Shown here in pieces: positions 1 through 64,000 of a DNA stretch of 64,000 nucleotides (positions within the stretch are counted from its first letter, which is position 1; each line of letters begins with the position of its first letter). The DNA is from a virus. The DNA is taken from positions 5,724 through 69,723 of the IMG/VR virus record IMGVR_UViG_3300017783_000010. One strand, 5' to 3'. Under the pieces are notes generated by a model. It made no database searches. It was not told the DNA's origin and saw only the letters and a list, made by a program, of their open reading frames with translations. Position numbers and translations under genes: made by a program.

Positions 1-49
1 TTCTAGCTACTTAGCTAGTACTATAACATTTAATCAGAATTATAGGTTT

Positions 50-3000
50 TTGGCAGAAGTATTAGATACCCAAGTCCATTACACAGGCTTAGGAAGTAAC
101 ACCGATAAGGTAGGTTTCTTAATAACGAATGGAATGGGTTTAATACCTGATAACTCAAAAAATATCATTAAAGTAGATGATGTAGGATTTATTGGTCAAG
201 ACTATGCTATTGATTTGTCAGCGGTAGATATTTCTAACCTTAGAGTAAGTTTAGGAGATAACTCGTATCAGTCAATAGGGCAGAAAGCGGTTAAAGCGCC
301 TTTAAATGGTAACTACTCTGAGCTGCCTTTTAGTAATCATGTAATGCAAGTTCCAGAGGTAGATGTAGTAGTTGATACATTAAAGAAGAAAATTGCTTTA
401 CACGAAGGTGTAGGTGGTAATGTAATAAACACTTATGATGTTAATGAATTGAGTTCAGACTTAAAGCCTAATTCACTTGATATTATAATAAATAAAAGCA
501 ATAAAATACAACTTAGAGATTTAACATTTGGCAATATTTATATTAACGGTGTTGTAGCAGGAAATAATTTAAACTCAGCAAATGATAGTTTAATTGCAGC
601 TTTTAATATGAATTTGATTCAGTACAAAGATTTCTTAGTATCTGAAGTTGGAATAAATGGTGATGCAAGTTCTGGGGGTTCTCTACCTGCTCAAGTTAAC
701 AATTGGTATATTGCTTATGGAGCAAGAGCTACTGAACAAATAACAAGTGCTGGTATTGTGGCTGATATTAAAGACCAACAACCATTTTACAACGGAGATT
801 TCTTAGAGAAAGGTCATGAGTATGTTTGGAGTCATTATGACAATGCTGATTACATGATAGGTATTTATAGTGGGGCTGAAGAAAAGAAAAATGAACAAGA
901 CGCTGTAAATCCTATTAACTGGGAAGTTGGGTTTTTCTTTGATGAAAACAATGATAACTTTAATCCTAATTTTAGTTCAGGGTGTGATTTAGCCTCTAGG
1001 TATTCAACTGGATATGCTATGAATAGCAATAAAGTTTTAGCCCTAAGATATGGTAACGATAATTATTTGTATCTATTAGACATAACTGGTGGCAGTGAAG
1101 TAATTATAGCTAAGTCTAATTTAACTTTGATAGGTGACACTCAAACTATATTCTTTGCAGGTGAAAATCAACCTAACGCACAGTTCCCTGTAATGCAAGA
1201 AAGAACTGAAAGATGGACTATTGTAGCTGATTATGATGGTTCTGAAAATGGAGAATGGGTTAATGGTATAGAAAATCAAACAGTAATAAAGTCTAATATG
1301 TCTATAAGCTCTGGAGAGAAGTTTGTGTGGACACTACCTGCTGTTGGGGTAAATAGAAGCTATGGTATTGGATATATAGGAGCGTCAACTGGTCAAGGAA
1401 ATGTGGTTGAAAATTTTACGGCTAGATGGAGATGGGATGCTCAAGAACTAATACAATATGCCACTACAAATGGTTGGACTTTTAATACTGAAAACACTTA
1501 CTATGATTCAATAAATAGCAGATGGAATTTAACGACAGGTCAACCAGTACAAGTTTCTTATAGACATACAGATTCTAATGTATTAAAAATGTTTGATGAA
1601 ACTCATGGTGAGTTAATAATGACATTAGATGCTAGTACAAATGGTACACCTATACACTTGTATTTTGGTGCAAATGCTTACGCTTCTGACTTATCTCAAA
1701 TACCAGTATTAAGTAAATACAACATGGTTGATAGTGACGAGGGTACAAATGTAACAGGCTGGTATTATATTGAGTCTCCTGACGGAAACTTTGAATACCC
1801 CTTATTTGCAACTGAAGCAGAAGCTAATTATATTGATGGTGTAGAAGGAGGTTCTAATACTTCAAGTACACAAACCTATGTAGATGATTTGTCTGGAACT
1901 ACTTGGTACAAACCTACTACTAATTTTGTAGATAATGGAACTGTAGCCCCTCAACATGGTATTTATGGTAATTCTATAAATGTTCTATGGAATGAAATAG
2001 CTACAGGTGAAGACTCTAATTATACTCCTACATTTAATGATATCACTTACACAATTCAAGAAGGTGGAGCAGTAAATATTCAATATAAAGGACAGGGAGA
2101 TACTAATATTTATAATGTAACTAACATACCTAGTGGATATGCAGATACTGGTTTTTCTATTGTAGGAACTGCTGAAACTATTACTGACGGTGTAGATATT
2201 CAACACGTTATAAATGTAACTAAAGCTAATGACTTTGGTAGTGATACTGGAACAATTACTCTAAACGTGACTGATGACCCTACTAATAATGTTACACCAA
2301 ACTTAACATCTTGGACAAAAGCAATAGATTTCAGTGGCTCTAATGAACACTTAAAACAAGTTAGTACTTCAACTTCTGCAAACCCTTTACGAATGAGTGG
2401 ATTAAGTTCTACTGTGTCGGCTAATTCTAACTCAAGTAAAACATCTAGTAGTTCTTCTGCGAGACCATGGGCTACTGCCATTGTGTTTAAACCCGATGGT
2501 AATAACTCTAATCAACACATTTGGAATACTGGGGAAGGAACAAGTTCTACTAATGACAATATTTATTTAAGATTAGACGCAAGTGGAAACCTATACTTTG
2601 GTTGGGGACGACAAGGTTCTTTGAATGAGTGTGTCATTGGAGCAGGTTTTAGCAGCAGTTCTGCAACTAGTCAGTATTGGGGTGTTTATATAGCACACAA
2701 AGGAACTAGACTAAGTGGCTCTAACGCTACTGCCTCTAATCTCGCTGACTGTTTTGATATTCGCATTATGTACTACGCAGGAGGTAGTTGGGTATTCGCA
2801 GGTGTTGATGGTAATTTTGCTGATTCTGTAGGTAATAGAAGCACTGCAACCAACTGGGGTCGAAGCGGTAGCTCAACAGGGGGTAGAATGGATAGAAGTG
2901 TAAATGGAGATTTTACTATTGGAGGTAGAGGCGGTAATAGAAACTTTCACGGTAAAGTAGCTAGTATGGTTATAGCTACATTAAGGACAGATTTTGCTAT

Positions 3001-3301
3001 GCCTGATAGTACTGAAATCAAATTAATGATTACTGACCCTAAGAAATGGGAAGATGATTATAGAGTAGGTAATTTTGTAAGGTGGGTAAATAGTACTTCA
3101 TTTTCTAGCTATACACCATCTAATATAAATATTGGTTACGGTGCGGTTCAGATGTGGCTAATGGGAGATGGTACTAATGATTCATTTGGGAATGGTATTA
3201 GGAATCAAGTTTACCCTTCTGACCAAAACTATACTAAGCTACAATTAAATAGTATGCAGTCTAATGATATTGTAAATGTAAATATAACTGGATTAAGCTG
3301 A
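50..3301 (+). CDS. Large virion structural / tail fibre-like protein with C-terminal LamG/ConA-like beta-sandwich region
   Basis: 1083-aa ORF rich in N/G/S/T; C-terminal KAIDFSGSNEHL...FTIGGRGGNRNFHGKVA pattern typical of LamG-like domains; upstream of membrane/lysis-type genes; TTG start uncertain. Confidence 0.6.
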   Translation: MAEVLDTQVHYTGLGSNTDKVGFLITNGMGLIPDNSKNIIKVDDVGFIGQDYAIDLSAVDISNLRVSLGDNSYQSIGQKAVKAPLNGNYSELPFSNHVMQVPEVDVVVDTLKKKIALHEGVGGNVINTYDVNELSSDLKPNSLDIIINKSNKIQLRDLTFGNIYINGVVAGNNLNSANDSLIAAFNMNLIQYKDFLVSEVGINGDASSGGSLPAQVNNWYIAYGARATEQITSAGIVADIKDQQPFYNGDFLEKGHEYVWSHYDNADYMIGIYSGAEEKKNEQDAVNPINWEVGFFFDENNDNFNPNFSSGCDLASRYSTGYAMNSNKVLALRYGNDNYLYLLDITGGSEVIIAKSNLTLIGDTQTIFFAGENQPNAQFPVMQERTERWTIVADYDGSENGEWVNGIENQTVIKSNMSISSGEKFVWTLPAVGVNRSYGIGYIGASTGQGNVVENFTARWRWDAQELIQYATTNGWTFNTENTYYDSINSRWNLTTGQPVQVSYRHTDSNVLKMFDETHGELIMTLDASTNGTPIHLYFGANAYASDLSQIPVLSKYNMVDSDEGTNVTGWYYIESPDGNFEYPLFATEAEANYIDGVEGGSNTSSTQTYVDDLSGTTWYKPTTNFVDNGTVAPQHGIYGNSINVLWNEIATGEDSNYTPTFNDITYTIQEGGAVNIQYKGQGDTNIYNVTNIPSGYADTGFSIVGTAETITDGVDIQHVINVTKANDFGSDTGTITLNVTDDPTNNVTPNLTSWTKAIDFSGSNEHLKQVSTSTSANPLRMSGLSSTVSANSNSSKTSSSSSARPWATAIVFKPDGNNSNQHIWNTGEGTSSTNDNIYLRLDASGNLYFGWGRQGSLNECVIGAGFSSSSATSQYWGVYIAHKGTRLSGSNATASNLADCFDIRIMYYAGGSWVFAGVDGNFADSVGNRSTATNWGRSGSSTGGRMDRSVNGDFTIGGRGGNRNFHGKVASMVIATLRTDFAMPDSTEIKLMITDPKKWEDDYRVGNFVRWVNSTSFSSYTPSNINIGYGAVQMWLMGDGTNDSFGNGIRNQVYPSDQNYTKLQLNSMQSNDIVNVNITGLS

Positions 3302-3311
3302 TAAATATAAC

Positions 3312-3352
3312 AAACTATACGCGTATTACAGTTGTAGGGGCGTATAGTTTTT
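3312..3352 (+). terminator. Probable intrinsic terminator
   Basis: aaactatacgc...gcgtatagttttt stem followed by a T run just after the stop at 3301. Confidence 0.55.
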
Positions 3353-3375
3353 GTATTTTTGTAAAAAGATAAGAA

Positions 3376-3624
3376 ATGACCTCGATAGTTTTTAAATATA
3401 TACAGTCTCATCCTGTATTAGTAAGTGCATCCTCAGCTACAACTGGATATGTGTTATCCATTGTAGAGGTATCTGAGATGGTAGCAGCTATTTTTAGAAC
3501 TACTGGTGTTATATGTGCAGCTTTTTTATCTGCCTTAACTCTAGTAGTATATTTTAATAATAATTTTTATTTTGTAAATAAGTTTCCATTTATAAAAGTC
3601 AAAAAAGATGAAGAGAAAGTTTGA
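3376..3624 (+). CDS. Small membrane protein, holin-like
   Basis: 82 aa, hydrophobic segments and charged C-terminus. Confidence 0.4.
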   Translation: MTSIVFKYIQSHPVLVSASSATTGYVLSIVEVSEMVAAIFRTTGVICAAFLSALTLVVYFNNNFYFVNKFPFIKVKKDEEKV

Positions 3625-5011
3625 TATTCAGTTGCCCGCAATTGCCCCCGAAAATGTGTTTAGTTCGCTATCACAGATTGATGATTGGAATTACCAGTAC
3701 GTAGGCACAAAGAAGTATACAAATAAGATTGAAAATAGGTGTATTGTATTTGTGTTGGATACTGCAGGCTTATTCGATCATCCTGATTTACAATCTAATA
3801 CTTATAGTAAGTATGATAAGAATTTCAGTTCTAGTAATGTTTTTGATGATTTGCATGGGCATGGCACGCATTGCGCAGGAATTATAGCGGCTGCCAACAA
3901 TGAATTTGGGACAATCGGTATTAATTCTGATACTATTGTAGTTGCAATCAAGGTATTAAATGATTTTGGTAGTGGCTCGATGGATGATGTTGCTGAGGGT
4001 ATTAGATATGTTGCTGACTTACAGTTAGATGATGCGCATAAAGGGTACAAAAAGATTATCAGTATGAGTTTAGGTTCTTCTAGTGCGTCTCCAAGAGTTG
4101 AGTCTGCCTTGAAGTATGCAAAATCAAAGGGTGTTATCTCGTTTGCTGCTGCAGGCAATGCCGGCAAAGGCTCGCAAGATACGGTAGCATATCCTGCTAA
4201 GTATGATAATCTTTGTATTGCAGTTGCCAGTCTTGATCAAGGAGAGAAATCTGCAAGCTATAGCTCGCAAGGTACTAGTGTTGATATTTCTACAGGAGGT
4301 AGCAGAATCTACTCTACTTACAAAAATAAATCTTATGCTAGATTATCAGGAACCTCGATGGCTTGTCCTGCAGTTGCAGGCTTGGCTGCCTTGATTATCT
4401 CATACTTTCCAGAGGTAACATGGAACCAAGTGTCAATGGAAACATTCTTGAAAGAGAATGCTAAAGATTTAGGTACAAAGGGTATTGACCCAATATTCGG
4501 GGCAGGCTCTATCATAGCAGATAACTACCTAGAAAAAGCTCCAAAGAATGACTTTAAGCCTTTACCTCAAAATAGATACTCTCCGTATGACCCTGCTGTA
4601 GGGATTAAGACTGTTAATCTGATAGTAGATATTGATGCCTCAATTATGTCAAGAGAGATTGCTGTGAAAGAAGGTAATTATAAAATGCCTTTTGAGGACT
4701 TTAGAGGACGTAAGGTAGCTATTTCTATAGATTGTGAGGTAGATGTATCTCGAAATGCTAATTATAGCTTAGATGTCATTAAAAGGCTTTCTCAATCTTA
4801 TGCTGATCTAGCGTCTGGTATTTATATTGGAGAACTAGATGCAAAGATGTTATCAGATTTTGAAGATTCGGATTATACGGTACATATCTGTGATGGATAT
4901 GCAAGTTTTGTCGATATAGCAGATAAAATAGCAGATATCTTGAAAATGAATAAGACTATGAAAATCTTAGGTATTACCTTTGATTTTGATAACTTTATAG
5001 TTGCAATTTAA
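3608..5011 (+). CDS. Subtilisin-like serine protease (peptidase S8) with C-terminal extension
   Basis: Catalytic motifs VLDTAG, HGHGTHCAG, AAAGN, SGTSMACP. Confidence 0.92.
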   Translation: MKRKFDIQLPAIAPENVFSSLSQIDDWNYQYVGTKKYTNKIENRCIVFVLDTAGLFDHPDLQSNTYSKYDKNFSSSNVFDDLHGHGTHCAGIIAAANNEFGTIGINSDTIVVAIKVLNDFGSGSMDDVAEGIRYVADLQLDDAHKGYKKIISMSLGSSSASPRVESALKYAKSKGVISFAAAGNAGKGSQDTVAYPAKYDNLCIAVASLDQGEKSASYSSQGTSVDISTGGSRIYSTYKNKSYARLSGTSMACPAVAGLAALIISYFPEVTWNQVSMETFLKENAKDLGTKGIDPIFGAGSIIADNYLEKAPKNDFKPLPQNRYSPYDPAVGIKTVNLIVDIDASIMSREIAVKEGNYKMPFEDFRGRKVAISIDCEVDVSRNANYSLDVIKRLSQSYADLASGIYIGELDAKMLSDFEDSDYTVHICDGYASFVDIADKIADILKMNKTMKILGITFDFDNFIVAI

Positions 5012-5034
5012 TTTTTTAACTTAAAAACAATAGA

Positions 5035-5226
5035 ATGAAAATTTTGCAAAAGGATCGTAATACCACAATTTTTGGTATCTTAGGATTTGTATCGCTACTA
5101 GCAGAACAAATCTCATATCTTTTCGACTCGGTAGATGCTACCAACCCAGATTACGGTATGCTAGTATCAGCATTGTTTGTACTGCTTGGATTCGCTTCTG
5201 CGAAGGATGGAGGAAGTGCTGAATAA
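5035..5226 (+). CDS. Two-TM holin-like protein
   Basis: 63 aa, NTTIFGILG...LLGFASAKD with two hydrophobic helices. Confidence 0.55.
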   Translation: MKILQKDRNTTIFGILGFVSLLAEQISYLFDSVDATNPDYGMLVSALFVLLGFASAKDGGSAE

Positions 5227-5232
5227 TTAGAA

Positions 5233-5263
5233 AGAGGATTGCTCGCATTGCAAGCAATCCTCT
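5233..5263. terminator. Hairpin between convergent genes built around a TGCnnGCA-pair motif
   Basis: agaggattgctcgcattgcaagcaatcctct inverted repeat. Confidence 0.55.
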
Positions 5264-5281
5264 TATTCTTGCTCGTTAGCC

Positions 5282-5452
5282 TTAATTTTCTATGTGGTTA
5301 AAAATTAACTTGCAAATCCAAGCATTTTCAAACTCATACATACCACATACTAACCCTGCTTCTTCTTCTGTGTTGTAGTATATAATTTTTCCGTTTTTAT
5401 CTTTCATATAGTCCATATTTCTAAGGTCTATAATTACATATTTATCTTTCAT
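5282..5452 (-). CDS. Hypothetical protein (56 aa, not in ORF track)
   Basis: Manual translation MKDKYVIIDLRNMDYMKDKNGKIIYYNTEEEAGLVCGMYEFENAWICKLIFNHIEN*; co-oriented with neighbours. Confidence 0.6.
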   Translation of the reverse strand: MKDKYVIIDLRNMDYMKDKNGKIIYYNTEEEAGLVCGMYEFENAWICKLIFNHIEN

Positions 5453-5496
5453 ATTACTGTCCGTTATATGTAATTTAATGTTCTTTCGTTACATGA

Positions 5497-5877
5497 TTAG
5501 TATAATCCCGACTCATACGTACAAATATAATCTTGTAATAAATATTTAAAAGAGTTAACTTCATTAATATCCGAGGTATTGATAGCTTTCCAAAAGCTGT
5601 AGATAAGGTTTAGATCATGTCTGCCTGTCATATCATTTAATATAGCAAACCCTAGTATCGGATAGAAACTACGTTTTTCCTTAAAATGTGGAGTCAAAGC
5701 ACTAGCGTAGTGCAAGGCTTTCTCCAAGTCTTCCTTACCGTTTTTATAAGGATGCCTGATCAAATACTTGAAAAGATTGCCTTCATTAAATGACAGATTG
5801 TTATCATTAATGAAAACCACAGGCTGATACTGCATCTGATAATGTGTTCCTCCGATTTGTTTTTTAGTATCCATCAT
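5497..5877 (-). CDS. DUF3310-like phage protein
   Basis: QIGGTHY...FNEGNLFKYLIRHPYKNGKEDLEKALHY signature. Confidence 0.8.
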   Translation of the reverse strand: MMDTKKQIGGTHYQMQYQPVVFINDNNLSFNEGNLFKYLIRHPYKNGKEDLEKALHYASALTPHFKEKRSFYPILGFAILNDMTGRHDLNLIYSFWKAINTSDINEVNSFKYLLQDYICTYESGLY

Positions 5878-6007
5878 TATTATTTTTGATTCGTAGGCAA
5901 GATAAGGAATTATTTTGAAAGATGCAATAGATAAATAAAAAAAAATATTGCTCGCAATGCGGGCAATATTCGATAAGAAACAACAACTATATAAATAAAC
6001 TTATGTT

Positions 6008-6580
6008 TTAGGCATCTATCATATTATAAAAGGATTTATAGGCCTTTGCAGTCAAGTTGATAGACTTAACAGCTACCTTCTCAGTATCCTCATATATAAG
6101 AGGATACTTATCTGAGAACTTTTTGATATCTCGTATAGACATCTTAGGAATAAAAACGATAAACAAGTGGGCTTCTCCTAATCTATTCTCTCTCACCCAT
6201 AATAGCCCTACTTGTTTAGTCACTGATGAAGCTCTCTCAGCATCTCTCTGGCTTTGCTCCCAAAACCTCTGAACTTGCGCTAATATTTTGGTTAGCTTAC
6301 CCTCTGCCTCATCATAATGTCTTTTCAGACCTAAGTCTTTATAATGTTTAACTTCAATCTGAAATGGGAACTTCTGTCTAAAATCCGCATTAGTGCAGAC
6401 AACATCCCCACAAATTAGAGGCTGTATTGTTTTTGATACATACCTTAGGCCGCCAGATGCGGGCACTCTAACAAACTCTTCACCAGTCCACTCCTCTAAT
6501 ATTGAACAGACTTTTCTTTCTGCATTCTGGCCTTTTTTTCTACTATTTCTTCTCTGCATAAAAAAAATGTTACACCTCAA
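6008..6580 (-). CDS. Holliday junction resolvase (PD-(D/E)XK)
   Basis: SRKKGQNAER...RVPASGG...GDV...IEVKHY motifs. Confidence 0.8.
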   Translation of the reverse strand: MRCNIFFMQRRNSRKKGQNAERKVCSILEEWTGEEFVRVPASGGLRYVSKTIQPLICGDVVCTNADFRQKFPFQIEVKHYKDLGLKRHYDEAEGKLTKILAQVQRFWEQSQRDAERASSVTKQVGLLWVRENRLGEAHLFIVFIPKMSIRDIKKFSDKYPLIYEDTEKVAVKSINLTAKAYKSFYNMIDA

Positions 6581-7036
6581 TGATACTCTGAATACTAAGA
6601 TAAAAAATTGTGGTATTAGGTATCTTTAGAGATGCAACATTAATCTAACCATATTCGCTAACCTCTGACCAACGTACCATAAACCTTTCAAGAACAAATA
6701 TAAGCTATTTTCTGCCTCTTGTCAAGTTTTAGGTCAAGTTTTTTTTATATTTTTTTTTTATTTTGCATTATAATAATAAAAATATGTTAAAATTTTTAAA
6801 TGGTCTTGACTTTAGGAAAAAAAAGCTGTAACTTTGCCATGCTTACATAGCATACAAGCAAGCAGCTTTCAACAAATGCAACGCAAGCACTTAATCAGAA
6901 TGTCTTTAAGAAAAGAATAAAAAAATTCTTCTCTCCACAAAGATAAATAGCCGCACCCTATCTCACAGCAAATGGCTGTTAAGGAAGGCTCCTTAAAATC
7001 CTCTAGTTAGGTAATTAATAGAATATTTTTTTTAAA

Positions 7037-7102
7037 AAGTCAAGGTATTATAATAGTAAGCTAATGCTATATTGCATGACTAGAAAATTATAATAATTCC
7101 GT
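7037..7102 (+). repeat. 66-bp element, perfect inverted copy at 37475-37540
   Basis: aagtcaagg...taattccgt is the exact reverse complement of 37475-37540; weaker similarity extends to about 6886. Confidence 0.95.
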
Positions 7103-7138
7103 CGCGCAAATTTGCATTTTTAAAAAACTATCCCTAAA

Positions 7139-7549
7139 TTGTGGCTATTACTAAATAAAAATAATATTATGATTTGGCCACAAAATTTTAAAGTAAGTAC
7201 CGAAGGGTTTTTTGAGGTATTACAAGACACTAGGTTTGATGCGCAGCCTGTGTCTATTGACATTCCTATTTATCAAATTGATAAGGAGTCAGGTAGGATA
7301 GTAAATATTTATAATCATCCTTCTGAAATAGATTTCTTATCTAAAGCTCAAATACGAGGGTTAGTAAGCTTCGATGCTGAAATAGCTATAATCTCTAAAT
7401 ATGAACTAGATAATATATCTAAAGCTCAAATACGAGGGTTAGTAAGCTTCGATGGGGATGTAGAAACTGAAAAATATTTCTACTTACATTATATGTTAGT
7501 AGCAAAAGGTAAGAGAAGACCATTTTGTAATACAAGAAATAACAAATAA
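7139..7549 (+). CDS. Hypothetical protein with internal duplication
   Basis: SKAQIRGLVSFD twice (39-bp direct repeat 7338-7376 / 7416-7454); likely start at ATG 7169. Confidence 0.55.
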   Translation: MWLLLNKNNIMIWPQNFKVSTEGFFEVLQDTRFDAQPVSIDIPIYQIDKESGRIVNIYNHPSEIDFLSKAQIRGLVSFDAEIAIISKYELDNISKAQIRGLVSFDGDVETEKYFYLHYMLVAKGKRRPFCNTRNNK

Positions 7550-7551
7550 AT

Positions 7552-8916
7552 ATGCACAAAGAATTTGAAAGGGATATTCTTCGATACCTAATTCAAGAAA
7601 ATCAAGGTGTTGAGTATATAAAGCAGATAGACTCCGATTATTTTAGCTATGAGGAGAATAAGTTTGCTTTCAGCTACATGAAGCTGTATGTAGAGCGAAA
7701 TAACTTTATCGCTCCTCGAAACTCATTATACCGATTTGTGTATGATGAGTTAGGCTTGACCGAGACCAACCTAAAAATAGATGATATTATAAAGGATATT
7801 TATAAGCCTTATGAATCGGTCAGGTCTGAGTTATTCATAACCGTAAAAGAATACCTACAAAAGCAGTCAATAATTAAGTTATTAGCTTCTATTGAGGACT
7901 TGTCTTCTTTAAGTGATGTCGATTATTCTAGGATTGCAAACAAAATATCTGCGATTGCTAAATTAGATGCTAATGAGAATTTGTATCCTGCGGACAAGTT
8001 CGTAAGAAAAGACTTTTCTGCTACAATGCCTTCTTATGAATTGAGTATTCCATCTTTTTTAGAGGGGTTAAATAGTTTAAGAACAACTGGGGGGTTTCAA
8101 AGCCCTGAGTTGTCTGTAATTGTATCAGGAGCAAAAGGTTTTAAGACTGGTATGCTACTTAATATTGCGGTTGATTATATGTTGAAGGGTATGAATATAA
8201 TCTATATAGATTGTGAGAATGGTACTGACCAGATTAATGCCCGAATAAAGCAGATTATTGCAGGCAACTGCACCCATAAAGAGTTATATGATAAGGATAT
8301 ACAAGAGAATTTGCGTAAGCGTATGCAGTTTTTATCTAGTAATTTCTTGACTGAGGCGGGAGATATTGCTATCTGTTATGTACCTAGTGGCAGTCATTTT
8401 GATGTAGTAGAGGCTAAGATTGAGGAAAAGATTAGAGATGGATTTAGGCCAGACATCATAATTTATGATTATATTGATAAGTTTACATCAGGCTCTCATA
8501 AAGGGCATGAAGACAGCCAGAAAAACTATGATCGTGCTATTGTATTGAATAATAAGTTTAATACATTTAGTTTTACGGTATCTCAGACTAACAGAGATGG
8601 CCTAGAAGCTACTACTTTGACTGCTGCTAACCTAGCGAAGGATTTTCAGAAGGTATCGAATGCTCATGCTGTATTTGCATTAAATCGTAATCGCTATGAG
8701 TTAGATAATGGGCTTGCGCATTTAACTCCGCTTGCACAGCGTGCAGGTGAGAGATATATTCAAGGGAAGAATGAGGTATTCTTAAAAATTGATGAGTCAA
8801 TACAGTTAGTAGAGGAGATTACTGACCCTGTTGAAAAGATTAGATTATATGAGGAAATATTTGATACAGTTGTAGAGCATGATATTGATTTATCAGATAA
8901 TATAGATATACTATGA
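7552..8916 (+). CDS. Replicative DnaB-like (SF4) helicase
   Basis: Walker A-like SGAKGFKT, IDCEN, Walker B IIIYDYID, SQTNR; next to primase. Confidence 0.85.
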   Translation: MHKEFERDILRYLIQENQGVEYIKQIDSDYFSYEENKFAFSYMKLYVERNNFIAPRNSLYRFVYDELGLTETNLKIDDIIKDIYKPYESVRSELFITVKEYLQKQSIIKLLASIEDLSSLSDVDYSRIANKISAIAKLDANENLYPADKFVRKDFSATMPSYELSIPSFLEGLNSLRTTGGFQSPELSVIVSGAKGFKTGMLLNIAVDYMLKGMNIIYIDCENGTDQINARIKQIIAGNCTHKELYDKDIQENLRKRMQFLSSNFLTEAGDIAICYVPSGSHFDVVEAKIEEKIRDGFRPDIIIYDYIDKFTSGSHKGHEDSQKNYDRAIVLNNKFNTFSFTVSQTNRDGLEATTLTAANLAKDFQKVSNAHAVFALNRNRYELDNGLAHLTPLAQRAGERYIQGKNEVFLKIDESIQLVEEITDPVEKIRLYEEIFDTVVEHDIDLSDNIDIL

Positions 8917-9893
8917 CAACAAAGATATTTAATTTTCTTCAAGATAAGTTACAATTCCAGTCAACGTGTACTGATTGGTACAGATTTAAGCATATAGAGT
9001 CTAAATCGTATTCTAAGAACTGTGCGTATAATCCTTCTATTGACACGGTTATAAACTTCTCTACAAAGCATGATTTTAAGTCTATGTCAGGCTTTAAGTA
9101 TGCTATGCGTTATATCACAAAGCAAGATTATAATAACACAAAAGCTATAATTTATAGCTATGAGGGGGTTGAGTTTGATAGGGATAGAGCAGCTTTATAT
9201 CGTTTAAATACTGCTAGTTATCAAGATAATTACGTAGGAAAGACTAAAAGCTACTTAAATAGTGTTTCTGAGAGTATTTTATCTAGTTCCGATATTGCTA
9301 CGGCAGCAAGGAAGTATCTTGAATCTAGGGGAATCAGCGATTACCAAGCTGATTTCTATGGATTACGTGTTGGTATCAAGGATAAGTATATTAACAGGAT
9401 AATTATACCTTTTTTTGAGGATAAAAAGATAGTATATTTTAATGCTAGAGATTTTACGAGTACTAGTCGATTAAAGTATATAAACCCTACTAAGGAGGAA
9501 GCAGATTATAGTGCTAGAAGTTGTATTTATAATATAGATTGTTTAAATACTTATGATACAATCTATGTTGTAGAGGGGGCATTTGATGCTATGATGGTAG
9601 GAAGTGATTGTATAGCTTTAGGTAGTTATACATTAAAGAGAGAGCAACTAGATAAACTAATAAATACTTCGAAAAAACATTACATATTTATCCCTGATTT
9701 TGAGGGGTATGAACAATTTAAGAAGCAAGCTAAAAAATTGTGTGTATTTCATAAAGTATCAATGTTAGATACTAGAAATCTTGGTGAGGGTGATCCTTGC
9801 TTATGGGGTAGGGATAAGGTTTTATCTTGCTCGCAATTGTCTGCCTTAGCCATCGAAAAAAAAGTTAACCAACAAAAATATTCATTTTTATGA
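8913..9893 (+). CDS. DNA primase (TOPRIM)
   Basis: YLESRGI, RIIIPF, KYINP, VVEGAFDA, DP motifs. Confidence 0.85.
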   Translation: MTTKIFNFLQDKLQFQSTCTDWYRFKHIESKSYSKNCAYNPSIDTVINFSTKHDFKSMSGFKYAMRYITKQDYNNTKAIIYSYEGVEFDRDRAALYRLNTASYQDNYVGKTKSYLNSVSESILSSSDIATAARKYLESRGISDYQADFYGLRVGIKDKYINRIIIPFFEDKKIVYFNARDFTSTSRLKYINPTKEEADYSARSCIYNIDCLNTYDTIYVVEGAFDAMMVGSDCIALGSYTLKREQLDKLINTSKKHYIFIPDFEGYEQFKKQAKKLCVFHKVSMLDTRNLGEGDPCLWGRDKVLSCSQLSALAIEKKVNQQKYSFL

Positions 9894-10624
9894 TTAGTAT
9901 ACAAGAAACAGATTTGATGCTTTTATTAGTAAATAGAGGATTCACAAAAAATGCTGCTGACAATCTTATTACAGCTATAAAGAGGTCAGTAGACTCTAAG
10001 GTAACAAATGACAGGTCAGATATTGAGAAGAGATACGGAATCAGTGCGGATACTAAGCTTATCCATATGCTGTGGCAGAGATATTGTATTTATATAAATA
10101 TTAAGCCTAACTCAAAATTAAAGGGTGTAAGCCTAAATTTGGTTAGGGATGCGTGCATTTGCTTGCAATATATTTGTATAGAATTAGGGATGGACTTAGA
10201 TTTACAAACTATAGATCGTTTCTTAAAGTATTCACATTATATTAGTGAGAAGTCTGGTTATACTAGATTATCCTTGAGAGCTTTATCTTATAATACGGAT
10301 AAGGTATTAGAAGTATTTAATAAGGCGAATATAGTAAAGGAATCTGGGGATTTCACATTGATACGTAGAATGCAGAGAAAATATGCACGCTGCTTAAAAA
10401 TAAACATGGTAGCAGAACTTGACAATGTAGAAAATATTTATTATTTTTATACAGCATTACAGAACATAAAAAGGCATACTTCCTATAATGAGAAGAGCAG
10501 CGAGAAAATGGTTGACCTATTCATTCATAATAATATGTCTTACTGGAAGGATAAAGGGGTAATACCTACCCCAAAGAGTTTAGCGGACATAAGAGCGTTG
10601 TCCGCACTAAGCAAATTAAAATAA
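9890..10624 (+). CDS. Hypothetical protein
   Basis: 244-aa ORF coupled within the replication operon. Confidence 0.6.
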   Translation: MISIQETDLMLLLVNRGFTKNAADNLITAIKRSVDSKVTNDRSDIEKRYGISADTKLIHMLWQRYCIYINIKPNSKLKGVSLNLVRDACICLQYICIELGMDLDLQTIDRFLKYSHYISEKSGYTRLSLRALSYNTDKVLEVFNKANIVKESGDFTLIRRMQRKYARCLKINMVAELDNVENIYYFYTALQNIKRHTSYNEKSSEKMVDLFIHNNMSYWKDKGVIPTPKSLADIRALSALSKLK

Positions 10625-10629
10625 AATAA

Positions 10630-10968
10630 ATGCTAAAAAAGAAAATTAAGAAATACCAGTTTGATATTCTACAAGAGAATATACATATTCAGAATGATGC
10701 GCCTGTTGGAGCAGATATGAAGGTGTCTTATCGTAAAGAGCTAGAAAATTACCTTCATACTAATGGTATGACTATCAAACAGTTAAGTCAAAAATACACT
10801 AAAGAGCGTATGACAGCTCGTATGAGAGGGAGATTATTAACGGCTTATACTAAAGCTGTTCATATATATTCTCCTGTTGGAAGAAATGTATTAGCAGAGG
10901 AACTAGGAAAGACTGAAAGCCAATTAAACTCATTATTGAAGGCATTAAGAAACCGCAAAGTAAAATGA
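10630..10968 (+). CDS. Hypothetical protein, possible HTH DNA-binding
   Basis: C-terminal RNVLAEELGKTESQLNSLLKAL helix-turn-helix-like. Confidence 0.45.
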   Translation: MLKKKIKKYQFDILQENIHIQNDAPVGADMKVSYRKELENYLHTNGMTIKQLSQKYTKERMTARMRGRLLTAYTKAVHIYSPVGRNVLAEELGKTESQLNSLLKALRNRKVK

Positions 10969-12359
10969 GAATAAAGATAGATAACCTACATGGTATATGT
11001 GATTATACACATCCTAAATTTCAAGCACTGAGAGAAGAATATAAGGTAGCTAATCCTGATTATTGGAGAGCAGTAAAGATGTCCCCTTATGCTCAGAAGT
11101 ATTATTACTTCATTACTCAAAAAGGTAAGTTTAGTTTAGGGCATTTGCCCGCAATTGTGCGCTTATGCGATCAGCTAGACATCTCTATTGAGGTTGAGGA
11201 TACTAGATTGCATAAGCAAATATTTAAACCTTTCAGTAAGCAGCTAGGGGAGTATACCTTATATGACCATCAATATAAAGCATTACAGCTTTCTAGTAAT
11301 ACCTTGACTATTTCTGGTCAATATATACCCTATAATAGAGGTATATATAAGATGGCTACGAATAGTGGTAAATCCTTTATTATTGCAAGCAAATGCGTGC
11401 ATCTAAATGAAGGGCATAAAGCTGTAATATTTGTTCATACAGTAGACCTACTAAACCAGTTCTTTAAAACACTAAAGAATTTTGGATTAAATGTAGGCAC
11501 ATTTGGAGGTAAACATAAAAAGACTTCTGTATTTCTTGATTGTGATGTAATCATATCTACCTACAAATCTTATCTATCTTATCACACAAAATCTAGGGAT
11601 GTAAAAGCATTCACAAAGTCGGTAGATTTACTGATTGTAGATGAATGTCACAGAGCATCAGCAAAAGATTATGCTAGAACTATTAAACTTTTTAAAAATG
11701 CAACAAATTTTTATGGCTTTAGTGGTACACCATTCAAGAATGTGATATTAGCAGATAAAAACGTTCAAGGATTATTTGGAGATATCCTCATGGAGGTAAG
11801 TAATGAGGATATGCAAAAGATAGGTGTATCATTAACTCCTGTCGTAAAAATGTATGAAGTAGAATGCGATTATTTTTATTCTTATCAAGAATCTTATGAG
11901 AATAATATCGTATTCTCGCAAGCTAGAGTAGATAAGATGGCTCAATATATTAAACATAATCCAGACCGTCAAATACTAATCCCTGTTAAACGGCTAGATC
12001 ATGGTAAGTTTATATATGAGGCTTTACATAAAATTTGTGATTGTAGATTTCTTTCAGCTACTCACAAATTTAGAGACTATCTATTTGAGCAGTATAGTAA
12101 AAAGGAGTATCAAGTTCTCATTACTACGCTTGGTCAAGAAGGATTAAACTTGCCAATTGACGCATTAATTTATGCTAGAGCAGAAGAGTCGATTGTAAGC
12201 CTTCTTCAATATATAGGCAGAATATTAAGGCTAGAGGGCACTACTAAAAATATTGAGATTGTAGATTTCTATGATAAAGACAATAAAAACCTAGAGAAGC
12301 ATAGCAAGAAAAGACTTCAAATATACAATAAAGAAAAATTTAAAATAGAAAATAATTAA
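10965..12359 (+). CDS. Superfamily 2 DNA helicase (UvsW/T5 D10-like)
   Basis: LYDHQ, ATNSGKS, DECH, SGTP, EGLN, QYIGRILR. Confidence 0.9.
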   Translation: MRIKIDNLHGICDYTHPKFQALREEYKVANPDYWRAVKMSPYAQKYYYFITQKGKFSLGHLPAIVRLCDQLDISIEVEDTRLHKQIFKPFSKQLGEYTLYDHQYKALQLSSNTLTISGQYIPYNRGIYKMATNSGKSFIIASKCVHLNEGHKAVIFVHTVDLLNQFFKTLKNFGLNVGTFGGKHKKTSVFLDCDVIISTYKSYLSYHTKSRDVKAFTKSVDLLIVDECHRASAKDYARTIKLFKNATNFYGFSGTPFKNVILADKNVQGLFGDILMEVSNEDMQKIGVSLTPVVKMYEVECDYFYSYQESYENNIVFSQARVDKMAQYIKHNPDRQILIPVKRLDHGKFIYEALHKICDCRFLSATHKFRDYLFEQYSKKEYQVLITTLGQEGLNLPIDALIYARAEESIVSLLQYIGRILRLEGTTKNIEIVDFYDKDNKNLEKHSKKRLQIYNKEKFKIENN

Positions 12360-12434
12360 TAAAGGGTAATAACTTTAAAAACAAGCACTGCAGAGGTTAT
12401 TACTTATAAAAATTTTGTGGTGCGTTAATTTATT

Positions 12435-12653
12435 ATGGAAACATTACTTAAAATGCTAAATGTTATTTCTTGGATATGTGTAACTGGATGTCCGTTAGTA
12501 ATAGTAATAAAGGTATGTCTACAAAGCAAGTATGAAAACTCATTAGATGAAAAAATAGATATGCTAAAAGGTGTAAAAACTGTATACACACGTGGACTAT
12601 TAAAGTTGAGTATATTATTTGTAGTCGCGTTAGTCTATTTGATTGTGCGATAA
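12435..12653 (+). CDS. Cassette gene, two-TM membrane protein
   Basis: 72 aa; bracketed by ttgtggtgc / gcaccacaac. Confidence 0.65.
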   Translation: METLLKMLNVISWICVTGCPLVIVIKVCLQSKYENSLDEKIDMLKGVKTVYTRGLLKLSILFVVALVYLIVR

Positions 12654-12726
12654 TGCACCACAACGCTAAATGTAAAAAGCGTTTAGGAACGAAATGATTA
12701 GTTACATAATGTTATAAATTTTAATT

Positions 12727-12858
12727 ATGGATATAGAAAAGGAATTTGAAGAACTAAAAGAACTAATAAAAGACACTTACGAGTTTATGGATAGAGACAA
12801 ACTTGACAAGGCTTTAGAAAAACTTGAAAAAATAAGGGTAGACGTGATTGGCAAGTAA
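12727..12858 (+). CDS. Cassette gene, 43-aa hypothetical (not in ORF track)
   Basis: Manual translation MDIEKEFEELKELIKDTYEFMDRDKLDKALEKLEKIRVDVIGK*. Confidence 0.6.
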   Translation: MDIEKEFEELKELIKDTYEFMDRDKLDKALEKLEKIRVDVIGK

Positions 12859-12944
12859 ATGTTTGCTAACGGACGAGTACAAGGTGTCGTAGCGACCTAA
12901 ACAGCACGAAACATTGAATTATAAACAACTTAAATAGATACAAA

Positions 12945-13256
12945 ATGAACTTAATTAAAACACTTACTCGCTATGCACTTTGTACATTGTTAGTTGTCTG
13001 GGCGACTTCTTGCACGGACTCTCGTTTTAAATTACTGAACCGAAATAAAAACGTAGAAATAGGCGATGTTTATTTATATAGCCACGATTGGGATGAAGAA
13101 GACCCATTTGCTAAGATAGAAATAGACACAGTAAGGGTGATTGATGTAAAAGATGGTTATGTAAAATGGCTTTATAAATTAAGTGAAAAAGATAGTAGTT
13201 TTTATTTGAGTGGAAAACTAAAGTATTTTAAGCACAACATTAAGCCTTTCAACTAA
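12945..13256 (+). CDS. Cassette gene, putative lipoprotein
   Basis: Hydrophobic N-terminus ending in WATSC lipobox-like motif; start lies inside the upstream hairpin loop. Confidence 0.6.
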   Translation: MNLIKTLTRYALCTLLVVWATSCTDSRFKLLNRNKNVEIGDVYLYSHDWDEEDPFAKIEIDTVRVIDVKDGYVKWLYKLSEKDSSFYLSGKLKYFKHNIKPFN

Positions 13257-13353
13257 TGTTGAATCTATAAAGCGTGGCGACACGCACAGTATTAATTATT
13301 AACCTTTAACAAGTCCTAGCCATGATTTTATAGATAGTGTTAGGCACAGTTTT

Positions 13354-13593
13354 ATGAGATGGAAAGATAAAAATAATGACGGGTTTTATAAAGGTAAAAA
13401 CAAAGGGTTTTACTTTACTATATCACATGCAAGAGACTATGATGCTTTTTATGTTGTTGCATCCCATCAAAAGAAAGATATTAGATTAAACACTTTGTGG
13501 GAAAATAAGACTTTTAAAACATTTGAATTAGCAGAAGAGTTTTGTAAAACCTTTGACTATAGAAAACACAGATGTATAGGTGACAATACTTAA
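13354..13593 (+). CDS. Cassette gene, hypothetical
   Basis: 79 aa; bracketed by gttaggcaca / tgtgcctaac. Confidence 0.65.
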   Translation: MRWKDKNNDGFYKGKNKGFYFTISHARDYDAFYVVASHQKKDIRLNTLWENKTFKTFELAEEFCKTFDYRKHRCIGDNT

Positions 13594-13655
13594 TTGTGCC
13601 TAACGGTTTATGTATGAGCCGTTGAAATCTAATAAACTTAATAAAAAATTAAACA

Positions 13656-13946
13656 ATGAATAAAGCAAAAAGTAAATTAATAGAAGCTAAAAAATGGCTT
13701 ATACATTTTGTTATGGTGCGTATATTTTTAATAAGTACGCACAAACGCCAAAACTACTTAATAGATAAACACGCAAGTATGTTTTTAGGGTTACAGAACA
13801 TAGCAAAAAAGTACGATAATGACGGAGATGTTAGGACAGCAATGTACATTAGTAGTAAAAGCTACGAACATTTAAATTGGTTTGCTGAATACTGCGGAGT
13901 TTTGAATATAGACCAAGTTAAAAGGATGCGACAATATGCACCATAA
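13656..13946 (+). CDS. Cassette gene, hypothetical
   Basis: 96 aa; stop codon is the TAA of TAAC; start inside the upstream hairpin loop. Confidence 0.6.
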   Translation: MNKAKSKLIEAKKWLIHFVMVRIFLISTHKRQNYLIDKHASMFLGLQNIAKKYDNDGDVRTAMYISSKSYEHLNWFAEYCGVLNIDQVKRMRQYAP

Positions 13947-14005
13947 CGGATTACGGCTAAACTGCGTTGCCGAAGAAATGCAGTATCAATTAAACACATA
14001 AGATT

Positions 14006-14206
14006 ATGAGCAATGAAGTTTTAGCCGATGTTAGCTTTCCGTTATTCCAAGATTTATATGGTAGCTACGTTCAAATGGATGATAGATTTGAAACGGTGCA
14101 TATATGGAGTGAGAAACTAGCAATGAAAAACAAAGGTAGGTGGAAGCCATTATTAATTAGCAAGAAATTGTATGACCAAGAAAAAAAGCACTCTTGGAAT
14201 AATTGA
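14006..14206 (+). CDS. Cassette gene, hypothetical
   Basis: 66 aa; start at the loop/arm boundary of the upstream hairpin; gttagctt / aagctaac ends. Confidence 0.55.
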   Translation: MSNEVLADVSFPLFQDLYGSYVQMDDRFETVHIWSEKLAMKNKGRWKPLLISKKLYDQEKKHSWNN

Positions 14207-14337
14207 AGCTAACGGACGAGTGTATGAAAAAGTAGCCCATACATGGACGTTCGGAATTATTACAAAACTTAATTAGGCTATTTTTTATACACATTGTTAG
14301 CTTTTCGTTTGGAAATCTAGCACAAAACTTAATAGAA

Positions 14338-14628
14338 ATGAACAGTTTATCACACAAAAGTTATGGGGCAATTTATGTTAATAACCCTAAAGACATTAAA
14401 AAAGTAAAAGAAGTAATTAAAGAAATGGATGAGTTTGAATTTGACTATTTGCCATCAGAACTAATAAAGCCTTTTGCTGAATATCCTGCTGTTTGCTACA
14501 CACATAAATTCTCTGATTTAGACACAGATGATTTAACAGCAAAATGTTGGGCAAAAGGAATTATGATTTGGGTGTTTGACGCAAGAACGGAATATCCTAA
14601 AAATGCACTAAGCGAAAATGAAAGCTAA
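14338..14628 (+). CDS. Cassette gene, hypothetical
   Basis: 96 aa; gttagcttt / aaagctaac ends. Confidence 0.65.
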   Translation: MNSLSHKSYGAIYVNNPKDIKKVKEVIKEMDEFEFDYLPSELIKPFAEYPAVCYTHKFSDLDTDDLTAKCWAKGIMIWVFDARTEYPKNALSENES

Positions 14629-14663
14629 CATAGTATATAAGACATATAGCTGATATTTTTTAG

Positions 14664-14719
14664 GATTTGCTTGCAATTGCGCGCAAATCTTTTTAACTTG
14701 GCCTCATTAACTAATTAAA
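14664..14719 (+). promoter_or_regulatory. Promoter/operator module, repeated at 23219-23274
   Basis: gatttgcttgcaattgcg(c/a)gcaaatcttttt-aa(c/a)ttg...tcatta-ctaattaaa in both places directly upstream of genes. Confidence 0.6.
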
Positions 14720-14729
14720 AATATAAGAT

Positions 14730-14921
14730 ATGCTACGTTTAGTTGTTTTAGTAATTTATTGTAAGATGCAAGCATTTGCTTGTGGTAGTATTGAATCTCC
14801 TGATACGTGTATGGAGATGGTATATGATACTACTAAATATGTCGTATCAATAGATTCCTTTAAGTATACTAATTTTATGGAAGAGGGAGTTTGTTTTATT
14901 CATGTGGATACTTTAAAATAA
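14730..14921 (+). CDS. Hypothetical protein
   Basis: 63-aa ORF after the promoter module. Confidence 0.45.
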   Translation: MLRLVVLVIYCKMQAFACGSIESPDTCMEMVYDTTKYVVSIDSFKYTNFMEEGVCFIHVDTLK

Positions 14922-14930
14922 GATAAAATA

Positions 14931-16121
14931 ATGAAACAAGAAAAAATATTAAATGGGATTGCTTTCATTGAGATGGCTGTAGAAATATTAAAGCCCCGAT
15001 CATTAGAGCAAAAATGTAAAAAGGTATATACTAGAAACACCTATATTTCTTATGTGTTTCAATTATTATCCATTTTAACAGGATTAAGTTTTATAGGGTA
15101 TATAGGTAATGAACTTAAAGGAGTATTGTTTATCATATCTTCTTTAGTTTTATTCATTTTGCTTGCAATGATTGAGGCAAGTAAAAGAATACTAATAAAA
15201 GATATAGCTAAACTTTATTTTTCTGAAAATGAGATAAAGTATGTATCTTTATTTTTGTTGGTTATTATATTAGCTGCTTCTGCTAGTATTAGTTATGTGG
15301 GAGGCAGTAAAATACCTTCTGTGATTGTGTCAAGCCAGTCTATTGATTCAACTCAAGTAGCAGAGGTTATTCCTTCTATTCAACTAGACTATACTAGAAA
15401 TCAACTAGATTCAATAGCTAAGTCAATCAGAAAGCAAGAAGCGACTACATATAGAGGAAAAGTAGTTAGGACGGCTAACAATAATTTAACAATACTATAT
15501 GACCAACAATCAGAATATCAAAGTACTCTTTTAGAGTTAGAAAAGGAGCATCAAAAAAAGTTAGATGCTAGGAATCAAGCTTTAGCTGCTATAAAAGAAA
15601 CTAGAGATTTAAAAATAGAAGGTGTCGGATACATCTTTGGAGGAGTAGCTGTTTTTAGTGATATTATGTTAGTGTTTCTTTTATACTTTGCGTATAATTC
15701 CTTGAGAAAAGTTTATAAAAAACATCAAACAAGTACTATACTAAATGCTTATAATGTAACGTTAGAAGAAACGCAAGTACTTGCTAAAGTACCTGAAATC
15801 AAGGAGTTACATGAGCCAAAAGTAACGTTACAAGAAACGCTAGAAGAAAAAGTAACGTTACAAGAAACGCTAGAAGAAACGCAAGAAGAAAAAGTAGCGT
15901 TACAAGAAACGCAAGAAGAAAAAGTAAAAACGGAAGAGGCTACTATAAAAAATGTTCTAAAGATGCCTAAAGCTAAAACTAAAAAAGTCGAAGTAGTAAA
16001 AGGACATTCTAAACAAAGGCGTTGTGATAACTGCGGAGCATCTTATGAATATAAAAGACCAAGTTCGAGGTTTTGTAGTTCAAAATGTAGATTAGAAAAC
16101 CATCAAAATAAAAATAAGTAA
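14931..16121 (+). CDS. Multi-TM coiled-coil protein with C-terminal Cys4 Zn-finger
   Basis: About 4 hydrophobic segments, TLQETLEE repeats, CDNC...FCSSKCR. Confidence 0.65.
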   Translation: MKQEKILNGIAFIEMAVEILKPRSLEQKCKKVYTRNTYISYVFQLLSILTGLSFIGYIGNELKGVLFIISSLVLFILLAMIEASKRILIKDIAKLYFSENEIKYVSLFLLVIILAASASISYVGGSKIPSVIVSSQSIDSTQVAEVIPSIQLDYTRNQLDSIAKSIRKQEATTYRGKVVRTANNNLTILYDQQSEYQSTLLELEKEHQKKLDARNQALAAIKETRDLKIEGVGYIFGGVAVFSDIMLVFLLYFAYNSLRKVYKKHQTSTILNAYNVTLEETQVLAKVPEIKELHEPKVTLQETLEEKVTLQETLEETQEEKVALQETQEEKVKTEEATIKNVLKMPKAKTKKVEVVKGHSKQRRCDNCGASYEYKRPSSRFCSSKCRLENHQNKNK

Positions 16122-18247
16122 TGAAAGATATACCTCATAAAATTATAATGGATTTAGTAGACTTAGAGAAAATATTGGATTCTTGTGTAAAGTCTAAGTT
16201 ATTTTGTTGCGATTTTGAAACTAATACTGTAAATCCTTTTGATGATGATGCCTTAGCTACAATATTAGGATTTACTAATAGAGAGGATTTAATTTATATT
16301 CTACCTATTTATAATGTAGAGGGTACTGTTAGCGAAGAGTTTGTCAAAAAATCTTTTGACCTTATTGCATCAAAGATATTATCAAATTCGAATGTTAGGG
16401 TAATCGCACATAATCTTCAATATGAGTTACATTTCTTTAGATTATGTATGAATAATTATGACTTTGACTTTAAATGTGAGTTGCATGATACGATGGTTAT
16501 GAGTCATTTTATGAACGAAAATCGTAGGCATGGCCTAAAAGGCTTGGTAAATACATTCATAAAATCATATGCAGGCTATGAAAGCGAGTTAAGTCAGTAT
16601 ATGACTGAGAAGAATGATTACTATAATATAAAGTTAGAGCATCTAGCTAGATATTGTGCTATTGATGTTTATGTTACCTTAAAACTTTTTGTGATGTTCG
16701 AGAAAAGGTTGAAAGGAGATGATGAGCATAAAAGGTTATGGGAATGTTATAGTAAAATTAAGATGCCTGCATTGCTCGCTCTTAATGAGGCTACCTCAAA
16801 GGGGATGCATATAGATTTAGAGTTGCTTGCAACTACAATAGAAAAGGTAACAAAAATACAAGAGCAGAAATATGAGGCTATACTCTCTTCTAATGTTCTT
16901 CAAGAATTTCAGTTTGCTAAACGTAAAGAAGCATATGATGCTAGGGTATCTTTATGTAGGGCTAAGATGAAGGAATATAAAGAGCAAGGAAAGAGGGCTT
17001 TTTATAAAAGATGGTCTACTAATTTAGATAAAGCTAATAATAAGCCTAGTGAGGAATGGTATTCTATAAATTTGAATAGTCCTGCTCAGATGAAAGAATT
17101 AATATATACTCATCGTAAAGGATTTAATTATTCTTCTTTAGGTTTATCTAGTGAAACAACAGATTCGTATCAACTAATGGAAATATACCGAATTTTTCCA
17201 TATAATACTTTTTTAGTTAATTTGCTTGCTTATAGGACAGTGAGTAAAATACTAAATACTTATCTGATAGGTATAAGAGATAGGCTAGATGGAGATAAAA
17301 TACATGGTAGGTTTAACATTAATGGTACAAAAACAGGCCGCATATCAAGTTCAGACCCAAATTTACAAAATTTAATTTCTCGTTCATCTATTGATGATGC
17401 GGACGTTCAAGATACTATCAAAATAGTAAAAAAGCTATTTATTGCTCCACAGGGGTATGATTTCGTACAGATTGATTATGCCACTATGGAGTTGAGAATT
17501 GCGGCGGCTTTTGCGGATGAAGGTAATATGATTAAAGCCTTTGCTAACGGTGAGGATTTACACGCTAAAACGGCGGCTAATGTTCTTGAGGGAGTCTCTG
17601 TAGAGGAATTTAATACTTATGAGAAGTCAAAAAGAAAAAAGATCAGATTCAAGGCGAAAGCCGTTAATTTTGGATTTCTTTATGGGATGAGTGCAGAGTC
17701 TTTTAAGGACTATGTTAAGAATATGACTGGACAAATTGTAAGTAGCGAAGAGGCTGTTCATATTAGAAATAAGTTTTTTAAAACTTATTCTAATCTTACC
17801 GATTGGTACACTAAGAGTAGCTCCTTTGTAACAAAATATTCATTTGTTAGGACATTCTTTGGTACTAAGAGAAGAGTAGGCTACTTATTTAATACTACTG
17901 AGAAGTATAAGATAAAAAGTCTCTCAGTAAACGCCCCAGTTCAAGGTACTAGCGGGTTATGGACTCTGGCGGCTATTGCTGAAATATATAAAGAATTTAA
18001 AAATAATGATTCGGTGGTGATAGCTAACACTATACATGATAGTGTTATATTTTATGTGAAAAGAGATCAAGACTATAATAGAAATCTACTAAGGATTCGT
18101 GAAATTATGGAATGGCCTTCGGTAGTAGAGGATTATCCTGCTGTAAAAACATATAAAGAAAACTTGAGGAAAATAGGATTAAAAGTAGATTTAGAGGTTT
18201 CTTCAAAGTCTTGGGGGGATTTAAAAGAAATTGACTTTCCCTCTTGA
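16121..18247 (+). CDS. polA: DNA polymerase family A with 3'-5' exonuclease
   Basis: DFET, HN, YCAID exonuclease motifs; TGRISSSDPNLQN, DYATMELR, KAVNFGFLYG, IHDS. Confidence 0.95.
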   Translation: MKDIPHKIIMDLVDLEKILDSCVKSKLFCCDFETNTVNPFDDDALATILGFTNREDLIYILPIYNVEGTVSEEFVKKSFDLIASKILSNSNVRVIAHNLQYELHFFRLCMNNYDFDFKCELHDTMVMSHFMNENRRHGLKGLVNTFIKSYAGYESELSQYMTEKNDYYNIKLEHLARYCAIDVYVTLKLFVMFEKRLKGDDEHKRLWECYSKIKMPALLALNEATSKGMHIDLELLATTIEKVTKIQEQKYEAILSSNVLQEFQFAKRKEAYDARVSLCRAKMKEYKEQGKRAFYKRWSTNLDKANNKPSEEWYSINLNSPAQMKELIYTHRKGFNYSSLGLSSETTDSYQLMEIYRIFPYNTFLVNLLAYRTVSKILNTYLIGIRDRLDGDKIHGRFNINGTKTGRISSSDPNLQNLISRSSIDDADVQDTIKIVKKLFIAPQGYDFVQIDYATMELRIAAAFADEGNMIKAFANGEDLHAKTAANVLEGVSVEEFNTYEKSKRKKIRFKAKAVNFGFLYGMSAESFKDYVKNMTGQIVSSEEAVHIRNKFFKTYSNLTDWYTKSSSFVTKYSFVRTFFGTKRRVGYLFNTTEKYKIKSLSVNAPVQGTSGLWTLAAIAEIYKEFKNNDSVVIANTIHDSVIFYVKRDQDYNRNLLRIREIMEWPSVVEDYPAVKTYKENLRKIGLKVDLEVSSKSWGDLKEIDFPS

Positions 18248-19010
18248 CTTTTACTATAAAATACATTATATTTGTAAAAGATTTTTTAACCAAAATAAGT
18301 ATATATATATGTCATTTTTAGAAGCATTTCAAACGCAAGAACCGGACAGAGACTTTAATTTTTTAGCAGGCAATAAACTAACTGAACAAGGAACTGACAT
18401 TATAATCAGTAATGTTTGTTTAGGCAATAAACCCTTAAAAAAGGTTGTATTTTGGGCGGAAAAATCCCCTTATATCAGCCAAAAAACATTCAAGGAACAA
18501 TGCCCCTTAGATGATGAGTTACTCGCCTTTTACAAGGCTTATCCGAAGGATTCTCCAGAAAGAGCAGCCCTGAAAAGCCAAAACAGGACTTTCTCAAAAA
18601 AGCAGCCTACCGACTTAGTTGTGTATATAATCAATGGGGATGAAGTAGATAATACCCCTGTGGTATTAAGTTGTGGTTCCGCTTTGTCTGATGCTATCTC
18701 TTCTATTTTAAGTAGCCCCCCAAAAGGCAGTAATGCGGAGGATTTTATTTTAAGCGCCAATGGTCAAGAGATATACCCGATAACGATTAGTAAATCGGGA
18801 ACAGGATTGAATACCAAATATCAAGCGCAAATGCATCTCACTAAATTTGAGTTTGATTCTCCAGAGGCCATCGAATCGGCAAAGGGGGTGGATTTATTAG
18901 GTATAGCTAGAGCAGAAGCTAATAGAAAGCCTATTTATGATGCTTTAGCTTATTTCAAGGACACGGTGGTTCCTACCTGTGTAGCAGGCGAAGTAAGCGA
19001 CAATATTTAG
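18231..19010 (+). CDS. Probable ssDNA-binding / replication accessory protein
   Basis: ITISKSGTGLNTKY motif seen in phage SSB-like proteins; between PolA and SbcD; likely start ATG 18309. Confidence 0.5.
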   Translation: MTFPLDFYYKIHYICKRFFNQNKYIYMSFLEAFQTQEPDRDFNFLAGNKLTEQGTDIIISNVCLGNKPLKKVVFWAEKSPYISQKTFKEQCPLDDELLAFYKAYPKDSPERAALKSQNRTFSKKQPTDLVVYIINGDEVDNTPVVLSCGSALSDAISSILSSPPKGSNAEDFILSANGQEIYPITISKSGTGLNTKYQAQMHLTKFEFDSPEAIESAKGVDLLGIARAEANRKPIYDALAYFKDTVVPTCVAGEVSDNI

Positions 19011-19090
19011 TATGATTTTTAATTAGTTAACTATAGAGGATGGCTTTCATTTTATGTTAGTCATCCTTTTTACTTTAAATTATAATTTGT

Positions 19091-20038
19091 ATGAAAGTAT
19101 TAGTTTTTTCTGACCTTCATGTGAATAAATATAAAAGATTTAGTGATGGGGACAGTAGATTAGATGACTGTTTGAATATACTTAAACAAGTATATAAAAC
19201 AGCTAATGATCATCAAATTGAAAATATATTATTTTGCGGAGATTTTTTTGATACTCAGTACTCTATTAATACTAGGGTATTGACTAAAACTCTGGAAGTA
19301 ATGCAAAAAATGTCGGAGAAATACCCTGAAATTTATATGTTCGGTATTACTGGCAACCATGACCTTGCTACAAGAGAGGGAGATAAATATAGTTCTGCGA
19401 TAAGTATGTTTGATACAATAACCAGTATCAATTTCTTGTCTTTAGATTATAAAGCCGCAAGACTAGGAAAGGATGTTAGAGTAATAGGTATCCCATACAA
19501 AAATTCAGAAATAGAATTTAGTAACGAACTAGATGAGATCGTAAGAAATGAGGATGTATCAGATGCAATTTTATTAGTACATCAAACACCTAAAAAATTC
19601 CATTATACAGGTGAATGCGATGAAAAAGACCCAAGGCTTGATCCCTTTATTAAAGTATTTTCTGGACATATACATGATAGGGATAACTACAACTATAACT
19701 TTACGATGGTAGGCAATCCTTTGCATAGAGATTTATCAGACGCAGGGGTAGAAAAAGGATGCTTAATCTTTGATACAGACACTAAAGTAATAGATTTTAT
19801 ATCTTTTGAGGATTTTTATCCTTCTTTTGTAAAAGTTGAGCAAGGGCAAGAGGATAATTCTTCTGCAAGAGATTTTGTAGTTACCGTAACATCGAATATA
19901 GAGAATGAAAAATTCGATGAAGGGTTAAGTTACTCTGATACGTCTAACCTACAAAATCTGGTGGTACAGTATGTAGAAAATGAGTTACATAGAGATGACT
20001 CAGATTTAGTAATTAAAATCGGAAAAGAATGTATATAA
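19091..20038 (+). CDS. SbcD/Mre11-like metallophosphoesterase nuclease
   Basis: FSDLH, CGDFF, GNHD, SGHIH; adjacent to SbcC-like gene. Confidence 0.9.
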   Translation: MKVLVFSDLHVNKYKRFSDGDSRLDDCLNILKQVYKTANDHQIENILFCGDFFDTQYSINTRVLTKTLEVMQKMSEKYPEIYMFGITGNHDLATREGDKYSSAISMFDTITSINFLSLDYKAARLGKDVRVIGIPYKNSEIEFSNELDEIVRNEDVSDAILLVHQTPKKFHYTGECDEKDPRLDPFIKVFSGHIHDRDNYNYNFTMVGNPLHRDLSDAGVEKGCLIFDTDTKVIDFISFEDFYPSFVKVEQGQEDNSSARDFVVTVTSNIENEKFDEGLSYSDTSNLQNLVVQYVENELHRDDSDLVIKIGKECI

Positions 20039-21795
20039 AATTTAAGGAGTTAGAACTTCTAAACTTTAGGAGTTTTAAAGGTACACACAATTTTACCTTT
20101 TCTGATAAGGGGATTACAATAATAAATGGTAGTAATGGCTCAGGTAAATCCTCATTGATAGAGGCGATGTATTGGACTCTTACTGGTAAATTAGTTAAAC
20201 AAGGGAAGATAGATAGTGCTATATCAGAAGGCTGTAAAAATATGGCTACTTCTTTGGTAATTTCTAAGGGGAAAGAGGATGTTCGTATTGTTAGGTCTTA
20301 TGGCTCTAAAAAGTCTTTGCAAGTATATATAAATGAAGTTGCATCTACACATCTACATAAGAAAGATATACAAGAAAGTATTTATTCATTATTGAATATT
20401 ACCGAAAATAGTATATCAAATACTTTATTCTTTAACCAGAACAGTAAAAGATTATTAGATGCTTCACAAACGGAAAGAAAAAATGTATTAAGTGAGTTGT
20501 TTAACTTGCAATTACTTGAGGCAGCTAAAGATAAGGCTAGATTAAGGTTAAAGGAGTATCAAAAAGCTTTAACAGAGAATGAATATATTATATCTTCTGT
20601 TAAAGCCAAACTGACCTCTGCTAAAAGTAATCTTATCACTACTAATAGCCATAATGAACGTATATTAAGTCAGAAGGAAGGTAGAATTAACGACGCTAGA
20701 AAAGAACTTAATGAATTTGAGTTCGGATTAACTTCTATAGTTGCTCCTGAAATGCCTAGTAAGGTTACTACTCCAACTTTACATGATAGTAGTACTCTTA
20801 TAGCTACTTATAAAGATGATATTGCCTCTATAAAGGCTGAGATTAGATATGATAAAACTAATTTAGATAGGAAGCAGCAAGAATTAAAATCTAGCGATTC
20901 TATTCAAGTATGTAATATTTGCTGTGAGCAGATTAGTAATCAGGCTACTATTGATATTATACGTAATGAGATAAGTACATTAGAGCTAAAAGTACAAAAC
21001 AATATAGATAATCTTAAGTCTAAGGAGTTAGAACTAACTAAAGCTTCTAACAAGCAGGAAGAGTACGATAAACAGCACTCCGAGTATCAATCTTATCTTA
21101 TACGATTAGACAGATATAATGATAAGTTAGATGTATATTCGGATAGAATAGCTAATCAAGAGGCTAGAAGAAAAAACTTACAAGATAGGATAGAAAAGAT
21201 TAAGCAAGAGGATACTTTATTGTTAGATACTATCAAAATCAAGAATGCTGTTTTTGATTTAGGAAAGACGCTAGAGAATTTAGATAAAAAACATAAAGAG
21301 ATACAGTCTAATCTTGAGGCCTCTGAATTTTGGGTAAAAAAAGGATTTACTGGTAATGGCTTACTTGCTTACATTTTAAAAAGTAAAGTTAATGAGTTAA
21401 ATACTATAATTTCTTCCTACTCATACATTTTAGATATTCATGTTAGATTCGAGGTTATAACAGAGGGTAAAACAAAACAGATACAGACGATTACGACTAT
21501 CAATGATATTGATAGAGAGTATGAATGGTTATCTGGGGGAGAAAAAGCTAGAGCTAACTTACTAGTGTCACTAGCATTAAGCAAGCTTCTTTCAGGCACT
21601 ATGAATGCTAATTTGTTAATATTTGATGAAGCATTCTCAGCTTTAGATGAAAAAGGATACGAGGGTATAATTACATTTATATCCGAAATAGCTAAAGATA
21701 AGGAGGTAATTATTATTACTCACAACCTAGACATTGCAGAAGGTCGTAAAGTTCTAATTGAAAAAATTAATAATAAATCAAAAATAAGTAGATAA
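20029..21795 (+). CDS. SbcC/Rad50-like SMC ATPase
   Basis: GSNGSGKS, coiled coil with CNIC hook, LSGGE, FDE, ITH. Confidence 0.92.
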   Translation: MYIKFKELELLNFRSFKGTHNFTFSDKGITIINGSNGSGKSSLIEAMYWTLTGKLVKQGKIDSAISEGCKNMATSLVISKGKEDVRIVRSYGSKKSLQVYINEVASTHLHKKDIQESIYSLLNITENSISNTLFFNQNSKRLLDASQTERKNVLSELFNLQLLEAAKDKARLRLKEYQKALTENEYIISSVKAKLTSAKSNLITTNSHNERILSQKEGRINDARKELNEFEFGLTSIVAPEMPSKVTTPTLHDSSTLIATYKDDIASIKAEIRYDKTNLDRKQQELKSSDSIQVCNICCEQISNQATIDIIRNEISTLELKVQNNIDNLKSKELELTKASNKQEEYDKQHSEYQSYLIRLDRYNDKLDVYSDRIANQEARRKNLQDRIEKIKQEDTLLLDTIKIKNAVFDLGKTLENLDKKHKEIQSNLEASEFWVKKGFTGNGLLAYILKSKVNELNTIISSYSYILDIHVRFEVITEGKTKQIQTITTINDIDREYEWLSGGEKARANLLVSLALSKLLSGTMNANLLIFDEAFSALDEKGYEGIITFISEIAKDKEVIIITHNLDIAEGRKVLIEKINNKSKISR

Positions 21796-23198
21796 TGAGG
21801 TCATATATTAGATTAGAAAAGGGAAAAGAAAAAGAACAGAATCACATAACTATGACGGAAATATCTTACGAGGATGAAAGATATTCCATATTATTCCTAT
21901 CAAATGAGGGTGTAATAGATAATATGCTAAACAATATTGCAGGCAGCTTAGAAAAACAAGAAAATAGGATTGGCGAATCTTACATATTCGATACAATCAT
22001 ACATGAGTATGAGTCATCCTCTCTAAGAGATTTTTCAACCGAATTTACAAAGTCACTAACCCAGTTTGGTTCAGCATTAAGGTGGGGTCTATTTATTGTG
22101 GATGAGCTATTAGATACTGTAACGGTTGTCCTAGATGAGTTAGGAACAATACCTGTTTACTACCGATTATCTGCAGAAAAAATCGAACTGACAACTAGAC
22201 TATTTTTTCAAAAAGGTGTAGAGTGGTCACATGATGGAGTTACCCAGATAATCGGTAATAATATGTCAAGCGATTACTCATTATTATCGGACTGGTATCC
22301 CCTAAAGGCTAATTCTTGCTACAAGTTTACATTAGGTAATGATAGCATTGAGTCAGTTCAAAACTTAAATATTAGTAAATTAGGTATACCAGTTCTGCCT
22401 CATATAGCTGAGGAATTTAACTTTAAAACGAGTTACGACTCGTATGATAATGTGATACAGACTTTTAAGTATATATTTAGTAAAACCGTAGAATCTTTAC
22501 CTAATAACTGCGCTTATTTAGCGCAAGGATCGCCTCTTGATGCTCTTATTATTGAAGAGATGTTCTCCAGAGGGATTAAATTTAAAGTATTCTACATAAA
22601 TGGATTATCTGATACTTATGTAGAATATTTTAAATCGTTTCATGGTCTTAAAACGTGTGATGCGACTGAACTAAAAGTAGATATTGAAGATACAAAATTC
22701 AATGAAATACTATGTAGCTTTGATTATTCTGATTATTTCGTAACAAACGCTATATCACAAATTAAAAAAGATGGTTTTGATGAGGTATTTGGTTGCTTTG
22801 CCGCAAGTTATTTCTTACATGACTGGAAAGGAGGAGAATCAGATATTGCGACACACGCACTAGAAGAATTTATAACGATGAAACAAGATTACCGATCCAG
22901 AATTGGTAAACTTATTGCCGATATATCATTTGTGGCTAAGATTGAAGTCAATGACTTACTAACTAGTGATCTAGTAACTAGCGTGATGCATGGATTCTCG
23001 ATAGCTAGTATGATAGCAGAACTTTCAAACTCAAATATTGATGACTTCGCTAAGTTTCTTAGAAATCTTTATTTCTCATATGGCATTAAGAAAGAAATAA
23101 TCAATGAAACACCTACCTTTTTGTTTACCCCACTTGGAGGCAGTTCAATAGAGCAAAAAGAGGCTTTAGCTGAAAAAATTATTTCTTCTTTACTGTAA
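21795..23198 (+). CDS. Divergent asparagine synthetase/Ntn amidotransferase-like protein
   Basis: DELGTIPVYY resembles the DxxGxKPLYY motif; catalytic motifs appear degenerate. Confidence 0.4.
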   Translation: MRSYIRLEKGKEKEQNHITMTEISYEDERYSILFLSNEGVIDNMLNNIAGSLEKQENRIGESYIFDTIIHEYESSSLRDFSTEFTKSLTQFGSALRWGLFIVDELLDTVTVVLDELGTIPVYYRLSAEKIELTTRLFFQKGVEWSHDGVTQIIGNNMSSDYSLLSDWYPLKANSCYKFTLGNDSIESVQNLNISKLGIPVLPHIAEEFNFKTSYDSYDNVIQTFKYIFSKTVESLPNNCAYLAQGSPLDALIIEEMFSRGIKFKVFYINGLSDTYVEYFKSFHGLKTCDATELKVDIEDTKFNEILCSFDYSDYFVTNAISQIKKDGFDEVFGCFAASYFLHDWKGGESDIATHALEEFITMKQDYRSRIGKLIADISFVAKIEVNDLLTSDLVTSVMHGFSIASMIAELSNSNIDDFAKFLRNLYFSYGIKKEIINETPTFLFTPLGGSSIEQKEALAEKIISSLL

Positions 23199-23283
23199 GT
23201 TAATAAAATATTTTTTAAGATTTGCTTGCAATTGCGAGCAAATCTTTTTAAATTGCAGTCATTATCTAATTAAACTAAATATT

Positions 23284-23661
23284 ATGTCATTATCAGAAGC
23301 ACCAACTACACTCTTAGGAAAAACAGTTCGCTCTATCAGAGAACTAAGTGATGGCTGTATTTCCCTAGAATTTACTGATGGCTCTACTTTTTGGCTAAAT
23401 AGCTCGACAACATTAGCTCCAATAGTTGACTGTAGCAACGATAACTTATTAGGAAACGTTATTGTTGGTATAAAATTTGAATCAACTATTAAATTAGATG
23501 AATCTTTTTATACTTGCAGTATAGAAGTATATAATGATGAAACGTCCTCATACCAGATGTTTTCGATCTGGCTAAAAGGATTAAGCGGTAAGAAAGAGGA
23601 GATGCGAAGAAACTTAAAAACAAATCCACTTCATTTTGTGAATGCAGATTTACCATTTTAA
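23284..23661 (+). CDS. Hypothetical protein
   Basis: 125-aa ORF after the repeated promoter module. Confidence 0.6.
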   Translation: MSLSEAPTTLLGKTVRSIRELSDGCISLEFTDGSTFWLNSSTTLAPIVDCSNDNLLGNVIVGIKFESTIKLDESFYTCSIEVYNDETSSYQMFSIWLKGLSGKKEEMRRNLKTNPLHFVNADLPF

Positions 23662-23663
23662 TT

Positions 23664-23903
23664 ATGAACACGATTATTATAATATTGCTCCTACTTGCAT
23701 TAGTAGGGCATTACAAAATAAATAAAATGAAAGAAGTTATTAAGTTTTTAACCATAGCAGTCATGTATTTTTTAATATTTGCATACGATATAGAGTATCA
23801 TAGGGATGTATATACATGGCTATGGCTCTTAAACAGTATTATATTTATACTATTTGGTGCGATATCTTATACTAATTATAAAAAAAAATTAAATAAAATA
23901 TGA
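23664..23903 (+). CDS. Small membrane protein
   Basis: Hydrophobic 79-aa ORF overlapping the thyA start. Confidence 0.5.
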
Positions 23904-24685
23904 AACAATATCACGATCTGTTAGAAAAACTTGTTCATTCAAGTACAAACAAGGATGACCGAACAGGAACAGGAACATTGAGCGTATTCGGTCATCAAAT
24001 GCGTTTCGACTTGAGTCAAGGGTTCCCGTTAGTGACTACAAAGAAGGTACATTTTAAATCCATTGTACATGAACTTCTGTGGTTCTTAAAAGGGGATACC
24101 AATATTAAATACCTACAAGAAAATGGTGTACGTATTTGGAATGAATGGGCAGATGAAAATGGTAGTATTGGTAAGGGGTATGGCTATCAATGGAGAAACT
24201 GGAATGGAAGCGGTATTGACCAAATTGCAAAAGCAGTAGAGACTATAAAGAATAATCCAGATTCTCGTCGTATTATTGTATCTGCATGGAATGTAGAGCA
24301 GCTAGACGAGATGCAACTACCTCCTTGTCATGCGTTCTTCCAATTTTATGTAGCCGAGGGTAAATTATCATGTCAATTGTATCAGCGTTCGGCTGATGTA
24401 TTTCTTGGTGTACCTTTTAATATTGCTTCTTATTCACTACTAACGATGATGATGGCACAGGTTTGTGATCTGGAAGCAGGAGAATTTGCACACACTCTTG
24501 GTGATGCACACTTATACAAGAATCATTTGGAGCAAGCAAAGCTTCAATTGTCTCGTTCACCAAGGTCTTTACCCTCAATAAAAATCAATCCTCATGTGGA
24601 CGATATATTTTCTTTCCAATTTGATGACTTTGAGTTGATAGATTATAATCCTTATTCACATATCAAAGCAAAAGTAGCTGTATAA
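23900..24685 (+). CDS. thyA: Thymidylate synthase
   Basis: [41 protein letters not shown]. Confidence 0.98.
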
Positions 24686-24788
24686 TGAAAGACAACTTTT
24701 TTAAAGCATTAGGAACAGCTTTGTTTCTTATGTTAATAACATTAATATTTATTTTATCAATAATATTAACACTAGTATTAATATACAT

Positions 24789-25724
24789 ATGAAATATTCA
24801 ACATACTTTTTTGATTCGCTAGGATGGATGCGAATGAACAGATGGCCAGAGGAATATAAAAATTTTCAAGAAAATAAAGAAGAGATTCTTTATAATCCTG
24901 ACTTGGCTTGGCAAGACTGTAATGCAGGCGATTCTCTTTACAGAACTTGCATCTATCTAGCACTAATCGGTAATACATCTCAAGCAGATAGGTTTATTAC
25001 AGACTATTTAGAGGATATGATAAACTCAGGAGAGTATTACAGGCATCCTACCGATTCTAAAAAGCATATCTCAAGAGATCAAATTATTGCTCTTTGCTTT
25101 TTCTTGTATAGATTCAATAAAAAAGAATTAATTAAAAAGATTGCAAGACAGCACAGATTTAGATTTACACTTAAATCTAAGTACGGAACAGGCGCATATC
25201 AAAGCCTTGATTTCTATCTGTTTTTGCAAGCAATTGCGGGCAACTGGATAGCTCGATGTCTATATATGATGCTCGATGGCTTAATATTCCCTTGCATGAT
25301 GGCTTGGAATGTCATAGTAAGAGGTATATTCAGAATGAAGTTTAGACCCTTAGAGCAAGCATTATCCTACATCCCATCACAAAAAGAACGTAATGGGGGT
25401 AAACTACTGTATCCAAAATATGCGCTATTCCTTAATAGCTTGCAGCATTATATGCTATTCGGTAAATCCTCGATGTATGGCAAACTAAAAAGAAAGCTGA
25501 TTCATAATTCAAATGTATATTGTAGATCGTTAGTATATTACGATGGGTCGCCTACCTTGCATGATGTATTTACAACGCATACAGAAATAGAAGGCGGTGT
25601 ACATCTAAGATACCTAGAGGGATCGCAAAGACTAAAAAAGCTGAAAAAAGCTGCATTAGAAAATCAGCTTCAATACTCATTAACAGTAAATCTAGGAATT
25701 TTATTGCTTCTGACAAAAGATTAA
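24789..25724 (+). CDS. Hypothetical protein
   Basis: 311-aa ORF; no recognised family. Confidence 0.65.
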   Translation: MKYSTYFFDSLGWMRMNRWPEEYKNFQENKEEILYNPDLAWQDCNAGDSLYRTCIYLALIGNTSQADRFITDYLEDMINSGEYYRHPTDSKKHISRDQIIALCFFLYRFNKKELIKKIARQHRFRFTLKSKYGTGAYQSLDFYLFLQAIAGNWIARCLYMMLDGLIFPCMMAWNVIVRGIFRMKFRPLEQALSYIPSQKERNGGKLLYPKYALFLNSLQHYMLFGKSSMYGKLKRKLIHNSNVYCRSLVYYDGSPTLHDVFTTHTEIEGGVHLRYLEGSQRLKKLKKAALENQLQYSLTVNLGILLLLTKD

Positions 25725-25744
25725 AATATTTTTTAAAAAATAGG

Positions 25745-25880
25745 TTGGACGCAATCGCTTGCAATTCAATGAGTTGTAAGCGATTTTTTTATTTTATATA
25801 AAATTTATTATATTAATTACTTGCAGGGTATTGTTTATTGTCTTATATTGCAGACATATTATTTAATCAATCAAAAACTT
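25745..25880 (+). repeat. 136-bp terminator+promoter module, copy 1
   Basis: Nearly identical to 28655-28790 (2 differences) and similar to 29552-29684; aatcgcttgcaa...ttgtaagcgatt hairpin + T run, then ttgc...tatattgc promoter-like motif. Confidence 0.9.
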
Positions 25881-25882
25881 TT

Positions 25883-26089
25883 ATGGAAACTGCAAAAATA
25901 TCAATAAAAATCGGGGAAGAGCTAGAAGAAACAGGAATGGTAAATGTTTGGTGGTGGAAAGATGGAAGTGAGCCAAACCAAGAGTGGAAAACAAAAAGAC
26001 CGATATGGGAGTTTCTTGATTCAAAAAAAAACATTTATGCTGACAATAGGAGAAACAATTGTAATAAAGAAATTAAAACTAAAACGTAA
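25883..26089 (+). CDS. Hypothetical protein leading cassette array 2
   Basis: ATG at 25883 directly after the promoter module (track start 25838 is TTG inside the promoter). Confidence 0.55.
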   Translation: METAKISIKIGEELEETGMVNVWWWKDGSEPNQEWKTKRPIWEFLDSKKNIYADNRRNNCNKEIKTKT

Positions 26090-26197
26090 TTTCGAGTTTG
26101 TTCAGTAATGCAGCATAACGTTCAATGTATCGCACGTTTTAATGTGCTATACATAGTGTTAGGTTTTAGTAGAAATTATTAAAAATTATTAAAAATT

Positions 26198-26335
26198 ATG
26201 TATTACGCAGAAAAAATAATAAACGGGATATTACATTGTAAGCACACCCCTAACGGAAAGTGGAATATTAAATGTTACAGGGGTGATATTGATAAACCCG
26301 AAAAACAAACGGTGATACTTATTGATAAGTGGTAG
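26198..26335 (+). CDS. Cassette gene, 45-aa hypothetical (not in ORF track)
   Basis: Manual translation MYYAEKIINGILHCKHTPNGKWNIKCYRGDIDKPEKQTVILIDKW*. Confidence 0.55.
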   Translation: MYYAEKIINGILHCKHTPNGKWNIKCYRGDIDKPEKQTVILIDKW

Positions 26336-26449
26336 CTTGCGCATAACGCCTACGGCTATGAATTGAAGTCGTGTAACAAATGTTCGATTCAAAGAAATAA
26401 CCTTAACAAAGGCTTTTATTTATAGCCATTGTTAGCAAATTTTAAAATT

Positions 26450-26641
26450 ATGATTAAAGAAATTGAAACATTGATTGATGTAGAAGTAAGCATAAACAGA
26501 AGTATTTTAATCTACGAACTTCTTGGGTATTTTGGTGATAGACTTCCAGAAGATGTACAAACTGAAATGAGAGAACGGGCAGTAAAAGAATCCAAACAAG
26601 TTGATAAAATGACCAATAAGGTGGTTAAGCGGTTGCAATAA
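26450..26641 (+). CDS. Cassette gene, hypothetical
   Basis: ATG 26450; gttagcaa / ttgctaac ends. Confidence 0.6.
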   Translation: MIKEIETLIDVEVSINRSILIYELLGYFGDRLPEDVQTEMRERAVKESKQVDKMTNKVVKRLQ

Positions 26642-26748
26642 TTTTTATTGTTGCTAACGGTTTGGCTATGTGCTGAACGTAGAGTAACGGAGTTTTGCAT
26701 ATAGGTAATGTTATATGCTTTTTATTAACAGATTTAAAGTAAAATATT

Positions 26749-26931
26749 ATGAAAAGATTTAATTTAAAATACAACGTAGGAAAAGTAAAGTATTTAGTTT
26801 CTTACCATAATGGAGAAAAGAAACATAAAGATGGAAGCGACTTCTTTGATATTGCTTACTTTAAAAATAAAGTAAAACTAAATGCTTTTACGAATGAATT
26901 ACTAAAACAAGGGTACGTTAATTGCATATAA
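26749..26931 (+). CDS. Cassette gene, hypothetical
   Basis: 60 aa; gttatatgc / gcatataac ends. Confidence 0.65.
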   Translation: MKRFNLKYNVGKVKYLVSYHNGEKKHKDGSDFFDIAYFKNKVKLNAFTNELLKQGYVNCI

Positions 26932-27041
26932 CGGAATCGTATAAGATTTCGTGCGAGGTACGAGGATGAATTTTATACAGTGTTACCCATCTGTATTTTT
27001 AAAAATGGCAATTAGTGAGGAACGAACTAAAATTAAAGAGA

Positions 27042-27638
27042 ATGAGTAAGAAATATAATATTATTTATGCTGACCCAGCTTGGGAACAAAAAGCAGGTAG
27101 ACCATTAAGTGGTGGCTACAAAAAAGAAAATGGTGTGCAAGTATTTAACCCTAAAAGCGATAAATCTGCAGACTTACCTTATAGCACAATGAAGTTTGAG
27201 GATATAGTAAACTTACCTATTAAAAAACTAACTGATGATAACTGTCATTTGTATTTATGGGTTACTAATAAGTATTTAATGAAAGCTGAACAAGTTATTA
27301 AAGCTTGGGGTTTTAAATACTCTACTACTTTAGTTTGGTGTAAGAAACCAATAGGTAGTGGAATGGGGGGAACATTTAAAGTGTCTACAGAATATTTAAT
27401 ATTTGCTACTAAGGGTAAGGTTAATGAATTAGTAAGAGAAAAAGTAAATGGCACTTGGTTTGAAGAAAAAAGACAATATGTAAATGGTTATCCTTGCCAT
27501 TCTAAAAAACCAGATTTCTTTTATGAATTAATAGAGAAAGTATCTAAAGGTAAAAAACTTGAATTATTTTCAAGAAATGAGCGTAAAGATTGGGATGCTT
27601 GGGGAAATGAAATAGAAAATTCAATTACGATTGAGTAA
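27042..27638 (+). CDS. MT-A70 family adenine methyltransferase (cassette gene)
   Basis: KYNIIYADPAW, LYLWVT, WGFKY, HSKKP, LELFSR, WDAWGNE; ATG 27042 preferred over GTG 27015. Confidence 0.9.
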   Translation: MSKKYNIIYADPAWEQKAGRPLSGGYKKENGVQVFNPKSDKSADLPYSTMKFEDIVNLPIKKLTDDNCHLYLWVTNKYLMKAEQVIKAWGFKYSTTLVWCKKPIGSGMGGTFKVSTEYLIFATKGKVNELVREKVNGTWFEEKRQYVNGYPCHSKKPDFFYELIEKVSKGKKLELFSRNERKDWDAWGNEIENSITIE

Positions 27639-27789
27639 GCACGTATGAGTGGTTGCCATTTTTAAAAATACAGATGGGTAACGGTTTGAATAAGATTAGT
27701 AGCGCAACGCTACACACCTTAATGGTTGCACCTGCCCTATTTGCGCTATTAATTTTATTTGTTGTTATAGGGCGTTTTATACTTGAATT

Positions 27790-27993
27790 ATGAATATTAA
27801 TGAAGTTTTTAAAAAATACCCAAACGAAGAACCAAGCTATAATGGCGTTAACTATCTAACGCTAGTTGATGTAAATGGTAATATTAGTTATGCAATCACA
27901 TATTTTAATGATAACGCAGAATTTGAACCTAAATGGGGTAAGGTAGTAGCATTTGCAGACAAACAACCAAGTGATATTTTAAATGCCCTATAA
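27790..27993 (+). CDS. Cassette gene, hypothetical
   Basis: 67 aa; gttatagggc / gccctataac ends. Confidence 0.65.
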   Translation: MNINEVFKKYPNEEPSYNGVNYLTLVDVNGNISYAITYFNDNAEFEPKWGKVVAFADKQPSDILNAL

Positions 27994-28038
27994 CGTAATT
28001 GTATAACAAAAGTTACGTGAAAATAATTACTGTATTTA

Positions 28039-28069
28039 TTTGGTATGTATAAAATATTTACTATCTTTG
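28039..28069 (+). promoter_or_regulatory. Bacteroidota-type sigma70 promoter inside a cassette hairpin loop
   Basis: TTTG (28039-42), 19 nt, TATCTTTG (28062-69) matches -33 TTTG / -7 TAnnTTTG. Confidence 0.65.
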
Positions 28070-28096
28070 TTAAACAATAACTTAAAAACAGATATT

Positions 28097-28294
28097 ATGA
28101 GTACTACAGAAAAGACATTACAAGCCTTTACAAAAGAAGTAAACCCGCTAAATGAAAACTGCATCTGCATTTTTGAACAAAGAGCAGTTAGAAAGCATTT
28201 ACTATTCCAAATTGATAAAGCAAATTTTGAAAGCGATAACGAGTTTTTAAATGCAGTTGATTTTATACTAATTTCATTAAATAAGAACTTGTAA
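28097..28294 (+). CDS. Hypothetical protein inside hairpin loop
   Basis: ATG 28097 downstream of promoter; 65 aa. Confidence 0.6.
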   Translation: MSTTEKTLQAFTKEVNPLNENCICIFEQRAVRKHLLFQIDKANFESDNEFLNAVDFILISLNKNL

Positions 28295-28443
28295 TGGCGA
28301 CTAAAAAAGTAACAATTACAATCACAGACGAAATGCACCAAAAAGGAAACGACTTATCTGTTTTGGTGCTTGGGAATGAAAACTTTAGTGGCTTAATAAG
28401 CTATATGATTAATAAACTTCATAAAGAAACGAATAGCAAGTAA
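28294..28443 (+). CDS. Ribbon-helix-helix-like small DNA-binding protein (not in ORF track)
   Basis: MATKKVTITITDEMHQKGNDLSVLVLGNENFSGLISYMINKLHKETNSK*; alternating beta strand followed by two helices; TAATG coupling. Confidence 0.55.
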   Translation: MATKKVTITITDEMHQKGNDLSVLVLGNENFSGLISYMINKLHKETNSK

Positions 28444-28654
28444 TTTTTGTTATACGTTGTTATGTGCGCTTTTTGCGCTTGTAGTGGTGGTTTTAATGCA
28501 CTAGTCTAGTCTAGCGAAAATACGTTGGCAATGAGGATTGTGAAACGAACTGCAACAAACTTAAACCACCATTACACATAACATAGTATATCAGCTATAT
28601 GTCTGATATACTCTCCATTCATAAGCTATTATTTTTTTTTTTTTAAAAATTAGT

Positions 28655-28790
28655 TTGGACGCAATCGCTTGCAATTCAATGAGTTGTAAGCGATTTTTTT
28701 ATTTTATATAAAATTTATTATATTAATTACTTGCAGGGTATTGTTTATTGTCTTATCTTGCATACATATTATTTAATCAATCAAAAACTT
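28655..28790 (+). repeat. 136-bp terminator+promoter module, copy 2
   Basis: Direct repeat of 25745-25880. Confidence 0.9.
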
Positions 28791-28795
28791 AAATT

Positions 28796-29536
28796 ATGAT
28801 TTTAGCGGAATTAGTAAACGACAAAGCAGCAAACGCAATCTTAGATGCAAAGCCTTTATTCGAGAACTCAAGATCTTATGACTCTCTAGGGCACAGAAAA
28901 GTTTTTAATACGTGTTTAGAAACTTTTGAAAAAACCTGTATGCCTATTAGAGATGTATCGCTAAAAGCTAGTAAAGATCATCAAATTTTAGTAGCTGACT
29001 TTGTATTCGACAGCTACTCAAATTACCATGGAATGATGCTTTCTTTTATCTCGAGCCTAAATAAGCAAAAAGCTTTAGGCGTAGCAGCAGGAGCAAAAAC
29101 CTTTATCTGCCAAAATGGGATGATCTTAGGAGATATGACAGGCAAAAGAAAGCATACAACAACGGTCAAATTATGGATGCAAGATTTTATCAAGTATGCT
29201 GCAGAACAGATGTACTCTCAAGAATCTTTAATCCTTAGAAAATTCGATGCTCTTAAAGAGCAATGGATGAGCCAACAAGAAATGGCAGAACTGGCAGGCG
29301 TTATGGCCTATGAAGGCTTACTAAAGCCTAACCAGTTTGGGAAAGTCATCAATGAAATTAAAACCCCATGTTTTAATTACTCTGAAAACTCGGATAGTAA
29401 AATCTTTGTAGATAATAACGATACAAAGTATTCATTCTTTCAACATGTTACACACGCTATGAAGAGTGAAGGAGTCCGTACTTCACAAAAATCTTTAAAA
29501 AATACGGTAGACTTTTTGCTGCAATCAGTAAATTAA
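28796..29536 (+). CDS. DUF932-like phage/plasmid protein
   Basis: AGAKTFICQNGMI...KRKHT pattern. Confidence 0.6.
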   Translation: MILAELVNDKAANAILDAKPLFENSRSYDSLGHRKVFNTCLETFEKTCMPIRDVSLKASKDHQILVADFVFDSYSNYHGMMLSFISSLNKQKALGVAAGAKTFICQNGMILGDMTGKRKHTTTVKLWMQDFIKYAAEQMYSQESLILRKFDALKEQWMSQQEMAELAGVMAYEGLLKPNQFGKVINEIKTPCFNYSENSDSKIFVDNNDTKYSFFQHVTHAMKSEGVRTSQKSLKNTVDFLLQSVN

Positions 29537-29551
29537 TTTGGACGCCACTAT

Positions 29552-29684
29552 TTGGACGCAATCGCTTGCACTTCAATGAGTTGTAAGCGATTCTTTATTT
29601 TATCTGAAATTTATTATATTAATTACTTGCTTGGTATCAAAAATTATAGTACCTTGTAAGCATATTATTTAATCAATTAAAAAC
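29552..29684 (+). repeat. Terminator+promoter module, diverged copy 3
   Basis: ttggacgcaatcgcttgca.ttcaatgagttgtaagcgatt...attatattaattacttgc...catattatttaatcaat. Confidence 0.8.
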
Positions 29685-29690
29685 AAGGAA

Positions 29691-29945
29691 ATGACAAAAC
29701 AAGAAATTTTAGAGAAATATGGGAAAATAAACTTAAAATTTACTACCTATTTCAAGTATGAGTTTTATTTTCTTGGTGTGACTGAAAATGGAACTCAAAT
29801 TTACACTAGCATTGGAGGTTGTTCTTCTGAAATTTACAATTTAGATGTGTCATCGGATGCTAAAGAAACATTAATCTCATTAGAGACCCAATGGGTAATT
29901 ATTACCCTAAATGGCAAAGAAATAGGGGGATATGATGAGCGATAA
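29691..29945 (+). CDS. Hypothetical protein
   Basis: 84-aa ORF after module copy 3. Confidence 0.6.
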   Translation: MTKQEILEKYGKINLKFTTYFKYEFYFLGVTENGTQIYTSIGGCSSEIYNLDVSSDAKETLISLETQWVIITLNGKEIGGYDER

Positions 29946-30014
29946 TAAGAAAAAAAATCTGGTCTAGCTATTGACTTGTAAGCATAATTTTAGTATATTG
30001 CAAATAAAAAAGTT

Positions 30015-30779
30015 ATGACCAGATTTTTACTACTTTTATTCGTTGTTTTTTCTTCTTGTCAAAAAGACACAGTTGAAAAACTCGAATTTGAAAAACTCGA
30101 ATCTGAAAAACTCGAATCTGAAAAACTCGAATTTGAAAAACTCGAATCTGAAAAACTCGAATCTGAAAAACTCGAATCTGAAAAACTCGAATTTGAAAAA
30201 CTCGATCAGATCAGAATTAAAACGCAAAGAGATAAGTTTCGTTTTAATGCGTTTAAAACGCATATTAAATCGTTTAAAACGCTAAATAACGCTAAAGTAG
30301 CGTTTGTACTTAGCGTTGCAAAAAACGCTAGAGTTGAAAGTAGAGTTTCTAATATACCTGCTTCCTTATATGTTGCTATGGCTATACAAGAAACTGGTTG
30401 GGGTACTAGTAAAGCCTTTAAAAAAGGGTTTTCGATAGGCAATATTAAATACTACTCGGAGAATAATTTAGCACTAGCGCAGTTAAAAAAAGATTTTCCT
30501 CATGCTAAATTCGACCTAATAAATATACACGATGATAGTCCAACAGATATGTTTGTACTTTATGAGAATCAAGAGCAGGCACTCAGGCATATATCGTATA
30601 ACTTGCAAGGAAAGTATATAAGCTATTGCAAAAACCATCATAATGTATATGAGTGGTTTAAAGCACTGCAAGCCATCGACCCAAAAAATGGAAAGTACGC
30701 TTGGGCAACCGACCCCAAATACCTTAATAAATTAACTAGCTTAGTTAGAAAATATAAGCTATATTTAATAGATATATAA
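30015..30779 (+). CDS. Lipoprotein with glucosaminidase (GH73/FlgJ-like) domain
   Basis: FSSC lipobox; AMAIQETGWGTS, GNIK, WATDPKY motifs; EKLE(S/F) repeat linker. Confidence 0.8.
   Translation: MTRFLLLLFVVFSSCQKDTVEKLEFEKLESEKLESEKLEFEKLESEKLESEKLESEKLEFEKLDQIRIKTQRDKFRFNAFKTHIKSFKTLNNAKVAFVLSVAKNARVESRVSNIPASLYVAMAIQETGWGTSKAFKKGFSIGNIKYYSENNLALAQLKKDFPHAKFDLINIHDDSPTDMFVLYENQEQALRHISYNLQGKYISYCKNHHNVYEWFKALQAIDPKNGKYAWATDPKYLNKLTSLVRKYKLYLIDI
30075..30205 (+). repeat. 15-bp tandem repeat (8 full + 1 partial) encoding EKLE(S/F)
   Basis: gaaaaactcgaat(c/t)t units. Confidence 0.95.
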
Positions 30780-30805
30780 AGAGATTGTTTTGATTGATAA
30801 TTTGA

Positions 30806-30836
30806 GGGATATGGCTTAGGCTGTATCCCTTTTTTA
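30806..30836 (+). terminator. Intrinsic terminator
   Basis: gggatatggcttaggctgtatccc followed by a T run. Confidence 0.6.
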
Positions 30837-30858
30837 TTTGCTCGATGCTCGATGCTTG

Positions 30859-30988
30859 GCTCGATGGTTGATAGGATAGCTCGATGGTTGGCATGATAGC
30901 TCGATGGTTGGCATGATAGCTCGATGGTTGGCATGATAGCTCGATGGTTGATAGGATAGATCGATGGTTGATAGGATAGCTCGATGGT
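30859..30988 (+). repeat. 20-bp tandem repeat (about 6.5 copies), intergenic
   Basis: gctcgatggttg(atag/gcat)gata units, preceded by gctcgat x2. Confidence 0.95.
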
Positions 30989-31197
30989 ATACTTACATAA
31001 CAGTATACTTACATTAACTAAAAATTTTTATTACTTATATATCCGCAAGTTAGAAGTAAATTTCTTATTAGTGGTGGACTATTGTTTCAATTTATTGGAC
31101 TATTGTTTCAAAAAAAAAGAAAAAAAATTTGCTTTATTTAAAATATTGTTTTTATATTTGTGGCGTACTTATTTATTAATCAATCAAAACAAAAAAT

Positions 31198-31920
31198 ATG
31201 TTTTTACTTTCAAATTCTACTGGTAACACAAAGATGCGAAAAGCTGAAAAAGAAAATTATTTGTCTTATTCTCTAAATCTATTACCGCACAGAAATACAA
31301 TAGGCGGCAAAACTGTGAATGTATGTCCTTTTGCGGGCTCATGTTCAAAAGTTTGCGTAGGAGAAAATGGGCACTTTGCTATGAAAAACGGTGTAGCATA
31401 TCATAAGCAATATATGAACACTTTGTTGTTTACGCACGAAAGGGAAATATTTTTTAATAAACTAGATCAGGACTTAAAACAAGTAGAAAAAATACAAGCG
31501 AAAAAAGCCAAAAAAGTGGCGGTTCGTTTGAATGCATATAGCGATTTAAATTTTGAAAAGTTATCTAAAAGATACTTAAAAGAAAATATCTTTGAACTGT
31601 TTCCAACTATTCAGTTCTACGACTATACAAAAGATGTAAAAAAGTTTGTAGATAATAAAATAAAAAATTATCACCTAACTTTTTCACACGACGAAAAAGG
31701 TAAATTTTTTTGGTCAAATACTGCAATAGTTTTTGAGAAATTACCAAAAACTTACAAAGGTATGCCAGTTTTTGACGGAGACGCAACAGACCTTAGATTT
31801 TTAGACCCCGAAACCCATGTTATCGGTCTTAAATTCAAAGGTTCAAAGGCAAAACTTTTAAACTCAATTGCTGGCGGGTTTACAATTAGCCAAAAGGATA
31901 AAAATTGTAATTATGTGTAA
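31198..31920 (+). CDS. GP88-like phage protein
   Basis: LLSNSTGNTK, VCPFAGSCSKVC, VRLNAYSD, FYDYTK, DGDATDLRFLD. Confidence 0.65.
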   Translation: MFLLSNSTGNTKMRKAEKENYLSYSLNLLPHRNTIGGKTVNVCPFAGSCSKVCVGENGHFAMKNGVAYHKQYMNTLLFTHEREIFFNKLDQDLKQVEKIQAKKAKKVAVRLNAYSDLNFEKLSKRYLKENIFELFPTIQFYDYTKDVKKFVDNKIKNYHLTFSHDEKGKFFWSNTAIVFEKLPKTYKGMPVFDGDATDLRFLDPETHVIGLKFKGSKAKLLNSIAGGFTISQKDKNCNYV

Positions 31921-32014
31921 AAAAATTATATGTTTATTAGTAGTGCTTGCAATTGCAAGCACTGCATTAAATGCGGGAATACCATTAGTTAATTAATCAA
32001 AAATAAAAAATAAT

Positions 32015-32368
32015 ATGCAAGTAAGAGTAGTAACAGTACCCGTACAATTAAATCATTTAATTGTAATAGGGGAAATTATAACAATTGAGCCCCAAACATA
32101 CCGTACTGACACTTGTATCCATGTAGGTAATATTATAAATATTAAAAATAATCAAGTGTTTAGCGGACGAATGTATTACAAAGGGTATATGAAGGGCGAA
32201 CAATTACCTAAAAATTTTGAATGGCTAAATAAGCCAATTATTGCTAACAAAGGCACATTTAATGGTAATATTCGGTATATAAAAAGGAACGGAGATAGTT
32301 ACCTAAATTTAATTAAAAATAGTCTAGGTTACGGAATAAAATTAGAAGAATTTTTTGAACGAGTATAA
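32015..32368 (+). CDS. Hypothetical early protein
   Basis: 117-aa ORF. Confidence 0.55.
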   Translation: MQVRVVTVPVQLNHLIVIGEIITIEPQTYRTDTCIHVGNIINIKNNQVFSGRMYYKGYMKGEQLPKNFEWLNKPIIANKGTFNGNIRYIKRNGDSYLNLIKNSLGYGIKLEEFFERV

Positions 32369-32382
32369 ATTTAATTTAATTT

Positions 32383-32438
32383 AATTACTTGCTTTTTATT
32401 GTTTATTGTCTTAACTTGCGTACATATTATTTAATCAA
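32383..32438 (+). promoter_or_regulatory. Repeated early promoter (also about 33126-33178, 34201-34250)
   Basis: aattacttgc...ttattgtcttaacttgcgtacatattatttaat core shared with the 136-bp module. Confidence 0.65.
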
Positions 32439-32455
32439 AAAAAAATTTATTTACT

Positions 32456-32761
32456 ATGTATACTTTTGTAACCTATAATAATAAGAGCATAAAATTTGCT
32501 GAAATTGTGCCAAATGGTATAAAATTTGTGACCTTAAAAACAATATTGAATAATAAGGGTAACATTAATTTAAGTTATTCCCTACACCTTGAAACTAGGT
32601 TTTTAAAATTGATGCTAAAAACCTTGCCATTCAAAGAAAAAGTAGATTATAATCTATGGTTTAACAATTGCGAAAATAGGCCGACTGTTTTTGAATGTTT
32701 AGAATATTTAGTCCAAAAAGAATATATTAGTCCGAACATACGCGGCACAAAATTAACATAA
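32456..32761 (+). CDS. Hypothetical early protein
   Basis: 101-aa ORF after repeated promoter. Confidence 0.55.
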   Translation: MYTFVTYNNKSIKFAEIVPNGIKFVTLKTILNNKGNINLSYSLHLETRFLKLMLKTLPFKEKVDYNLWFNNCENRPTVFECLEYLVQKEYISPNIRGTKLT

Positions 32762-32812
32762 ATGTGCTTTTTTATAATTGCTTCATGTTATTAATTATTT
32801 AATCAAAAATAA

Positions 32813-33050
32813 AATGGTTAATTTAAAATCAAAAACAATAATAGACGACAATATAAGGTTTGATGGTAAGTTTTATAGATATGTAAACCACGATGCTAAA
32901 TTGCTGACTACTGGTTTTCGTACTAAAAATGGACTACTAAGAAACAAGGATATAATAAGATTTGATGATAGAGCAGTATTAAGTATGCGAAATAGATACG
33001 AAAGTTTTTATGGTGCTAACGGTCTTAAAAAAGACCTTAATATAGTATAA
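32813..33050 (+). CDS. Hypothetical early protein
   Basis: Track ORF 32778-33050; internal ATG near 32814 more likely. Confidence 0.5.
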
Positions 33051-33192
33051 CAACTTTTGCTCGTTTTATTGACTTTTGCTTGCATTGCTAGCAATGCAAG
33101 CAACTTTTTTTTTGTCAAAGTTATTAATTACTTGCTTTTTATTGCTTATTGTCTTAACTTGCGTACATATTATTTAATTAAAATTTGGGAAA

Positions 33193-33384
33193 ATGAATTA
33201 TGACAAATTAGTTTGGAAATTGAGAAAAAAAGCATTTGACAAGCGAGTAGCTGAAAAAGATATTCAATTTGATAGAATTTTAAAAGAAGCTATCAAAAGG
33301 AAAATCCAATCCTACCATAAAACGGAAGAATTTTTGTTGGCTGAAATGGAAAAATCCGAAAAGCTTTTATTTCGGACTAGATAA
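33193..33384 (+). CDS. Hypothetical early protein
   Basis: 63 aa after repeated promoter; terminator-like hairpin at 33396-33422. Confidence 0.55.
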   Translation: MNYDKLVWKLRKKAFDKRVAEKDIQFDRILKEAIKRKIQSYHKTEEFLLAEMEKSEKLLFRTR

Positions 33385-34465
33385 ACATTTACTCAAGCTC
33401 GTTATGAAAATAACGGGCTTTTGGTGGTAGAAGTTTAAAAAAAAATAGGGAAATGAAAGTCAACACAATTGATACTCTCTATGATTTAAAGAATTTAAGA
33501 GAGCATTTATCTGAAACGTTGAAAAACGCAACTGTTTCAGAAATATATAAATCGCCTATATCTTATAGTTTTAGAGTTTATGTAAAAGGTAAGACAATAG
33601 GTTTTTATCAGGCATTTCATTGATATTGCCGATATACCCTCCCCGAAGCTATGATTTTAAGAATTGCTTGCATTGCAAGCAATTTTTTTTTTGTCTATTG
33701 TTAACAATATATACACGTTTGTTTATTATTTGTAAACTTTGTTTACTTACTTTTTACGTGTGAATAGTGCTAATAAAAGATTTTATCTTTTTTATGCTAA
33801 GATATAGGAGACAAAAAAAATCGTTTATAGGACGATATAAAGCTAATTACAGTATTTGATACTATTTTATATAATTGTGTGCAATTGCGTGCAAGTGATA
33901 GAGTTTATTATTAGATAGTTCTACTATTGCAAATGATAGTATTACTATCATTTTAGTTAGTATTACTCTACGAAACTTTTCGTACTTTATTGCGGTCTAT
34001 ATTTTTAGTACACTTGACCTAATTTATTTGCTGCGATTTTTCTGCCGAAAAAGCAAATTTTTTTTTAAGTTTTAACACATTTTTGTTTTTATTATTTGTT
34101 ATTGCACGCATTGCTTGCACTATTTTGCTTTTTTGTCAATATATTGTTATGACTTACCGCTTTGCTTGCATAGCGTGCAATTTAATTTTTATTTTCTTAT
34201 TTACTTGCTTGGTATTGTTTATTATCTTATCTTTGTATTATCAATCAATCAAAATAGTTATTATGAAACTTTTTACTTTAGTATTTAGAAGCAAAAAAAA
34301 TAGAAACCATTGGAACTCTAGCCTCCATAAGGATAGAGTTCAAGACCGTGGAGTAACCCTATATATGACGAATGGGGTGCTGCATCGGTAGCAATTAATT
34401 TTTATTTGCTTTTTATTGTATAAGGTTTTATCTTTGTACTATCAATTAACCAAAATTTTTATAAA

Positions 34466-34654
34466 ATGATAGAAGTAAGTTTGGAATTTTTTAACCGATA
34501 CATAAGCACACGTAAGTATGATGTTAGAACAATAGTCAAGGGCAAATTTCCATACACGTCTGAGATTAGGTGTAAAGTAACCAATAAGCTTGTAGGTAAA
34601 GTAGTGGACTCTTTTCCTCGTCCAGTGACTAGTAAATATTATATTTTTGAGTAA
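34466..34654 (+). CDS. Hypothetical protein
   Basis: 62 aa preceded by TATCTTTG promoter-like motif. Confidence 0.5.
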   Translation: MIEVSLEFFNRYISTRKYDVRTIVKGKFPYTSEIRCKVTNKLVGKVVDSFPRPVTSKYYIFE

Positions 34655-34743
34655 TATTTGCACGCATTGCTTGCACACTGTTAGATTGCTTGCTTTGCGT
34701 GCATATTGTTAGATTGCACGCAATGCGTGCATATTGTTAGCAA

Positions 34744-34759
34744 TGTTCCACGTGGAACA
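34744..34759. promoter_or_regulatory. parS-consensus palindrome
   Basis: Perfect TGTTCCACGTGGAACA, matching the bacterial chromosomal parS consensus TGTTNCACGTGNAACA. Confidence 0.75.
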
Positions 34760-34784
34760 CATTTATTAATCAAAAATTATTACT

Positions 34785-34973
34785 ATGTTGTATTCTGTTT
34801 GTATTGAGGGCGAAGGTATTATCTCTTATGATATATTAAATTTAGCTGTAAATAAGGCCAAAGCTTTTAAGTTGAAATACCCTAATAAGGAAATTTCTGT
34901 TGTGTGGTCTTCATGGTATGAGGGCAAAAAAGGTAACCCGTCAGAATTTCATAATAGAATAATAATTGAATAG
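34785..34973 (+). CDS. Hypothetical protein
   Basis: 62-aa ORF between the repeat clusters. Confidence 0.5.
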   Translation: MLYSVCIEGEGIISYDILNLAVNKAKAFKLKYPNKEISVVWSSWYEGKKGNPSEFHNRIIIE

Positions 34974-35522
34974 GTGCGCACCTTGTTAGATTGCGCGCTA
35001 TGCTTGCACCTTGTTATAGAATATTTGCGCGCTATGCTTGCACCTTGTTAGAAAATAGTTGCAAGCATAGCGCGCACACTGTTAGGAATCGCAATCGCAG
35101 GCAGTGCGCGCAAGGGTACGTAACGAGCAAAATGTAAAATTAGTATTTTTAATTGGATTGCTAATTTTAGCAATTATAGGCAAGTCAAGAACTAAAATAA
35201 AAAGGCAGCGAATGCAATGCGTGCAACGCTGCCTAAAATAGAAATCAAAGAGTCAGAAGATTATCTAGCCTTTGATTTGCGGCCATAAATGGCAAAGCGG
35301 TCAAAATACATCCCTTTGTAGAATCTGCGTCTAAACATTATCTATGATTTGGTTTAAAAAAGATACGCATTCTTGCGCATTTATATAATAAGCTATTTTA
35401 AAGCCCTGTAAGCGACGATAAGTCGCAAAGTAGGTACTTAATCTATAATGCCTTTAAATGTCCTTAAAGTGGCTGTAAGCCGCTATAGAGGGAATATAAG
35501 GCAGAAGCAAGAAGAGTGCGCA

Positions 35523-35849
35523 CTAGTGCAAGTCGCTTTCATTTGCGGGCAATCTTAATAACTGCCGTACTAACGCAATATAACTCATCTGTAATTGGCC
35601 AGAATACTTGCCAGAATATTCGTTACGAACATAGAACAAAGACTTACCATTAAGATTGTTATAATACCCAATACGATACTTACCATCTGAAAGATCAGTA
35701 ATGATCTCTTCTCTGAATGATTTTAAGCCCCTATAAGGGGATATAAGTAATAAATAATCGGGAAGGTCTTTCAAAGTGTAATCTCTTCTTAGAGCCTTCT
35801 GTAGCTTCATTAAAAACAACTCTTTATCATGTAGCTGAGATATGAACAT
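35523..35849 (-). CDS. Hypothetical protein
   Basis: 108-aa ORF in minus-strand cluster. Confidence 0.55.
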   Translation of the reverse strand: MFISQLHDKELFLMKLQKALRRDYTLKDLPDYLLLISPYRGLKSFREEIITDLSDGKYRIGYYNNLNGKSLFYVRNEYSGKYSGQLQMSYIALVRQLLRLPANESDLH

Positions 35850-35851
35850 AT

Positions 35852-36154
35852 CTATTTTTTAGTGTGTAATCTTACGATATTCCCTAAGTAAATTCTTATC
35901 TGGCCACTTTTTTTGTACGGCACTAATTTTTTTGTGTATTGGACACACTTATAATATATATTATAAGTTTTTCTTTCTAGGTCATACCTAATAATTGGCG
36001 CAATGATCTTACCTATTTGGTAGTGATCCTCAATTATATCTCCTACCTTATAAGGATTATTCTTCTTTGCCTCCTCAAATAGCACTTTCTTTATATTATC
36101 TCTATATTCTCGCTCTAAATTAGCCATGCGAGTTTTAGCGTCAATTGAAATCAT
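35852..36154 (-). CDS. Hypothetical protein
   Basis: 100 aa, NNPYKVGDIIEDH. Confidence 0.6.
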   Translation of the reverse strand: MISIDAKTRMANLEREYRDNIKKVLFEEAKKNNPYKVGDIIEDHYQIGKIIAPIIRYDLERKTYNIYYKCVQYTKKLVPYKKSGQIRIYLGNIVRLHTKK

Positions 36155-36218
36155 GATATCTATTTTTGATTCGAGTGTAATCTTACGATATTTTTGACAT
36201 AAACCGTTATCTTTAATA

Positions 36219-36395
36219 CTACCTTACGTCTATTTCAACAATACTAACCATTCCGTCTTGTTGAACTTTTTCAAGTGTATAATTACACATACTCCAATCT
36301 TCTTCATCAATAGCCTTTTGAGCTTTTGACTTAGATGTAAAATAACCTTGTGCAACAGGCATTTCCCATTCGCACCAAATTTTGTAAATTGTCAT
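36219..36395 (-). CDS. Hypothetical protein (58 aa, not in ORF track)
   Basis: Manual translation MTIYKIWCEWEMPVAQGYFTSKSKAQKAIDEEDW...VEIDVR*. Confidence 0.55.
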   Translation of the reverse strand: MTIYKIWCEWEMPVAQGYFTSKSKAQKAIDEEDWSMCNYTLEKVQQDGMVSIVEIDVR

Positions 36396-36417
36396 CTTTA
36401 TTTATTTATTTTTTTAG

Positions 36418-36612
36418 TTAACAATAATAATCTCCTGATCTAATATCTTCAGGTAAGCTATCCCAAGAAGGTAAATCTCTTGAGTCAATATGCTGGGTAT
36501 CTGACAAGCACACACCTCTAGGGATACCTTCTGGCGGCTTAATGAATGTAGTCCAAAGTTTCCCATCTGTTGTTCTGTACCAATACCTAATAATCAATCT
36601 ATCTTTTGACAT
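36418..36612 (-). CDS. Hypothetical protein
   Basis: 64-aa ORF. Confidence 0.5.
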   Translation of the reverse strand: MSKDRLIIRYWYRTTDGKLWTTFIKPPEGIPRGVCLSDTQHIDSRDLPSWDSLPEDIRSGDYYC

Positions 36613-36674
36613 ATAGTTAGTTTTTTATTCTATTGCAAGATAAGAACTTATTTCGTAATATGCAAGAGCTAGTA

Positions 36675-37259
36675 CTAATTTAGTGACTCGATTATCACTA
36701 GCATCTCCGATACGTGAGCATCAATATCGAAATTACCTCTTCGGGCTATGATATTGTCAGGTGAACCTGCATAGCTATTATGTTTTGACCGATTATCTTT
36801 TGAGGATAGATACTGTAGATTAGTATAGTGGCAACAGACCTTTACGTGATCTTCATTAGATAAATCGAACCAACTAAACGGAATTATATGGTCAATATGT
36901 AAGTCTGTTAAATCTTCAGCACTTGGACACCCGTTCATGTGCCAAAAATCGTTAGCAGAGCAGCCTACTAATTTTATTTTATCAGTATTTTGATAGTTAT
37001 ATAATAGTTTAGTGCTAATGCTTCTTACCCACTGCTTAGCATTTCTTTCCCTTCTTTGTAATTCCTTATAACTATTATTATATTCTTCTAAAATAGCTAA
37101 CATCTCTTTCTTAGTATACCTTTGTAATAGTTTTATCACTTCATCTCTGCTATATTCCCTCAACTTTTCTACGATACCACTATATTTAGATGTATCTGAT
37201 TTCTTGTTTTTACCTTTTAAACTGCTCATATTATGTAACTTTAAAATTAAAAAGGCCAC
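36675..37259 (-). CDS. HNH-family endonuclease
   Basis: HIDHIIP...HYTNLQYLSSKDNRSK. Confidence 0.8.
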   Translation of the reverse strand: MAFLILKLHNMSSLKGKNKKSDTSKYSGIVEKLREYSRDEVIKLLQRYTKKEMLAILEEYNNSYKELQRRERNAKQWVRSISTKLLYNYQNTDKIKLVGCSANDFWHMNGCPSAEDLTDLHIDHIIPFSWFDLSNEDHVKVCCHYTNLQYLSSKDNRSKHNSYAGSPDNIIARRGNFDIDAHVSEMLVIIESLN

Positions 37260-37474
37260 TTACCTTGCGGTAAGCAGCCGAGGAAATAAAGCTAATTCTT
37301 AACTTATATATTTATATATGTAGTATTTTCTATTTTTAATTTTAGCTTTAAGACCTCAACACATTCTATATATAAAACGCATAACATATCAAAAAAGTTG
37401 CGTGAGGGTAAAAAAAATCAGAAAATAATTATATTTTTCTAATTGTCATAAATGACAACACCCAAATCTGGAAA

Positions 37475-37540
37475 ACGGAATTATTATAATTTTCTAGTCA
37501 TGCAATATAGCATTAGCTTACTATTATAATACCTTGACTT
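37475..37540 (-). repeat. Inverted copy of 7037-7102
   Basis: Exact reverse complement; similarity continues to about 37716. Confidence 0.95.
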
Positions 37541-38053
37541 ATTTTTAAAAAATCCATTTCTAAGTAATCTACCTATCAGGGTCTGGGCTTCGCCCAGTGG
37601 CGTTCGCCATTAGAAATAGTACGCCTATTAACTCTTTAGGAGAGAAGAATTTTTTTTGTTTTTTATTTAATTATTAAGAGCGTATAATTAAATTGCAATT
37701 GCTTTTTAAGTGCTTCGTACTTTCATACTGTTTGCTCGCATATTGCTTTCTTCTTTCACAAAGATAACACATACCTCTGGAAAAGCTGCAAGATTTCCGA
37801 TTTATTTTTTAAAAACTTTGCTAGAAATAGCAATTCTGCTCGCATTGCACTCATTTACAAGCCCTTACAGATACAAATATAATTAATTTTGCTCGCATTT
37901 TCAAGCAGTTATCCTTGTCTAATATCTTATTATGACTATTTCTGCACGCAATGCACGCTATGCCCTCAATAATTTGTCAGAATTAACATCCTAATTTATA
38001 AGCTATAAACTATAGGCTGCATATTTTTGTATATTTGTAAAAACAAAACTCAA

Positions 38054-38572
38054 ATGAAGTATTTAAAGTTATTATTCGTGGGTGGTGCAATCTTATTAGC
38101 AAGCTGTAGCTCCCAAGAGCAAGCAATGCGTGTAGGTAGACTATCTAAAGATGCGAAGACTACAAGCTTTGCCTATTCTGATCTAATTGAGGCACATTCA
38201 CCTACTATTGATAGTATAGCTAAAGTAAGTTCCGATAAATATAAGAGGCAGACCGTTAAGATTGGAGGTCGTACTTACTACCTATATTACCAATATACTA
38301 TGAAGGCGAGTGTTACGCTGACACAATTTCCTATCACAAATGAGGAGGAGCTTGCAATTCGCAAGCAGTTTACCGATAATGTAGTAGTAAGTCATAAGTA
38401 TCTAACCAACTTGCGCCAAGAGTTCTCAGAAGATCAACTTCTTGATATTGTGGGGGATAAAGTAGAATGCTTTGATTCGGTAGATTTCTCTGTAAGAGAT
38501 GTGGAATACATCTTAGAGCGTGTAGTATATAGCCAGAAACGTGATCCTAACACCCTAATTTTGCAGAAGTAA
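38054..38572 (+). CDS. Putative lipoprotein
   Basis: MKYLKLLFVGGAILLASC lipobox (ATG about 38054). Confidence 0.6.
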   Translation: MKYLKLLFVGGAILLASCSSQEQAMRVGRLSKDAKTTSFAYSDLIEAHSPTIDSIAKVSSDKYKRQTVKIGGRTYYLYYQYTMKASVTLTQFPITNEEELAIRKQFTDNVVVSHKYLTNLRQEFSEDQLLDIVGDKVECFDSVDFSVRDVEYILERVVYSQKRDPNTLILQK

Positions 38573-38844
38573 TGGCACGTACAATAACTATTAGAGGGTT
38601 TAAAGGTAAACTCACAAAGGCTACTGCAAAAGGTAAGAAGTGGAAATTTACTTACACCTATAAAGGTAAGAAGCGTTCAGTAAGTGCAGGAGCTAAGGGG
38701 TATAGTATATCGCCCGGCACTAAGCGTGGTGACAGCTACTGTGCTCGCAGTGCGGGGATCAAGCGTAAAAAGGGTGGCGGAGTAAGTCCTAATGATGTCG
38801 CTAGATATATGTGGAAGTGCAGACGTAAACGATCAGTAAGATGA
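38572..38844 (+). CDS. Small very basic phage protein
   Basis: K/R-rich, GDSYCARSAG...ARYMWKC motif seen in small phage proteins. Confidence 0.6.
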   Translation: MARTITIRGFKGKLTKATAKGKKWKFTYTYKGKKRSVSAGAKGYSISPGTKRGDSYCARSAGIKRKKGGGVSPNDVARYMWKCRRKRSVR

Positions 38845-39083
38845 TGAAGGAATATGATGAATTAGAAAGAGAGGCTCTTGAGTTTATTCAAAATTTAGCT
38901 GATGTAGGCATCGAATCTTTTAATGCTGATGCCTTCAAGCTATTTTGTGAGGATTTCTTTGAGAATAGAGAGAAAGGCTTAGGTGTTAAGTCTGGAGCGT
39001 TACACCCTAAAAAACGAGATACCAAGTTAGTAGTTAATGATATATTAGCTAAAAAAATTAGAATTGATGAAGGAACTGTTTGA
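38841..39083 (+). CDS. Hypothetical protein
   Basis: 80-aa ORF in operon. Confidence 0.5.
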   Translation: MMKEYDELEREALEFIQNLADVGIESFNADAFKLFCEDFFENREKGLGVKSGALHPKKRDTKLVVNDILAKKIRIDEGTV

Positions 39084-39513
39084 TTGTGTATTGAAGGAAT
39101 ATGCTTTGCATGAATCTCGTCCAGAGGTAGATAAGATTATTGATAGGTTTAATAATAAGTTTGATACAAACTTAAATCCAGATGGTGATAAGACGGCATG
39201 GTGTTCTATCTATCTAAATATGAAAGCTTTTGATTTAGGGTATGAGCATTCTGGTTCCGCTTTAGCTCGCTCATGGATTCGAGTGGGGGATGTAGTAACA
39301 GAGAATTGGCGAGATTTGTCTGAGACGGATATGGGTGATGTAGTTATATTATGGCGCAAGCAAAAGAGGGGAACTTTCGGCCATGTTGGTTTGTTAGTTA
39401 CATATACTGATAAATATGTATATTTATTGGGTGCTAATCAGAATAATGAGGTAAACATTTCAAGGTATGCTAGAAATAGAATATTGAGTGTAAACCACTT
39501 AAATAAGGGATAA
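39064..39513 (+). CDS. TIGR02594-like NlpC/P60-CHAP peptidoglycan peptidase (candidate endolysin)
   Basis: TAWCS, SALARSW, GDVVILWR, GHVG, LLGANQNNEV. Confidence 0.8.
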   Translation: MMKELFDCVLKEYALHESRPEVDKIIDRFNNKFDTNLNPDGDKTAWCSIYLNMKAFDLGYEHSGSALARSWIRVGDVVTENWRDLSETDMGDVVILWRKQKRGTFGHVGLLVTYTDKYVYLLGANQNNEVNISRYARNRILSVNHLNKG

Positions 39514-39827
39514 TGGAAGAGAGAGATATTGATTTAGATATTTTGGAAAGGCATATTCGCCTTATCAGAGAAACTTTCCCAAATGCTATTCATATAGCTA
39601 AAAATGGTTCTTGCATTCGCTTTGCAATGGTCTTAAAGAACTTATTTTCTAAAGGTAAGATATTATACAACCAGAATCATGCTATATTTGAGTTACATGG
39701 CAGATATTTCGATATTACAGGGGAGGTAAGTATTTTTCACAATAAAGATACGTACCTTGAACTTACTACAGAAAATTTTGGTATTGAGATGATTGATCAA
39801 TTATTAAACTTAAGATATGATAAGTAA
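39513..39827 (+). CDS. Hypothetical protein
   Basis: NGSCIRFA...HAIFELHGRYFDITG. Confidence 0.55.
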   Translation: MEERDIDLDILERHIRLIRETFPNAIHIAKNGSCIRFAMVLKNLFSKGKILYNQNHAIFELHGRYFDITGEVSIFHNKDTYLELTTENFGIEMIDQLLNLRYDK

Positions 39828-40167
39828 AGACACATTAGTTAGTTTCACTACTGATTGTATAATGTTAAAAGAACTTTGTAATGATAATAATCTGTTACAG
39901 ACTAGTGAGACAATTCTTGATACAAATTTGGGTAAAAGATTCTACAAAGAAATCTTAACTCAAAATGCTAAGTCTGCAGTTTTAGCCGACTACAAAGGTT
40001 TGAACTGGTATGAGTTACTTTCTGATATTATTGAGTTTGTTAAATTTGTAATTTCTAAGTTCTTTAATGATAAGTCGGGGGAATATAAAAAACCATCATG
40101 GAGTAGTTGGTTATCTATAGGTGTAAAGCTAGTTCGATTTGTTATTTTGTTTATTAAAAAGTATTAA
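39817..40167 (+). CDS. Hypothetical protein
   Basis: 116 aa with amphipathic C-terminus. Confidence 0.55.
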   Translation: MISKDTLVSFTTDCIMLKELCNDNNLLQTSETILDTNLGKRFYKEILTQNAKSAVLADYKGLNWYELLSDIIEFVKFVISKFFNDKSGEYKKPSWSSWLSIGVKLVRFVILFIKKY

Positions 40168-40808
40168 TGCACTATACAAACAGATATGGCAGAAAGCAAA
40201 GCGGCTTATTTTGGACATTAAGAGAGTTATTAAAGGAGGTTATGGTAGGTAAAGCGATTATAAAGGCCTTTAAGCATATATTTGCTGATAAGAAGGCAGT
40301 ATACAAGTATCCAGATCGGATACTAGTTGAGAAGGTTAACAAATTTATAAAGGTTAACTGTAAGGAAGTAACTACAAAGTTAGGTTTTACCGAGTTCAGG
40401 CGCATTAAAGATAATTATTTCTCAATGACTACTGAGAGTGAAGAATTTATTGATAATCACCCTTTTGCCTCTGATATTATGCAAGTATATTCAGATGCAC
40501 TTGCAATAAGCCTAGATCATTTATATGATATGCTAGAGAATGAGGAGTTATCTGGTACATCCTATAAGAAGTATGAGACATTGATAGAACGCTTACAGAA
40601 GTATATAGATTCTATTGATAAACCAGATGATGTACGTAGTGCTAACAGTATGCCTACAATAAATCTAAACTTATCTGTTCCTAAAGGGCTACAGATGGTG
40701 ACATCAGAATCTCAGATGTTAGAGATAGAGAGTAAAACGCTAGAAACGCTAGAAACGCTAGAAACGCTAGATTTAGAAACGCCAAACGCTAACGATAATG
40801 AGGGTTAA
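40167..40808 (+). CDS. Hypothetical protein, possible terminase small subunit
   Basis: Helical protein with PTINLNLS-type C-terminal strand upstream of TerL; assignment by position. Confidence 0.35.
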   Translation: MHYTNRYGRKQSGLFWTLRELLKEVMVGKAIIKAFKHIFADKKAVYKYPDRILVEKVNKFIKVNCKEVTTKLGFTEFRRIKDNYFSMTTESEEFIDNHPFASDIMQVYSDALAISLDHLYDMLENEELSGTSYKKYETLIERLQKYIDSIDKPDDVRSANSMPTINLNLSVPKGLQMVTSESQMLEIESKTLETLETLETLDLETPNANDNEG

Positions 40809-41157
40809 CGCAAATGAAACGGTAAACGTATATAAAGGTAGCGTTACTAACGTTTACGATGCAGATACTATAACGTTAGACTTGCGTTTAGGATTTGGTA
40901 TCGTTTTACAGAACTTCAAGGTGCGTTTAGCTAGAATAGATGCTCCCGAAATTAGAGGAGAAGAACGAGAGAAAGGTATAATAAGTAGAGATGCTTTGAG
41001 AGGGTTATTAAGTAATCGAGATGTAGAGGTATTGTTCATAGAAAAAGGTAAATACGGTAGATATATCTGTGAGATTATGGTAGAGCACCACGATCAGTTT
41101 ATAAATGTTTCTGATTGGTTGTTAGATAAGAACTTAGCAGATGTGTATACATACTAG
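40798..41157 (+). CDS. Thermonuclease (SNase-like)
   Basis: VYDADTI, VRLARIDAPE, GKYGRYI. Confidence 0.85.
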   Translation: MRVNANETVNVYKGSVTNVYDADTITLDLRLGFGIVLQNFKVRLARIDAPEIRGEEREKGIISRDALRGLLSNRDVEVLFIEKGKYGRYICEIMVEHHDQFINVSDWLLDKNLADVYTY

Positions 41158-41545
41158 AATGGGACAAGAGGATTTAAAATGGGTTAGTGCTGAAAGGGGT
41201 ATTTATATATTTTGGATAGGTACATATTTTTACATAGGCCATTCTACAAATATTAGGAGAAGATTAAGAAGACATCTATCTATGATGAAGAACGGCAAGC
41301 ACTATAACAGACATATACAAAAGGCATGGGATTATGATAGGAATTTTGAGTTTAGTATTTTACATTCTTTTGATTTTGAAGCAAGCAAGGAATTACTTTA
41401 TCATTGGGAGCAAAAGTTCTTAGATTTATTTTCAGCACACTTAAACTGTCTAAATGTAAGTAAGATAGCAAATTCAGTGCATTATAAGATTAGGAGGCAG
41501 AAAAAGGCAAGGAAAGGTATTATTGACCAGAGAGATTTTATATGA
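41141..41545 (+). CDS. GIY-YIG endonuclease
   Basis: GIYIF...FYIGHS...RRLRRH...EQKFLD. Confidence 0.8.
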   Translation: MCIHTRMGQEDLKWVSAERGIYIFWIGTYFYIGHSTNIRRRLRRHLSMMKNGKHYNRHIQKAWDYDRNFEFSILHSFDFEASKELLYHWEQKFLDLFSAHLNCLNVSKIANSVHYKIRRQKKARKGIIDQRDFI

Positions 41546-42792
41546 GTAATAAAAAAGACATAGCGATAACTACTCAAACACTGGTAGGAGAATTTTCAAA
41601 TGTATTTTGGCAATTGACTGCAAGTAGAAATGAAGGGTTTAGGATTACAGTACTACAAGGAGGTACAAGTAGCGGTAAAACTTATGCAGCTATGCAGTAT
41701 ATATTATTGCAGTGTATTACAAAACCTAATTATTTAGTTACCGTTGTAGCAAGTAGTTACCCTATTTTAAGGGTAGGTGCGTTACAAGATGCTCAAACTA
41801 TTGTTAGTAATAGTGTACATATATCAAAGTTTATAAAACAGTTTAATAAATCTACTAATACCTACTTCTTTAACAACGGATCAAAACTAGAATTTAGATC
41901 ATTAGATAGCGGAGAACACGCAAAGGCAGGTAAGCGTTCCCTTTTATTTGTCAATGAGATTACTAGCGTACCAGAAGAGATTGTAAATGAGTTATTGATT
42001 AGAAGTAATGATGGAGCTATATTTGATTACAACCCAACAGCCCAATTTTATGTCCACACCAATTTTGTCCCCAGAGAGGACACTCAATTATTAATTTCTA
42101 CCTACCGAGATAATCAATTTGTAAGTACGGCGGTAGTAGAGGAAATTGAAAAACTTAAGACTACAAACCCCAATCGTTATCGTGTATATGGCTTAGGATT
42201 AACAGGAGCTACAGATGATGTTATATATAGTAATATAGAATGGGTATTCCCTGAAAAGTTTCCTGAACCTTCCTTACTCGATAAATATGCATTTGCTTTA
42301 GATTACGGATTCTCAAAAGACCCTACTGCAATTTTAGAATGTGGGGTATATAATAATAAACTATTTGCTAGACTACACACTTACAGTAAGAATCTAAAAT
42401 TGCAAGATATTGTAGACGAATTTAAAAGAATTGGTATAAGTAGGAGGGATGAGATAATTATGGATTACAGCCATGCTCAAGAGCAAAAAGTTATTCTTGA
42501 AAGGCAATATGGATATAATATCATAAAGGCTCGTAGAGGTAGAGGAGATATAGTATCAGGTATATCGCTCCTACAAGAACAATCTCTAGTATTATGTGAC
42601 AACCAAGACAAAAATCTATTAAAAGAAACTAGAAATTATACTTGGAAAAAAAGAGGGGGTATAGTAACAGATAAACCAGTGGATGATTATAACCACGCAT
42701 TAGACGCTTTAAGATACTATGCGTTAGAGAAGCTAGGGAAGCCTTCTTTAGGTAAATACAGGTATAATGATAACCCAATATTCACATTTTAA
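41542..42792 (+). CDS. terL: Terminase large subunit
   Basis: QGGTSSGKT Walker A, FVNE, DYNP, DYGFSKDP, NHALDALRY. Confidence 0.95.
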   Translation: MSNKKDIAITTQTLVGEFSNVFWQLTASRNEGFRITVLQGGTSSGKTYAAMQYILLQCITKPNYLVTVVASSYPILRVGALQDAQTIVSNSVHISKFIKQFNKSTNTYFFNNGSKLEFRSLDSGEHAKAGKRSLLFVNEITSVPEEIVNELLIRSNDGAIFDYNPTAQFYVHTNFVPREDTQLLISTYRDNQFVSTAVVEEIEKLKTTNPNRYRVYGLGLTGATDDVIYSNIEWVFPEKFPEPSLLDKYAFALDYGFSKDPTAILECGVYNNKLFARLHTYSKNLKLQDIVDEFKRIGISRRDEIIMDYSHAQEQKVILERQYGYNIIKARRGRGDIVSGISLLQEQSLVLCDNQDKNLLKETRNYTWKKRGGIVTDKPVDDYNHALDALRYYALEKLGKPSLGKYRYNDNPIFTF

Positions 42793-42815
42793 AAAAAAAA
42801 TATTTTATAATAATT

Positions 42816-43418
42816 ATGGCGAGCTTAACAAGTGTTATTGAAAAAAATGAGGGTATTTTTAAGTATAAGCAGTTGTATGAAATTGCTTTAGCTTTATCAA
42901 AAATAGAATCTCATTTAGAAAGAAGAAAGCAGACTGCTGCATTAGTACAAATTTTTGCCGGTCTTAGTAGGGTATTTCCAGATGAGCAAGGGCTATTAGG
43001 CAGTCTACAAGCACATAGGGATATTAATTTAAAACATATAAATAAGTATGGGCTATTACGAGAGGACAGTAAAAAAAGACCTGTAAAATTTTTACATAAA
43101 AACGCTGAAAAGTTAGAGCCTCAGCATATTAGAGATGCTAAAGGGTGTGAAACGTGCGGCACTAGGCATAAAAATAAGAAGGTGGTAGAGCCTACTAAAC
43201 CTACTAAAAAATATATTGCTAAAAAACAAGGAATTACAACTTCTTTTGAAACTTTTTCCCCTAAAAATGAAAGACAAGTTTTAGATACTTTTGGGAATAA
43301 TAGTTCGGCAATGAGGGAGTTCTGTAAATTAAATGATATTCCTGTTAGGAATACTCAAGACCTAGACAAGTTAGCTTCTTTAATATACACCTTCTATAAA
43401 AACTTAAATAAGAATTAA
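42816..43418 (+). CDS. Hypothetical protein
   Basis: 200-aa ORF with CETC. Confidence 0.6.
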   Translation: MASLTSVIEKNEGIFKYKQLYEIALALSKIESHLERRKQTAALVQIFAGLSRVFPDEQGLLGSLQAHRDINLKHINKYGLLREDSKKRPVKFLHKNAEKLEPQHIRDAKGCETCGTRHKNKKVVEPTKPTKKYIAKKQGITTSFETFSPKNERQVLDTFGNNSSAMREFCKLNDIPVRNTQDLDKLASLIYTFYKNLNKN

Positions 43419-44224
43419 TGTTATTTAGTTTAACATATAAGGACAAGGATTATGATTTTTATCTCCCCTATGATGCTGGGGAGATAAAATACTCCCAGTA
43501 TATAGATTACATTACGCTAAAGAAAAAGTACTTTTCTTTAGATGAAGATACTAATGAGTTATCTCTAAATAACGAGGAAGAATCTATACCTTACTTGATA
43601 GAGGCTATCCAAGTAATTTGTGGAAAGGGAGAATATTGGGAAGGCATACCAGTTTCAGAACCTAGTGATCTAGACATTATGGACGATGTGGAATACTTCT
43701 TCGACTATGAAAGGGAAGATTTAACGATTTATAAACTATATACTCACATAAATAATATTCTGACTAGTCCAGATATACCTGAAGTAGATAACACTTACGG
43801 TATCAAGTATAAAAACGAGGAATATTACTTAAACTATAATGAAGTAGTAGGAACCTTTTTAGGCGCAGATATGAAGTACTCGACAGGGGAAGTGTTGACA
43901 ATTTTAGAAGCACAAAGACTAGGTAATCAAGCTATTGAAAGGCATGGTGATCCAGAGGGAAGTATTGAATTTACCGTATCTCTAAATGAGATGGCAGTAC
44001 TATTAAGAAAGAAAGGAGAGGTGTTACCTTCTAGTAAGCAAGATAGAGATAAATTTATAAATACTAGGTCAGTTTTGTTTTCTGACTTACCTATGGATGT
44101 TGTATTTATCTGCAAAAGCTTTTTTTTTGCTATTTTGACAGATTATCTAAAACAAATGCATACAAATTCTTTTTTAAAGGTAAACCAAAACAAGGTAAAA
44201 GTGCTGCGGAAAACAGAAGTATAA
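43418..44224 (+). CDS. Putative tail assembly chaperone; -1 frameshift at T9 extends it to 44403
   Basis: T9 run at 44120-44128; -1 frame open for 91 codons to TGA 44401-44403. Confidence 0.5.
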   Translation: MLFSLTYKDKDYDFYLPYDAGEIKYSQYIDYITLKKKYFSLDEDTNELSLNNEEESIPYLIEAIQVICGKGEYWEGIPVSEPSDLDIMDDVEYFFDYEREDLTIYKLYTHINNILTSPDIPEVDNTYGIKYKNEEYYLNYNEVVGTFLGADMKYSTGEVLTILEAQRLGNQAIERHGDPEGSIEFTVSLNEMAVLLRKKGEVLPSSKQDRDKFINTRSVLFSDLPMDVVFICKSFFFAILTDYLKQMHTNSFLKVNQNKVKVLRKTEV

Positions 44225-44399
44225 GGGAATCTGAGGAGGAGCAAAAGCTTATATTTAAAGAGGTGGGATGGAATATGGTATATGAAAGTATAATTGATAG
44301 TAAGTGGTTTGAAAGCTCTAAAGAAACACCTTTTGAATCTGCATTTTACAGTAATTTTGAGGATGCTATTTTTAATTTAAGTAATAAAATCGCTACACA

Positions 44400-45020
44400 A
44401 TGAGTTGTTTAACGTGTGATTGTAGTTCGGAATATAGTCTAACTTCTACACAACCTGTAATATCGGCATTGAAGAATTATGTCAAAAACTTTAATTACGG
44501 GTTACTGAGAAGATTAAATACCTTCACAGTAATCAGAGATGGCAGTTTCTTTGATAATAATGATAATACTAGAAATAGAACTGCCGCAAAAGACGGTAAA
44601 TTTTGGAATAGAACTTGGCATGACAACAATAAAAACCCTCTATTTATAGAGGTAGAGCATGGGCTTCTAGCTTTAGAATTTGGAGATGTAGTCATAAATA
44701 ATTTAGAGGAGTGTGATGGTAAAATAGAAGCTTATATTATTATTGCGGATAGCCCTACTAGAGATAATGAAGTTGAGCCTGAGGTTTTGTATGGGTTCCT
44801 TCAAGAAATAGGTATTGACGTATATAGCTATTTAAAGGAGAACTTCTACAATGCTATACATGATAATACCCAGTTTAAAGTGAGAAGAGTAGACCCAGAG
44901 ATGGTTGACAACCTAGCAGCGATAATGATAAACATAGTATTTTATTACAATATTAATAGTAGGGGGTATAGTACTTTAAATTTACAGAATGCCCCAGAAA
45001 CAGGATATGAAAATGGCTAA
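44400..45020 (+). CDS. Hypothetical virion protein (possible tail terminator)
   Basis: 206 aa in the tail module; assignment by position. Confidence 0.4.
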   Translation: MSCLTCDCSSEYSLTSTQPVISALKNYVKNFNYGLLRRLNTFTVIRDGSFFDNNDNTRNRTAAKDGKFWNRTWHDNNKNPLFIEVEHGLLALEFGDVVINNLEECDGKIEAYIIIADSPTRDNEVEPEVLYGFLQEIGIDVYSYLKENFYNAIHDNTQFKVRRVDPEMVDNLAAIMINIVFYYNINSRGYSTLNLQNAPETGYENG

Positions 45021-45120
45021 AAGAAACTCAAAACCTAAAACAGGTAAAAAAGGAAAGAAATTTATTAAAACTACTACATCCGTTAAGAAACATCCAAAAA
45101 AAGGGTGCGGGTGTACCTAA
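45013..45120 (+). CDS. 35-aa lysine-rich peptide
   Basis: MAKRNSKPKTGKKGKKFIKTTTSVKKHPKKGCGCT*; start overlaps upstream stop. Confidence 0.5.
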   Translation: MAKRNSKPKTGKKGKKFIKTTTSVKKHPKKGCGCT

Positions 45121-45130
45121 ATTATTAATT

Positions 45131-45223
45131 ATGCCTTATCAAAGCACAAAAAAGAAAAAGAAAAAATGTACATCAAAAAAGAACGGTAAAAAATCTTGTA
45201 AAACAAAAACACGTAAGAGATGA
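45131..45223 (+). CDS. 30-aa lysine-rich peptide
   Basis: MPYQSTKKKKKKCTSKKNGKKSCKTKTRKR*; ATGA overlap with next gene. Confidence 0.5.
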   Translation: MPYQSTKKKKKKCTSKKNGKKSCKTKTRKR

Positions 45224-45402
45224 AAACATTAACAAAAGTAAGTGCCTTAATTATCACAGCATCCTTAATGGCTATAATGGCTAGATTTATTTTGATGGTA
45301 AGGCCAGTTGATCCTATAATCTTTTATTGTTTATCCTTTATTTGGGCATCCTTTTCGGTAGCCATTATACAGAATATTCCAAAAGCTTTAAAAAATGTCT
45401 AG
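45220..45402 (+). CDS. Small two-TM membrane protein
   Basis: 60 aa hydrophobic. Confidence 0.5.
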   Translation: MKTLTKVSALIITASLMAIMARFILMVRPVDPIIFYCLSFIWASFSVAIIQNIPKALKNV

Positions 45403-45937
45403 GATTGCTAAACGTATTTTATTAAAACGTTTAAGTAAAATCGGAGATGACCTTGTTTCTAGGATAAAAAAAGAGTTGCAGGAGCAAGGTCATGTGGCTA
45501 CAGGGTCATTAATAGAAAGTATAGATTATAAGATAAAAGTTACTAGAAGCGGTTATGTTATAAATATACTAGCTGATGACCCTAAAGCTACCTTTGTAGA
45601 TGAAGGTGTGCCAAGTCAAAAAGTTAAAATAGGTAGAGACTATATTGAGGGCTTGAGTGATTGGTTAAATATAGTTCAACCCTCTTTGAGTATAAAAGAG
45701 AGAAAAAAAGTGGCGTTTGCAATTGCGATAACATCTACAAGGGAAGGTACTCCTACTAAGAATGCTTTTAGGTACTCAAATAACGGTAGGAGAACAGGAT
45801 TTATAAGTAGGTTTAAAGATGAATTAGAAGGAAATTTAGATACTATATCGAAGGCTTTAAATATAGCCGATATAGGAGAAACTATAATTAGGGAGGCCTT
45901 TAAAAATCTTAAAAACCCCTTTAGTAAGAATTTCTGA
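45395..45937 (+). CDS. Neck / tail-completion protein (HK97 gp10-like)
   Basis: ATGSLIESI...FVDEG...AFAIA pattern. Confidence 0.6.
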   Translation: MSRIAKRILLKRLSKIGDDLVSRIKKELQEQGHVATGSLIESIDYKIKVTRSGYVINILADDPKATFVDEGVPSQKVKIGRDYIEGLSDWLNIVQPSLSIKERKKVAFAIAITSTREGTPTKNAFRYSNNGRRTGFISRFKDELEGNLDTISKALNIADIGETIIREAFKNLKNPFSKNF

Positions 45938-46013
45938 TAATATTATCAATGTTTAAATATGAGATGATCTATACAAGGTCATCTTTTATTATATTTGTGT
46001 AAATTTATATATA

Positions 46014-49000
46014 ATGGCTTCTGAGATAAAATTAAGGATAAATATCGAGACAAATCAAAGGTTTGGCGTATTAGCTAAAAACTTTGATAACTTATCTAAG
46101 TCTTTAAGGCTAATAGGTAAAACTACAGGAACTACGGCTCAGAAATTTAAAGATATTGAAGCTGCTTTGAATAGATATGTATTATCTAGCAAAAGTACTA
46201 TTAGTTCTGCAGGGGCGTTACAGGCAGCTAATACCTTACTAAATAGATCATTAGACAAACAAAAAGTAGAAGCCTTAAAAAGCAGTGATGCGTTTACGGA
46301 ACTTTCAGCGTCTTTAAGAGATAGTAAGCAGCAACTAAATGAAAATATAAAAAGTCAACAACTTCAACTAAATCTAAATCGTAAGGTAGAAGGCAGTATT
46401 GATAAATTAAAGCTAAAAGTACGCCTGCTAAAAGAGGAATACAATAGCTTAACTGAAGCCGAAAGAACAGGTATAAGAGGAAATACTATAATAAATAACA
46501 TTAGGGATATAGGCAAAACTTTAGAGATTGAAAGGAAAAAAATCTCTAAAGCCACAAAAGAGGTAAGGACTGATACAAATAATATATTAGATTCATTCAA
46601 TAGATTAGGATTAGGCTCTTTAACATTAATAGGAGGACTAGAACTACTTAGAAGAGGTATTTTAAGAGTTGGAGAAACTTTAGGAGAATTTCAACGTAAT
46701 ATATCTATTTTAGGGGCAGTAACAGGAGAATTTTCTAACGGATTACCTACCCAAAAGTTAATTGATTTAGAGAATAAGATTAAAGAGTTGGGTGCGACTA
46801 CCCAGTTTACTGCTTCTGATGTGGCAGCTTTAGCTACAGAGTTAGCAAAGTTAGGATTTAATACTGAGCAGATTGACGCAACTTTAGGTAATGTATTGAA
46901 CTTAGCACTTATTGCAGGCGAAAGCACGAGTAGGGCAGCAGAGGTATTAGGTTCTACTATTAACGCATTCGGGTTACAATTCTCTGAAGCTACAAGAGTA
47001 GTAGATTTATTAGCTAAAGCGTTTTCTAGTTCTGCATTAGATTTAACTAAATTTGATATTGCTGTAGGTACTGTAGGTGCTGTAGCAAAGCAGACAGGTA
47101 TTGAGATTGAGGAGGTTGCAGCCGTTATGGGTGTCTTATCTAATGCGGGTTTTGATGCTTCTATTGCGGCTACTGCGTTTAGAAATATATTAATTAGAAG
47201 TGCTGAGGCAGGTAAAGACTATAAAGAAGCTTTATCGGAGGTGTCAGATGCGACTAATACTACTTTAAAAGCCTTTGAGTTATTCGGTGTAAGGGGAGCA
47301 CCTCAAGCAACTGTAATTGCAGATGCCTTTGACTCTGGGGAAATTCAGAGATTAGCGGGGGAATTTAGAAAAGCTCAAGATGATGCATTTAGTACTCAAG
47401 CTGTAGGGTTCATACAGCAAGATTTTCAGTCTGCTATAAATGAGTTTAAGTCTGCCTTAGAAGGTCTTACGATTACTATAGGAGAGGTATTATCACCTGT
47501 TATGACGGACTTACTATCATTAACTACCTCGGTCTTACAAGGGTTTAGAGGATTCTTTGAGGCTATGGGTGAAGGATTAGGCGTTATAGAAAGTACATCT
47601 GAGGAGGTAGAGGAATTTAATGGAGCACTTGAAATATCAACGGTTCTAATTGGTATATTTAGTACCTCATTATTATTTGCTAGTGGTAGAGCTATATTAT
47701 CCTTTATTGGAGGCTTAGGTAGTATGTTAATAGGGCTTTTCTCCGTTACAGGCGGTTTAACAGCAGCGTCAGGAGCATTAGCTATATTTAGGACTGCCTT
47801 AATATCTACAGGTATAGGTGCATTAGTTGTTGCAGTTGGTTTCTTGATTGCTGCATTAATAGAAGCAGTTATAGCTATAAGAAATGGAAGTAAGAATGTT
47901 GATATATTTGCAAAAGCTTTAAAAAGAGTTGGGGCATTTTTAGTAGGGTTAAAACTTGGATTTGAAGCGGTATTTAGATTTATTCAAGCAGGGTTTTTAG
48001 CTCTTACTGGCCAAGTTGAAAAAGCAGGACAAGTATTAGAGAACTTCAATGACAAAGTAGAAAAAACTAGGAATAGGTTAGAGGGCTTATCTCAAGATGT
48101 AGAAGTAAAGATTACCTTTGATGATGCATTATTACTTAGTAAACTTGCAGAAAGTCAGATTAATGAGCAAATAGATGAAATACAATCTAAAATCAAAGAC
48201 TTAAAGTTAAAAGTGGTTTTAGACCCTACGGATGTTTCTAGTGCAGACCAATTAGAAAAATTGGATAAGGAGCAAGCTACCTTACGTAATGAGTTAGCTA
48301 GAAGAGATGCTGAAAGGGCGAAAATAGCTGCAAAAGAAGCTTTTGATAGGTCACTAGCAGGATTAAAAGAACAACAAAAGGATTTAAAGAAGCAGCTAGA
48401 AGAGGCTGACCCAACTACTACATTATTTGAAACAACTCTAAGAAGGTTAGGAAGAGTAGAAAGGGATATAAAGAAAATTAATGATAGGATAGCAAGAGCC
48501 AATAAGACAGCCTTAGAGAGATTTACCTTAGTGTTGAGGGATAATAAAAAAGCTTTAGATAACTTAATATTCTCAGGTAGAAACTATGATTCTGTTCTAG
48601 CTAGAGTAACTGAACAGCAAAGAAGGTATAATCAATTCCAAGCAGACTCTAAGGTTATCACATTAGAGGCAGCGTTGGCTAATTTTACAAATTCTACGGC
48701 TACTGTAAAATATTCTAAAGATTTAGAGTTAGTGAACGCTAAGTTGGCTCAATCTATTCAAGATGGAGATAAATATAATGATTTACTGATTCAACAGGCA
48801 CAACTTACGGAGGACTTAAACAGAATAAGAAATGAGGAGGGTAGAGCCTTAGAAGAACAAACTCCTGATGGAAGAGCAGATAAGGAGGCACAAATAATAA
48901 GGAAGTTAGCCGCATTGGAGAGAGAACAATTTAGAATTACTACTAGAACTATTGAATCTGAAAGGGACAGGATTGCTCGCAATAGGCAGCAAGAGATTGT

Positions 49001-50333
49001 AGACCTAGCTGATTTAGAGATACAAAGGATACAAGATAATATTGCTGAGGAACAAAGATTAGGTAATGAGGCGAATATAAAAGCTTTAAATAATGAGTTA
49101 GCTATTGCTAAGGAGTTATTACAAGTTGAGCAAATTAAATTAGATATAATAGAAGAGCAGCAGATAATAAGAAACCAAATTGGAGGCATACAAAACTCTT
49201 TACTTATCGGAGAGATAGGCAGAAATAAGAAACTCCTTGAACGCATTGATTTAATAAAACAAGAGGGAGGAAGTTTAACTAGTCAAGAAACACAAATAAA
49301 TAAATTAAGAGAAGAGTTCGCATTCAAGGCGAAGCGTAGAGCTTTAAGAGATGATATAGATATCCTTGACCAAAAGTTAAAGAATAGCCAACTAGAAGTT
49401 ACTGAAGAGCTTACACTACAAAAGGAACTATCTGAAAAGGAACTAGAACTTCAAGAACTAGTTTTTGAGCGTAGAAGAGAAAGAGAGCAAGAACTGAATG
49501 AAGAAAGATTGGAAATATTTAACTCGTTTAGTGAAAGTTTAGAGACAGCCTTCACTAACTTAGATACAGTATTTCAATCCCTTTCTGAGAACAGACTAAA
49601 AAGGATTCAAAGAGAGGCAGACTTGCAAATTTTACTTGCAGGAAATAATAATGAGAAAATAGAAAAGATAGAGGCCGCAAGAGAGAAAAAACTTAGAGAC
49701 GAAAGAAAGAAAACATTTGAACAAACTAAAAAGCTGCAAATAGCAGCTCTAGCTATACAAACAGCAACAGGTATAGTCAATATCTTATCAGCACCAACGA
49801 CTATCCCTATCCCTTTTGATACTATCCTTAGAGGAGCACAAATTGCAGCATTAGTAGCTCAAAGTGCAGCCTCAGCAGCGTCAATCGGTAGCCAAACATT
49901 CGCAGAAGGGGGTTATACAGGCAGCAGCACTAATAAGAAAGATAAAACAGGCAGAAGACCTGCAGGCATTGTACATAATGATGAATGGGTCGCAAATACG
50001 GAAGTTCTTAGACATCCTGAAGGCGCACAACTAATAGCCAAAGCGGAGATGCTAAGACGTAGAATAAAAGGAGGATCAACCTTCACAAAAAATAAAGGAT
50101 ACTTCGCAGAAGGTGGATTTACAGGAGCAAGCTTTGTGCCTACATTGCCCGCAGTTGCAAGTAATAGCGCACCAAGTGTATCAGGCTTTACAGACGAGCA
50201 AATTGAGGTGCTTGCAGAAACACTATCTGTAGCAGTTGCTCAAGGATCAAGACAAGGGCTAGTAGAAGGAAGACAAGATGAAAACAGACTCTCTGAAAGA
50301 TTAAATTCATTAAACAATACAATTAATAGATAA
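46014..50333 (+). CDS. Tail tape measure protein
   Basis: 1439 aa helical; LGATTQFTASDVA...LAKLGF TP901-type core, hydrophobic middle, FAEGGYTG. Confidence 0.92.
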   Translation: MASEIKLRINIETNQRFGVLAKNFDNLSKSLRLIGKTTGTTAQKFKDIEAALNRYVLSSKSTISSAGALQAANTLLNRSLDKQKVEALKSSDAFTELSASLRDSKQQLNENIKSQQLQLNLNRKVEGSIDKLKLKVRLLKEEYNSLTEAERTGIRGNTIINNIRDIGKTLEIERKKISKATKEVRTDTNNILDSFNRLGLGSLTLIGGLELLRRGILRVGETLGEFQRNISILGAVTGEFSNGLPTQKLIDLENKIKELGATTQFTASDVAALATELAKLGFNTEQIDATLGNVLNLALIAGESTSRAAEVLGSTINAFGLQFSEATRVVDLLAKAFSSSALDLTKFDIAVGTVGAVAKQTGIEIEEVAAVMGVLSNAGFDASIAATAFRNILIRSAEAGKDYKEALSEVSDATNTTLKAFELFGVRGAPQATVIADAFDSGEIQRLAGEFRKAQDDAFSTQAVGFIQQDFQSAINEFKSALEGLTITIGEVLSPVMTDLLSLTTSVLQGFRGFFEAMGEGLGVIESTSEEVEEFNGALEISTVLIGIFSTSLLFASGRAILSFIGGLGSMLIGLFSVTGGLTAASGALAIFRTALISTGIGALVVAVGFLIAALIEAVIAIRNGSKNVDIFAKALKRVGAFLVGLKLGFEAVFRFIQAGFLALTGQVEKAGQVLENFNDKVEKTRNRLEGLSQDVEVKITFDDALLLSKLAESQINEQIDEIQSKIKDLKLKVVLDPTDVSSADQLEKLDKEQATLRNELARRDAERAKIAAKEAFDRSLAGLKEQQKDLKKQLEEADPTTTLFETTLRRLGRVERDIKKINDRIARANKTALERFTLVLRDNKKALDNLIFSGRNYDSVLARVTEQQRRYNQFQADSKVITLEAALANFTNSTATVKYSKDLELVNAKLAQSIQDGDKYNDLLIQQAQLTEDLNRIRNEEGRALEEQTPDGRADKEAQIIRKLAALEREQFRITTRTIESERDRIARNRQQEIVDLADLEIQRIQDNIAEEQRLGNEANIKALNNELAIAKELLQVEQIKLDIIEEQQIIRNQIGGIQNSLLIGEIGRNKKLLERIDLIKQEGGSLTSQETQINKLREEFAFKAKRRALRDDIDILDQKLKNSQLEVTEELTLQKELSEKELELQELVFERRREREQELNEERLEIFNSFSESLETAFTNLDTVFQSLSENRLKRIQREADLQILLAGNNNEKIEKIEAAREKKLRDERKKTFEQTKKLQIAALAIQTATGIVNILSAPTTIPIPFDTILRGAQIAALVAQSAASAASIGSQTFAEGGYTGSSTNKKDKTGRRPAGIVHNDEWVANTEVLRHPEGAQLIAKAEMLRRRIKGGSTFTKNKGYFAEGGFTGASFVPTLPAVASNSAPSVSGFTDEQIEVLAETLSVAVAQGSRQGLVEGRQDENRLSERLNSLNNTINR

Positions 50334-51598
50334 TGCTCGCACAAATAAATAGTACACCAAATTATATATCAACTATTGACGAATTTGTTTTTGAAGTTGA
50401 ACTTACAGGTAGCCCTACATCTGGGATTACTGAACGCTTATTCTACCAACTAACAGATGCAGGCGGAAACGCTTTAACGCAACGCTACGCTATAGACCAT
50501 ATAAACGGTACTTTAACGTTGCGTTTAGGAACGCTAGTTTTATCCTTTATTGAAACGCTATTTCCAGTGCATACCAACGCTATATTAGATAGCGTTTCAG
50601 AAGGCTACGGCAAAGATGTGCGACTAATTGTGGGCAGACAAATAATTGATGAGGCGACTTGTAGTATTACTTACACAAGTGATAACTCTAGTGATACTAT
50701 GTATGTAGTAAATTCATATAACTCAATAAATACTTTTGAGGATGTGTTTAGCACCTCTACAAGTATAACAAGTGCTAAGTCAGTTATATTAACAAGCAGA
50801 CCCCATACCACAACGGTAAATGTTAATACCCCAGATTTTATTCAAGTTTATAATCCTATTGATGGTACTGCCAACACTTTAAATTATGAAGTAAAGTATT
50901 ATAACTCTGAGTGCGAATTAATGCAAATATTTAGTGGTACAGTTAATAAAAATAGCACTCGTATTACAAATTTATTTTATTATACTGGCAGCAGTAATAC
51001 TTTATTTTTATTGCCTGCATATAATCCATCTAATCCGACTCAAGAATATAATGGTATTGATACTGTTAATCTTGAAAATCAAGATATAGCAAAAATAGAA
51101 ATTATATTTACTGGTAAAGTATCTAAAAGTTATACAGTAAAGATATTAGGTTGTGATATGAAAGAGGTAGCGTATAAATCTGCAATTTACAGTTTAGATA
51201 GGTTAGGTGGATATAACTCATTACCCTTCGATATTTTATATAGCTTATCAAGAAAGACAGGAACTATCCGCAGCTTTGTCGATATATCAGATAAAGGGTA
51301 TGGGAAATTAAGAACAGGCTTCTCGTCCTCGAATAATCAGTCATTCAGGTCTTTCAATGGTGTACATAAAATGCGTAGAAACAATTTAGAAATAATTGAT
51401 TTTACGGAACAATTTTTTAATTCAAATAGTTTTTATATTTATGTAGATAATAATATAGCTACCCCAGTAGGTGCAGCTATAAATTATAAGTTTAATAAAG
51501 CTATACTAGAAAATGGAAATATAAAAATCAGCCAAGATGGGGGAGTATTAGAAGTTAAATTTAAAGGTAGAATGGGCAGTAATTTAAAAGCACAATAA
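50333..51598 (+). CDS. Tail protein (distal tail-like)
   Basis: Directly after TMP; LDRLGGYNS motif. Confidence 0.55.
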   Translation: MLAQINSTPNYISTIDEFVFEVELTGSPTSGITERLFYQLTDAGGNALTQRYAIDHINGTLTLRLGTLVLSFIETLFPVHTNAILDSVSEGYGKDVRLIVGRQIIDEATCSITYTSDNSSDTMYVVNSYNSINTFEDVFSTSTSITSAKSVILTSRPHTTTVNVNTPDFIQVYNPIDGTANTLNYEVKYYNSECELMQIFSGTVNKNSTRITNLFYYTGSSNTLFLLPAYNPSNPTQEYNGIDTVNLENQDIAKIEIIFTGKVSKSYTVKILGCDMKEVAYKSAIYSLDRLGGYNSLPFDILYSLSRKTGTIRSFVDISDKGYGKLRTGFSSSNNQSFRSFNGVHKMRRNNLEIIDFTEQFFNSNSFYIYVDNNIATPVGAAINYKFNKAILENGNIKISQDGGVLEVKFKGRMGSNLKAQ

Positions 51599-54500
51599 TG
51601 AAAATATTAATATACGAACATCCAAATAATACTCCAACTAAATTTTTAGATAACGGAGAATTATATTTTGACTTAAAGGAAGACACTCGTATTAGAATAA
51701 GTAAAAAAGTAAAGGATTTATACAAATATGAAGACTTAAAAGGGGAAGGAATTTTAGGATTTTCCCTTCCTAGTAGTGATAAGAACTACTTTATCTTAAA
51801 TAAATATATACACAATACCCTAGATTTTAATTTTGAACCAATCACAATTAGATTATTTGTAGAGGGTGTTTACTTACCTTATACTCAGTTAAGAGTAAAA
51901 TCTTATGACGATAATACTAAAGAATTTTCGGTAGAAATATCTGACCAAGAATTTAATGTTAAAGATAAAGCAAAACAGCTTACATTAAACAATATAAATT
52001 TAGGGAACTCAAGATTTGTAATGGGTAGTGTAGGAGATACAGAAGGGGTGCTACATTATTGGAATAGTCCAGATTATATAGATATAGCAGGATCAAACCC
52101 TGTTCGTTATGGGTTTGGAAATTTCGGTAGATACTTAGATTACTATTCTAACAAGTTATCTGCAAATGATATGCGAATGTTTGTATCATTACACGCACTA
52201 TTAAAGCAAGGGTTTTGTGAGTTAGGTTATTCATTCAGTACCGACTTTTATAATTCTCAATGGTATCGAAAAATTTATCTTTACTGTATGGGTAAAGATT
52301 TTTACAAATACAATTCAGGTAATAAAATATTTTTCAAGTTTAGAAAAGATAGTAATTCTTACCTTGACAATATATCTGAAAATAATACTCAAGATGATTG
52401 GACTAGCATCCAAGATTCTAATAATATGGCTTTAGCCGTTCAAACGTTTGTGAATATAAGTAATGAGTCAGGTGTGACGTGTGATCTTGGATTAACTATA
52501 CAATTAATTTTTAGAGCTTCTGAGGTAGTAAATGGGAATGGCTCTACTAGAGGTACATTATTATCTGCTATGAATAGTTCCGACGGGGGGTATGTGGTCT
52601 TAACCGTTGAGCATTTTAGAGCATTACCAAATCCTGACTCTATACGTTATTATTGCAAGTCATACGAGTTACCTGACAACCTTACTGATTTAAACCAGTT
52701 TGAAATAAATGATAATATTCAATTTGATATTATAGATTGGAGACCTGAGGATACCTTAAGAGTGAGCCTAATTGGCAGTAATGATTACTTCGATAGTTTA
52801 TTAGATGGTACAGATATTAACCCAGACACCCAAACGGCTATAAATAACGCATATTTAGGTAATCTAATATTTGGTGAAGGTACAATTATAAATACATTCG
52901 CAAATGGCAGGCATTTATACCTTGGAGATGAGCATATAATAAAGAACTTTTTATCAAGTGAATATACATTCGATGAATTATTGAGAGGATTAAGTCATAT
53001 GGGATTTCGCTTTGATTTCAATATTTTAGATAGAAAAGTCGAAATGTTTGCAGAGCAGAACACTAGTATACACTCTGAGGGAATTGATGGTTATTTTAAA
53101 CCTACTAGAGATGCCATAAACGTTTCAAATTATATCCAACCAGAATCATTAAAAGTAGAATTTAAAAGTCAAGATTTAAGTAGATATAAACAATTTCAAT
53201 TCAAAAGCCCAAGTGATGCATATACAGACAGTTTAGATTTAAGTTTGCCATTATATTCTCGTATTTTTGATTTTGGTAAATATGGATTTGATAATAGCGA
53301 AACCGATGAGTCTGAGAACCCATTTTTTGAAGCAACTTCAAATTGTAAATTGCAACTTTTATCTTTCACAAGGGATATTAACTTACCTGCAATAACAGAT
53401 AATTTAGATACAGAAGGTAATCCCCATTTTACATATGGTACACTCTCTACCGATATACAACCTCGAATTCTAATATTTGATAATCAATCTCATCAATACT
53501 CTCGTTTTTATAATGAATCTGAGGACTTAGTTGTATATACAAAACAAAATTTACCCTTTGAGTATCCAGACCCCCTAAACACAAGCACAAAAATTCAAGT
53601 AACCAAAACACCAAATTTCTCTCAATGCTTTGACTTTTATACTAGTATTGAGAATACTGGTTTCAGTGACCATACATCATTTACCTTCAACTTACCCAAT
53701 ACAGGTCAAGTTACTCTAAATGATGTAACCCTAAATGCTGTCAGTTTAAGTAGTGTTGTAGGGTTCAACTTTCCTTATAATATTCCGCAAGATGCCTCAA
53801 ATTTTGTGAATGATTTACAGACGTATATTGATAGTGACCCTACTTTGTCTGGAACTGTGTCGTATGATGCAACTACAATGAAATTCAGGATTAGTAACGC
53901 TTCAGATATAGGAAATAATTATACGACCTATAATTATGCCTATGAAGACGTAGATGGCATTGTGGTGTCGGGAGTGGGGATTTTTTCGAGTAGTGTATCA
54001 GAAGTTGTTAGAATATCGGATTATTCGGTAGTATTTGGTTATAAATATTATGATTTGTTTAACACAATGCTTAAATTTCCAATTGCTGATATACTTAAAT
54101 CTAATCTACATAAATATTTATTAAATATAGATGCTAATTTATATAGGCAATTAGACTTCAGAACTCCTCTGCTCATAGAGTATGGAAGTATTGTATATGC
54201 TGCAAAATTGTTAGAAATAAATGACTACTTGTTTACGGACATCATATCTACACCAATTACAGTTTGTCCAATTCCTGAGAAGTTATTGGGATGTTTTCAA
54301 ACTTGTACGTACTCAATAAATCTAAAAAACAAAAATATTTTTGATATTATATTGCAAGATAATACGAGCCTAAAAGATGCTTATTCACATATATTCGGTT
54401 TTCCATATATTTTAGATGGTACACTACCAGAACAACAAGAAGAAGAGTTGAGACTGGAATCTGATATACAACAGTTTTTAGAATTGTATTTCCCTGTAGG

Positions 54501-54633
54501 TAGTGCCTTTGTTAACTATCCTACATTGGAGATTGTAGCTACTGCTGCCCCATTTTACAGTATATCTTCTAGCCCTCAACCAGAAGGAAGTATCTTTCAA
54601 ATTGATTTATTCACCCAAAGTAATTGCGAGTAA
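51598..54633 (+). CDS. Large tail tip / baseplate hub-like protein
   Basis: 1011 aa, second gene after TMP. Confidence 0.55.
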   Translation: MKILIYEHPNNTPTKFLDNGELYFDLKEDTRIRISKKVKDLYKYEDLKGEGILGFSLPSSDKNYFILNKYIHNTLDFNFEPITIRLFVEGVYLPYTQLRVKSYDDNTKEFSVEISDQEFNVKDKAKQLTLNNINLGNSRFVMGSVGDTEGVLHYWNSPDYIDIAGSNPVRYGFGNFGRYLDYYSNKLSANDMRMFVSLHALLKQGFCELGYSFSTDFYNSQWYRKIYLYCMGKDFYKYNSGNKIFFKFRKDSNSYLDNISENNTQDDWTSIQDSNNMALAVQTFVNISNESGVTCDLGLTIQLIFRASEVVNGNGSTRGTLLSAMNSSDGGYVVLTVEHFRALPNPDSIRYYCKSYELPDNLTDLNQFEINDNIQFDIIDWRPEDTLRVSLIGSNDYFDSLLDGTDINPDTQTAINNAYLGNLIFGEGTIINTFANGRHLYLGDEHIIKNFLSSEYTFDELLRGLSHMGFRFDFNILDRKVEMFAEQNTSIHSEGIDGYFKPTRDAINVSNYIQPESLKVEFKSQDLSRYKQFQFKSPSDAYTDSLDLSLPLYSRIFDFGKYGFDNSETDESENPFFEATSNCKLQLLSFTRDINLPAITDNLDTEGNPHFTYGTLSTDIQPRILIFDNQSHQYSRFYNESEDLVVYTKQNLPFEYPDPLNTSTKIQVTKTPNFSQCFDFYTSIENTGFSDHTSFTFNLPNTGQVTLNDVTLNAVSLSSVVGFNFPYNIPQDASNFVNDLQTYIDSDPTLSGTVSYDATTMKFRISNASDIGNNYTTYNYAYEDVDGIVVSGVGIFSSSVSEVVRISDYSVVFGYKYYDLFNTMLKFPIADILKSNLHKYLLNIDANLYRQLDFRTPLLIEYGSIVYAAKLLEINDYLFTDIISTPITVCPIPEKLLGCFQTCTYSINLKNKNIFDIILQDNTSLKDAYSHIFGFPYILDGTLPEQQEEELRLESDIQQFLELYFPVGSAFVNYPTLEIVATAAPFYSISSSPQPEGSIFQIDLFTQSNCE

Positions 54634-54822
54634 ATGAAATATAATTTGTTAAAGTCGCTATCAGATGAAACTAAACATGAGCTTTTATTGTTATACGAAA
54701 ATAATGACCTAAAAGAATTTCGATTGAGACTCTTCAAAATTGGGTTCTATGGATGCACGTGTGCGGGAAAGAAAGAACTTGAACGAGAGTATAACTATAT
54801 AAAATCACTTGTAGATGCCTAA
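54634..54822 (+). CDS. Hypothetical protein
   Basis: 62-aa ORF. Confidence 0.45.
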   Translation: MKYNLLKSLSDETKHELLLLYENNDLKEFRLRLFKIGFYGCTCAGKKELEREYNYIKSLVDA

Positions 54823-55795
54823 AAAATTAACAAAGGAAGAATGGATTGAGGCTTGTAGAGAAAAAAGGCCAGACTTTGAGGATTATGACTTTTCGCTAGT
54901 CGAGTACGTAAATAACAAGACTAAGGTTTTGATAATGCATAAGGATTTCCCTGAGTATCCATGGGAAGTAAGACCTAAGGATTTTAAAGATAATGGAGAC
55001 TCACACCCTATGATAAGTGGGAATTATAGATATAATACTGAAGAATGGATTCAGGCTTGTAGAGTAAAAAGGCCAGACTTTTATGATTATGACTTTTCGC
55101 TAGTCGAGTATGTCAATGCTCACACAAAAGTTTTAATAATACATAAGGATTTCCCAGAACATCCTTGGAAGGTTTTGCCTAGTGATTTTAAAGATAAGGG
55201 AATATCACATCCTAGGATAACTGGGAAGTATAGATGGACAACGGAAGAATGGATTGAAGCTTGTAAAGCCAAAAGGGAAGATTTTGATGATTATATATTT
55301 GATTATGTTGAATACGTAGATACTAAAACAAAAGTATTAATAAAACATAAGGATTTCCCAGAACATCCTTGGAAGGTTTTGCCTAGTGATTTTAAAGATA
55401 AGGGAATATCACATCCTTTGCTGCATAAGAGAGGTTACAAAAGAACAGACTTTAAAAATGCTTGTCTAAAAAACAATAAAGGTAAAGGATTTTTATACCT
55501 AATATATTTTGTATGTGAAAAATCTGGAGAAGAGTTCACTAAAATCGGAATCACAAGCAGGAGTGTAAAAGAAAGATTTTGTCGTAAACAATATAATCAT
55601 TTAAAAATTAAAAAAACTGTTTTGTTAGAGCAAGAGCCTAATTTGATATACGACCTAGAAAATGAAATTCTAAGAGAATATAGACACTATAAATTCAATC
55701 CTACCATACGCTTTGCGGGGCAAACCGAATGTTTCAGCTATGAAGCATGGCCTATCATTTTAAAAGAAAAATTAGCACAATACTTAATAACTTAA
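54815..55795 (+). CDS. Homing endonuclease-like protein: three N-terminal repeats plus GIY-YIG-like C-terminus
   Basis: 3x TEEWI.AC...YDFSLVEYVN..TKVLI.H; FLYLI...KIGIT...RF...E...GQTECF. Confidence 0.75.
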   Translation: MPKKLTKEEWIEACREKRPDFEDYDFSLVEYVNNKTKVLIMHKDFPEYPWEVRPKDFKDNGDSHPMISGNYRYNTEEWIQACRVKRPDFYDYDFSLVEYVNAHTKVLIIHKDFPEHPWKVLPSDFKDKGISHPRITGKYRWTTEEWIEACKAKREDFDDYIFDYVEYVDTKTKVLIKHKDFPEHPWKVLPSDFKDKGISHPLLHKRGYKRTDFKNACLKNNKGKGFLYLIYFVCEKSGEEFTKIGITSRSVKERFCRKQYNHLKIKKTVLLEQEPNLIYDLENEILREYRHYKFNPTIRFAGQTECFSYEAWPIILKEKLAQYLIT

Positions 55796-55804
55796 TCACT
55801 TAAT

Positions 55805-56059
55805 ATGAGTAATAATACAAAATTGCTACTTGAGTTTTACAATCGAGTAGCCGTCAATTCTAAAGTAGAAAATTTAGAAGACATCCCCTTAGAAAGTTTA
55901 GAATTTTTGTCTATGCTAAATACTGCCTCACTAAGTTACCCTTTTGTAATTGAAGGTCTTAGACAAAATAAAACTGCAGCCCAGATTTCACGTAAGACCA
56001 AACTTCCTACCCATAAAATCAGAGTTATTGGTCAAAATATTGGTAAATATAAAAAATAA
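55805..56059 (+). CDS. Small HTH-like protein
   Basis: TAAQISRKTKLPTHKIRVI. Confidence 0.4.
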   Translation: MSNNTKLLLEFYNRVAVNSKVENLEDIPLESLEFLSMLNTASLSYPFVIEGLRQNKTAAQISRKTKLPTHKIRVIGQNIGKYKK

Positions 56060-56126
56060 TGATAAATATAACAATATATACACTTATGTAAGGTTCATAG
56101 GTATATAAATATCTTATATTTGTAGC

Positions 56127-57398
56127 ATGGAAAAAAGAATAGAAAATTTAATCAATAGTTTTTCAGTTCTCGAAATTGATATAGATTTTGGGATTGCTGC
56201 TTTAAACAAGTTCTTCCATGAAATGGAACTTGTGAAAAGCGGAGTCACACTCTCCGAATTAGGGATGAGTCAGCGTAGAGAAGCATCTAAGCCCCAAGAT
56301 TTAGGCAATGGCATACGAAAAGCCCACCTTAATGGGGTCATGCGTCTTGAAGACTCACTATCTACAAATGGCGTAAAATCATTGATATCTGAGTTACAAG
56401 CCCTTGATAAAGACCCAGATGTTAATGCCGTAATTCTTGAGGTTAATTCAGGAGGAGGTGAGGCAATGGCAGGGGCGGTACTGCAATCCGCAATATCTGA
56501 TATGGACACTCCTGTGTACACATACGGGCACTTAATTGGAAGTGCCGCTGTTAGGGCTACTCTTCCATCTATGGGGGGCATATTTCTCAGTAGTGAAAGC
56601 TCAAAAATTGGAAGTATTGGTACAATGATACAGATCAATAAAGAAATGGTCGAGTACCTAAAAGATAATGTAGACAGCATATATTCAGATGAAAGTACCC
56701 ACAAAAATAAAGGTCTGAGAGATTATCTTCAAGGAGATAACGCTAAATTAGTGCAATCACTAAATGCTGAAACTAAGATATTTAAAAATCAAGTTTTAAA
56801 GTATAGAAGCATCCCTCAAGAGTTACAAGATAGCACCCTAAATGGAAATTTATTTTTAGCAAATGAAGCAAAAAAGAGAGGTCTTGTTGATGAGATTTTT
56901 TCTGAGAAAGAATTGATAAATCATATTGTAAACGATCTAAATTTAGATAATAACATTATTCCTAATAAAATTGAAATTGATATGAATATTTCAAATATCG
57001 TAAATTCTATTAACAAAGTGTTTGGGTGGAACTACACAGAGGAGCAATCAGCTGAGCTAGAAAAAGCTTTAGCAACCGTATCTTCTATGGAAGATCTACA
57101 AGCAATGGCCGCATCTGTTAGCGAGTTGCAGTCACAAAATTCTGAACTAACAGAAAAAGTACAAACGCTAACTCAAACGCTAGAAACGCTAACTCAAACG
57201 CTTGAAACGCTAGAAAACGTAAACGCTAAAATTGAAACGCTAGAAAGTAACGTTACAAGTCTTAGCAATTTAACTGCTGAATTAGCTAATGAGCCTGCCA
57301 TCGAAGGTAATTCGGATGCACCAGAGGCATTACAAGAATCAGCTAGTGTTTTTGATGCGCAGGGCAATTTAATTATTTTAAACGACTCTAAATACTAG
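56127..57398 (+). CDS. S49/ClpP-like prohead protease with C-terminal scaffold-like coiled coil
   Basis: VNSGGGE, IGSAA, IGSIG, EAKKRGLVD; directly upstream of MCP. Confidence 0.85.
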   Translation: MEKRIENLINSFSVLEIDIDFGIAALNKFFHEMELVKSGVTLSELGMSQRREASKPQDLGNGIRKAHLNGVMRLEDSLSTNGVKSLISELQALDKDPDVNAVILEVNSGGGEAMAGAVLQSAISDMDTPVYTYGHLIGSAAVRATLPSMGGIFLSSESSKIGSIGTMIQINKEMVEYLKDNVDSIYSDESTHKNKGLRDYLQGDNAKLVQSLNAETKIFKNQVLKYRSIPQELQDSTLNGNLFLANEAKKRGLVDEIFSEKELINHIVNDLNLDNNIIPNKIEIDMNISNIVNSINKVFGWNYTEEQSAELEKALATVSSMEDLQAMAASVSELQSQNSELTEKVQTLTQTLETLTQTLETLENVNAKIETLESNVTSLSNLTAELANEPAIEGNSDAPEALQESASVFDAQGNLIILNDSKY

Positions 57399-57450
57399 TC
57401 CGTAGGATTAGTTATTTTATTTTTATTTAACAAACTAAATTTTTTTTAAA

Positions 57451-58677
57451 ATGGCAACATTGTTTGTGAAACCAAGTTTTAATAACTTGAACCAACAATT
57501 ATCCTTTCCTACGGGCTCGATCAACTACTTTATGCAAGAGCAGATTCAAGACAGTATGGGCTTTTACCAAAGGACTTTCGGTCTCTATTCTTATATGCGC
57601 TTGAATAAAGAGATGAAGTACGTAATCCATTCTCTAAAGGGACAACCACTTATGTGGTCTCCTCACAAGTCTTGTGGATGGGATGAAACAGGATCAATCC
57701 GTATTGGTCGTAAGGAGTTCACTCCTACGAAAGCCAAGATTAATGAATCGTATTGCTATGATGAGCTTTTTGATTCTTCATTTAAGCATTTCTTGACTTG
57801 GAACCCTAATCAGCCAGTCCAAATGGACGAAAATGCGATAGGTCAAGTGAACCGTCTTATTCAAGTCTTATCTGAGAATGCAGTTTTAGGAGCAAGAACT
57901 TCATTAACTGTTGGTTCTTTACACGATATGAATGCACCTGAGTTTGCATATAATGCAGAGACTCCTGTGGATATTCGTTCTTTATTTGCTCGCACATCAG
58001 GCACAGTAAACGGTTGGGTATCATTAGTAGACCAACTAGCTAAGTCTGATCCAACTTTATATGGTCATTTAAACCTAGAAGACCTTATTGCTACAACGGA
58101 TATTTCTGAGAACGGAAAAGATTTTGTTGGTGATGCGACTGCCTTATATGATTCATTACGTGATTCTGCTCCTGCGGATTTACAGCATTTGATGGATGAG
58201 GGTGGAATTGCTGCTACTAGTGATGGTAGTTATGAGCCTTTATTCTTGGTTTCTCCTTCTATTTACCGAGCGATTGCTCGTGAGTTCCGTTTCCAGACTA
58301 TTTCTTTCAATGATATCAATCCTAGATTAACTCGTAGAGAATTTTCTCGTCAGGGTATTGGAGGGTCTAAGCCGATTTACGTATATTATATTGATGATAT
58401 GCCAGTAATTCCTATTTCTGACATCAATATTTTAGATCGTTATTTGACAGGAACAACTCACTTTGCAGCTATTACTTCTTCAAGAAATATTAGTTTAGGT
58501 GCTAGTTTTGCGGATTTACCTAATTTGGATGCTCCGAATATTGGTATGATTATTCAGCGTGAGACTGATGTACGTGAATTAGGTAAGTATTACTTTGCGG
58601 CTCATGCGTTATTTGCGACAACTATTGCAGATACGGACTTCTTTGTTGGGACGCAAAGATATGCAGTACCTCAATAA
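57451..58677 (+). CDS. Major capsid protein
   Basis: 408 aa immediately after the protease; assignment by size and position. Confidence 0.65.
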   Translation: MATLFVKPSFNNLNQQLSFPTGSINYFMQEQIQDSMGFYQRTFGLYSYMRLNKEMKYVIHSLKGQPLMWSPHKSCGWDETGSIRIGRKEFTPTKAKINESYCYDELFDSSFKHFLTWNPNQPVQMDENAIGQVNRLIQVLSENAVLGARTSLTVGSLHDMNAPEFAYNAETPVDIRSLFARTSGTVNGWVSLVDQLAKSDPTLYGHLNLEDLIATTDISENGKDFVGDATALYDSLRDSAPADLQHLMDEGGIAATSDGSYEPLFLVSPSIYRAIAREFRFQTISFNDINPRLTRREFSRQGIGGSKPIYVYYIDDMPVIPISDINILDRYLTGTTHFAAITSSRNISLGASFADLPNLDAPNIGMIIQRETDVRELGKYYFAAHALFATTIADTDFFVGTQRYAVPQ

Positions 58678-58704
58678 TTAATTAACTTATAAAAACTAAA
58701 AATA

Positions 58705-59289
58705 ATGGCTTGTACTGTTTCCGCAACCCTCGGTAATTTAGGTCAGAGTCCTGACTGTAATTTACGTGGCGGCCTAAAAACAATTAAGTGGATTGAAAAT
58801 CAGCACATTGATTGGAGCGTGATGACAACCAATGCGGCAAACGCAAATGTGAATGCTGATGGGGAAGTTATCCAATTTGCATATACTGGTTCTGAGACTG
58901 ATGCTTCTTGGCATACCTTGACTTTTGAGCGTAAACTTGGCTCTTACAACTTTACTTTCACAGAAGACGCGGATGTTTATGAGCAGTTGCTTACGGTTAC
59001 TTTTGAGGGTAAATCAAAGGATGATCGTGAAACCTTTTTGAATGCTTTATCTGTATGTAAGATTGTCGCTGTAGTTTATGATAATAACTGCCAAGCTAGA
59101 CTCATAGGTGTAGATTTTGACGGCACATTTACCGAGCAGATTAAGTCTTTACGTATTGTACGTCACTTAGATGCTTCTGGTGAATTTGGTACTTCAAAGG
59201 CTAGAGATGAGATGGATTTAGGTGGTGAAAGCTTGTATCCTCCTATGTATGTGAATACAACCTCTATTCCTGAAACGTCTTTAGGATAA
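58705..59289 (+). CDS. Probable major tail (tube) protein
   Basis: N-terminal C...C..GGLK.I and YDNN...LIG pattern as in Bacteroidota siphovirus tail proteins. Confidence 0.55.
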   Translation: MACTVSATLGNLGQSPDCNLRGGLKTIKWIENQHIDWSVMTTNAANANVNADGEVIQFAYTGSETDASWHTLTFERKLGSYNFTFTEDADVYEQLLTVTFEGKSKDDRETFLNALSVCKIVAVVYDNNCQARLIGVDFDGTFTEQIKSLRIVRHLDASGEFGTSKARDEMDLGGESLYPPMYVNTTSIPETSLG

Positions 59290-59306
59290 TAAATAATTGC
59301 CCGCAA

Positions 59307-59404
59307 TGCTTGCGTATGCTTGCGTATGCTTGCGTATGCTTGCGTATTCTTGCGTATTCTTGCGTATGCTTGCGTATTCTTGAGTATGTTTGCATATGTA
59401 AGTA
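59307..59404 (+). repeat. 10-bp tandem repeat (about 9 degenerate copies)
   Basis: t(g/t)cttgcgta units enclosed by cccgcaat / attgcggg inverted ends. Confidence 0.9.
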
Positions 59405-59432
59405 TTGCGGGTTAATAATATTTTAATTTTAT

Positions 59433-60857
59433 ATGTTACAATTAACTAATCCAATTCCTGAGTCTATTCGTGATTCCAAGAAGTTGGGTATATTATTTAA
59501 GAAGTATAATATAATGCCGTATTATGGTACTACTGATGAGAGTAGTCATAGTATGTTGCGTTTATTATATGATGTGAGTTCGGTAAGTCAGAGTCATGTA
59601 GCGTGTAAATTAAATATTATAAGTTACGCATTTGGCGAGCAGTTGGATATAAAGCAGCCTCATGTTACTGGATTTTATGATACTGAGAATTTGGAGAACA
59701 CCTTAGATCGTTCTACTAAGATATCTTATATTGAGGCTTTGCGTGGGATTGGATTACGTTTAACTGATATTATTGATTACACTAAATCGGGGTATCATCA
59801 TTACACGGATTCTGGGAATGCTTGGTTTATTATACGTTTAGTTAAGGCGGGAGGAGAGAGTAAGGTATATATTGAGCCTGTTCATTACACGCAAGTTGCG
59901 TTATTGGTTCCTCGCAGTGGTTCTAACAATTTAAAGAATGCGATTGTAACGGAGTATTGGGATGAGGATTATTGGAGGCAGCGTAAGCCGAAGGTATATC
60001 CTGTTACTGATATGTTTGCTGAGGAGTGGAATTGGCGTGAGAGGGGTAATGGTACTATTTTTGAGACTATTGTACATATAAAGAATAATGCTGACAAGAG
60101 CAAGTTTTATGGTAGGCCAGATACATTGAGTGTATTAAATTATATGTATAGTGAGTATGCGTTTAGTGATGTAAGTGCTAAGATAAGTGGTACTGAGTTT
60201 GTCACAAAGAAGGTATTAGCCTTTGAGGAGTTAGACCCAACACGTTATGATGGGGATGAGGAGGATAAGATTATGCAGCATCGCAGGCGTATGAATTCAT
60301 TGAGGTTATTAATGACAAGGGAAGGCGATCATTTGCAAGCTAAAAGTTTGGCAGGTATTGAGTATCCGTTTGGTCAGAAGCCTCCTGTGCCTATTGATTT
60401 GGAATTGAATAGAGATTGGGCATGGAAAGATAAGGAGTTAGATAGGGCTAGTTCTTATATTTATGCTATGCATGGATGGGAGAAGCAGTTAACAGGAATG
60501 AAAGAAGTAAAGAGTAATACTGGTAGTAATATTGTTATTGACTTATTTAATATTAAGAATGTGACAACTATTACACCTTTGCAGAAATTTTGGGAAAACA
60601 TATGGGGATGGATGTTAAATGAGATAGGTAGTGTATTATTGCCTAGTCAAGAGATGTACAGCATTAAGTTTCAAGATAAGATTAAGGAGTTAGTAAATAT
60701 GTTAGCCTTGACTCAAGATGCAGATGTAGTAGCCCAATTAAATTATAATTTGAAGAGTGGTGCGAGAGTTGATGTAAAAGATAGTAGTGCTGCAGCTAAT
60801 AAAGACCTAATTAAGAACACATTAAACGAAGATTCTGATGCTGAAGTTGATGAGTAA
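59433..60857 (+). CDS. Portal protein
   Basis: 474 aa; S.SHVAC..., GNAW, FYGRPD, YAMH, TITPLQ pattern. Confidence 0.7.
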   Translation: MLQLTNPIPESIRDSKKLGILFKKYNIMPYYGTTDESSHSMLRLLYDVSSVSQSHVACKLNIISYAFGEQLDIKQPHVTGFYDTENLENTLDRSTKISYIEALRGIGLRLTDIIDYTKSGYHHYTDSGNAWFIIRLVKAGGESKVYIEPVHYTQVALLVPRSGSNNLKNAIVTEYWDEDYWRQRKPKVYPVTDMFAEEWNWRERGNGTIFETIVHIKNNADKSKFYGRPDTLSVLNYMYSEYAFSDVSAKISGTEFVTKKVLAFEELDPTRYDGDEEDKIMQHRRRMNSLRLLMTREGDHLQAKSLAGIEYPFGQKPPVPIDLELNRDWAWKDKELDRASSYIYAMHGWEKQLTGMKEVKSNTGSNIVIDLFNIKNVTTITPLQKFWENIWGWMLNEIGSVLLPSQEMYSIKFQDKIKELVNMLALTQDADVVAQLNYNLKSGARVDVKDSSAAANKDLIKNTLNEDSDAEVDE

Positions 60858-61593
60858 AACTTTATTAACACCTGCAGAAGTAATGTATTATGCAGGATTA
60901 GGGGAAAGTTTTCCTAGACTTACTTTACGTAATATATTTACTATGGAGTATCAAGAATCTAGGACACTGATTGGAGAAACTTTTTATGCGGAATTGCTTG
61001 CAGATTTAGTAGAGCATACAGATGTACGCAACTTTACAGAATTTGTTATTGAGAATGACGGTACTACCAATTGGGATATAGGAGACAACTTTGTATATAA
61101 TGGTTTAGTGTATACTGTAAAATTAAAGCCTGATTTTACTGATCCAAATATTTTTGCTTATTATTTCGGGCAAACCCCCGAATTTTTAGTAGGTCAAGAT
61201 AGCGGTATTTTTAAGTATGGAGATAAATTTACTATGCCCGCATTTAGTAAGCTTTGGTATGATTTTATGGCTGAATGGCTTTCATGGCAAGTAGTTGCAA
61301 ATTTATTAGGTACTATGCATTCACAAATTAGACCTGAAGGTATAGTTAAAAATCTAGGTAAGACTTACGAACACGCAAGCGATGAGGAGTATCATATTTT
61401 ACATAAAGCTTGTTTAGGTAATGCTGAGAGAGCTTATTTTAATATGAACCATTTTATACTAAGTAATAATAGTGATGGAGTGTATGATAATTATAAACCT
61501 ATTTTAGAAGATGGTCTATCATCTATTGATGACTTATCTTCTATAAATGATAAAGTAAAAGGAGCAGGATATGGTAGATATTATTTTGGATAG
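60838..61593 (+). CDS. Head-tail adaptor-like protein
   Basis: After portal; LIGETFYAELL, GIVK motifs. Confidence 0.5.
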   Translation: MLKLMSKTLLTPAEVMYYAGLGESFPRLTLRNIFTMEYQESRTLIGETFYAELLADLVEHTDVRNFTEFVIENDGTTNWDIGDNFVYNGLVYTVKLKPDFTDPNIFAYYFGQTPEFLVGQDSGIFKYGDKFTMPAFSKLWYDFMAEWLSWQVVANLLGTMHSQIRPEGIVKNLGKTYEHASDEEYHILHKACLGNAERAYFNMNHFILSNNSDGVYDNYKPILEDGLSSIDDLSSINDKVKGAGYGRYYFG

Positions 61594-61963
61594 TATTGAA
61601 AGATTCAAAAAAAATACCTTACTAAAAGCAGCTTTTGCAGGCGTAGAACTAGCAAAAAGGGAGCATGGGGATGCTCGTGTTAAGGTATGTAGTGAGTGCC
61701 CGCTTGCAGGCAAAGTTGAGGTTATGGGTATCAAGATGGATGGATGTACTGAGTGCGGTTGTCCATTTGCTACAAAGCCTTATATGCTAAATATGCCTCG
61801 TTTAAAAGATAAGATGGATGAGCCATTATCTTTTGACGAGCTAATCAAATTAAGAACCAACAAAGAGTCTGAGGACTTTCAGATGGTAAAGATAACTTGT
61901 CCTCACCCGAATGGGAATAAATGGTCGCAAGTTGATAACACTTTTTTAAATTTAAAAAAATAG
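61571..61963 (+). CDS. Cys-rich (Zn-binding) hypothetical protein
   Basis: CSECP, CTECGC, CPHPNGNKW. Confidence 0.55.
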   Translation: MVDIILDSIERFKKNTLLKAAFAGVELAKREHGDARVKVCSECPLAGKVEVMGIKMDGCTECGCPFATKPYMLNMPRLKDKMDEPLSFDELIKLRTNKESEDFQMVKITCPHPNGNKWSQVDNTFLNLKK

Positions 61964-61967
61964 TCAA

Positions 61968-62747
61968 ATGTTAATTAAAGACATTTCAAAATTCGGGTTA
62001 TTTAGAGACAACCCTCATGCTGATCCAATCAATAACTTAAAGTTCTCTACAAAATCTCAAGAGAGTGAAACGACAAGCGTAGGTCAAGATACTATTGTTT
62101 GTGCAGGTGCAGATAGTGATACACTAGAATCTGTAACTTACACAAAAGAAGGTGTAGACTATGTTATGTATCCTGAGAAGACTATCGTAGCTACCGATAC
62201 GGATGCAGTATTTAACTTTATCTTCGAGAAAGTATTACGTATTTATGAAGTAGATGCTTTCTTAGATGTTTCTTATGATGCAGCATCTTCAGGTACAGTT
62301 ACAGTAGTACATATAGGTGAAGGCTCACTTTCTGCTATCAAATTAGCAGGCGAAACTGAGGACGCAGCTGCTAGAGTTACTACTGTAGAAACAGTTGCTA
62401 CTTACCGTTTGGATGTTGCTTCTGTAGCAGCAACAGTAGACGCTTTCTCTGATAGTGTTGATTCAGTTGCAGTAGGTACAGAAATTTCTGCGATCACTGC
62501 GATCACTGCAGATAACGCTAGTGAAGCAGCACAATTGAAAACAGCTCTAGTAGCTACTTGCTTTGCAGGCTTAACGGATACAACGCTCGCAAATAGTGCA
62601 ACTGTAGAGGTTACTCCTGATATGGTTACAGGTCTTTATATCGTAAAAATCTCAGTTGCAGATACTTATGATAAGACTATGAGTTTGACTTTAGGAGGTA
62701 CAATCTACAATTTCGATAAGGTAGCGTTCAGTAAAAGATTTGTATAA
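61968..62747 (+). CDS. Probable virion structural protein
   Basis: 259 aa A/T/V/D-rich; followed by a terminator. Confidence 0.5.
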   Translation: MLIKDISKFGLFRDNPHADPINNLKFSTKSQESETTSVGQDTIVCAGADSDTLESVTYTKEGVDYVMYPEKTIVATDTDAVFNFIFEKVLRIYEVDAFLDVSYDAASSGTVTVVHIGEGSLSAIKLAGETEDAAARVTTVETVATYRLDVASVAATVDAFSDSVDSVAVGTEISAITAITADNASEAAQLKTALVATCFAGLTDTTLANSATVEVTPDMVTGLYIVKISVADTYDKTMSLTLGGTIYNFDKVAFSKRFV

Positions 62748-62771
62748 TCAATTCTCTCATTCTATAATTAT

Positions 62772-62807
62772 AAGGGAAGCTTATTAATTTAGGTTTCCCT
62801 TTTTTTT
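62772..62807 (+). terminator. Intrinsic terminator
   Basis: aagggaagc...ggtttccctt followed by a T run. Confidence 0.7.
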
Positions 62808-62818
62808 AAATTTAAAAA

Positions 62819-64000
62819 ATGAAACAGTTATTTAATATATCAGCATTATTTCTTTTAATGCTATTCAGTAATAACATAATGTCTCAATCATACTCTTTAT
62901 ATTGTGTTGATGACTATTTTGTTAATGCTCCTGAGTGCGACTTATGCGCTCAGTATGGATCGGGTAGGCAGTTTTTTAATGGTCTAGTATTAGATTCTAG
63001 GGCGTCAGGAAAAGACATTTTAGTGCGTAGTCCTTACGATATTTTAGTACGAGGTAATACCGTTATCCTTAGAGATTGGACTATGAAAAAGGTTACTATT
63101 AATATGAGTAACATAAAAAACTTTTCAACGCCTTTTAGCCTTCTCAGCTATTTAAAAGATTGTAGCGGAGGTACAGGGCAAGGCGGTGGAGGATTATCGG
63201 ACGGTGATTATGGAGACATGACAATCTCAGGAGATGGTAAAATTATCACATTAAAAAATGATATAGTTGGGGCAGATGAATTACAAAATACTACGGTTGT
63301 AGCAGGAACTTACAATGTATCAAATATAACTGTAGACGCTCAAGGTAGGATAACTAGTGCAAGTGCTGCTACTGCAGATTTGCTGCCCTTAGCTACCCCT
63401 CTTTCAGGTAATAATAATGTAGAATCTGCTTTAGTATATCTTGATAATAAACCTGCACCAGATGGTTCTGAAACAAAAATTGCAGATGGAACTAATAGTA
63501 TGGTAGTAGGCTCTGGTACTATTGCCGATCCTTATAGAATTAATGTTTCTTCTGGTACAGCTACAGTAGGTGATGGAGACTATGGAGATGTTGTAGTTTC
63601 TAGCGGTGGTACTGTATGGACTGTTACTGGTGGAGGTTCTACACAAATTGCTACTATTTCTGATTTGTCAAGTCTTAGCCCTTCTGATAACGATAGAATA
63701 TATGTCGAAGGTTACTACTCTCAATTTGATGGGGGTCAAGGATATTTTGTGTATGACGCAACCCTTGTATTAAGCACAACAAATGCAAATAGTGGTTCTA
63801 TTATAGACCCTGCTTCAATGACTACATGGGATGGTACTCAATCAGATATTAACGATCTGCTTACAGAACAAGCAGCAAGCACAAACACTGGTGCATGGGT
63901 TAGAGAAGAGTATTATGAATCTGGCATATTTACTTCTGGACAAGTAGGTATTGTTAATGATACAACAATTGCTCAAGACATTGCTTTTGATAACGCTATA
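62819..64000 (+). CDS. Tail fibre/spike-like protein, truncated by the window end (not in ORF track)
   Basis: ATG 62819, apparently open to the end; DGDYGD repeats, ITVDAQGRIT, VEGYYSQFDGGQG; N-terminus resembles a signal peptide. Confidence 0.7.
   Translation, partial: MKQLFNISALFLLMLFSNNIMSQSYSLYCVDDYFVNAPECDLCAQYGSGRQFFNGLVLDSRASGKDILVRSPYDILVRGNTVILRDWTMKKVTINMSNIKNFSTPFSLLSYLKDCSGGTGQGGGGLSDGDYGDMTISGDGKIITLKNDIVGADELQNTTVVAGTYNVSNITVDAQGRITSASAATADLLPLATPLSGNNNVESALVYLDNKPAPDGSETKIADGTNSMVVGSGTIADPYRINVSSGTATVGDGDYGDVVVSSGGTVWTVTGGGSTQIATISDLSSLSPSDNDRIYVEGYYSQFDGGQGYFVYDATLVLSTTNANSGSIIDPASMTTWDGTQSDINDLLTEQAASTNTGAWVREEYYESGIFTSGQVGIVNDTTIAQDIAFDNAI

Follow-up and report, generated by a model that had tools for sequence, protein, structure and literature searches.

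Integrons are regarded as bacterial devices, and CALINs (at least two close attC sites with no integrase nearby) in phages have until now counted as rare curiosities in the literature. In the sections of the principal report drawn on here (Qi 2023, Front Microbiol, PMC9892861), 17 CALINs were found in 10,705 genomes, usually with 2–4 sites, and IntI1 recombined 5 of the 6 attC sites of three virulent phages into attI1, including P12002L_attC2, for which the exchange took place at G|TTRRRY. T4-type phages are known for another kind of unit, the promoter/stem-loop (PeSL) cassettes, as set out in the parts considered here of Arbiol et al. (2010, PMC2839356) and Comeau et al. (2014, PMC4122927). 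We analysed a 64,000-nt stretch (hereafter the window) of a 69.7-kb IMG/VR virus record (G000), the carrier of which is an uncultured, probably virulent marine phage of a Bacteroidota host. The window contains at least two arrays with 13 cassettes in total, and we consider it likely that the first of these (array 1) is made up of seven integron-type mobile gene cassettes whose attC-like sites stand without an integrase, i.e. a CALIN.

Array 1 consists of seven small ORFs, all of them found on the + strand in accordance with the preliminary description, which span 12435–14628 and have hairpin spacers between them. Cassette 1 (12415–12664) carries a hydrophobic 72-aa ORF (12435–12653) and the inverted ends TTGTGGTGCGTTA / TAATGCACCACAA, with TTGTGGTGC(GTTA) at 12415–12427 matching 12651–12663 at 12 of 13 positions (13 nt, 92%). 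Cassette 2 (12727–12870; ORF 12727–12858, 43 aa) terminates in TTTGCTAAC and has no matching left end, its own-end match being 4 nt only, which agrees with the poorly matching ends noted earlier for the gene at 12727. The ORF of cassette 3 (feature 12945–13257; ORF 12945–13256, 103 aa) begins with a leader, MNLIKTLTRYALCTLLVVWATSC, that looks lipoprotein-like by eye, and its ends are GTTAGTTG (12989–12996) and CAACTAAT (13250–13257), matching at 7 of 8 positions, whilst cassette 4 (13339–13604; ORF 13354–13593, 79 aa) has the ends GTTAGGCACA ... TGTGCCTAAC, where GTTAGGCACA(GTT) at 13339–13351 and its partner at 13592–13604 share 10 perfect pairs. The ORF of cassette 5 (feature 13656–13947; ORF 13656–13946, 96 aa) has an alternative start at 13713 within GTTATGG, and the end GTTATGGTGCGTAT at 13710–13723 matches 13934–13947 at 13 of 14 positions (14 nt, 93%). 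In cassette 6 (ORF feature 14006–14213; ORF 14006–14206, 66 aa) the ends GTTAGCTT (14030–14037) and AAGCTAAC (14206–14213) pair over 8 nt and, by eye, at ~20 of 23 positions further inward, and cassette 7 (14296–14629; ORF 14338–14628, 96 aa) is enclosed by the perfect 9-nt pair GTTAGCTTT (14296–14304) and AAAGCTAAC (14621–14629). The inverted ends listed beforehand were therefore all present at their cassettes (12/13, 7/8, 10, 13/14, 8 and 9). The spacers had also been described as lying between genes, and the hairpins do separate the ORFs, except that in cassettes 3, 5 and 6 the called ORF extends over the left arm as well as the spacer's 3′ half. Pfam and PHROGs searches gave nothing above cut-off for the seven ORFs of array 1 or for three ORFs of the second array.

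At the 5′ edge of array 1, right after the helicase stop, lies a degenerate site (S0, 12366–12403, +) with the hairpin GTAATAAC, 22 nt, GTTATTAC. The sites that follow, all on the + strand, are S1 (12654–12720; CACAAC ... GTTATAAA), S2 (12867–12992; TAAC, GGACGA, GTACAAGGTG, loop, CACTTTGTAC, ATT, GTTA; 9 of 10 stem pairs), S3 (13254–13343; TAAT, GTTGA, ATCTATAAA ... TTTATAGAT, AGT, GTTA), S4 (13601–13713; TAAC, GGTTT, ATGTATGAGCC ... GGCTTATACAT, TTT, GTTA; 10 of 11 pairs), S5 (13944–14033; TAAC, GGATTA, CGGCTAAA ... TTTAGCCG, AT, GTTA; 8 pairs) and S6 (14210–14299; TAAC, GGACGA, GTGTATGAAAAAGTAGCC ... GGCTATTTTTTATACAC, ATT, GTTA; 11 of 12 pairs). ORF3 has its start and signal peptide encoded in the loop and 3′ arm of S2, and the ATG of ORF6 sits in the loop of S5. 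CAAC at 13250 was considered as the R″ of S3 and dropped, as TAAT at 13254 better suits the spacing and a contig break. When the spacers were folded, as had been suggested, z-scores of −2.0 (S1, 12654–12709), −2.3 (S3) and −3.3 (S6) were obtained. The array is closed by a terminal element (14627–14694, +) that reads AAC-ATA-GTATAT... and continues into a hairpin (14664–14689) with a T run; a terminator scan did not call this hairpin, and its label as a terminator is our reading of the letters. The half-site AAC-A(T/A)(A/G)-GT(A/G)TAT is conserved and closes all five arrays in the phage record and its relative G001. Promoter-like matches were no commoner than in shuffled sequence.

The attC-type inverted core is TAAC...GTTA in 9 sites, the exceptions being S1 (CAAC) and S3 (TAAT). 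Nine + strand sites fit the AAC/stem/GTT form given in the preliminary description, with a 5′ gap of 5–7 nt, an inner stem of 7–11 pairs and a 3′ gap of 2–5 nt, so that the central gap is asymmetric (5–7 nt vs 2–5 nt); canonical attC spacers are less asymmetric. The stems had been called unrelated in sequence and this did not hold up, as they have a common G(T/C)TAT...ATA(G/C)C core. A loose spacer pattern of this kind occurred 16 times genome-wide against ~8 in shuffles, 1 of 40 of which reached 16, and an enrichment of about 2-fold makes the pattern no detector by itself.

The second array (26109–28612, +) has sites at 26109–26167, 26344–26434, 26648–26719, 26922–26991 and 27679–27768. Its cassette for an MT-A70 methyltransferase is enclosed by a perfect 30-bp inverted repeat (26982–27011 vs 27653–27682), one cassette lacks matching ends, and an ORF-less cassette (28459–28582) is followed by the terminal element. 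When both arrays are taken together, the two ends of a cassette form an inverted repeat of 8 bp or more in 10 of 13 cases, whereas the outer flanks of a single site pair to that length at just 1 of 12 sites, which confirms the earlier observation that ends match their own cassette rather than the neighbour. Perfect inverted repeats that are anchored on GTTA, 8 bp or longer and 100–500 nt apart numbered 12 in the window compared with 4.9 ± 2.2 in dinucleotide-shuffled sequence, and none of 200 shuffles reached 12, so that the end-matching is better than in shuffled sequence; four of the 12 fall in the 2.3 kb of array 1 and four in the second array (26.4–28.6 kb). Own-end pairing was also found family-wide, in 46 of 119 viral sites (4.9 expected) and 38 of 116 bacterial sites (3.2 expected). 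Since the bases after GTTA pair with those before the cassette's own terminal TAAC, a circularised cassette would restore one long hairpin.

The window spacers belong to the same family of sites as Bacteroidota arrays that lie beside an Xer/IntI-like tyrosine recombinase. A 16-mer of the window site at 26655 was found in at least 120 genome stretches, mostly from Bacteroidota, and in IMG/VR contigs at least 119 stretches contain one exact 16-mer of the site. In the MAG G002, 71 copies (45 exact, 23 with one mismatch and 3 with two) lie on one strand of a 71-kb interval, and the end of this array is ~0.5 kb from the gene of a 383-aa tyrosine recombinase; the same layout is repeated in two more genomes, and the recombinase of the bacterial arrays is co-oriented with the cassettes. 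The best NCBIfam matches of the 383-aa protein were XerA/integron integrase (192.7 bits) and TIGR02249 (178.5 bits), both under cut-off, and its best PDB matches were XerA and VchIntI4. The curated integron-integrase model TIGR02249 stayed under cut-off in all five Bacteroidota genomes tested. Across 30 bacterial sites AAC and GTT are invariant, pairing stands at 92.4%, and covariation supports the structure: the L stem covaries in 7 of 10 pairs, and 72 double-change cells were counted compared with 27.8 after shuffling, a value as high being reached in 0 of 500 shuffles.

A covariance model (R1) built from 30 bacterial sites alone, with no window sites in training, recovered four sites of the second array on the + strand (26648–26719, E 2.4e-8; 26109–26167, E 1.7e-6; 27679–27768, E 2.5e-5; 26922–26991, E 6.6e-4). 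In array 1 it gave one borderline match (S1, 20.4 bits, E 0.019) and three weak ones (E 0.55–4.4) at the predicted coordinates, among them S3 at exactly 13254–13343 (E 0.92) and S6 at 14210–14299 (E 4.4); S6 also has 75% identity to a minus-strand site of G001. R1 lists neither S2 nor S5; the model penalises long loops (90–110 nt), and with a limit of E 0.05 the sites of G002, ~150 nt in length, are missed as well. Further matches were obtained in G001 (4), the Polaribacter phages P12002S (2) and P12002L (3) and Cellulophaga phage phi12:1 (1), and P12002L_attC2 is likely to be one of the three in P12002L. The orientation of the sites relative to the ORFs differs between the two settings: the coding strand upstream of TAAC coincides with that of the motif at 75 viral sites (vs 5), whereas in bacteria it is the opposite one at 59 sites (vs 19). 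Because phage ORFs take the opposite site strand to those of Bacteroidota arrays, the site comes ahead of the ORF and sometimes encodes its start.

Searches for relatives with the helicase and PolA proteins returned only one contig, blastn of the region 10900–16500 against isolated phages gave no match, and the best isolated-phage PolA has 27% identity. The relative G001 is 88–90% identical on both sides of array 1 and has unrelated ORFs at the locus, its homology stopping at 12363 and restarting at 14626, the last TAAC. Between Polaribacter phages P12002S and P12002L a cassette-sized replacement was found, with a single aligned junction within TAACGT: site 1 of P12002L equals the flank of P12002S site 1 as far as TAACGT and, from that motif onward, P12002S site 2. 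Logan contigs from other studies hold 13254–13604 and 13601–13949 in new contexts with breaks at TAA(T/C). An X10 contig begins its match at 13254, an X10 contig follows 13345–13604 without a difference and then runs into an array-terminal element, an X5 contig of 667 nt, elsewhere unlike the window, carries 13601–13949 with 2 differences, and an X5 contig joins 12877–12997 to other downstream sequence. No circles, excision junctions or joints were seen in the contigs aligned to the region, which inform only on the parts that they cover. The expectation that relatives would break at AAC/GTT junctions is thus upheld, at a resolution limited to the common 4–6 nt, at TAAC 14626, TAACGT, 13254 and 13604, and fails at the left edge of array 1, where the break is the helicase stop and not a clear site, and at a whole-array indel described below. 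Together with membership of the bacterial-array site family and own-end pairing, the AAC breaks bear out the attC-like architecture that had been proposed.

Searches of the 69.7-kb record and of G001 turned up neither a tyrosine nor a Y1 recombinase, nor one of any other kind. PF00589 and PF01797 (Y1) had no match in G000, the larger ORFs gave no recombinase in Pfam and PHROGs searches, and no homologue of the bacterial array recombinase was found in G000, G001 or 974 kb of viral loci, bar one weak unrelated match. CheckV completeness is 50% for G000, which may be incomplete, and 100% for G001 (66.6 kb). Array 1, in which seven sites stand within 2.3 kb and for which neither the phage record nor its relative encodes a recombinase, is therefore a CALIN and not a self-contained capture system.

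PeSLs are direct repeats of a promoter and a terminator stem-loop that flank ORFs and act by homologous recombination. That the hairpins here are likewise portable regulatory elements, between which homologous recombination shuffles genes without a site-specific recombinase, would suit several observations. A block of site and 5′ UTR is kept while the ORF changes, both between window 26653–26754 and G001 66157–66257 (86% identity) and in many IMG/VR contigs that have the same site and UTR ahead of different ORFs, proteins resembling Mre11/Rad50, SSB and endonuclease VII are encoded by the phage, and a whole array of G001 that is missing from the window is bordered by a terminator/promoter-like direct repeat of ~70 bp, which points to homologous recombination. 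Identical ends (GTTATATGC/GCATATAAC and GTTATAGGGC/GCCCTATAAC) surround different ORFs in G000 and G001, which simple cassette movement does not explain. We nevertheless regard this explanation of the arrays as unlikely, since cassette-specific inverted ends (10/13 here, 46/119 family-wide) are not made by homologous recombination, the P12002S/P12002L junction lies in a 6-nt common core of sites that are otherwise different, the spacers are not direct repeats of one another and contain no called + strand terminator, and the same sites adjoin a tyrosine recombinase in bacterial arrays. It is a little harder still to see the arrays as inert relics, captured once from a host array and inherited vertically, with ordinary deletions and replacements making the differences. 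A phage without an integrase, contigs without joints and the degenerate ends of cassette 2, S0 and S3 (TAAT) are in keeping with such relics, but the ORF-to-site orientation is systematically opposite in phages and bacteria, so that the phage cassettes are not simple copies of host cassettes; phages ~88% identical have no common cassette at the array 1 locus, cassette units recur in unrelated metagenomes in other contexts with 0–2 differences, and the methyltransferase cassette retains its 30-bp inverted repeat without a mismatch.

The pairing could instead act in RNA, with the 5′ and 3′ ends of ORFs paired in a polycistronic transcript and the hairpins serving as processing or stability elements, and the sites are indeed transcribed together with the ORFs, inner-stem mismatches are often G-T on the + strand, and 20 of 30 bacterial sites have G-U at one conserved position. 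In bacteria, however, the same asymmetric site is on the strand opposite the ORFs, so a role at the transcript level would not be conserved; ribosomes would melt the right arm, since it extends over the final codons and the stop, and Rfam has no family matching at the gathering threshold in the whole window or at E up to 1 in 12300–14800, all of which makes an RNA role very improbable. Scarcely credible, in our judgement, are hairpin-guided single-strand transposons (IS200/IS605 or REP/RAYT-like) or MITE-like elements: hairpin sites with a conserved tetranucleotide and inverted ends on each unit recall them, yet PF01797 detects no Y1 transposase in the phage (G000), the inverted ends vary between units as would not be expected of one transposase, and the bacterial arrays adjoin an Xer/IntI-like tyrosine recombinase and not an HUH enzyme.

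Under the preferred reading of array 1 as integron-type cassettes, each unit would consist of a small ORF with a folded recombination site in front of it, this site running from (T)AAC through an unpaired gap of 5–6 nt, a stem with the G(T/C)TAT core, a variable loop and the return stem to a gap of 2–4 nt and GTTA. Exchange would occur in the AAC/GTT core, on the 5′ side of the site in the sense of the ORF, the other strand presenting the canonical G|TT. Catalysis may come from the host, through an Xer/IntI-like tyrosine recombinase of the type that adjoins the bacterial arrays, which during infection would work on phage DNA in single-stranded or folded form, and the conserved half-site at the array terminus is a putative primary insertion site. 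It is possible, though we hold the idea with some doubt, that a pool of site-first cassettes is maintained by marine Bacteroidota phages for themselves, traded among unrelated phages by way of the host array recombinase and entering at the conserved half-site on the 3′ side of each phage operon, in which cassettes the site can encode a start codon, an N-terminus or a lipoprotein signal peptide. The window and its relatives suggest a guild of marine phages that swap accessory genes (orphan methyltransferases, small membrane proteins and lipoproteins) through the same folded sites in a phage-specific cassette orientation, and some of the turnover of ORFans in hyperplastic regions of phages could be explained in this way. 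The work also brings to light an array recombinase of Bacteroidota which escapes the curated integron-integrase models, and Polaribacter and Cellulophaga phages with such sites are available, making culture work feasible.

Several features of the locus recur in the described systems. With the PeSL cassettes, as far as the parts of the two papers considered here describe them, it shares hyperplastic small ORFs of unknown function and repeated stem-loop bounds that vary between close relatives, and the array boundaries in the window carry a repeated hairpin and promoter-like element. It differs in that the inverted ends are particular to each unit and the junctions lie in a 4–6-nt core; direct repeats of the PeSL kind are seen at the array boundaries only, and not in the spacers. 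Sedentary chromosomal integrons (e.g. Vibrio VCRs), alongside which the inverted-integrase integrons (Cury et al., 2016, PMC4889954, again in the parts considered) were compared, have the same R″...AAC / GTT...R′ core, unpaired central gap, L boxes, variable loop, mutually matching cassette ends, long arrays of near-identical sites and G|TT exchange. Unlike them, the phage is without intI and has its ORFs on the other strand of the site, the recombinase of the bacterial relatives falls below curated integron-integrase cut-offs and is co-oriented with the cassettes, and the central gap is asymmetric (6 vs 3–4 nt). Also close are the phages of PMC9892861, which in the sections considered here are likewise lytic and without integrase, with small co-oriented ORFs and orphan DNA methyltransferases between attC sites, and of which the tested phage P12002L has three sites detected by R1. 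Cassette-specific end matching, turnover between relatives, the Bacteroidota-type site family and ORFs downstream of or inside the site are not described in those sections. Phage CALINs have been in print since 2023, one of them from a Polaribacter phage whose sites belong to this family, so that the system is of a known kind; what appears to be new is the inverted orientation of the ORFs, the cassette unit here being a site with its ORF downstream, the reverse of the bacterial arrangement.

Within the window (5724-69723 in an IMG/VR virus record of 69.7 kb), array 1 (12415-14655) lies between an SF2 helicase gene (10965-12359) on its 5' side and a block leading to a family A DNA polymerase (16121-18247) on its 3' side. 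It comprises seven small ORFs on the + strand, 43-103 aa long and without a family in Pfam or PHROGs. Array 2 (26109-28612) is the cleaner of the two and includes an MT-A70 methyltransferase cassette (26982-27682). The inverted repeat enclosing this cassette, which starts GTTA and ends TAAC, is perfect over 30 bp and was the longest match between a cassette's own ends. It also holds an ORF-less cassette (28459-28582), a hairpin bounded by GTTA...TAAC; this and a similarly bounded one in the related phage contig G001 (66069-66162) are hairpins of 94-124 nt whose ends match over 8-10 bp. A promoter-like direct repeat, ~80-160 bp long, brackets array 2, with seven copies in the genome (25743-25880, 28640-28800, 29551, 31144, 32367, 33122 and 34180) and one in G001.

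The spacer architecture AAC...stem...stem...GTT put forward in the preliminary description proved to be a plan common to nine spacers. In these, TAAC is followed by an unpaired gap of 5-7 nt, often GGnnnn, and by an inner stem of 7-11 pairs that opens with G(T/C)TAT; a loop of ~10-90 nt leads into the return stem, after which come 2-5 nt, often nnT, and GTTA. S1 (12654-12720), with CAAC, and S3 (13254-13343), with TAAT, are variants. Since the site is asymmetric it has a strand, and in 9/9 spacers the long gap was the 5' one as read on the + strand. The called ORFs of cassettes 3, 5 and 6 have their start codon inside the site loop, with the 3' stem and GTTA coding, and the ORF3 stretch over the loop and 3' stem of S2 (12945-13010) reads in translation as a lipoprotein-like signal peptide. 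At many IMG/VR sites, ORFs starting in the loop read ...KALHI(A/G)xV across the return stem.

In order to assess family membership we used a covariance model, R1, whose alignment held 30 bacterial sites and no phage sequence. Under the proposed structure 92.4% of cells were paired, with 72 double-change cells compared with 27.8 in shuffles (0/500 as high), and the structure is thus supported by covariation among the bacterial sites. The best five R1 matches on the window were all on the + strand and within the two arrays: 26648-26719 (E 2.4e-8), 26109-26167 (E 1.7e-6), 27679-27768 (E 2.5e-5), 26922-26991 (E 6.6e-4) and, in array 1, 12654-12720 (E 0.019). Array 1 further gave weak matches at the hand-defined sites S3 (13254-13343, E 0.92) and S6 (14210-14299, E 4.4) and over the start of S4 only (13594-13630, E 0.55), whilst S2 and S5 were absent from the matches. 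On these values array 2 clearly belongs to the family, whereas array 1 belongs on structure and context and only marginally on score. Elsewhere R1 found four sites in G001, two in Polaribacter phage P12002S, three in P12002L and one in Cellulophaga phage phi12:1, and in the three isolated phages the sites flank methyltransferase genes.

A 16-mer of site 26655 (TAAC, gap, stem start) was present in at least 119 stretches of IMG/VR contigs. Scripted extraction from these loci yielded 71 distinct complete sites, the majority with a short leader and then an ATG behind them on their own strand. Among GTDB genomes the 16-mer was present in at least 120 stretches, the matches listed being mostly from Bacteroidota. 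The chromosome of a Bacteroidales MAG (G002) carried 71 copies on one strand over 2,556,175-2,626,955 (45 exact, 23 with one mismatch, three with two). These near-identical sites make up an array of 71 kb that lies beside a recombinase (G002:C1:2,556,175-2,628,583; L263, L264); a further small array lies at 1.31 Mb. The recombinase, a 383-aa tyrosine recombinase ~0.5 kb from the array end and co-oriented with the cassette ORFs, scored best in NCBIfam against 'tyrosine recombinase/integron integrase' XerA (192.7 bits, cut-off 220), then against the integron-integrase model TIGR02249 (178.5 bits, cut-off 265), with XerD and XerC behind both, and its closest solved structures were XerA and Vibrio IntI4. 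In two further genomes a 384-393-aa homologue precedes ORFs of its own orientation, and the sites there lie on the other strand. None of five Bacteroidota genomes tested had an integrase above the curated cut-off.

All the inverted end pairs previously listed for array 1 were present, and end-matching exceeded the shuffle level: the window contained 12 perfect inverted repeats that were anchored on GTTA, measured 8 bp or more and had their arms a gene-sized distance apart, compared with 4.9 +/- 2.2 (0/200 shuffles reached 12), eight of them confined to 13.3-14.7 kb and 26.4-28.6 kb. Across both arrays, 10/13 cassettes had own-end repeats 8 bp or longer, whilst the outer flanks of the same site paired to this length at 1/12 sites. 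Family-wide, the 16 nt before TAAC were taken and GTTA followed by their complement sought upstream; a match had to extend 4 nt or more past the core, and the expectation came from 16-mers swapped between loci. Matches were found at 46/119 viral sites (4.9 expected) and 38/116 bacterial sites (3.2 expected).

Coding in the 330 nt upstream of TAAC was on the motif strand at 75 viral loci, on the other at five and undecided at 39, the bacterial counts being 19, 59 and 38; the 19 include some small MAG contigs whose sites are phage-like, and the bacterial orientation was confirmed in G002 and two other bacterial genomes (G003, G005). Compared with their bacterial counterparts, phage cassettes are therefore inverted, and for this reason the phage site lies ahead of its ORF and a single reading frame can run through it.

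G001 (66.6 kb), the only close relative found, is 84-90% identical in conserved blocks; at the array-1 locus its small ORFs, over 1.15 kb, are unrelated to the 2.26 kb that they replace in the window. Breaks between relatives had been anticipated at the AAC/GTT junctions; this held on the right, where homology picks up again from the T of the final TAAC, but not on the left, where it ends just past the helicase stop. Logan contigs from other studies' runs contained 13345-13604 with no differences and an array-terminal element directly after TAAC, 13254-13353 with unrelated sequence 5' of the match, and 13601-13949 with two differences in a 667-nt contig otherwise unlike the window, so what recurs is a site together with the ORF downstream of it, a unit that begins immediately behind one AAC and runs to the following one. 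Upstream of their junction the flanks of P12002S and P12002L share 99% identity, and the first P12002L site follows P12002S as far as GCAGGTAACGT and thereafter the second P12002S site, placing one junction of a cassette-sized difference at the common 6-nt core. The preliminary observation is confirmed, and family membership, own-end matching, turnover and junctions together support the interpretation as an integron-like cassette array. Another variable spot (window 5267-5524, G001 41058-42969) adjoins minus-strand genes; the 1.9 kb of G001 there has two minus-strand sites, one 75% identical to S6. One methyltransferase ORF of P12002S and one of phi12:1 (L134 3229-3993, L266 1489-2292) share 88.8% DNA identity restricted to the ORF, the latter with its own site and GTTATGCA/TGCATAAC ends.

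Three observations are not readily accommodated by simple cassette exchange. Identical ends surround different ORFs in the window phage and G001, with site and leader kept and the ORF differing from the start codon onward; a Logan contig of metagenome run X5 over 12877-12997 has the S2 site and signal-peptide start, then different sequence after 12997; and a whole 2-kb array (G001 59551-61509), absent from the window at 23200-23280, is flanked by a ~70-bp hairpin-plus-promoter-like direct repeat, a boundary like those of the promoter/stem-loop (PeSL) cassettes of T4-type phages. These cases suggest homologous recombination and a further cassette-building process alongside site-specific exchange. 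Profile and protein searches of the phage record found no recombinase, and the catalyst of exchange is probably a host enzyme. Mre11/Rad50-like (19091-21795), SSB-like (18231-19010) and endonuclease VII-like (36675-37259, minus strand) proteins, of kinds whose substrates are hairpins, single strands and branched DNA, could process folded sites.

In the article text of open journals, one paper was found on integron components in phages, and no account of inverted cassette design or end matching in phages, of virome spread or of a Bacteroidota array recombinase. In that paper, Qi et al. (2023; PMC9892861) report 17 CALINs (attC clusters lacking an integrase) in 10,705 phage genomes, P12002L among the carriers, with IntI1-mediated recombination at 5/6 tested sites, phage attC sites being joined to attI1 at G|TT; on the other strand, the P12002S/P12002L junction core corresponds to this position. 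The kind of system is already known, and the window's arrays are a well-developed variant of it.

Follow-up and report, generated by a model that had tools for sequence, protein, structure and literature searches.

A probable inverted variant of integron-like gene-cassette arrays in a Flavobacteriaceae-type phage

Two arrays of small ORFs in a phage genome are judged to represent integron-like cassette arrays in an inverted form. Both are probably integron-type gene-cassette arrays of inverted integron polarity on a marine lytic-type Flavobacteriaceae phage, a judgement that covers jointly the attC-like hairpin family, the sense-strand cargo and an XerA/IntI-like recombinase. The analysed stretch (the window) was a 64-kb part of a 69.7-kb phage of Flavobacteriaceae type (whole virus record G000), with genes for primase, DnaB, helicase, PolA, Mre11/Rad50, ThyA and TerL. 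Array 1 (approximately 12.4-14.7 kb) and array 2 (approximately 25.9-28.6 kb) lie on the + strand, and their ORFs are separated by hairpins of the form AAC-G-5nt-stem-loop-stem-3nt-GTT. The same hairpin family forms arrays in many viral contigs, and in Bacteroidota chromosomes next to an XerA/IntI-like tyrosine recombinase.

Array 1 consists of the following parts, all on the + strand:
12366-12403, +: degenerate first hairpin after the helicase stop, GTAATAAC..GTTATTAC (by reading; weak fold, -2.2 kcal/mol)
12435-12859, +: degenerate start of the array with two small ORFs (12435-12653 and 12728-12859)
12651-12714, +: weak hairpin h1 of TAAT type (fold; missed by the strict detector)
12867-12992, +: hairpin h2 (detector stem WWWWWWgWWW; fold); the loop contains ATG 12945 of the next ORF
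12945-13256, +: cassette ORF, 103 aa, lipoprotein-like signal peptide, reading through the h2 3' arm and GTTAG box; no Pfam or PHROG match
13253-13342, +: hairpin h3, TAAT variant of the 5' box (folding)
13354-13593, +: cassette ORF, 79 aa, flanks GTTAGGCACA / TGTGCCTAAC
13601-13949, +: whole mobile unit of TAAC, hairpin h4 (13601-13713), ORF 13656-13946 and TAACGG (detector; matches in other metagenomes); the ORF is bracketed by the cassette-flanking pair GGTGCGTAT/ATATGCACC
13944-14033, +: hairpin h5 (detector, fold), ATG 14006 within the loop
14006-14206, +: cassette ORF, 66 aa
14210-14299, +: hairpin h6 (detector)
14338-14628, +: cassette ORF, 96 aa, last in the array
14626-14660, +: attI-like terminal half-site, TAAC-ATAGTATATAAG.. 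(shared motif), followed by a palindromic terminator

Array 2 is composed as follows:
25883-26089, +: first ORF, 68 aa, preceded by a repeated terminator and promoter-like module
26116-26161, +: hairpin g1, 46-nt class (detector, fold)
26344-26434, +: hairpin g2 (detector, fold)
26429-26641, +: cassette ORF, flanks GTTAGCAA / TTGCTAAC
26655-26713, +: hairpin g3 (folding); shared with the relative G011 together with the downstream GTTATATGC leader only
26749-26931, +: cassette ORF, 60 aa, with the TAA of TAACGG as stop
26929-26985, +: hairpin g4 (detector)
26982-27682, +: MT-A70 methyltransferase cassette (PF05063, 1.4e-27), ORF 27015-27638
27679-27767, +: hairpin g5, 19-bp stem with 2 G.T (detector, repeat search, fold)
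27790-27993, +: cassette ORF, 67 aa, flanks GTTATAGGGCGTTT / AAATGCCCTATAAC, bracketed by the cassette-flanking pair GGGCGTTT/AAATGCCC
27991-28462, +: unit g6, a hairpin with two ORFs in its loop (28097-28294 and 28294-28443; reading, homology)
28459-28582, +: unit g7, non-coding and strongly structured, GTTATGTG..CACATAAC (fold)
28579-28615, +: attI-like terminal half-site, TAAC-ATAGTATATCAGC.. (shared motif)

Hairpins were located with a detector for AAC, 5-8 nt, a stem, 2-4 nt and GTT, with equal penalties for G.T and A.C pairs. In the window it returned 10 + strand sites (8 within the arrays and 2 elsewhere, at 23619 and 30288) and 4 - strand sites; the background in shuffled windows was 7.2 sites per 64 kb, both strands combined. 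Four more units were seen by folding and missed by the detector: h3 (TAAT for TAAC), g3 (one G.G), g6 (420-nt loop) and g7. The five stems quoted in the original prediction are all present, namely h4 (13610-13623/13693-13706), g5 (27689-27707/27741-27759), g6 (27995-28010/28440-28455) and the two cassette-flanking pairs. Its statement that stem imperfections are mostly G-T pairs on the + strand held as well: the stems of the 8 array sites comprise 90 Watson-Crick pairs, 11 G.T, 0 A.C and 2 other mismatches. The internal loop is asymmetric as described, with 5-6 nt after AAC versus 2-4 nt before GTT.

Folding energies bore out only in part the proposal that the sense strand folds. With DNA parameters, the + strand was favoured on average by a modest amount (mean difference approximately -1.1 kcal/mol), being more stable in 7 of 11 units, but the - strand folded better in the other 4. 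Single-unit z-scores against shuffles ranged from -0.65 to -3.4, and RNA parameters gave a better + strand in 11/14 units. Among viral sites, the G.T strand was more stable with DNA parameters in 164 of 215 (mean -1.3 kcal/mol). The energy asymmetry between strands is modest and less clear than the mismatch count. Unit g7 is strongly folded, at -21.3 kcal/mol (z -3.4; none of 200 shuffles folded as well), and by reading it has a counterpart with compensatory changes in Tenacibaculum phage JQ.

The same asymmetry was found across the family. In 304 hairpins with a score of 9 or more, a set that includes false matches, 3885 Watson-Crick pairs, 391 G.T, 86 A.C and 91 other mismatches were counted. 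At sites scoring 11 or more (144 viral, 67 genomic), the 3'-arm position 15 nt before GTT has a T facing G in 85% of viral and 80% of genomic cases, and the position 10 nt before GTT in 49% and 39%. Outside the core, at a distance of 8 nt, there is a third G.T (64/96 viral, 15/27 genomic). The invariance of AAC and GTT is built into the detector, and TAACG and TGTTA are conserved beyond it. Stems of 8-23 bp are continuous; instead of extrahelical bases they carry the fixed G.T wobbles, at the positions 15 nt and 10 nt ahead of GTT. The hairpins are imperfect in the manner of attC, with AAC/GTT outer boxes and paired inner boxes. As in integrons, each cassette has ends that are complementary to one another, and the outer boxes of a single array hairpin derive from two cassettes: positions 2-7 outside AAC/GTT form Watson-Crick pairs in 52-77% across the cassette versus 22-41% across the hairpin.

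The predicted inversion of cassette polarity was borne out by comparison of phages with chromosomes. In viral contigs the sense strand is the G.T strand; in the chromosomal arrays of Bacteroidota the G.T strand runs antisense to the ORFs. Counted by locus, 50 viral loci had both on the same strand, 2 were opposite and 3 tied; of the chromosomal loci, 31 had an opposite majority, 5 a same-strand majority and 6 were tied. Short contigs from MAGs or assemblies, sharing sequence with viral contigs, make up four of these 5 exceptions. Counted by flanks, viral sites were same in 202, opposite in 36 and ambiguous in 149 cases, and genomic sites opposite in 131, same in 26 and ambiguous in 31. The integron arrangement, with attC 3' of the ORF and an antisense folding strand, is not that of the phages. 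Chromosomal arrays (Tenacibaculum sp. A30 and Muriicola sp. Z0-33 as explicit examples, Pontibacter and others) have the same hairpin family, fixed G.T positions, attI-like motif and recombinase family as the phages. They differ in that cassette ORFs and recombinase gene lie on the other strand; the recombinase comes first, then attI, then the cassettes, and the G.T strand is antisense.

Each hairpin had been proposed to travel with its downstream gene, and linkage in viral loci agreed. Of the pairs of similar hairpins from different loci, 10 shared the downstream flank alone, 1 (L117/L065) the upstream flank alone and 248 neither flank. BLAST blocks joined hairpin and downstream sequence for 24 hairpins, and upstream sequence and hairpin for 6, of which 4 were reverse-strand detections. 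Block breakpoints also fell at the GTT box, where 19 hairpins differed and only the downstream sequence was shared. The unit 13601-13949 recurs in two other metagenomes with unlike flanks and AAC boxes at both bounds (X6 record 23 matches only 13601-13949, X5 record 12 matches 13600-13948), and h5 was found alone in 4 X5 contigs. Upstream ORFs end at or before AAC, with 12 of approximately 160 extending past it, and in 32 cases the stop is the TAA of TAAC. Start codons inside hairpins, also part of the original prediction, were found in h2 and h5 and, more widely, as a first ATG in the loop of 19 of 51 long hairpins with an ORF call. The linkage test on bacterial loci gave nothing, so the chromosomal cassette boundary rests on analogy with classical integrons.

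Cassettes turn over between close relatives. Array 1 is wholly replaced in a relative of 88-92% identity, with breakpoints at the helicase stop and the terminal TAAC; array 2 is likewise replaced, and homology breakpoints lie inside T-A-A-C-G. A relative of h6 with compensatory stem changes lies on the minus strand of locus L001, ahead of a minus-strand methyltransferase-like gene, and homology to L001 resumes exactly at the terminal half-site of array 1. Unit g6 has counterparts in Polaribacter phage Danklef (94% identity) and in phage JQ (89%), and its breakpoints are at TAAC and GTTA. Hairpin g4 is homologous to one of Polaribacter phage P12002L, with an identical loop and compensatory stem changes. 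The adjoining MT-A70 ORF is enclosed by a perfect 30-nt inverted repeat (26982-27011/27653-27682), and in P12002L the same frame surrounds a Mom-like gene instead. Such gene swaps within conserved frames, also seen at the g3 leader, show that other recombination routes act too.

The common site noted at the 3' end of both arrays is a candidate attI-like half-site; it resembles one that stands directly beside recombinase genes in elements of phages and bacteria. The motif AAC-N3-5-TATAT(A/C) is common to the window, L001, L079, L006, Tenacibaculum and Muriicola, and in three viral contigs a similar site directly precedes a recombinase gene. Recombinase homologues were found at 9 of 120 genomic and 5 of approximately 124 viral loci. 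In L079, L077 and L006 the array is followed, on its own strand, by the gene of a recombinase of 266-269 aa, and Danklef_1 has a degraded copy after its array. These enzymes score below curated cut-offs (NF040815, 170-209 bits against 220; TIGR02249, 121-195 against 265) and match the IntI model in two pieces, with approximately 43 residues missing at the IntI-specific insertion; an adjacent integrase with that insertion, as in a complete integron, was not found. A homologue search gave no recombinase gene in the window, the whole record G000 or the complete relative G011, so activity in the window phage would need an enzyme supplied in trans.

Three other explanations were weighed. That each hairpin is the attC of its upstream ORF, with a folding antisense strand cut at G|TT of the 3' box, is very unlikely. 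ORFs that stop just before hairpins, often through the TAA of TAAC, behave as in ordinary cassettes, and the blocks starting at the GTT box and the L117/L065 pair also fit. Against this stand the excess of G.T over A.C on the + strand, the 10-to-1 linkage to downstream flanks, a mobile unit 13601-13949 that contains h4 and not h5, ORF starts within hairpins, and a phage orientation opposite to that of chromosomal arrays. It is somewhat less improbable, though still unlikely, that the hairpins are RNA elements of polycistronic phage transcripts (processing or stabilising stem-loops, or start-codon presentation), with the asymmetry due to G-U pairs and site-specific recombination playing no part. 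In phages the transcribed sense strand is the G.T strand, RNA parameters favour it in 183 of 215 viral sites (mean 4.3 kcal/mol), start codons lie within A-rich loops, and g7 is a well-folded non-coding unit. This G-U alternative, raised in the original prediction, fails to explain why the same fixed G.T positions recur in chromosomal arrays on the non-mRNA strand of the cassette genes, so that selection on structure is not confined to the transcript. Cassette-end complementarity, whole-array replacement, AAC-bounded units elsewhere and adjacent recombinases point to mobility at the DNA level. An Rfam search gave no match. An added RNA role of the hairpins in phages may exist.

In T4-type hyperplastic regions, promoter-stem-loop modules are long promoter-carrying repeats that recombine by homology, and homologous or slippage shuffling has been proposed for them. 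They resemble the window arrays in that stem-loops flank small accessory genes of the phage, which are shuffled among relatives. Recombination of this kind between similar hairpins or frames, by homology or replication slippage and with no dedicated recombinase, is about as improbable here as the RNA explanation. It would account for hairpin families recurring beside unrelated genes (the 248 pairs), for different genes within the same 30-nt frame and leader, and for a window phage with Mre11/Rad50 and no recombinase. However, window hairpins vary in sequence, and neighbours have little in common beyond the AACG and GTT core boxes and the structure; breakpoints fall on a 3-5-nt AAC core, and related phages and hosts have a tyrosine recombinase beside the attI-like site.

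Integron-type arrays with inverted polarity remain the preferred explanation. Promoterless small ORFs between imperfect hairpins with AAC...GTT outer boxes are shared with classical integron arrays and CALINs, including the phage CALINs of Qi et al. (2023, PMC9892861). Complementary cassette ends and an array end formed by a candidate attI-like site next to a tyrosine recombinase are further likenesses. In contrast to classical integrons, phage ORFs lie on the folding (G.T) strand with the hairpin before the gene, and transcription of the array proceeds towards attI. Extrahelical bases are replaced by fixed G.T wobbles and an asymmetric 6/3-nt spacer, and the associated recombinases lack the IntI-specific insertion. 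In integrons of the Treponema/Spirochaetota type the integrase gene is reversed. Integrase and cassettes are co-oriented there as in the phage, but only the integrase gene is reversed, whereas the phage has its cargo reversed relative to attC. Reversed-integrase integrons of this type are mentioned in a preprint (10.1101/2022.02.06.479319). In the study of phage CALINs, one P12002L hairpin was recombined with attI1 through IntI1, and its available part reports only 2 attC sites in P12002L, in 'divergent directions', with no description of polarity (PMC9892861).

In the proposed mechanism, one attC-like hairpin family is common to many marine phages and Bacteroidota chromosomal arrays. Its best-folding strand reads AAC-G-5nt-stem-loop-stem-3nt-GTT, with fixed G.T wobbles serving instead of extrahelical bases, and the mobile unit would extend on that strand from one AAC box to the next, hairpin first and cargo second. 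In chromosomes the cargo ORF is antisense to the folding strand, which gives the classical order of ORF, then attC. In phages the ORF lies on the folding strand itself, so the hairpin comes ahead of its gene and may contain its start codon, and transcription of the array runs towards its attI-like end. The likeliest agent of recombination is an XerA/IntI-like tyrosine recombinase, which would act at the AAC box of the G.T strand in its folded form, presumably with cleavage of that strand at AA|C (TAA|C). The enzyme serving the window phage, if the arrays are active today, could come from related phages, which encode one just after the attI-like site, or from host chromosomes, beside their own arrays.

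It is an even call whether marine Flavobacteriia phages carry a third integron topology, in which the strand that recombines encodes first the cassettes, then attI and then the recombinase gene, with a compact XerA-like enzyme lacking the IntI insertion and an active strand marked by fixed G.T wobbles rather than extrahelical bases. If so, the cassette pools of phage and host would be mirror images, and a cassette transferred from one pool to the other through site-specific recombination would end up silent, in antisense orientation.

The window represents 64 kb out of a 69.7-kb virus record; of the named phages, those of Polaribacter and Tenacibaculum are closest to it at the DNA level. G+C content is about 32%, and the + strand has G > C throughout. 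Two stretches, at about 12.4–14.7 kb (array 1) and 25.9–28.6 kb (array 2), hold small + strand ORFs without an intervening promoter-like module. The larger genes of the phage are arranged as follows:

7552–8916: DnaB-like gene, replication module
8913–9893: primase-like gene, replication module
10965–12359: SF2 helicase gene, replication module
16121–18247: family A polymerase gene, replication module
19091–21795: Mre11/Rad50-like genes, replication module
23900–24685: thymidylate synthase gene, replication module
41542–42792: large terminase gene
long run, + strand: structural genes

A module of about 140 nt is present three times (25740–25880, 28650–28795 and 29550–29690) and stands at the opening of each transcription unit. 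In it, a promoter-like TTG..TA..TTTG stretch comes after a hairpin terminator (AATCGCTTGCA..TGTAAGCGATT). Two tandem repeats were also noted: a coding one at 30060–30205 (15-nt unit GAAAAACTCGAAT(C/T)T, within ORF 30015–30779) and a non-coding one at 30826–30990 (unit of about 20 nt, CTCGATGGTTG(A/G)..GATAG).

On the + strand, each array hairpin is built from a variable 7–10 nt, TAAC, G with about 5 nt, and a stem that often starts with GTATA and whose return arm ends with TATAC. The loop measures 4 to 420 nt; past the return arm come 2–4 nt, the last of them T, then GTTA and another variable 7–10 nt. ORF 12435–12653 departs from this unit plan, since GTTA is the inner part of its flanking sequences GGTGCGTTA/TAATGCACC, and the first 500 nt of array 1 were therefore classed as 'degenerate'. 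A hairpin detector that scored G.T and A.C alike called 10 sites on the + strand, 8 of them within the arrays and 2 outside, and 4 on the − strand; in shuffled windows it called about 7 sites per 64 kb, both strands combined. The imperfect stems quoted in the original prediction are all present in the window, and its observation that stem imperfections are mostly G-T pairs on the + strand is confirmed: the 8 array stems contain 90 Watson-Crick pairs, 11 G.T, no A.C and 2 other mismatches. Folding energies of the two strands gave a less clear picture. The + strand was better in 7 of 11 units with DNA parameters (mean advantage about 1.1 kcal/mol) and in 11 of 14 with RNA parameters. Single window hairpins were just 0.65 to 3.4 sd better than shuffles (DNA parameters).

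No match to the window was obtained in Rfam at the gathering threshold. Ten cassette ORFs had no match in Pfam/PHROG except two at chance level, and array 1 had none in the phage collection, distant mode included. Unit 28459–28582 is cassette-like but without an ORF; it folds at −21.3 kcal/mol (equalled by 0 of 200 shuffles), has a counterpart with compensatory stem changes in Tenacibaculum phage JQ (L004, about 3235–3365) and may be a small RNA or an empty cassette.

For analysis of the wider family, two public collections were scanned with a pattern built from the window sites, and at least 119 viral and at least 120 genomic stretches were recovered; the genomic matches listed are overwhelmingly Bacteroidota. 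A looser detector revealed whole arrays around matches, such as 18 sites at locus L033 and 15 at L121. Among the matches listed, 304 hairpins scoring 9 or more (false hits included) comprise 3885 Watson-Crick pairs, 391 G.T, 86 A.C and 91 others. The wobbles occupy fixed positions, always with G on the 5' arm: on the 3' arm, the base 15 nt ahead of GTT is a T facing a G in 85% of the viral sites (n = 144) and 80% of the genomic sites (n = 67) among the matches listed; for the base 10 nt ahead, the shares are 49% and 39%. There is a third conserved G.T, 8 nt out from the core boxes. When folded with DNA parameters, the strand carrying the wobbles as G.T rather than C.A (the G.T strand) was the stabler at 164 of the 215 viral sites and 67 of the 100 genomic ones among the matches listed. 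In the same set of listed matches, positions 2–7 outside the core are Watson-Crick paired in 52–77% across the cassette versus 22–41% across the hairpin; such cassette-end pairing is the signature expected of units cut and rejoined within the core.

In classical integrons, the folding strand is antisense to the cassette genes. For comparison of polarity, the coding strand of each flank was taken as its longest stop-free frame. Among the matches listed, ORFs of viral flanks lay on the G.T strand in 202 cases, on the other strand in 36 and were ambiguous in 149, versus 26, 131 and 31 for genomic flanks. Counted by locus among these matches, polarity was the same in 50, opposite in 2 and tied in 3 viral loci, versus 5, 31 and 6 genomic ones. 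Phage arrays are therefore inverted relative to host-type arrays and, since classical integrons fold the antisense strand, relative to classical ones too, as originally proposed. Of the five genomic exceptions, four (L143, L156, L212 and L222) are short contigs of phage-type polarity having sequence in common with viral contigs. Their entries place them among bacterial genomes or MAGs, in one case under Treponemataceae, and they are probably phage fragments binned with bacteria.

In Tenacibaculum sp. A30 (L258), a 366-aa recombinase gene is followed by cassette ORFs on the same strand, and three hairpins there have the opposite strand as their G.T strand; the layout in Muriicola sp. Z0-33 (L247/L226) is the same. 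These loci, L183, L203, L190 (Pontibacter) and others are Bacteroidota chromosomal integron-like arrays adjoining a XerA/IntI-like recombinase without the IntI-specific insertion. The close relative of the window phage (L001) has an extra minus-strand cassette stretch (586–640 and 1196–1288) upstream of the shared backbone, absent from the window; it includes an MT-A70-like gene, and hairpin orientation there matches the genes.

Each hairpin had been predicted to travel with its downstream gene. Where similar hairpins were found at different viral loci among the matches listed, the downstream flank alone was also similar in 10 pairs (14 hairpins), the upstream flank alone in 1, both flanks in 12 and neither in 248. 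BLAST blocks among the matches listed shared hairpin and downstream sequence with a different upstream side at 24 hairpins, and upstream sequence and hairpin with a different downstream side at 6, of which 4 are reverse-strand detections of true sites. Blocks restricted to the upstream side ended at AAC at 13 hairpins, and those restricted to the downstream side started at GTT at 19 (again among the matches listed); block ends concentrate within T-A-A-C-G. Window segment 13601–13949, comprising TAAC, hairpin h4 of array 1, a 96-aa ORF and TAACGG, recurs in contigs of two other metagenome studies (X6 record 23 and X5 record 12) with unlike sequence outside. Among the matches listed, upstream ORFs do not extend past the AAC box, except in just 12 of about 160 cases; for 32 upstream ORFs the TAA of TAAC serves as stop codon; and of 51 long hairpins with an ORF call, 19 have the downstream ORF's first ATG within the loop. 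Start codons inside hairpins, which the original prediction had reported, are exemplified in the window by the ORF starting at 12945 in the h2 loop, which encodes a lipoprotein-type signal peptide and reads across the 3' arm and GTTAG box. An initial, small ORF-centred tally gave 5 upstream-hairpin-only versus 3 downstream-hairpin-only cases, some at locus ends. At bacterial loci, HSPs mostly covered the hairpin alone, and linkage and breakpoint tests gave no more than 3 cases and 1 syntenic pair. An X5 contig joint (12771->14399) was given no weight because one side is 21 nt only. Four lines of evidence agree in supporting an assignment of the hairpin to the downstream gene in phages, as judged from sequence.

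Cassette turnover is visible between close relatives. L001/G011 is 88–92% identical to the window on both sides of array 1, with entirely different cassettes between; homology is lost at the helicase stop codon and found again from the terminal TAAC onwards. In array 2, only hairpin g3 and the following leader are in common. Unit g6 of array 2 has counterparts in Danklef phages (94% identity) and Tenacibaculum phage JQ (89%), and the breakpoints there fall on TAAC and GTTA. The window MT-A70 gene is enclosed by a perfect 30-nt inverted-repeat frame (26982–27011 / 27653–27682); in Polaribacter phage P12002L a Mom-like gene lies within that frame instead, with the same leader and trailer as in the window. 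Genes are therefore also exchanged within a conserved frame, presumably through homology. Near-identical 30-nt frames (GTTACC..TTTTTAAAAA..), with shared leader and trailer, were seen around MT-A70, Dam-like and Mom-like DNA-modification genes, with coordinates in two comparison loci as follows:

L002, 5028–5057 / 5776–5805: 30-nt inverted-repeat frame
L003, about 4165–4195 / 4795–4825: 30-nt inverted-repeat frame

Both window arrays end with TAAC and ATAGTATAT.., not with G and a hairpin, and a terminator is next. The counterpart at the L001 array end is AAGGTATATCAG. The window terminal sites (14640–14652 and 28592–28604) are alike save for an inverted 13-nt core (AGACATATAGCTG vs CAGCTATATGTCT), which lies within a short palindromic context. 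In viral loci L079 and L006, a tyrosine recombinase gene (266–269 aa) lies beyond the array on the same strand, and the motif AAC-TAC-TATATATCA precedes its start by about 45 nt; in L077, array and recombinase gene are arranged likewise, but with a different site. Between array and recombinase gene, the Tenacibaculum chromosome has AAC-TAGTT-TATATAC and the Muriicola chromosome AAC-TTGT-TATATGC. Recombinase homologues were found at 9 of 120 genomic 8-kb loci and at 5 viral loci among the matches listed. Array-associated recombinases are nearest to NF040815 ('tyrosine recombinase/integron integrase'; 170–209 bits, cut-off 220) and TIGR02249 (121–195 bits, cut-off 265). The IntI model matched them in two pieces, with about 43 residues absent at the IntI-specific insertion. 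In Polaribacter phage Danklef_1, the phage's cassette array is followed by a degraded gene for a XerA-like recombinase (L263 2973–3492 = 40972–41491), and the tail of that gene is annotated as a 43-aa 'integrase'. A recombinase was absent from the window's whole record and from its complete relative G011, and comparison of 30 larger window ORFs with Pfam or PHROGs gave no integrase. ORF 14931–16121 (396 aa), right after the array-1 end, stands where an integrase could be expected and was considered as one; its product, a membrane protein whose C-terminus bears a Cys-rich motif, matched no family and is not a recombinase.

Read along the G.T strand, phage and Bacteroidota chromosomal arrays would have a common order: hairpin, cargo, next hairpin and so on, AAC with an attI-like site, and the recombinase gene region. 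Classical integrons have this layout on the recombining strand, with cargo antisense and integrase sense. Relative to the G.T strand, cargo and recombinase are both antisense in Bacteroidota chromosomes, whereas both are sense in phages. A phage array would be read as a whole from an upstream promoter towards attI, each cassette carrying its hairpin ahead of the ORF. The fixed G.T wobbles, being C.A on the other strand, would probably be what marks the active strand, instead of extrahelical bases. The IntI-specific insertion contacts extrahelical bases, and marking by wobbles would suit an enzyme without it. Alternatively, the asymmetry could have arisen at the RNA level only, but in chromosomal arrays the same wobbles sit on the non-mRNA strand, so that this origin is unlikely; an added RNA role of the hairpins is possible in phages. 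For the recombination reading, we infer which strand would be cleaved, where the cut would fall and which enzyme would act; the original interpretation is supported at every point that sequence can address.

Integrons are the textbook case of gene capture by single-strand, structure-specific recombination, and their fixed polarity (ORF, then attC, bottom strand folding) underpins detection software and models of cassette expression. In the literature searched, neither the inverted coding polarity nor the fixed G.T wobbles were found described, nor were phage arrays with a XerA-like recombinase gene behind them. Qi et al. 2023 (PMC9892861) describe a P12002L CALIN with two predicted attC sites of 'divergent directions' around two methyltransferase genes; the bottom strand of one site, as labelled there, gave recombinants with attI1 via IntI1, and the top strand none. 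According to the IntegronFinder 2.0 article (PMC9024848), complete integrons are few in Bacteroidetes. If correct, the present reading would define a large phage-borne class with opposite coding polarity and would account for standard tools seeing just two 'divergent' sites in one such phage. The hyperplastic accessory regions of marine phages would likewise be given a mechanism; their cargo includes DNA methyltransferases, plausibly for counter-restriction. Such arrays would be a natural test of the determinants of strand choice without extrahelical bases and without the IntI insertion, and would raise the question whether orientation separates phage and host cassette pools.

Follow-up and report, generated by a model that had tools for sequence, protein, structure and literature searches.

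Most of the cassette arrays seen in a virulent-type phage of marine Bacteroidota and in its sister phage end in variants of one conserved sequence. On balance, and judging from its sequence, we favor reading this terminal site as an attI-like, double-stranded end of an integron-type cassette platform that carries no integrase of its own. The arguments for this reading are the position of the site at the boundary between array and phage backbone, its recurrence at array ends, its polarity, and its partial likeness to a sequence found next to integrase genes of Flavobacteriaceae.

The Phage Genome and Its Sister Phage

The DNA analyzed here (hereafter “the window”) comprises 64,000 nt, positions 5,724 to 69,723 of the IMG/VR record IMGVR_UViG_3300017783_000010, and covers most of this 69.7-kb record with a G+C content of approximately 32%. 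Almost every gene is located on the same strand, and the gene content includes a family A polymerase, primase, helicase, SbcCD, thymidylate synthase, terminase and tape measure protein. A 66.6-kb IMG/VR contig with a CheckV completeness estimate of 100%, termed sister phage in the following, shows 85–92% (approximately 90%) backbone identity to the window. As this contig matches along the backbone and is circularly permuted, the record of the window is probably near complete. The sister contig breaks inside its array 2 as a result of the circular permutation, and the end of this array is therefore absent from it. No close named phage was recognized, since blastn searches of a phage database with array 1, the backbone and one attC site returned nothing and the closest named-phage relatives of the polymerase are only about 27% identical.

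No tyrosine recombinase was detected among the 55 window ORFs scanned, and PF00589 had no match in the 69.7-kb record, the sister record or the Polaribacter phage P12002L. Across 1.6 Mb of viral loci, the search for tyrosine recombinases yielded a single weak match. An integrase gene, which adjoins the attI of an integron, is found beside the terminal site in neither of the two phages.

Organization of the Cassette Arrays

In both large arrays, the small ORFs are separated by elements that start with ..TAAC, form an imperfect hairpin and end with GTTA.. (Table 1). Nine sites over the two arrays reach scores of 7.8–20 with a detector of attC-like sites whose lower threshold of 7.5 gives about 20 false hits per 64 kb, and each array contains the two or more clustered hairpins, with ..YAAC as inverse core and GTTR.. 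as core, that define such an array. A further internal site of array 1, at position 12867, is without a closing GTTA. Each ORF is flanked by its own inverted GTTA.../...TAAC boxes of 7–29 nt, the sequence of which is specific to the cassette. Complementary flank pairs are located at 13340/13595, 13711/13938, 14297/14621, 26432/26651, 26711/26924, 26983/27653 (29 nt), 27765/27985 and 28460/28575. Counted over the whole window, 7-mer pairs are not more frequent than in shuffled sequences, and the evidence consists of the positions of the pairs at the ORF flanks. Inverted, cassette-specific flanks of this type are the signature expected of integron cassettes that would pass through a circular form. 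Comparisons with PHROG and Pfam gave credible matches for none of the 15 array ORFs except the methyltransferase.

Table 1. Coordinates of arrays, sites and modules in the window and of terminal-site variants in the sister phage.
Feature	Position	Strand	Description
Mini-array	5267..5524	-	One small ORF ending ..GGCTAAC; reaches a terminator 7 nt after TAAC, no terminal site
Array 1	12363..14629	+	Seven small ORFs between attC-like sites; dissimilar to the array of the sister phage at this locus
Array 1, scored sites	13250, 13601, 13944, 14210	+	Scores 7.8–14
Terminal site, copy 1	14626..14656	+	Inverse core TAAC of the last cassette (14626–14629), then conserved terminal sequence
Terminator-like module	14653..14719	+	Follows terminal site copy 1; 90% identical copy at 23208–23274
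Module site, no array in window	23198..23274	+	Sister phage: four-ORF array and terminal site between two module copies
Terminator and promoter-like module	25729..25880	+	Upstream of array 2; 97% direct repeat of 28639–28790
Array 2	25881..28582	+	Eight small ORFs, including one MT-A70 methyltransferase, between attC-like sites
Array 2, scored sites	26116, 26344, 26655, 26929, 27679	+	Scores 10.5–20
Representative attC-like site	26655..26713	+	Bears a 16-mer widespread in phage and Bacteroidota arrays
MT-A70 methyltransferase cassette	26982..27682	+	29-bp perfect inverted flanks GTTA... / ...TAAC
Terminal site, copy 2	28579..28611	+	TAAC and the same 9 nt, then flipped core; perfect hairpin with a 9-bp stem
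Second module copy	28639..28790	+	Downstream of terminal site copy 2
Terminal-site variants, sister phage	L001:9906, L001:10553, L002:5645	+	TAAC, then AAGGTATATCAGAAATATTG.., AAGGTATATCAGACATATGA.. or AGGGTATATCAGAAATAAAA..

Arrays of this kind are known, as phage CALINs were reported in 2023. The portions of that study available to us describe integrase-less attC clusters in virulent phages, including P12002L, give HattCI/INFERNAL calls for two P12002L sites and mention “divergent directions” of the attC sites of this phage; five of six virulent-phage attC sites, one of them from P12002L, were found to recombine with attI1 under IntI1 (Qi et al., 2023; PMC9892861). P12002L carries the same site family as the window, including a 35-nt flank that is identical to the flank of the methyltransferase cassette of the window, together with a homologous gene.

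At least 119 viral contigs (131 matches listed) contain the 16-mer of the representative attC-like site, mostly in the full layout and upstream of a start codon, and it is likewise found in at least 120 genome contigs, mostly of Bacteroidota. In the genome collection, the raw 16-mer count is near chance, and only taxonomic enrichment and shared structure are therefore counted there; among the matches listed, the full layout is present in 59 of 125. Flavobacteriaceae arrays contain up to 17 such 16-mer sites per 8 kb. Only four bacterial attC sites in the set have a length of 92 nt or less.

Metagenome contigs of four public runs were examined for population variants, with the covered parts of the window taken into account. 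Exchanges of ORFs, with the flanks on either side conserved, were seen at 28101 to 28290 (three runs) and at 26446 to 26643 (one run), and one contig diverges from the window right after position 28612 (weak evidence). Apparent joints, such as one linking 14300 to 28579 with a side of 24 nt, in two runs from the same sample, and one linking 26664 to 28441 with a side of 20 nt, were not counted as their sides measure less than 30 nt.

Sequence and Folding of the Terminal Site

The terminal site reads TAACATAGTATATAAGACATATAGCTGATA in copy 1 (at 14626) and TAACATAGTATATCAGCTATATGTCTGATATAC in copy 2 (at 28579). An earlier note on this DNA stated that both copies begin with the same 13 nt and that neither has a closing GTT, and both statements hold: with both strands searched, the exact 13-mer occurs in the window at these two positions and nowhere else, and GTTA is missing from both copies. 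The 13-mer is also absent from the remaining 5.7 kb of the record beyond the window. If up to two mismatches are allowed, 10 matches are found in the window versus 8.5 expected, so that only the exact pair stands out.

The inner 14 nt of the two copies, which had been described as reverse complements, indeed agree at 13 of 14 positions in this sense, compared with 9 of 14 in direct reading. One inversion plus one substitution would therefore be a more parsimonious path between the copies than five substitutions. The inversion proposed in the earlier note thus appears to be real, but its extent shrinks: since the inverted part sits between inverted arms, the actual difference between the copies is the orientation of an 8-nt loop in a quasi-palindrome with a 9-bp stem. 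The core orientation of copy 1 is also that of the sister copies, which identifies copy 2 as the flipped one.

During loop inversion of quasi-palindromes by template switching, the segment between short inverted arms is flipped. The copies in the window likewise differ by the segment between the arms, and it is the flipped copy that has perfect arms. The flip of copy 2 would accordingly be a secondary event, arising either through template switching or because the inverted arms recombined with each other. Unlike in ordinary quasi-palindromes, the palindrome here lies within a putative recombination site, and an integrase-mediated inversion between inverted boxes may have taken place.

The hairpin attributed to copy 2 is supported by DNA folding (-7.0 kcal/mol, z-score -3.7, 1 of 200 shuffles equally good). 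In contrast, copy 1 (-1.3 kcal/mol, z-score 0.3, not significant) and the three folded copies of the sister phage (-3.3, -1.3 and -3.6 kcal/mol; z-scores -1.4, 0.4 and -1.5) do not differ from shuffles. The hairpin is thus significant in only one of five folded copies and is not conserved, which fits a double-stranded rather than a folded site.

These results also bear on the idea that the site is a transcription or RNA element, i.e., a terminator, attenuator or processing hairpin closing the array transcript. Its 3'-terminal position in each operon-like array and the good hairpin of copy 2 would suit such a role, and copy 1 and the three plus-strand copies of the sister phage run into ATATTTTTT. 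We regard this explanation as very improbable, as four of the five folded copies fold no better than shuffles and the stem of copy 2 is not followed by a T-run; the conserved combination of a stable G+C-rich stem and a T-run that characterizes intrinsic terminators is therefore lacking. G+C-rich stem-loops with T-runs exist separately from the site, at 14663–14695 and 28654–28700, and a simple terminator scan of positions 12200–15000 passed over terminal site copy 1. Rfam searches of the window brought no family to the gathering score, and those of array 2 gave matches at chance level only.

The Boundary Between Array and Backbone

In a blastn comparison of window and sister phage, similarity stops at 12363, just after the stop codon of the helicase gene, and returns with the TAAC that opens the terminal site at 14626; nothing is shared within array 1. 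At none of the loci occupied by arrays in both phages is a cassette held in common, which leaves no gradient of novelty toward the site to be read from this comparison. In all six known copies of the site, the bases in front of TAAC differ and those behind it are conserved, so that, as at an attI, one side of the presumed crossover is conserved and the other is cassette-specific. Variants of the site close six of the seven array ends visible in the two phages. Three of these belong to plus-strand arrays of the sister phage (Table 1), and in a minus-strand array of the latter, which includes a pair of methyltransferase cassettes, the last TAAC is followed by AAGTAATATCAGACATATGTCGATAC when read along the genes. 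The exception among the seven is the mini-array of the window, at a locus where the sister phage carries a 1.9-kb array that does end in a terminal-site variant. Among the six copies, the crossover-proximal part is kept and the right halves drift. In blocks obtained by all-against-all blastn, 368 of 966 starts fall within 2 nt of TAAC, a number that carries little weight as the loci had been preselected by the 16-mer starting there.

A conserved sequence behind TAAC might also be what is left of a truncated last attC site, namely the inverse core and first arm of a site whose right half was lost. Several observations are compatible with this scenario: internal sites, too, show boxes of the (G)TAT(A/G) type a few bases past TAAC, half sites that open with the usual 16-mer and lack GTTA recur in other phages, and the internal site at 12867 is itself without closing GTTA. 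It is nevertheless improbable in our view, because the same truncation would be needed at six array ends and because arrays in which every internal site is different nevertheless have the terminal sequence in common. Furthermore, the spacing after TAAC, read in the same strand sense, amounts to 3–4 nt in the terminal site versus 5–8 nt in internal sites.

The earlier note suggested that the motif should be looked for at array ends in other phages. A search of IMG/VR with a 17-nt pattern containing two free positions matched 65 loci, of which only the two sister loci (three matches) are array ends; the other 63 were classified by eye as unrelated and mostly coding sequences. The motif is thus not a general terminus of phage arrays but specific to this clade. 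A looser pattern gave 11 matches over 1.06 Mb of viral loci: two array ends of the sister phage, two copies of a single backbone segment of the sister phage that adjoins no array end, and seven in other phages. Two of these seven were inspected (L178 and L183), and the L178 match proved to be an ordinary attC site on the opposite strand. The sharing of array ends as such recurs in an unrelated phage: both arrays of P12002L end, right after the last TAAC, in a shared sequence of approximately 66 nt that includes the downstream leader and is unlike the terminal site of the window.

An Integrase Platform in Flavobacteriaceae

A model of integron integrases identified tyrosine recombinases of 375–403 aa in five array-bearing genomes. 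At seven of eight fetched integrase loci, the gene, encoding an enzyme of 375–395 aa, is followed by a co-directional array of ORFs and sites. The bacterial integrase scores 198 and 193 bits against TIGR02249 (cut-off 265) and 209 against NF040815 (cut-off 220). Its alignment with TIGR02249 falls into two stretches that skip model positions 181–236, which we take to be the region of the IntI-specific insertion. The enzyme therefore lacks both the score above the TIGR02249 cut-off and the insertion that mark a canonical IntI, and it has the ordinary Pfam integrase domains. Homologues with E ≤ 1e-40 are present in 105 of 151 sampled Flavobacteriaceae genomes (approximately 70%), a figure in which the weaker matches may include paralogues, and homologues with E ≤ 1e-60 in 56 of 81 genomes of a sample of the genus Polaribacter.

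Just past the stop codon of the integrase gene, 32 of 36 Flavobacteriaceae loci (27 recognized by pattern and five by eye) contain a common layout of ..TATATTTG, 5–6 nt, [GC]ATATAAC, 2 nt and GTT. The same layout is found in 28 of 30 Polaribacter loci, although one of these is unconvincing. Behind GTT, the sequence becomes genome-specific. This motif is the putative attI of the Flavobacteriaceae platform, with a predicted crossover at or near G|TT. The terminal sequence of P12002L bears no resemblance to the attI consensus of this host genus. According to the accessible parts of the IntegronFinder 2.0 survey, the elements reported from Bacteroidetes are all In0, with the exception of one complete integron. 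A full-text literature search, supplements aside, found no paper on integron platforms of Flavobacteriaceae or on terminal sites of phage arrays.

Polarity and Resemblance to the Bacterial Sites

The attC-like sites are asymmetric, with the arm that bears the 16-mer being 2–3 nt longer, and this asymmetry allows the polarity of the arrays to be compared. In viral loci (n = 95), the 16-mer lies in the sense of the ORFs in 57 cases, antisense in 3 and unclear in 35, whereas in bacterial loci (n = 83) the corresponding numbers are 9, 55 and 19. A left-arm motif of these sites is located on the strand opposite to the integrase gene in 42 bacterial cases and on the same strand in 10; in the window it occurs ten times on the plus strand and once on the minus strand. 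Read in the sense of the 16-mer, the bacterial array ends on its 3' side with, in this order, ..YAAC, attI in reverse complement and the integrase gene (7 of 7 array loci). From the polarities of the 16-mer and the left-arm motif it follows that the 3' array end of the phages corresponds to the attI end of the bacteria. The terminal site thus has the polarity that attI shows in complete integrons with attC sites of this family. The phage ORFs, however, are inverted relative to the site polarity seen in bacterial arrays, whereas an ordinary cassette ORF would lie upstream of its own attC site in the bacterial sense.

Read in integrase sense, the phage sites consist of ATATA, 4 nt and GTT, with an ATAT-containing box further upstream. 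The boxes are spaced by 5 nt in phages versus 8 nt in bacteria, and the L-box is ATATAC followed by 3 nt in phages versus ATATAAC followed by 2 nt in bacteria. The minus-strand copy of the sister phage reads GATATTAC, TT, GTT compared with the bacterial GATATAAC, CA, GTT. The pattern AAC-N4-TATAT-N3-12-ATAT, which was composed after both the phage and the bacterial sets were known, matches only the two terminal sites in the window (simulated mean 0.35, with two or more matches in 4% of simulations), and its first half alone gives six matches versus 3.9 expected. The matching boxes are short and A+T-rich in a genome that is itself A+T-rich. A profile HMM built from 27 bacterial attI sites was run on the window, on the loci of the sister phage and on P12002L, and the terminal sites are not among its matches up to E = 100.

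Terminator and Promoter Modules Flanking the Arrays

The arrays are embedded between repeated terminator- and promoter-like modules. Direct repeats flank array 2 (97% identity; Table 1), and the array at L002:3735–5668 of the sister phage sits between two module copies as well. The modules behind copy 1 and copy 2 of the terminal site differ from each other, and the site is therefore not simply part of one module. At the module at 23208 of the window, where the sister phage carries an array, the terminal site is absent; for this reason the site may move together with arrays instead of pre-existing as a landing site. Whole arrays may be gained or lost by recombination between modules, and one metagenome contig has a joint from 28777 to 29610 that connects two module copies (side of 28 nt, weak evidence).

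This arrangement is the basis of a further explanation, in which the terminal site is a passive junction, i.e., a backbone flank or a secondary site at which an ancestral array was joined, whose copies spread by homologous recombination between modules and have no present role. The flanking module repeats, the empty module at 23208 and the weak contig joint are all in agreement with such a history; in addition, the shared end of the P12002L arrays, leader included, looks like a duplicated block, and the profile of bacterial attI sites retrieves nothing. We consider a passive junction rather unlikely, since the first 13 nt and the boxes are kept although different modules follow the two copies in the window. 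The preservation of the crossover-proximal part in six copies of two phages, next to right halves that drift, also argues against it, as does the agreement with bacterial attI in position, polarity and the ATATA-N4-GTT spacing.

A further known system in which repeats flank variable genes is provided by the PeSLs of T4-type phages, the “mobile regulatory cassettes” that Arbiol and coworkers reportedly described in 2010, in which repeats of an early promoter and a stem-loop are said to flank variable small genes and to be able to shuffle them. The repeated modules that flank whole arrays in the window are alike in this respect. PeSLs depend on homologous recombination between modules and are not known to have TAAC/GTTA cores, cassette-specific inverted boxes or a terminal site.

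Discussion

The earlier note had proposed an attI-like primary insertion site at the 3' end of the array. The boundary, the recurrence at array ends, the polarity and the boxes speak for an attI-like site, whose role as primary insertion site would be hypothetical; no phage recombinase was found, the attI profile misses the sites and the hairpin is not conserved. The attI-like reading, which we still prefer, is further weakened by the deviating spacing, the unrelated array end of P12002L and the one array end of the window that has no site. If it is correct, each array would consist of cassettes joined head to tail via folded attC-like sites, and the last cassette would meet the phage backbone at a crossover within its inverse core, TAA|C. 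Past this crossover follows a conserved, non-folding sequence with two AT-rich boxes that are placed like the binding boxes of a bacterial attI and could be bound in the same way. The recombining enzyme would be the Xer-like integron integrase of the host, which is encoded near attC arrays of the same family in most of the Flavobacteriaceae sampled, and it would catalyze the insertion and excision of phage cassettes during infection. As the phage ORFs are inverted relative to the bacterial platform, the capture end would come to lie at the 3' end of the operon, in front of the terminator.

A comparison with integron attI sites, such as attI1 of class 1 integrons, reveals several common properties. 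In both cases, a conserved sequence joins the first cassette at a G|TT crossover, the site would be double-stranded and not folded, an inverse-core-like box near the crossover is accompanied by a further box upstream, and the polarity relative to attC is fixed. Unlike attI, the phage site has no adjoining integrase gene, and each phage genome contains two to four copies of it. The inversion of the cassette ORFs places it at the promoter-distal 3' end of the genes. In sequence, it resembles the bacterial counterpart only in short boxes that escape a profile search, and its activity is putative.

The virulent-phage CALINs described by Qi, Rajabal, Ghaly, Tetu and Gillings (2023; PMC9892861) share with the arrays of the window the lack of an integrase and the presence of methyltransferase cassettes; they include those of P12002L, which has the site family of the window, and their attC sites were shown to be usable by IntI1. 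The available portions of that work cover 17 CALINs from isolate genomes and, unlike the present analysis, mention for virulent phages neither a shared terminal attI-like site nor ORFs inverted with respect to bacterial arrays nor a partner integrase from Flavobacteriaceae. The Flavobacteriaceae platform resembles the Treponema system, as far as the accessible text of Cury et al. (2016; PMC4889954) describes it, in its co-directional order of integrase, attI and cassettes, but differs from it in an integrase that stays below the TIGR02249 and NF040815 cut-offs and skips positions 181–236. Within the literature searched, four features appear to be new, namely a terminal site common to several arrays, cassettes of inverted polarity, the wide occurrence of the site family and the non-canonical Flavobacteriaceae platform.

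A bolder idea, which we put forward tentatively as a possibility to which the evidence lends limited probability, is that “mirror” integron platforms are a feature of virulent phages that infect marine Bacteroidota, each with one or more attI-like sites and attC arrays with inverted genes, and without an integrase. The phages would exploit the widespread non-canonical, Xer-like integrase of their Flavobacteriaceae hosts, which is devoid of the IntI insertion, and swap cassettes of a phage-only pool during co-infection. The phage cassette pool would include methyltransferases and many orphan ORFs, which are plausibly counter-defense genes. If such mirror platforms exist, they would be to phages what integrons with stored anti-phage defense genes are to bacteria.

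Integrons are usually viewed as bacterial elements defined by their integrase, whereas here an attI-like end and attC arrays are found in lytic-type phages that lack the enzyme. The attC family in question occurs both in at least 119 viral contigs and beside a non-canonical integrase, in a group for which IntegronFinder surveys, in the parts accessible to us, report almost no integrons. Even an inactive terminal site would be a precise marker of array boundaries for the annotation of these phages. If the site is active, it would offer phages a testable route by which accessory, probably counter-defense, genes are remodeled via a host recombinase, and the definition of integron platforms would have to be widened in a major group of marine bacteria.

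Apparent ORF Exchange in the Cassettes of Array 2

In array 2 (25881-28582), metagenome contigs retain the 5' leader and the inverse core of a cassette at two places (26446-26643 and 28101-28290), while the ORF is replaced by other sequence. Likewise, the attC and leader at 26653-26754 are common to the window and to the sister phage, a circularly permuted contig of about 90% identity, and are followed in the two phages by unrelated ORFs. The cassette frames seem to be conserved and the ORFs inside them swapped, a pattern that is not accounted for by a simple attC x attC exchange. The 5' flank of the MT-A70 methyltransferase cassette (see table) contains 35 nt identical to the flank of the “Mom-like” gp53 of P12002L (L307, 37200-38117), a Polaribacter phage which is unrelated to the window phage.

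Coordinates of arrays, sites and repeats (window positions unless a locus is named)
Feature	Location	Remarks
MT-A70 methyltransferase cassette	26982-27682	29-bp perfect inverted flanks
Minus-strand locus	5267-5524 (-); sister phage L001:681-2592	
Half site	L070, L071, L075, L080, L081, L085, L098, L115, L119, L166, L172, L175, L183	viral loci
Tandem G+C-rich hairpin repeats (families D10, D11, D16)	34083-35100; sister phage L354:230-480	each ending TGTTAG
Tandem repeats	30046-30235, 30839-31018, 54836-55447, 59286-59407	units of 15, 20, 204 and 10 nt
Repeated terminator and promoter-like modules	25785-25878, 28695-28788, 29591-29684, 32353-32446, 33096-33189, 34180-34233; also 14653-14719, 23208-23274	
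Integron-type platform	L316:1973-3154; L317-L322, L324-L353, L356, L361-L389	bacterial genomes

Other Arrays, Sites and Repeats

At the minus-strand locus, the sister phage carries a 1.9-kb array that includes two methyltransferase cassettes as well as a variant of the terminal site. In the window, this locus contains only one ORF, of 56 aa, and no terminal site; a terminal-site-like stretch is found upstream of the ORF instead. A recurrent half site, in which the usual 16-mer start of the attC-like site (as at 26655) leads into a small unrelated hairpin and GTTA is absent, was observed in 13 other viral loci, in several of which it is followed by a gene starting MSKE. A different phage clade may have this half site as its terminal site.

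The position of the hairpin repeats ending in TGTTAG is conserved in the sister phage, and these repeats could act as an origin or form a group of protein-binding iterons. Among the remaining tandem repeats, the 15-nt unit gives rise to the EKLES-type repeats with which a glucosaminidase-domain ORF (30015-30779) begins. Repeated modules of a terminator and a promoter-like element precede several early-region genes and also flank whole arrays; a weak metagenome contig joint, from 28777 to 29610, would remove the gene that lies between two such modules. The modules are reminiscent of the PeSL modules of T4-type phages.

An Integron-Type Platform in Flavobacteriaceae

In Flavobacteriaceae genomes, a Xer-like integrase is followed by a conserved attI and by arrays of ORFs with long attC-like sites, all of them co-directional. 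No description of this platform was found in the literature searched. The integrase (375-403 aa) scores under the IntI cut-offs and skips model positions 181-236. Homologues were detected in 105 of 151 sampled genomes of the family (E <= 1e-40) and, within the genus Polaribacter, in 56 of 81 (E <= 1e-60).

Follow-up and report, generated by a model that had tools for sequence, protein, structure and literature searches.

The region from 26.1 to 28.6 kb of the window (the whole 64,000-nt stretch analysed, part of a 69.7-kb IMG/VR phage record with a completeness of 50% by CheckV) is probably an integron-type mobile gene-cassette array of a marine flavobacterial tailed phage, with cassettes moved by a Xer/IntI-clade tyrosine recombinase lacking the IntI insertion. 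The cassette array itself is genuine; its own activity in this phage is something we infer, because the 69.7-kb record contains no tyrosine recombinase (no PF00589 match). A cassette would here consist of one hairpin recombination site followed by its gene. An array of the same grammar elsewhere in the window, reported by a first-pass annotation of the sequence, is indeed present (array 1, at about 12365–14629). The parts of the region are listed below, with array 1 for context; bit scores refer to R1, a model of the site family that detects the short class only and whose matches in the window are its four training sites and none of the 95–120-nt sites.

25745–25860, + strand: terminator-plus-promoter element, copy 1, opening the transcription unit that holds the array; terminator hairpin at 25753–25785
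25883–26089, + strand: 68-aa ORF, the first of the unit and without a family; the box GCAGCATAAC follows at 26110–26119
26113–26164, + strand: attC-like site 1, 52 nt, canonical short class, loop CGTTTTAATG; R1 48.9 bits (+) against 15.1 (−)
26198–26335, + strand: cassette ORF, 45 aa, with non-matching ends (GTTAGGT and GCGCATAAC)
26341–26437, + strand: attC-like site 2, 97 nt; 75% match in Cellulophaga phage phi17:1
26450–26641, + strand: cassette ORF, 63 aa, ends GTTAGCAA/TTGCTAAC
26652–26716, + strand: attC-like site 3, 65 nt; R1 29.9 bits
26749–26931, + strand: cassette ORF, 60 aa, ends GTTATATGC/GCATATAAC; stop codon TAA within the TAAC box
26926–26988, + strand: attC-like site 4, 63 nt; R1 62.7 bits
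26982–27682, + strand: body of the MT-A70 DNA methyltransferase cassette; ORF 27042–27638 inside a perfect 30-bp inverted frame
27676–27770, + strand: attC-like site 5, 95 nt
27790–27993, + strand: cassette ORF, 67 aa, ends GTTATAGGGCGTTT/AAATGCCCTATAAC; stop codon within the box
27988–28465, + strand: gene-bearing unit, 478 bp, bounded by CCCTATAAC and GTTATGTG (TAAC ... GTTAT), resembling a giant site
28459–28582, + strand: ORF-less segment from GTTATGTG to CACATAAC, one long hairpin (−21.3 kcal/mol)
28579–28612, + strand: array end, TAAC followed by ATAGTATAT and a hairpin
12365–14660, + strand: first array, same grammar, with sites at 12658, 13247, 13598, 13941 and 14207

Sites were sought as [C/T]AAC ... 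GTT[A/G] boxes separated by 45–125 nt, with an interior that folds into a single enclosing DNA hairpin. This unbiased scan found five sites in each of the two arrays. Of the six hairpin spacers in the first-pass annotation, it recovered the five short ones at exactly the same coordinates, but the sixth (27988–28465) turned out to be a gene-bearing unit with no simple hairpin. The box GCAGCATAAC forms the leftmost of seven AA|C junction positions in the region (26119, 26347, 26658, 26932, 27682, 27994 and 28582). Across the whole 64-kb window, nine of the ten + strand sites with E ≤ −5 kcal/mol fell within the two arrays (about 5 kb together), and the tenth, at 8625, within a helicase gene. Ten block shuffles gave 4–10 sites per 64 kb, so that the total is ordinary and it is the clustering and intergenic tiling that are unusual. 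The matching gene-specific ends described earlier were present in all five inverted-repeat pairs (8 bp at 26431/26658, 9 bp at 26710/26932, a perfect 30 bp at 26982–27011/27653–27682, 10 bp perfect or 14 with one mismatch at 27764/27994, and 8 bp at 28459/28582). Accordingly, a cassette's 5′ end can pair with the first box of the site it belongs to in these five cases but not in the 26198 cassette, whose ends had rightly been noted as non-matching. Globally, 10 of the 21 GTTA-anchored inverted pairs in the window (at least 8 bp, spacing 60–1600 nt) lay within the two arrays. No Rfam family matched the sites, a collection from which the IntegronFinder/HattCI attC models are absent. The first-pass annotation had left integrons unnamed, though the grammar it described is theirs.

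Among the cargo, the methyltransferase recognized in the first pass was assigned to MT-A70 by PF05063 (E 1.4e-27) and phrog_359, and 14 of 15 cassette products had no match in PHROGs. The frames of this cassette are 86% identical to those around a Mom-like gene of Polaribacter phage P12002L. When a 15-nt motif of the frame was searched in IMG/VR, 33 of the 35 matching stretches were chance occurrences on unrelated contigs, the real ones being P12002L itself and L042. The unit at 27988–28465 has inner inverted arms (28001–28035/28421–28455, 74%), its own promoter-like motif TTTG-N19-TATCTTTG (28039/28062; form TTTG-N19-TAnnTTTG) and two ORFs, 28097–28294 and 28294–28443. The ORF-less segment that follows has a counterpart at the equivalent place in Tenacibaculum phage JQ. 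The array end also closes array 1 (14626–14660), with its loop inverted, and resembles sites lying directly before integrase genes in three loci (L098, L093 and L082). The terminator-plus-promoter element occurs three times in the window, at 25759, 28669 and 29566.

The hairpins are conserved as structures. In an alignment of 29 sites, 95.4% of the cells pair, compared with 77.2 ± 1.2 in shuffles (0 of 500 reached 95.4%), although pairing of the outer pairs is inflated, since a pattern scan with a fixed outer stem supplied 14 of the 29 sites and the alignment omits 4 of the 33 sites listed. Compensatory changes were seen in 9 of the 11 stem pairs, sliding the partners lowered pairing to 27–51%, and AAC and GTT were invariant in all 29 sites. 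G.T cells outnumbered A.C cells (24 to 6 overall, 20 to 1 in the inner stem), which indicates that the strand predicted to fold is the gene-sense strand. Consistent with this, R1 scored the window sites at 30–63 bits on the + strand and at 13–15 bits on the − strand, an asymmetry that comes from the spacers, the loop and the G.T pairs. All 31 R1 matches at 15 phage loci were on the gene-sense strand, whereas all 21 at six bacterial loci were antisense to the genes, the canonical arrangement. Thus, a site 3′ of a promoterless ORF on the non-folding strand is not what the phages have; their conserved hairpin is upstream of the gene. The stems contain mismatches, but we saw no conserved bulged G or T or other extrahelical bases in the folds and the alignment.

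Comparison with relatives showed that whole cassettes change place. The MT-A70 cassette, comprising the upstream hairpin, the gene and the closing ..CCTAAC box, was found in the viral contigs L082/L088, L083 and L084 with 91–93% protein identity, in three downstream and two upstream neighbourhoods, and similarity ended at the AAC boxes; in three contexts, the upstream hairpin was kept and the downstream hairpin changed. The two-gene unit (27994–28465) likewise occurs in Polaribacter phage Danklef (85%) and in JQ (88.5%), behind different genes and with its order relative to the methylase changed. Only its body, from TAAC to GTTAT, is common to the window and Danklef, and one crossover rule therefore fails to explain every boundary. 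The same cassette with the same boundaries in different neighbourhoods, the test set by the first-pass annotation, was thus found for these two, but not for the other four small cassette genes, which had no relative in another context save a match of the first 22 residues of the 26198 product to an array cassette in L082/L088/L058. Array 1 DNA had no match in the phage collection, and the flanking DUF932 protein, used as a query for close relatives of the phage, retrieved one remote locus only.

Near-identical isolates pinpoint the joints. Danklef_1 and Danklef_2 differ by a 781-bp indel, made up of one hairpin and the methylase, with identical flanks on both sides and a TAAC direct repeat at its bounds; the downstream site is the retained one. 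The arrays of Freya_1, 5, 6 and 10 are nested, with added blocks of 1744 bp and then 472 bp or 3198 bp. All eight block ends are at AAC, and the added blocks all adjoin one and the same sequence, ACCCCTATAAC..., 45 nt ahead of where the integrase begins. In these relatives and in the three contexts of the MT-A70 cassette, the crossover can be placed in AA|C on the gene-sense strand, judging from aligned junctions whose position is ambiguous within 3–4 shared bases. Since such isolates differ by whole cassettes, the earlier claim of an active system holds for the relatives; for the phage studied here, activity would be an extrapolation, its record being without a recombinase. The truncated integrase of Danklef was rejected as a cassette junction, as it is cut at a duplicated 60-nt stretch off any AAC box. 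Contigs from four public runs contained candidate joints at 26446>26643 (X4), 26664>28441 (X2) and 28777>29610 (X1, X2), which we did not use as evidence because the shorter side is only 20–28 letters; the uncovered parts in the X3 and X4 contigs carry no information.

Where a recombinase is present, the arrays are linked to one family. A 255–271-aa Xer-like recombinase without the IntI insertion is encoded 30–65 nt after the end of the array, both in the Freya phages and at four independent IMG/VR loci. At all five testable loci (four independent) with a 36–39% relative of the Freya integrase, 7–9 tiled sites were present in the 6 kb upstream and 1–2 downstream. In L082/L088, the MT-A70 cassette itself lies about 1 kb before such an integrase. 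On TIGR02249 (cut-off 265), the Freya enzyme (271 aa) scored 96.5 bits and the enzyme linked to bacterial arrays 210.5 bits; at the place where VchIntIA (PDB 2a3v) carries 65 residues, the latter has 22, and XerA proteins are its best relatives of solved structure. By these sequence comparisons, the array-linked enzyme is not an IntI. The Xer-like enzyme may simply be the lysogeny integrase, with the array accreting beside attP. The same ∼54-nt site was found in 37 of 151 sampled Flavobacteriaceae genomes.

These observations suggest the following mechanism. A site would begin with NNNYAAC and end with GTTRNNN, with a short unpaired spacer and then an imperfect stem-loop between them. The GTTR box has its complement at the far end of the gene, so that closing a cassette into a circle would restore a full folded site. 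It is the gene-sense strand that would fold, probably as single-stranded DNA, and strand exchange would take place in AA|C of the 5′ box, with a Xer/IntI-clade tyrosine recombinase lacking the IntI-specific insertion, presumably the linked one, inserting and removing cassettes. As the record is without a recombinase, the enzyme would have to act in trans, supplied by a co-infecting or resident phage or by the host; otherwise, the array may at present be a passive store. The cargo would comprise one MT-A70 DNA adenine methyltransferase, for which anti-restriction is a likely role, the promoter-bearing two-gene unit and small ORFans.

Alternatively, an integrase-bearing ancestor or donor may have put the cassettes together, and in this phage they may now be fixed and immobile. 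Such a history is compatible with the integron-type reading as regards the origin of the array and differs from it only on present activity. Besides the lack of the enzyme, the mismatched ends of the 26198 cassette, several array 1 sites that are degenerate or overlapped by ORFs, and array ends that look attI-like with no integrase gene behind them fit this idea. Against it, five of the six end pairs are perfect over 8–30 bp, four short sites still score 30–63 bits on the family model, and close relatives of the MT-A70 cassette move between contexts. We consider present immobility rather unlikely. It is improbable that the region is an ordinary CALIN, that is, canonical integron fragments whose attC sites were made and used by a host IntI and which the phage merely picked up. 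The sites do have attC form, and P12002L has the 86%-identical cassette frames noted above; one P12002L site recombines with attI1 under IntI1, bottom strand only, as PMC9892861 reports. Yet none of 401 sampled genomes of the host family (Flavobacteriaceae; five candidates scored per genome, in a survey run without a positive control) and none of four MAGs carrying the site pattern had an IntI above the TIGR02249 cut-off. Moreover, the portion of the IntegronFinder 2.0 paper used here (bioRxiv 10.1101/2022.02.28.482270) gives only In0 elements and one complete integron (Salinibacter) for Bacteroidetes. The recombinase beside the arrays lacks the IntI insertion, and the phage ORFs are on the folding strand, the reverse of canonical cassettes.

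A very improbable explanation is that the hairpins act at the RNA level or in regulation (as terminators, or in processing or stability), while the genes are shuffled by homologous or microhomology recombination between conserved intergenic repeats, a scheme put forward for the promoter stem-loop cassettes of T4-type phages. The sense strand folds, as an mRNA element would, recurring spacer ends such as TATACGTTGTTA could supply homology, 30–60-bp frames around DNA-modification genes are common to different cargo genes, and public contigs break at sites. Nevertheless, the breakpoints are in 3–4 nt (AAC/TAAC) outside the longer repeats, and gene-specific complementary ends would have no role. 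The spacers have no T-runs and no match in Rfam, and sigma-70-like promoters are not enriched, with 11 found compared with 17.3 ± 4.1 in shuffles. Bacterial arrays carry this element antisense to their genes, which points to a role at the DNA level, and a recombinase gene goes with the arrays.

Extending the integron-type reading beyond this phage, we tentatively propose, as a serious possibility that stands or falls as a whole, that an undescribed integron-like system is common to marine Flavobacteriaceae and the phages that infect them. It would use a conserved folded site of ∼54 nt (YAAC, stem, loop CGTTTTAATG, stem, GTTR) together with a XerA-like tyrosine recombinase of its own that lacks the IntI insertion. 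Bacteria would have chromosomal arrays in the canonical orientation and phages would have arrays of reversed orientation, which would turn over between plaque isolates of one campaign and serve as exchangeable banks of anti-defence genes (methylases, Mom-like, HNH), and integrase-less phages such as this one might be served in trans. To our knowledge, integrons are seen as a device of bacteria whose defining feature is IntI, and they are nearly absent from Bacteroidota. CALIN arrays are already known in virulent phages, P12002L included (PMC9892861). They entered the literature only lately, as orphan CALINs of unexplained origin. The literature we searched, which covered main-text parts of the two key papers, yielded no paper on cassette arrays linked to a Xer-like recombinase in Flavobacteriaceae or their phages. 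Absent from the papers searched were also a hairpin 5′ of the gene with a crossover in AA|C on the gene-sense strand, arrays ending before a Xer-like recombinase, and the ∼54-nt site in Flavobacteriaceae genomes. A term search of the main text of Bartlau et al. 2021 (PMC8776804) finds none of the words integron, cassette, indel, insertion and deletion. Our data indicate that flavobacterial phage arrays belong to a self-contained system that has a recombinase family of its own, an attI-like site and cassettes of distinct polarity, and that DNA-modification cassettes pass from one phage family to another, unrelated one among the phages of Polaribacter, Tenacibaculum and relatives. How lytic phages trade accessory and anti-defence genes so fast, and whether folded-DNA cassette recombination is possible without the IntI insertion, thereby become questions that can be tested in cultured phage–host pairs, namely Freya and Danklef on Polaribacter.

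Integrons and CALINs are the closest known systems. They share with the array RYYYAAC/GTTRRRY boxes around an imperfect hairpin of 50–130 nt, where the attC definition allows 50–150 nt in all, complementary cassette ends, a crossover at G|TT (AA|C on the folded strand), the joining of new cassettes next to the recombinase gene, and methyltransferase cargo. A CALIN is a group of at least two neighbouring attC sites that has no integron integrase close by. With five to six sites within 2.5 kb and no integrase in 69.7 kb, the region qualifies as a CALIN by our own site criteria rather than those of IntegronFinder; it is not a complete integron, as no IntI with the specific catalytic-domain insertion lies beside it. 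The CALINs of virulent phages, including that of P12002L, were called by IntegronFinder/HattCI in Qi et al. 2023 (PMC9892861), whose 17 CALINs may include Danklef or Freya. In contrast to integrons, the hairpin here precedes the ORF and lies on the coding strand, the short sites have the conserved loop CGTTTTAATG, no conserved extrahelical bases could be seen, the linked recombinase is 255–271 aa (phages) or about 400 aa (bacteria) without the IntI insertion, and the integrase gene follows the cassettes and points the same way.

Xer-dependent elements offer a second comparison. The pdif sites of Acinetobacter plasmids are 28-bp duplex XerC/XerD sites with a 6-bp spacer and alternating orientation, and the CTX phage integrates folded single-stranded DNA by means of XerCD. 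Like the array, pdif modules hold genes between inverted recombination sites, have no recombinase of their own and have a Xer-type enzyme as presumed agent, and the CTX phage resembles our proposal in its folded single-stranded substrate. Unlike in pdif modules, the boxes here are 7–30 bp with a 40–110-nt hairpin between them, and a dedicated recombinase gene accompanies the arrays. Finally, the promoter stem-loop (PeSL) cassettes of T4-type phages carry a promoter and recombine by homology. They too form rows of small ORFans in a hyperplastic region of the phage genome, with a repeated stem-loop between them and variable content among close relatives; here, by contrast, breaks fall at AA|C, the complementary ends differ from gene to gene, and the spacers are free of a promoter consensus.

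We scanned the window for [C/T]AAC ... GTT[A/G] pairs spaced 45–125 nt, requiring the sequence between them to form a single enclosing DNA hairpin. In array 2 (26113–28611), for which the first-pass annotation had proposed six hairpin spacers, the scan recovered the five short ones at their exact coordinates (26113–26164, 26341–26437, 26652–26716, 26926–26988 and 27676–27770), together with five further sites in array 1 (~12365–14660). The sixth (27988–28465) is instead a 478-bp gene-bearing unit that shares the outer boxes and contains inverted arms further in, two ORFs and a TTTG-N19-TATCTTTG motif, which we take to be the Bacteroidetes promoter consensus. Across the whole window, 9 of 10 + strand sites fell within the two arrays. 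Shuffled sequence gave 4–10 sites, a range that includes the observed count, but scattered; the signal therefore lies in clustering and strict intergenic tiling, not in number. The sole site-like match outside the arrays (8625–8706; TGCTAAC...GTTAGAT, −7.9 kcal/mol) lies within a DnaB-like helicase gene and is probably due to chance. All five gene-specific end pairs claimed for array 2 were real (8, 9, 30 (perfect), 10 (14 with one mismatch) and 8 bp), and 10 of the 21 GTTA-anchored inverted pairs of at least 8 bp in the window fall in the arrays. In array 1, the longest ORFs extend at their 5′ ends into sites 13598–13716 and 13941–14036; a GTTATGG box there holds a likelier start codon (13713). 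Both Pfam and PHROG confirmed the MT-A70 methyltransferase as cargo, and neither matched a family to the other array-2 products. Rfam gave zero matches for the array region, the spacers were terminator-like in one weak case only, and sigma-70-like promoters were not enriched.

The window spans positions 5724–69723 of an IMG/VR virus record that is linear, 69.7 kb long and 50% complete (CheckV); this record has a G+C content of ~32% and carries nearly all its genes on the + strand. Within the phage collection, DNA matches of the array region were confined to Polaribacter, Tenacibaculum and Cellulophaga phages. Array 2 is held in a transcription unit and flanked by two copies of a terminator-plus-promoter repeat.

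Copies of the terminator hairpin with promoter-like region in the window
25745–25860, copy 1
28655–28790, copy 2
~29552–29660, copy 3

A DUF932 gene is likewise enclosed by two copies of this repeat, and contigs of public runs X1 and X2 contain a weak joint (28777>29610) linking copies 2 and 3. Elsewhere in the window, 30015–30779 encodes a glucosaminidase-domain protein with a lipoprotein-like N-terminus followed by ~8 tandem EKLES/EKLEF pentapeptide repeats, and a GIY-YIG endonuclease gene (41141–41545), which may encode a homing endonuclease, lies immediately 5′ of the large terminase gene.

To describe the short site, we aligned 29 of 33 candidates, omitting four with atypical middles (L093:1354, L096:5272, L051 and L057). 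The consensus reads NNNYAAC, G, six unpaired bases, a 9–10-bp stem, the loop CGTTTTAATG (sometimes interrupted by an insert), the return stem, 3–4 bases and GTTRNNN. Pairing across the 29 sites, 14 of which came from a pattern scan that fixes the outer stem, was 95.4%, compared with 77.2 ± 1.2% in shuffles (0/500 equalled it) and 27–51% in slid registers. Compensatory changes were present in 9 of 11 stem pairs, mostly the inner ones that the scan pattern leaves free. G.T cells outnumbered A.C cells 24 to 6 overall; in the inner stem the counts were 20 and 1. This excess argues that the gene-sense strand is the folding strand in phages. The covariance model of the short site class, R1, scored sites at 30–63 bits on the + strand and 13–15 bits on the − strand, and all 31 R1 matches in 15 phage loci lay on the gene-sense strand (~11 of them training sequences).

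Related phages revealed what moves. The Polaribacter phages Danklef_1 and Danklef_2 differ by a 781-bp indel comprising one hairpin and a methylase gene, with identical flanks on both sides. A direct repeat of TAAC delimits the indel, and it is the downstream site that persists, which places the exchange on the gene-sense strand at TAA|C rather than at G|TT. The Polaribacter phages Freya_1, 5, 6 and 10 form a nested series: Freya_5 is Freya_1 with 1744 bp added, and different cassettes totalling 472 bp or 3198 bp extend Freya_5 to give Freya_6 and Freya_10. All eight junction ends are at AAC, and every addition lies directly 5′ of the same sequence, ACCCCTATAACAACAATAAG, 45 nt ahead of a 271-aa integrase gene.

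The same cassette with the same boundaries in different neighbourhoods, the support that the first-pass annotation had sought for an active system, was found for the MT-A70 cassette. Its protein has 8 relatives (72–96% identity) among 12 viral loci, and L082/L088, L083 and L084 have the upstream hairpin, gene and closing box in common but differ in what lies next to them, with three kinds of neighbour downstream and two upstream. In L081, the window's MT-A70 frames are followed by a site resembling one in array 1, and the relative in L087 has a hairpin of its own and an end pair of 10 bp; around the relatives in L085 and L086 the grammar was not clearly seen. Danklef and Tenacibaculum phage JQ also contain the two-gene unit, preceded by different genes; the ORF-less tail is kept in JQ and absent in Danklef. 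Together, the Danklef, Freya, MT-A70 and two-gene-unit comparisons define the mobile unit as a hairpin plus the gene 3′ of it. Parts of the region were also present in public runs from three studies. Contigs of X3 and X4 cover sites and methylase frames, and immediately beyond the boxes their sequence no longer resembles the window; loose ends fall at 26440, 26647, 26726, 26922 and 26985; these breaks fit cassettes and sites in other neighbourhoods, and the contigs show no more than that.

MT-A70, second methylase, Mom-like and HNH genes are also enclosed by near-identical inverted frames of 30–60 bp, centred on TTTTTAAAAA and with a common leader and trailer, which looks like a second exchange layer inside the cassette.

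Shared-frame modification/nuclease genes
L006 (fetched locus), 2160–3830
L005 (Danklef_1), 3050–4010 and 4660–5330
Window, 26982–27682

No tyrosine recombinase domain was found in the whole record at E ≤ 1. The Freya enzyme carries Phage_integrase and SAM_4 domains; its best NCBIfam match was the XerA/integron-integrase model (146 bits, cut-off 220), and it scored 96.5 bits on the integron-integrase model (cut-off 265). Relatives at 36–39% identity occur in six viral loci. One of these has no DNA upstream, leaving 5 testable, two of which are nearly the same as each other. All five have 7–9 sites in the 6 kb upstream of the integrase and 1–2 in the 6 kb downstream, and the upstream sites chain by their boxes (GTTATAT then ATATAAC; GTTAGTG then CACTAAC) up to the integrase start.

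Last junctions before the integrase, and array termini
L098: ..ATTACACATAAC TATATTATAT..
L093: ..CACATAAC TATAATATAT..
L082: ..CACATAAC GACTATATAT..
Window, array 2 terminus: ..ATTACACATAAC ATAGTATAT..; array 1 terminus the same

We read the window array ends as putative attI-type sites with no integrase gene behind them; the likeness is between short AT-rich stretches and falls short of proof. In Danklef_1, a 60-nt stretch comprising the gp60 start and leader is present twice (L005 6885–6945 and 8690–8750). The second copy runs on into the integrase, of which it leaves the C-terminal 150 residues, so that the enzyme is truncated in Danklef; Freya retains the full 271-aa gene.

On the bacterial side, none of 401 sampled genomes from the family of a Polaribacter MAG exceeded the integron integrase (IntI) cut-off, with 5 candidates scored per genome and no positive control. 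IntegronFinder 2.0 likewise lists for Bacteroidetes only In0 elements and one complete integron (bioRxiv 10.1101/2022.02.28.482270). R1 matched in 37 of 151 sampled genomes of the same family, and we fetched six clusters from Flavobacteriaceae chromosomes.

Bacterial clusters
Loci: L109–L114
Chromosomes: G039, G026, G147, G107, G052 and G144

The clusters consist of accessory genes 0.5–1.6 kb long (SnoaL-like, glyoxalase, beta-lactamase-fold, DUF6090, ParDE, methyltransferase and hydrolases), arranged in rows with the same ~54-nt site between them. The site is intergenic and opposite in strand to the genes in 21/21 matches; such an antisense site is the canonical integron polarity. A 360–410-aa Xer/IntI-like recombinase adjoins the array in 3 of 6 clusters and at one single-match locus. 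It shares 31% identity with the Freya enzyme, and its 210.5 bits on the IntI model fall short of the cut-off; among solved structures its best relatives are XerA proteins. Where VchIntIA has 65 residues it has 22, so the IntI insertion is missing. A tyrosine recombinase survey notes that integrons need this insertion to function, yet not all of the 'integron-like' subgroup conserves it (PMC8138268). In genome G023, the site lies 54–107 nt from several contig ends (C11, C12, C16 (positions 54–107), C18 and C1), as if belonging to a multi-copy element that interrupts the assembly. Nine bacterial loci (L100–L108) hold solitary 52–54-nt sites with mutually complementary boxes (e.g. GGCTAAC...GTTAGCC), which could be empty sites or attachment sites.

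We propose that the gene-sense strand of a cassette site would fold, giving what we infer to be a single-stranded substrate. A Xer/IntI-type tyrosine recombinase, the presumed acting enzyme, would then carry out strand exchange at AA|C in the 5′ box, the partner being an attI-type site or another cassette site, leading to cassette insertion beside the integrase or excision as a circle, in which the complementary cassette ends would rebuild the stem. In the window phage, the enzyme would act in trans, or the array would be a store inherited from such events; the cargo's function is likewise presumptive. What the data do show is the anatomy, the covariation, the mobility of cassettes, where the junctions fall and the link to the recombinase.

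The interpretation given in the first-pass annotation is supported, and the finding is real. RYYYAAC and GTTRRRY boxes flanking an imperfect palindrome, with the cassette start complementary to its own site's first box, are the signature of integron attC cassettes, and the array grammar is that signature. Arrays of attC type in virulent phages are a kind already published: Qi et al. 2023 describe 17 attC clusters without an integrase (CALINs) from phage genomes. The cluster in Polaribacter phage P12002L encodes two DNA methyltransferases, and class 1 IntI is reported to recombine one of its sites, from the bottom strand only (PMC9892861). The fetched P12002L region has the same grammar as the window, and the frames of its Mom-like gene are 86% identical to those enclosing the window MT-A70 gene. 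In the literature searched, we found no published account of the polarity, the conserved-loop site family or the association with a recombinase other than IntI, in phages as well as host chromosomes. In the canonical integron order the gene precedes its attC, whereas the phage arrays are reversed, with the hairpin followed by the gene.
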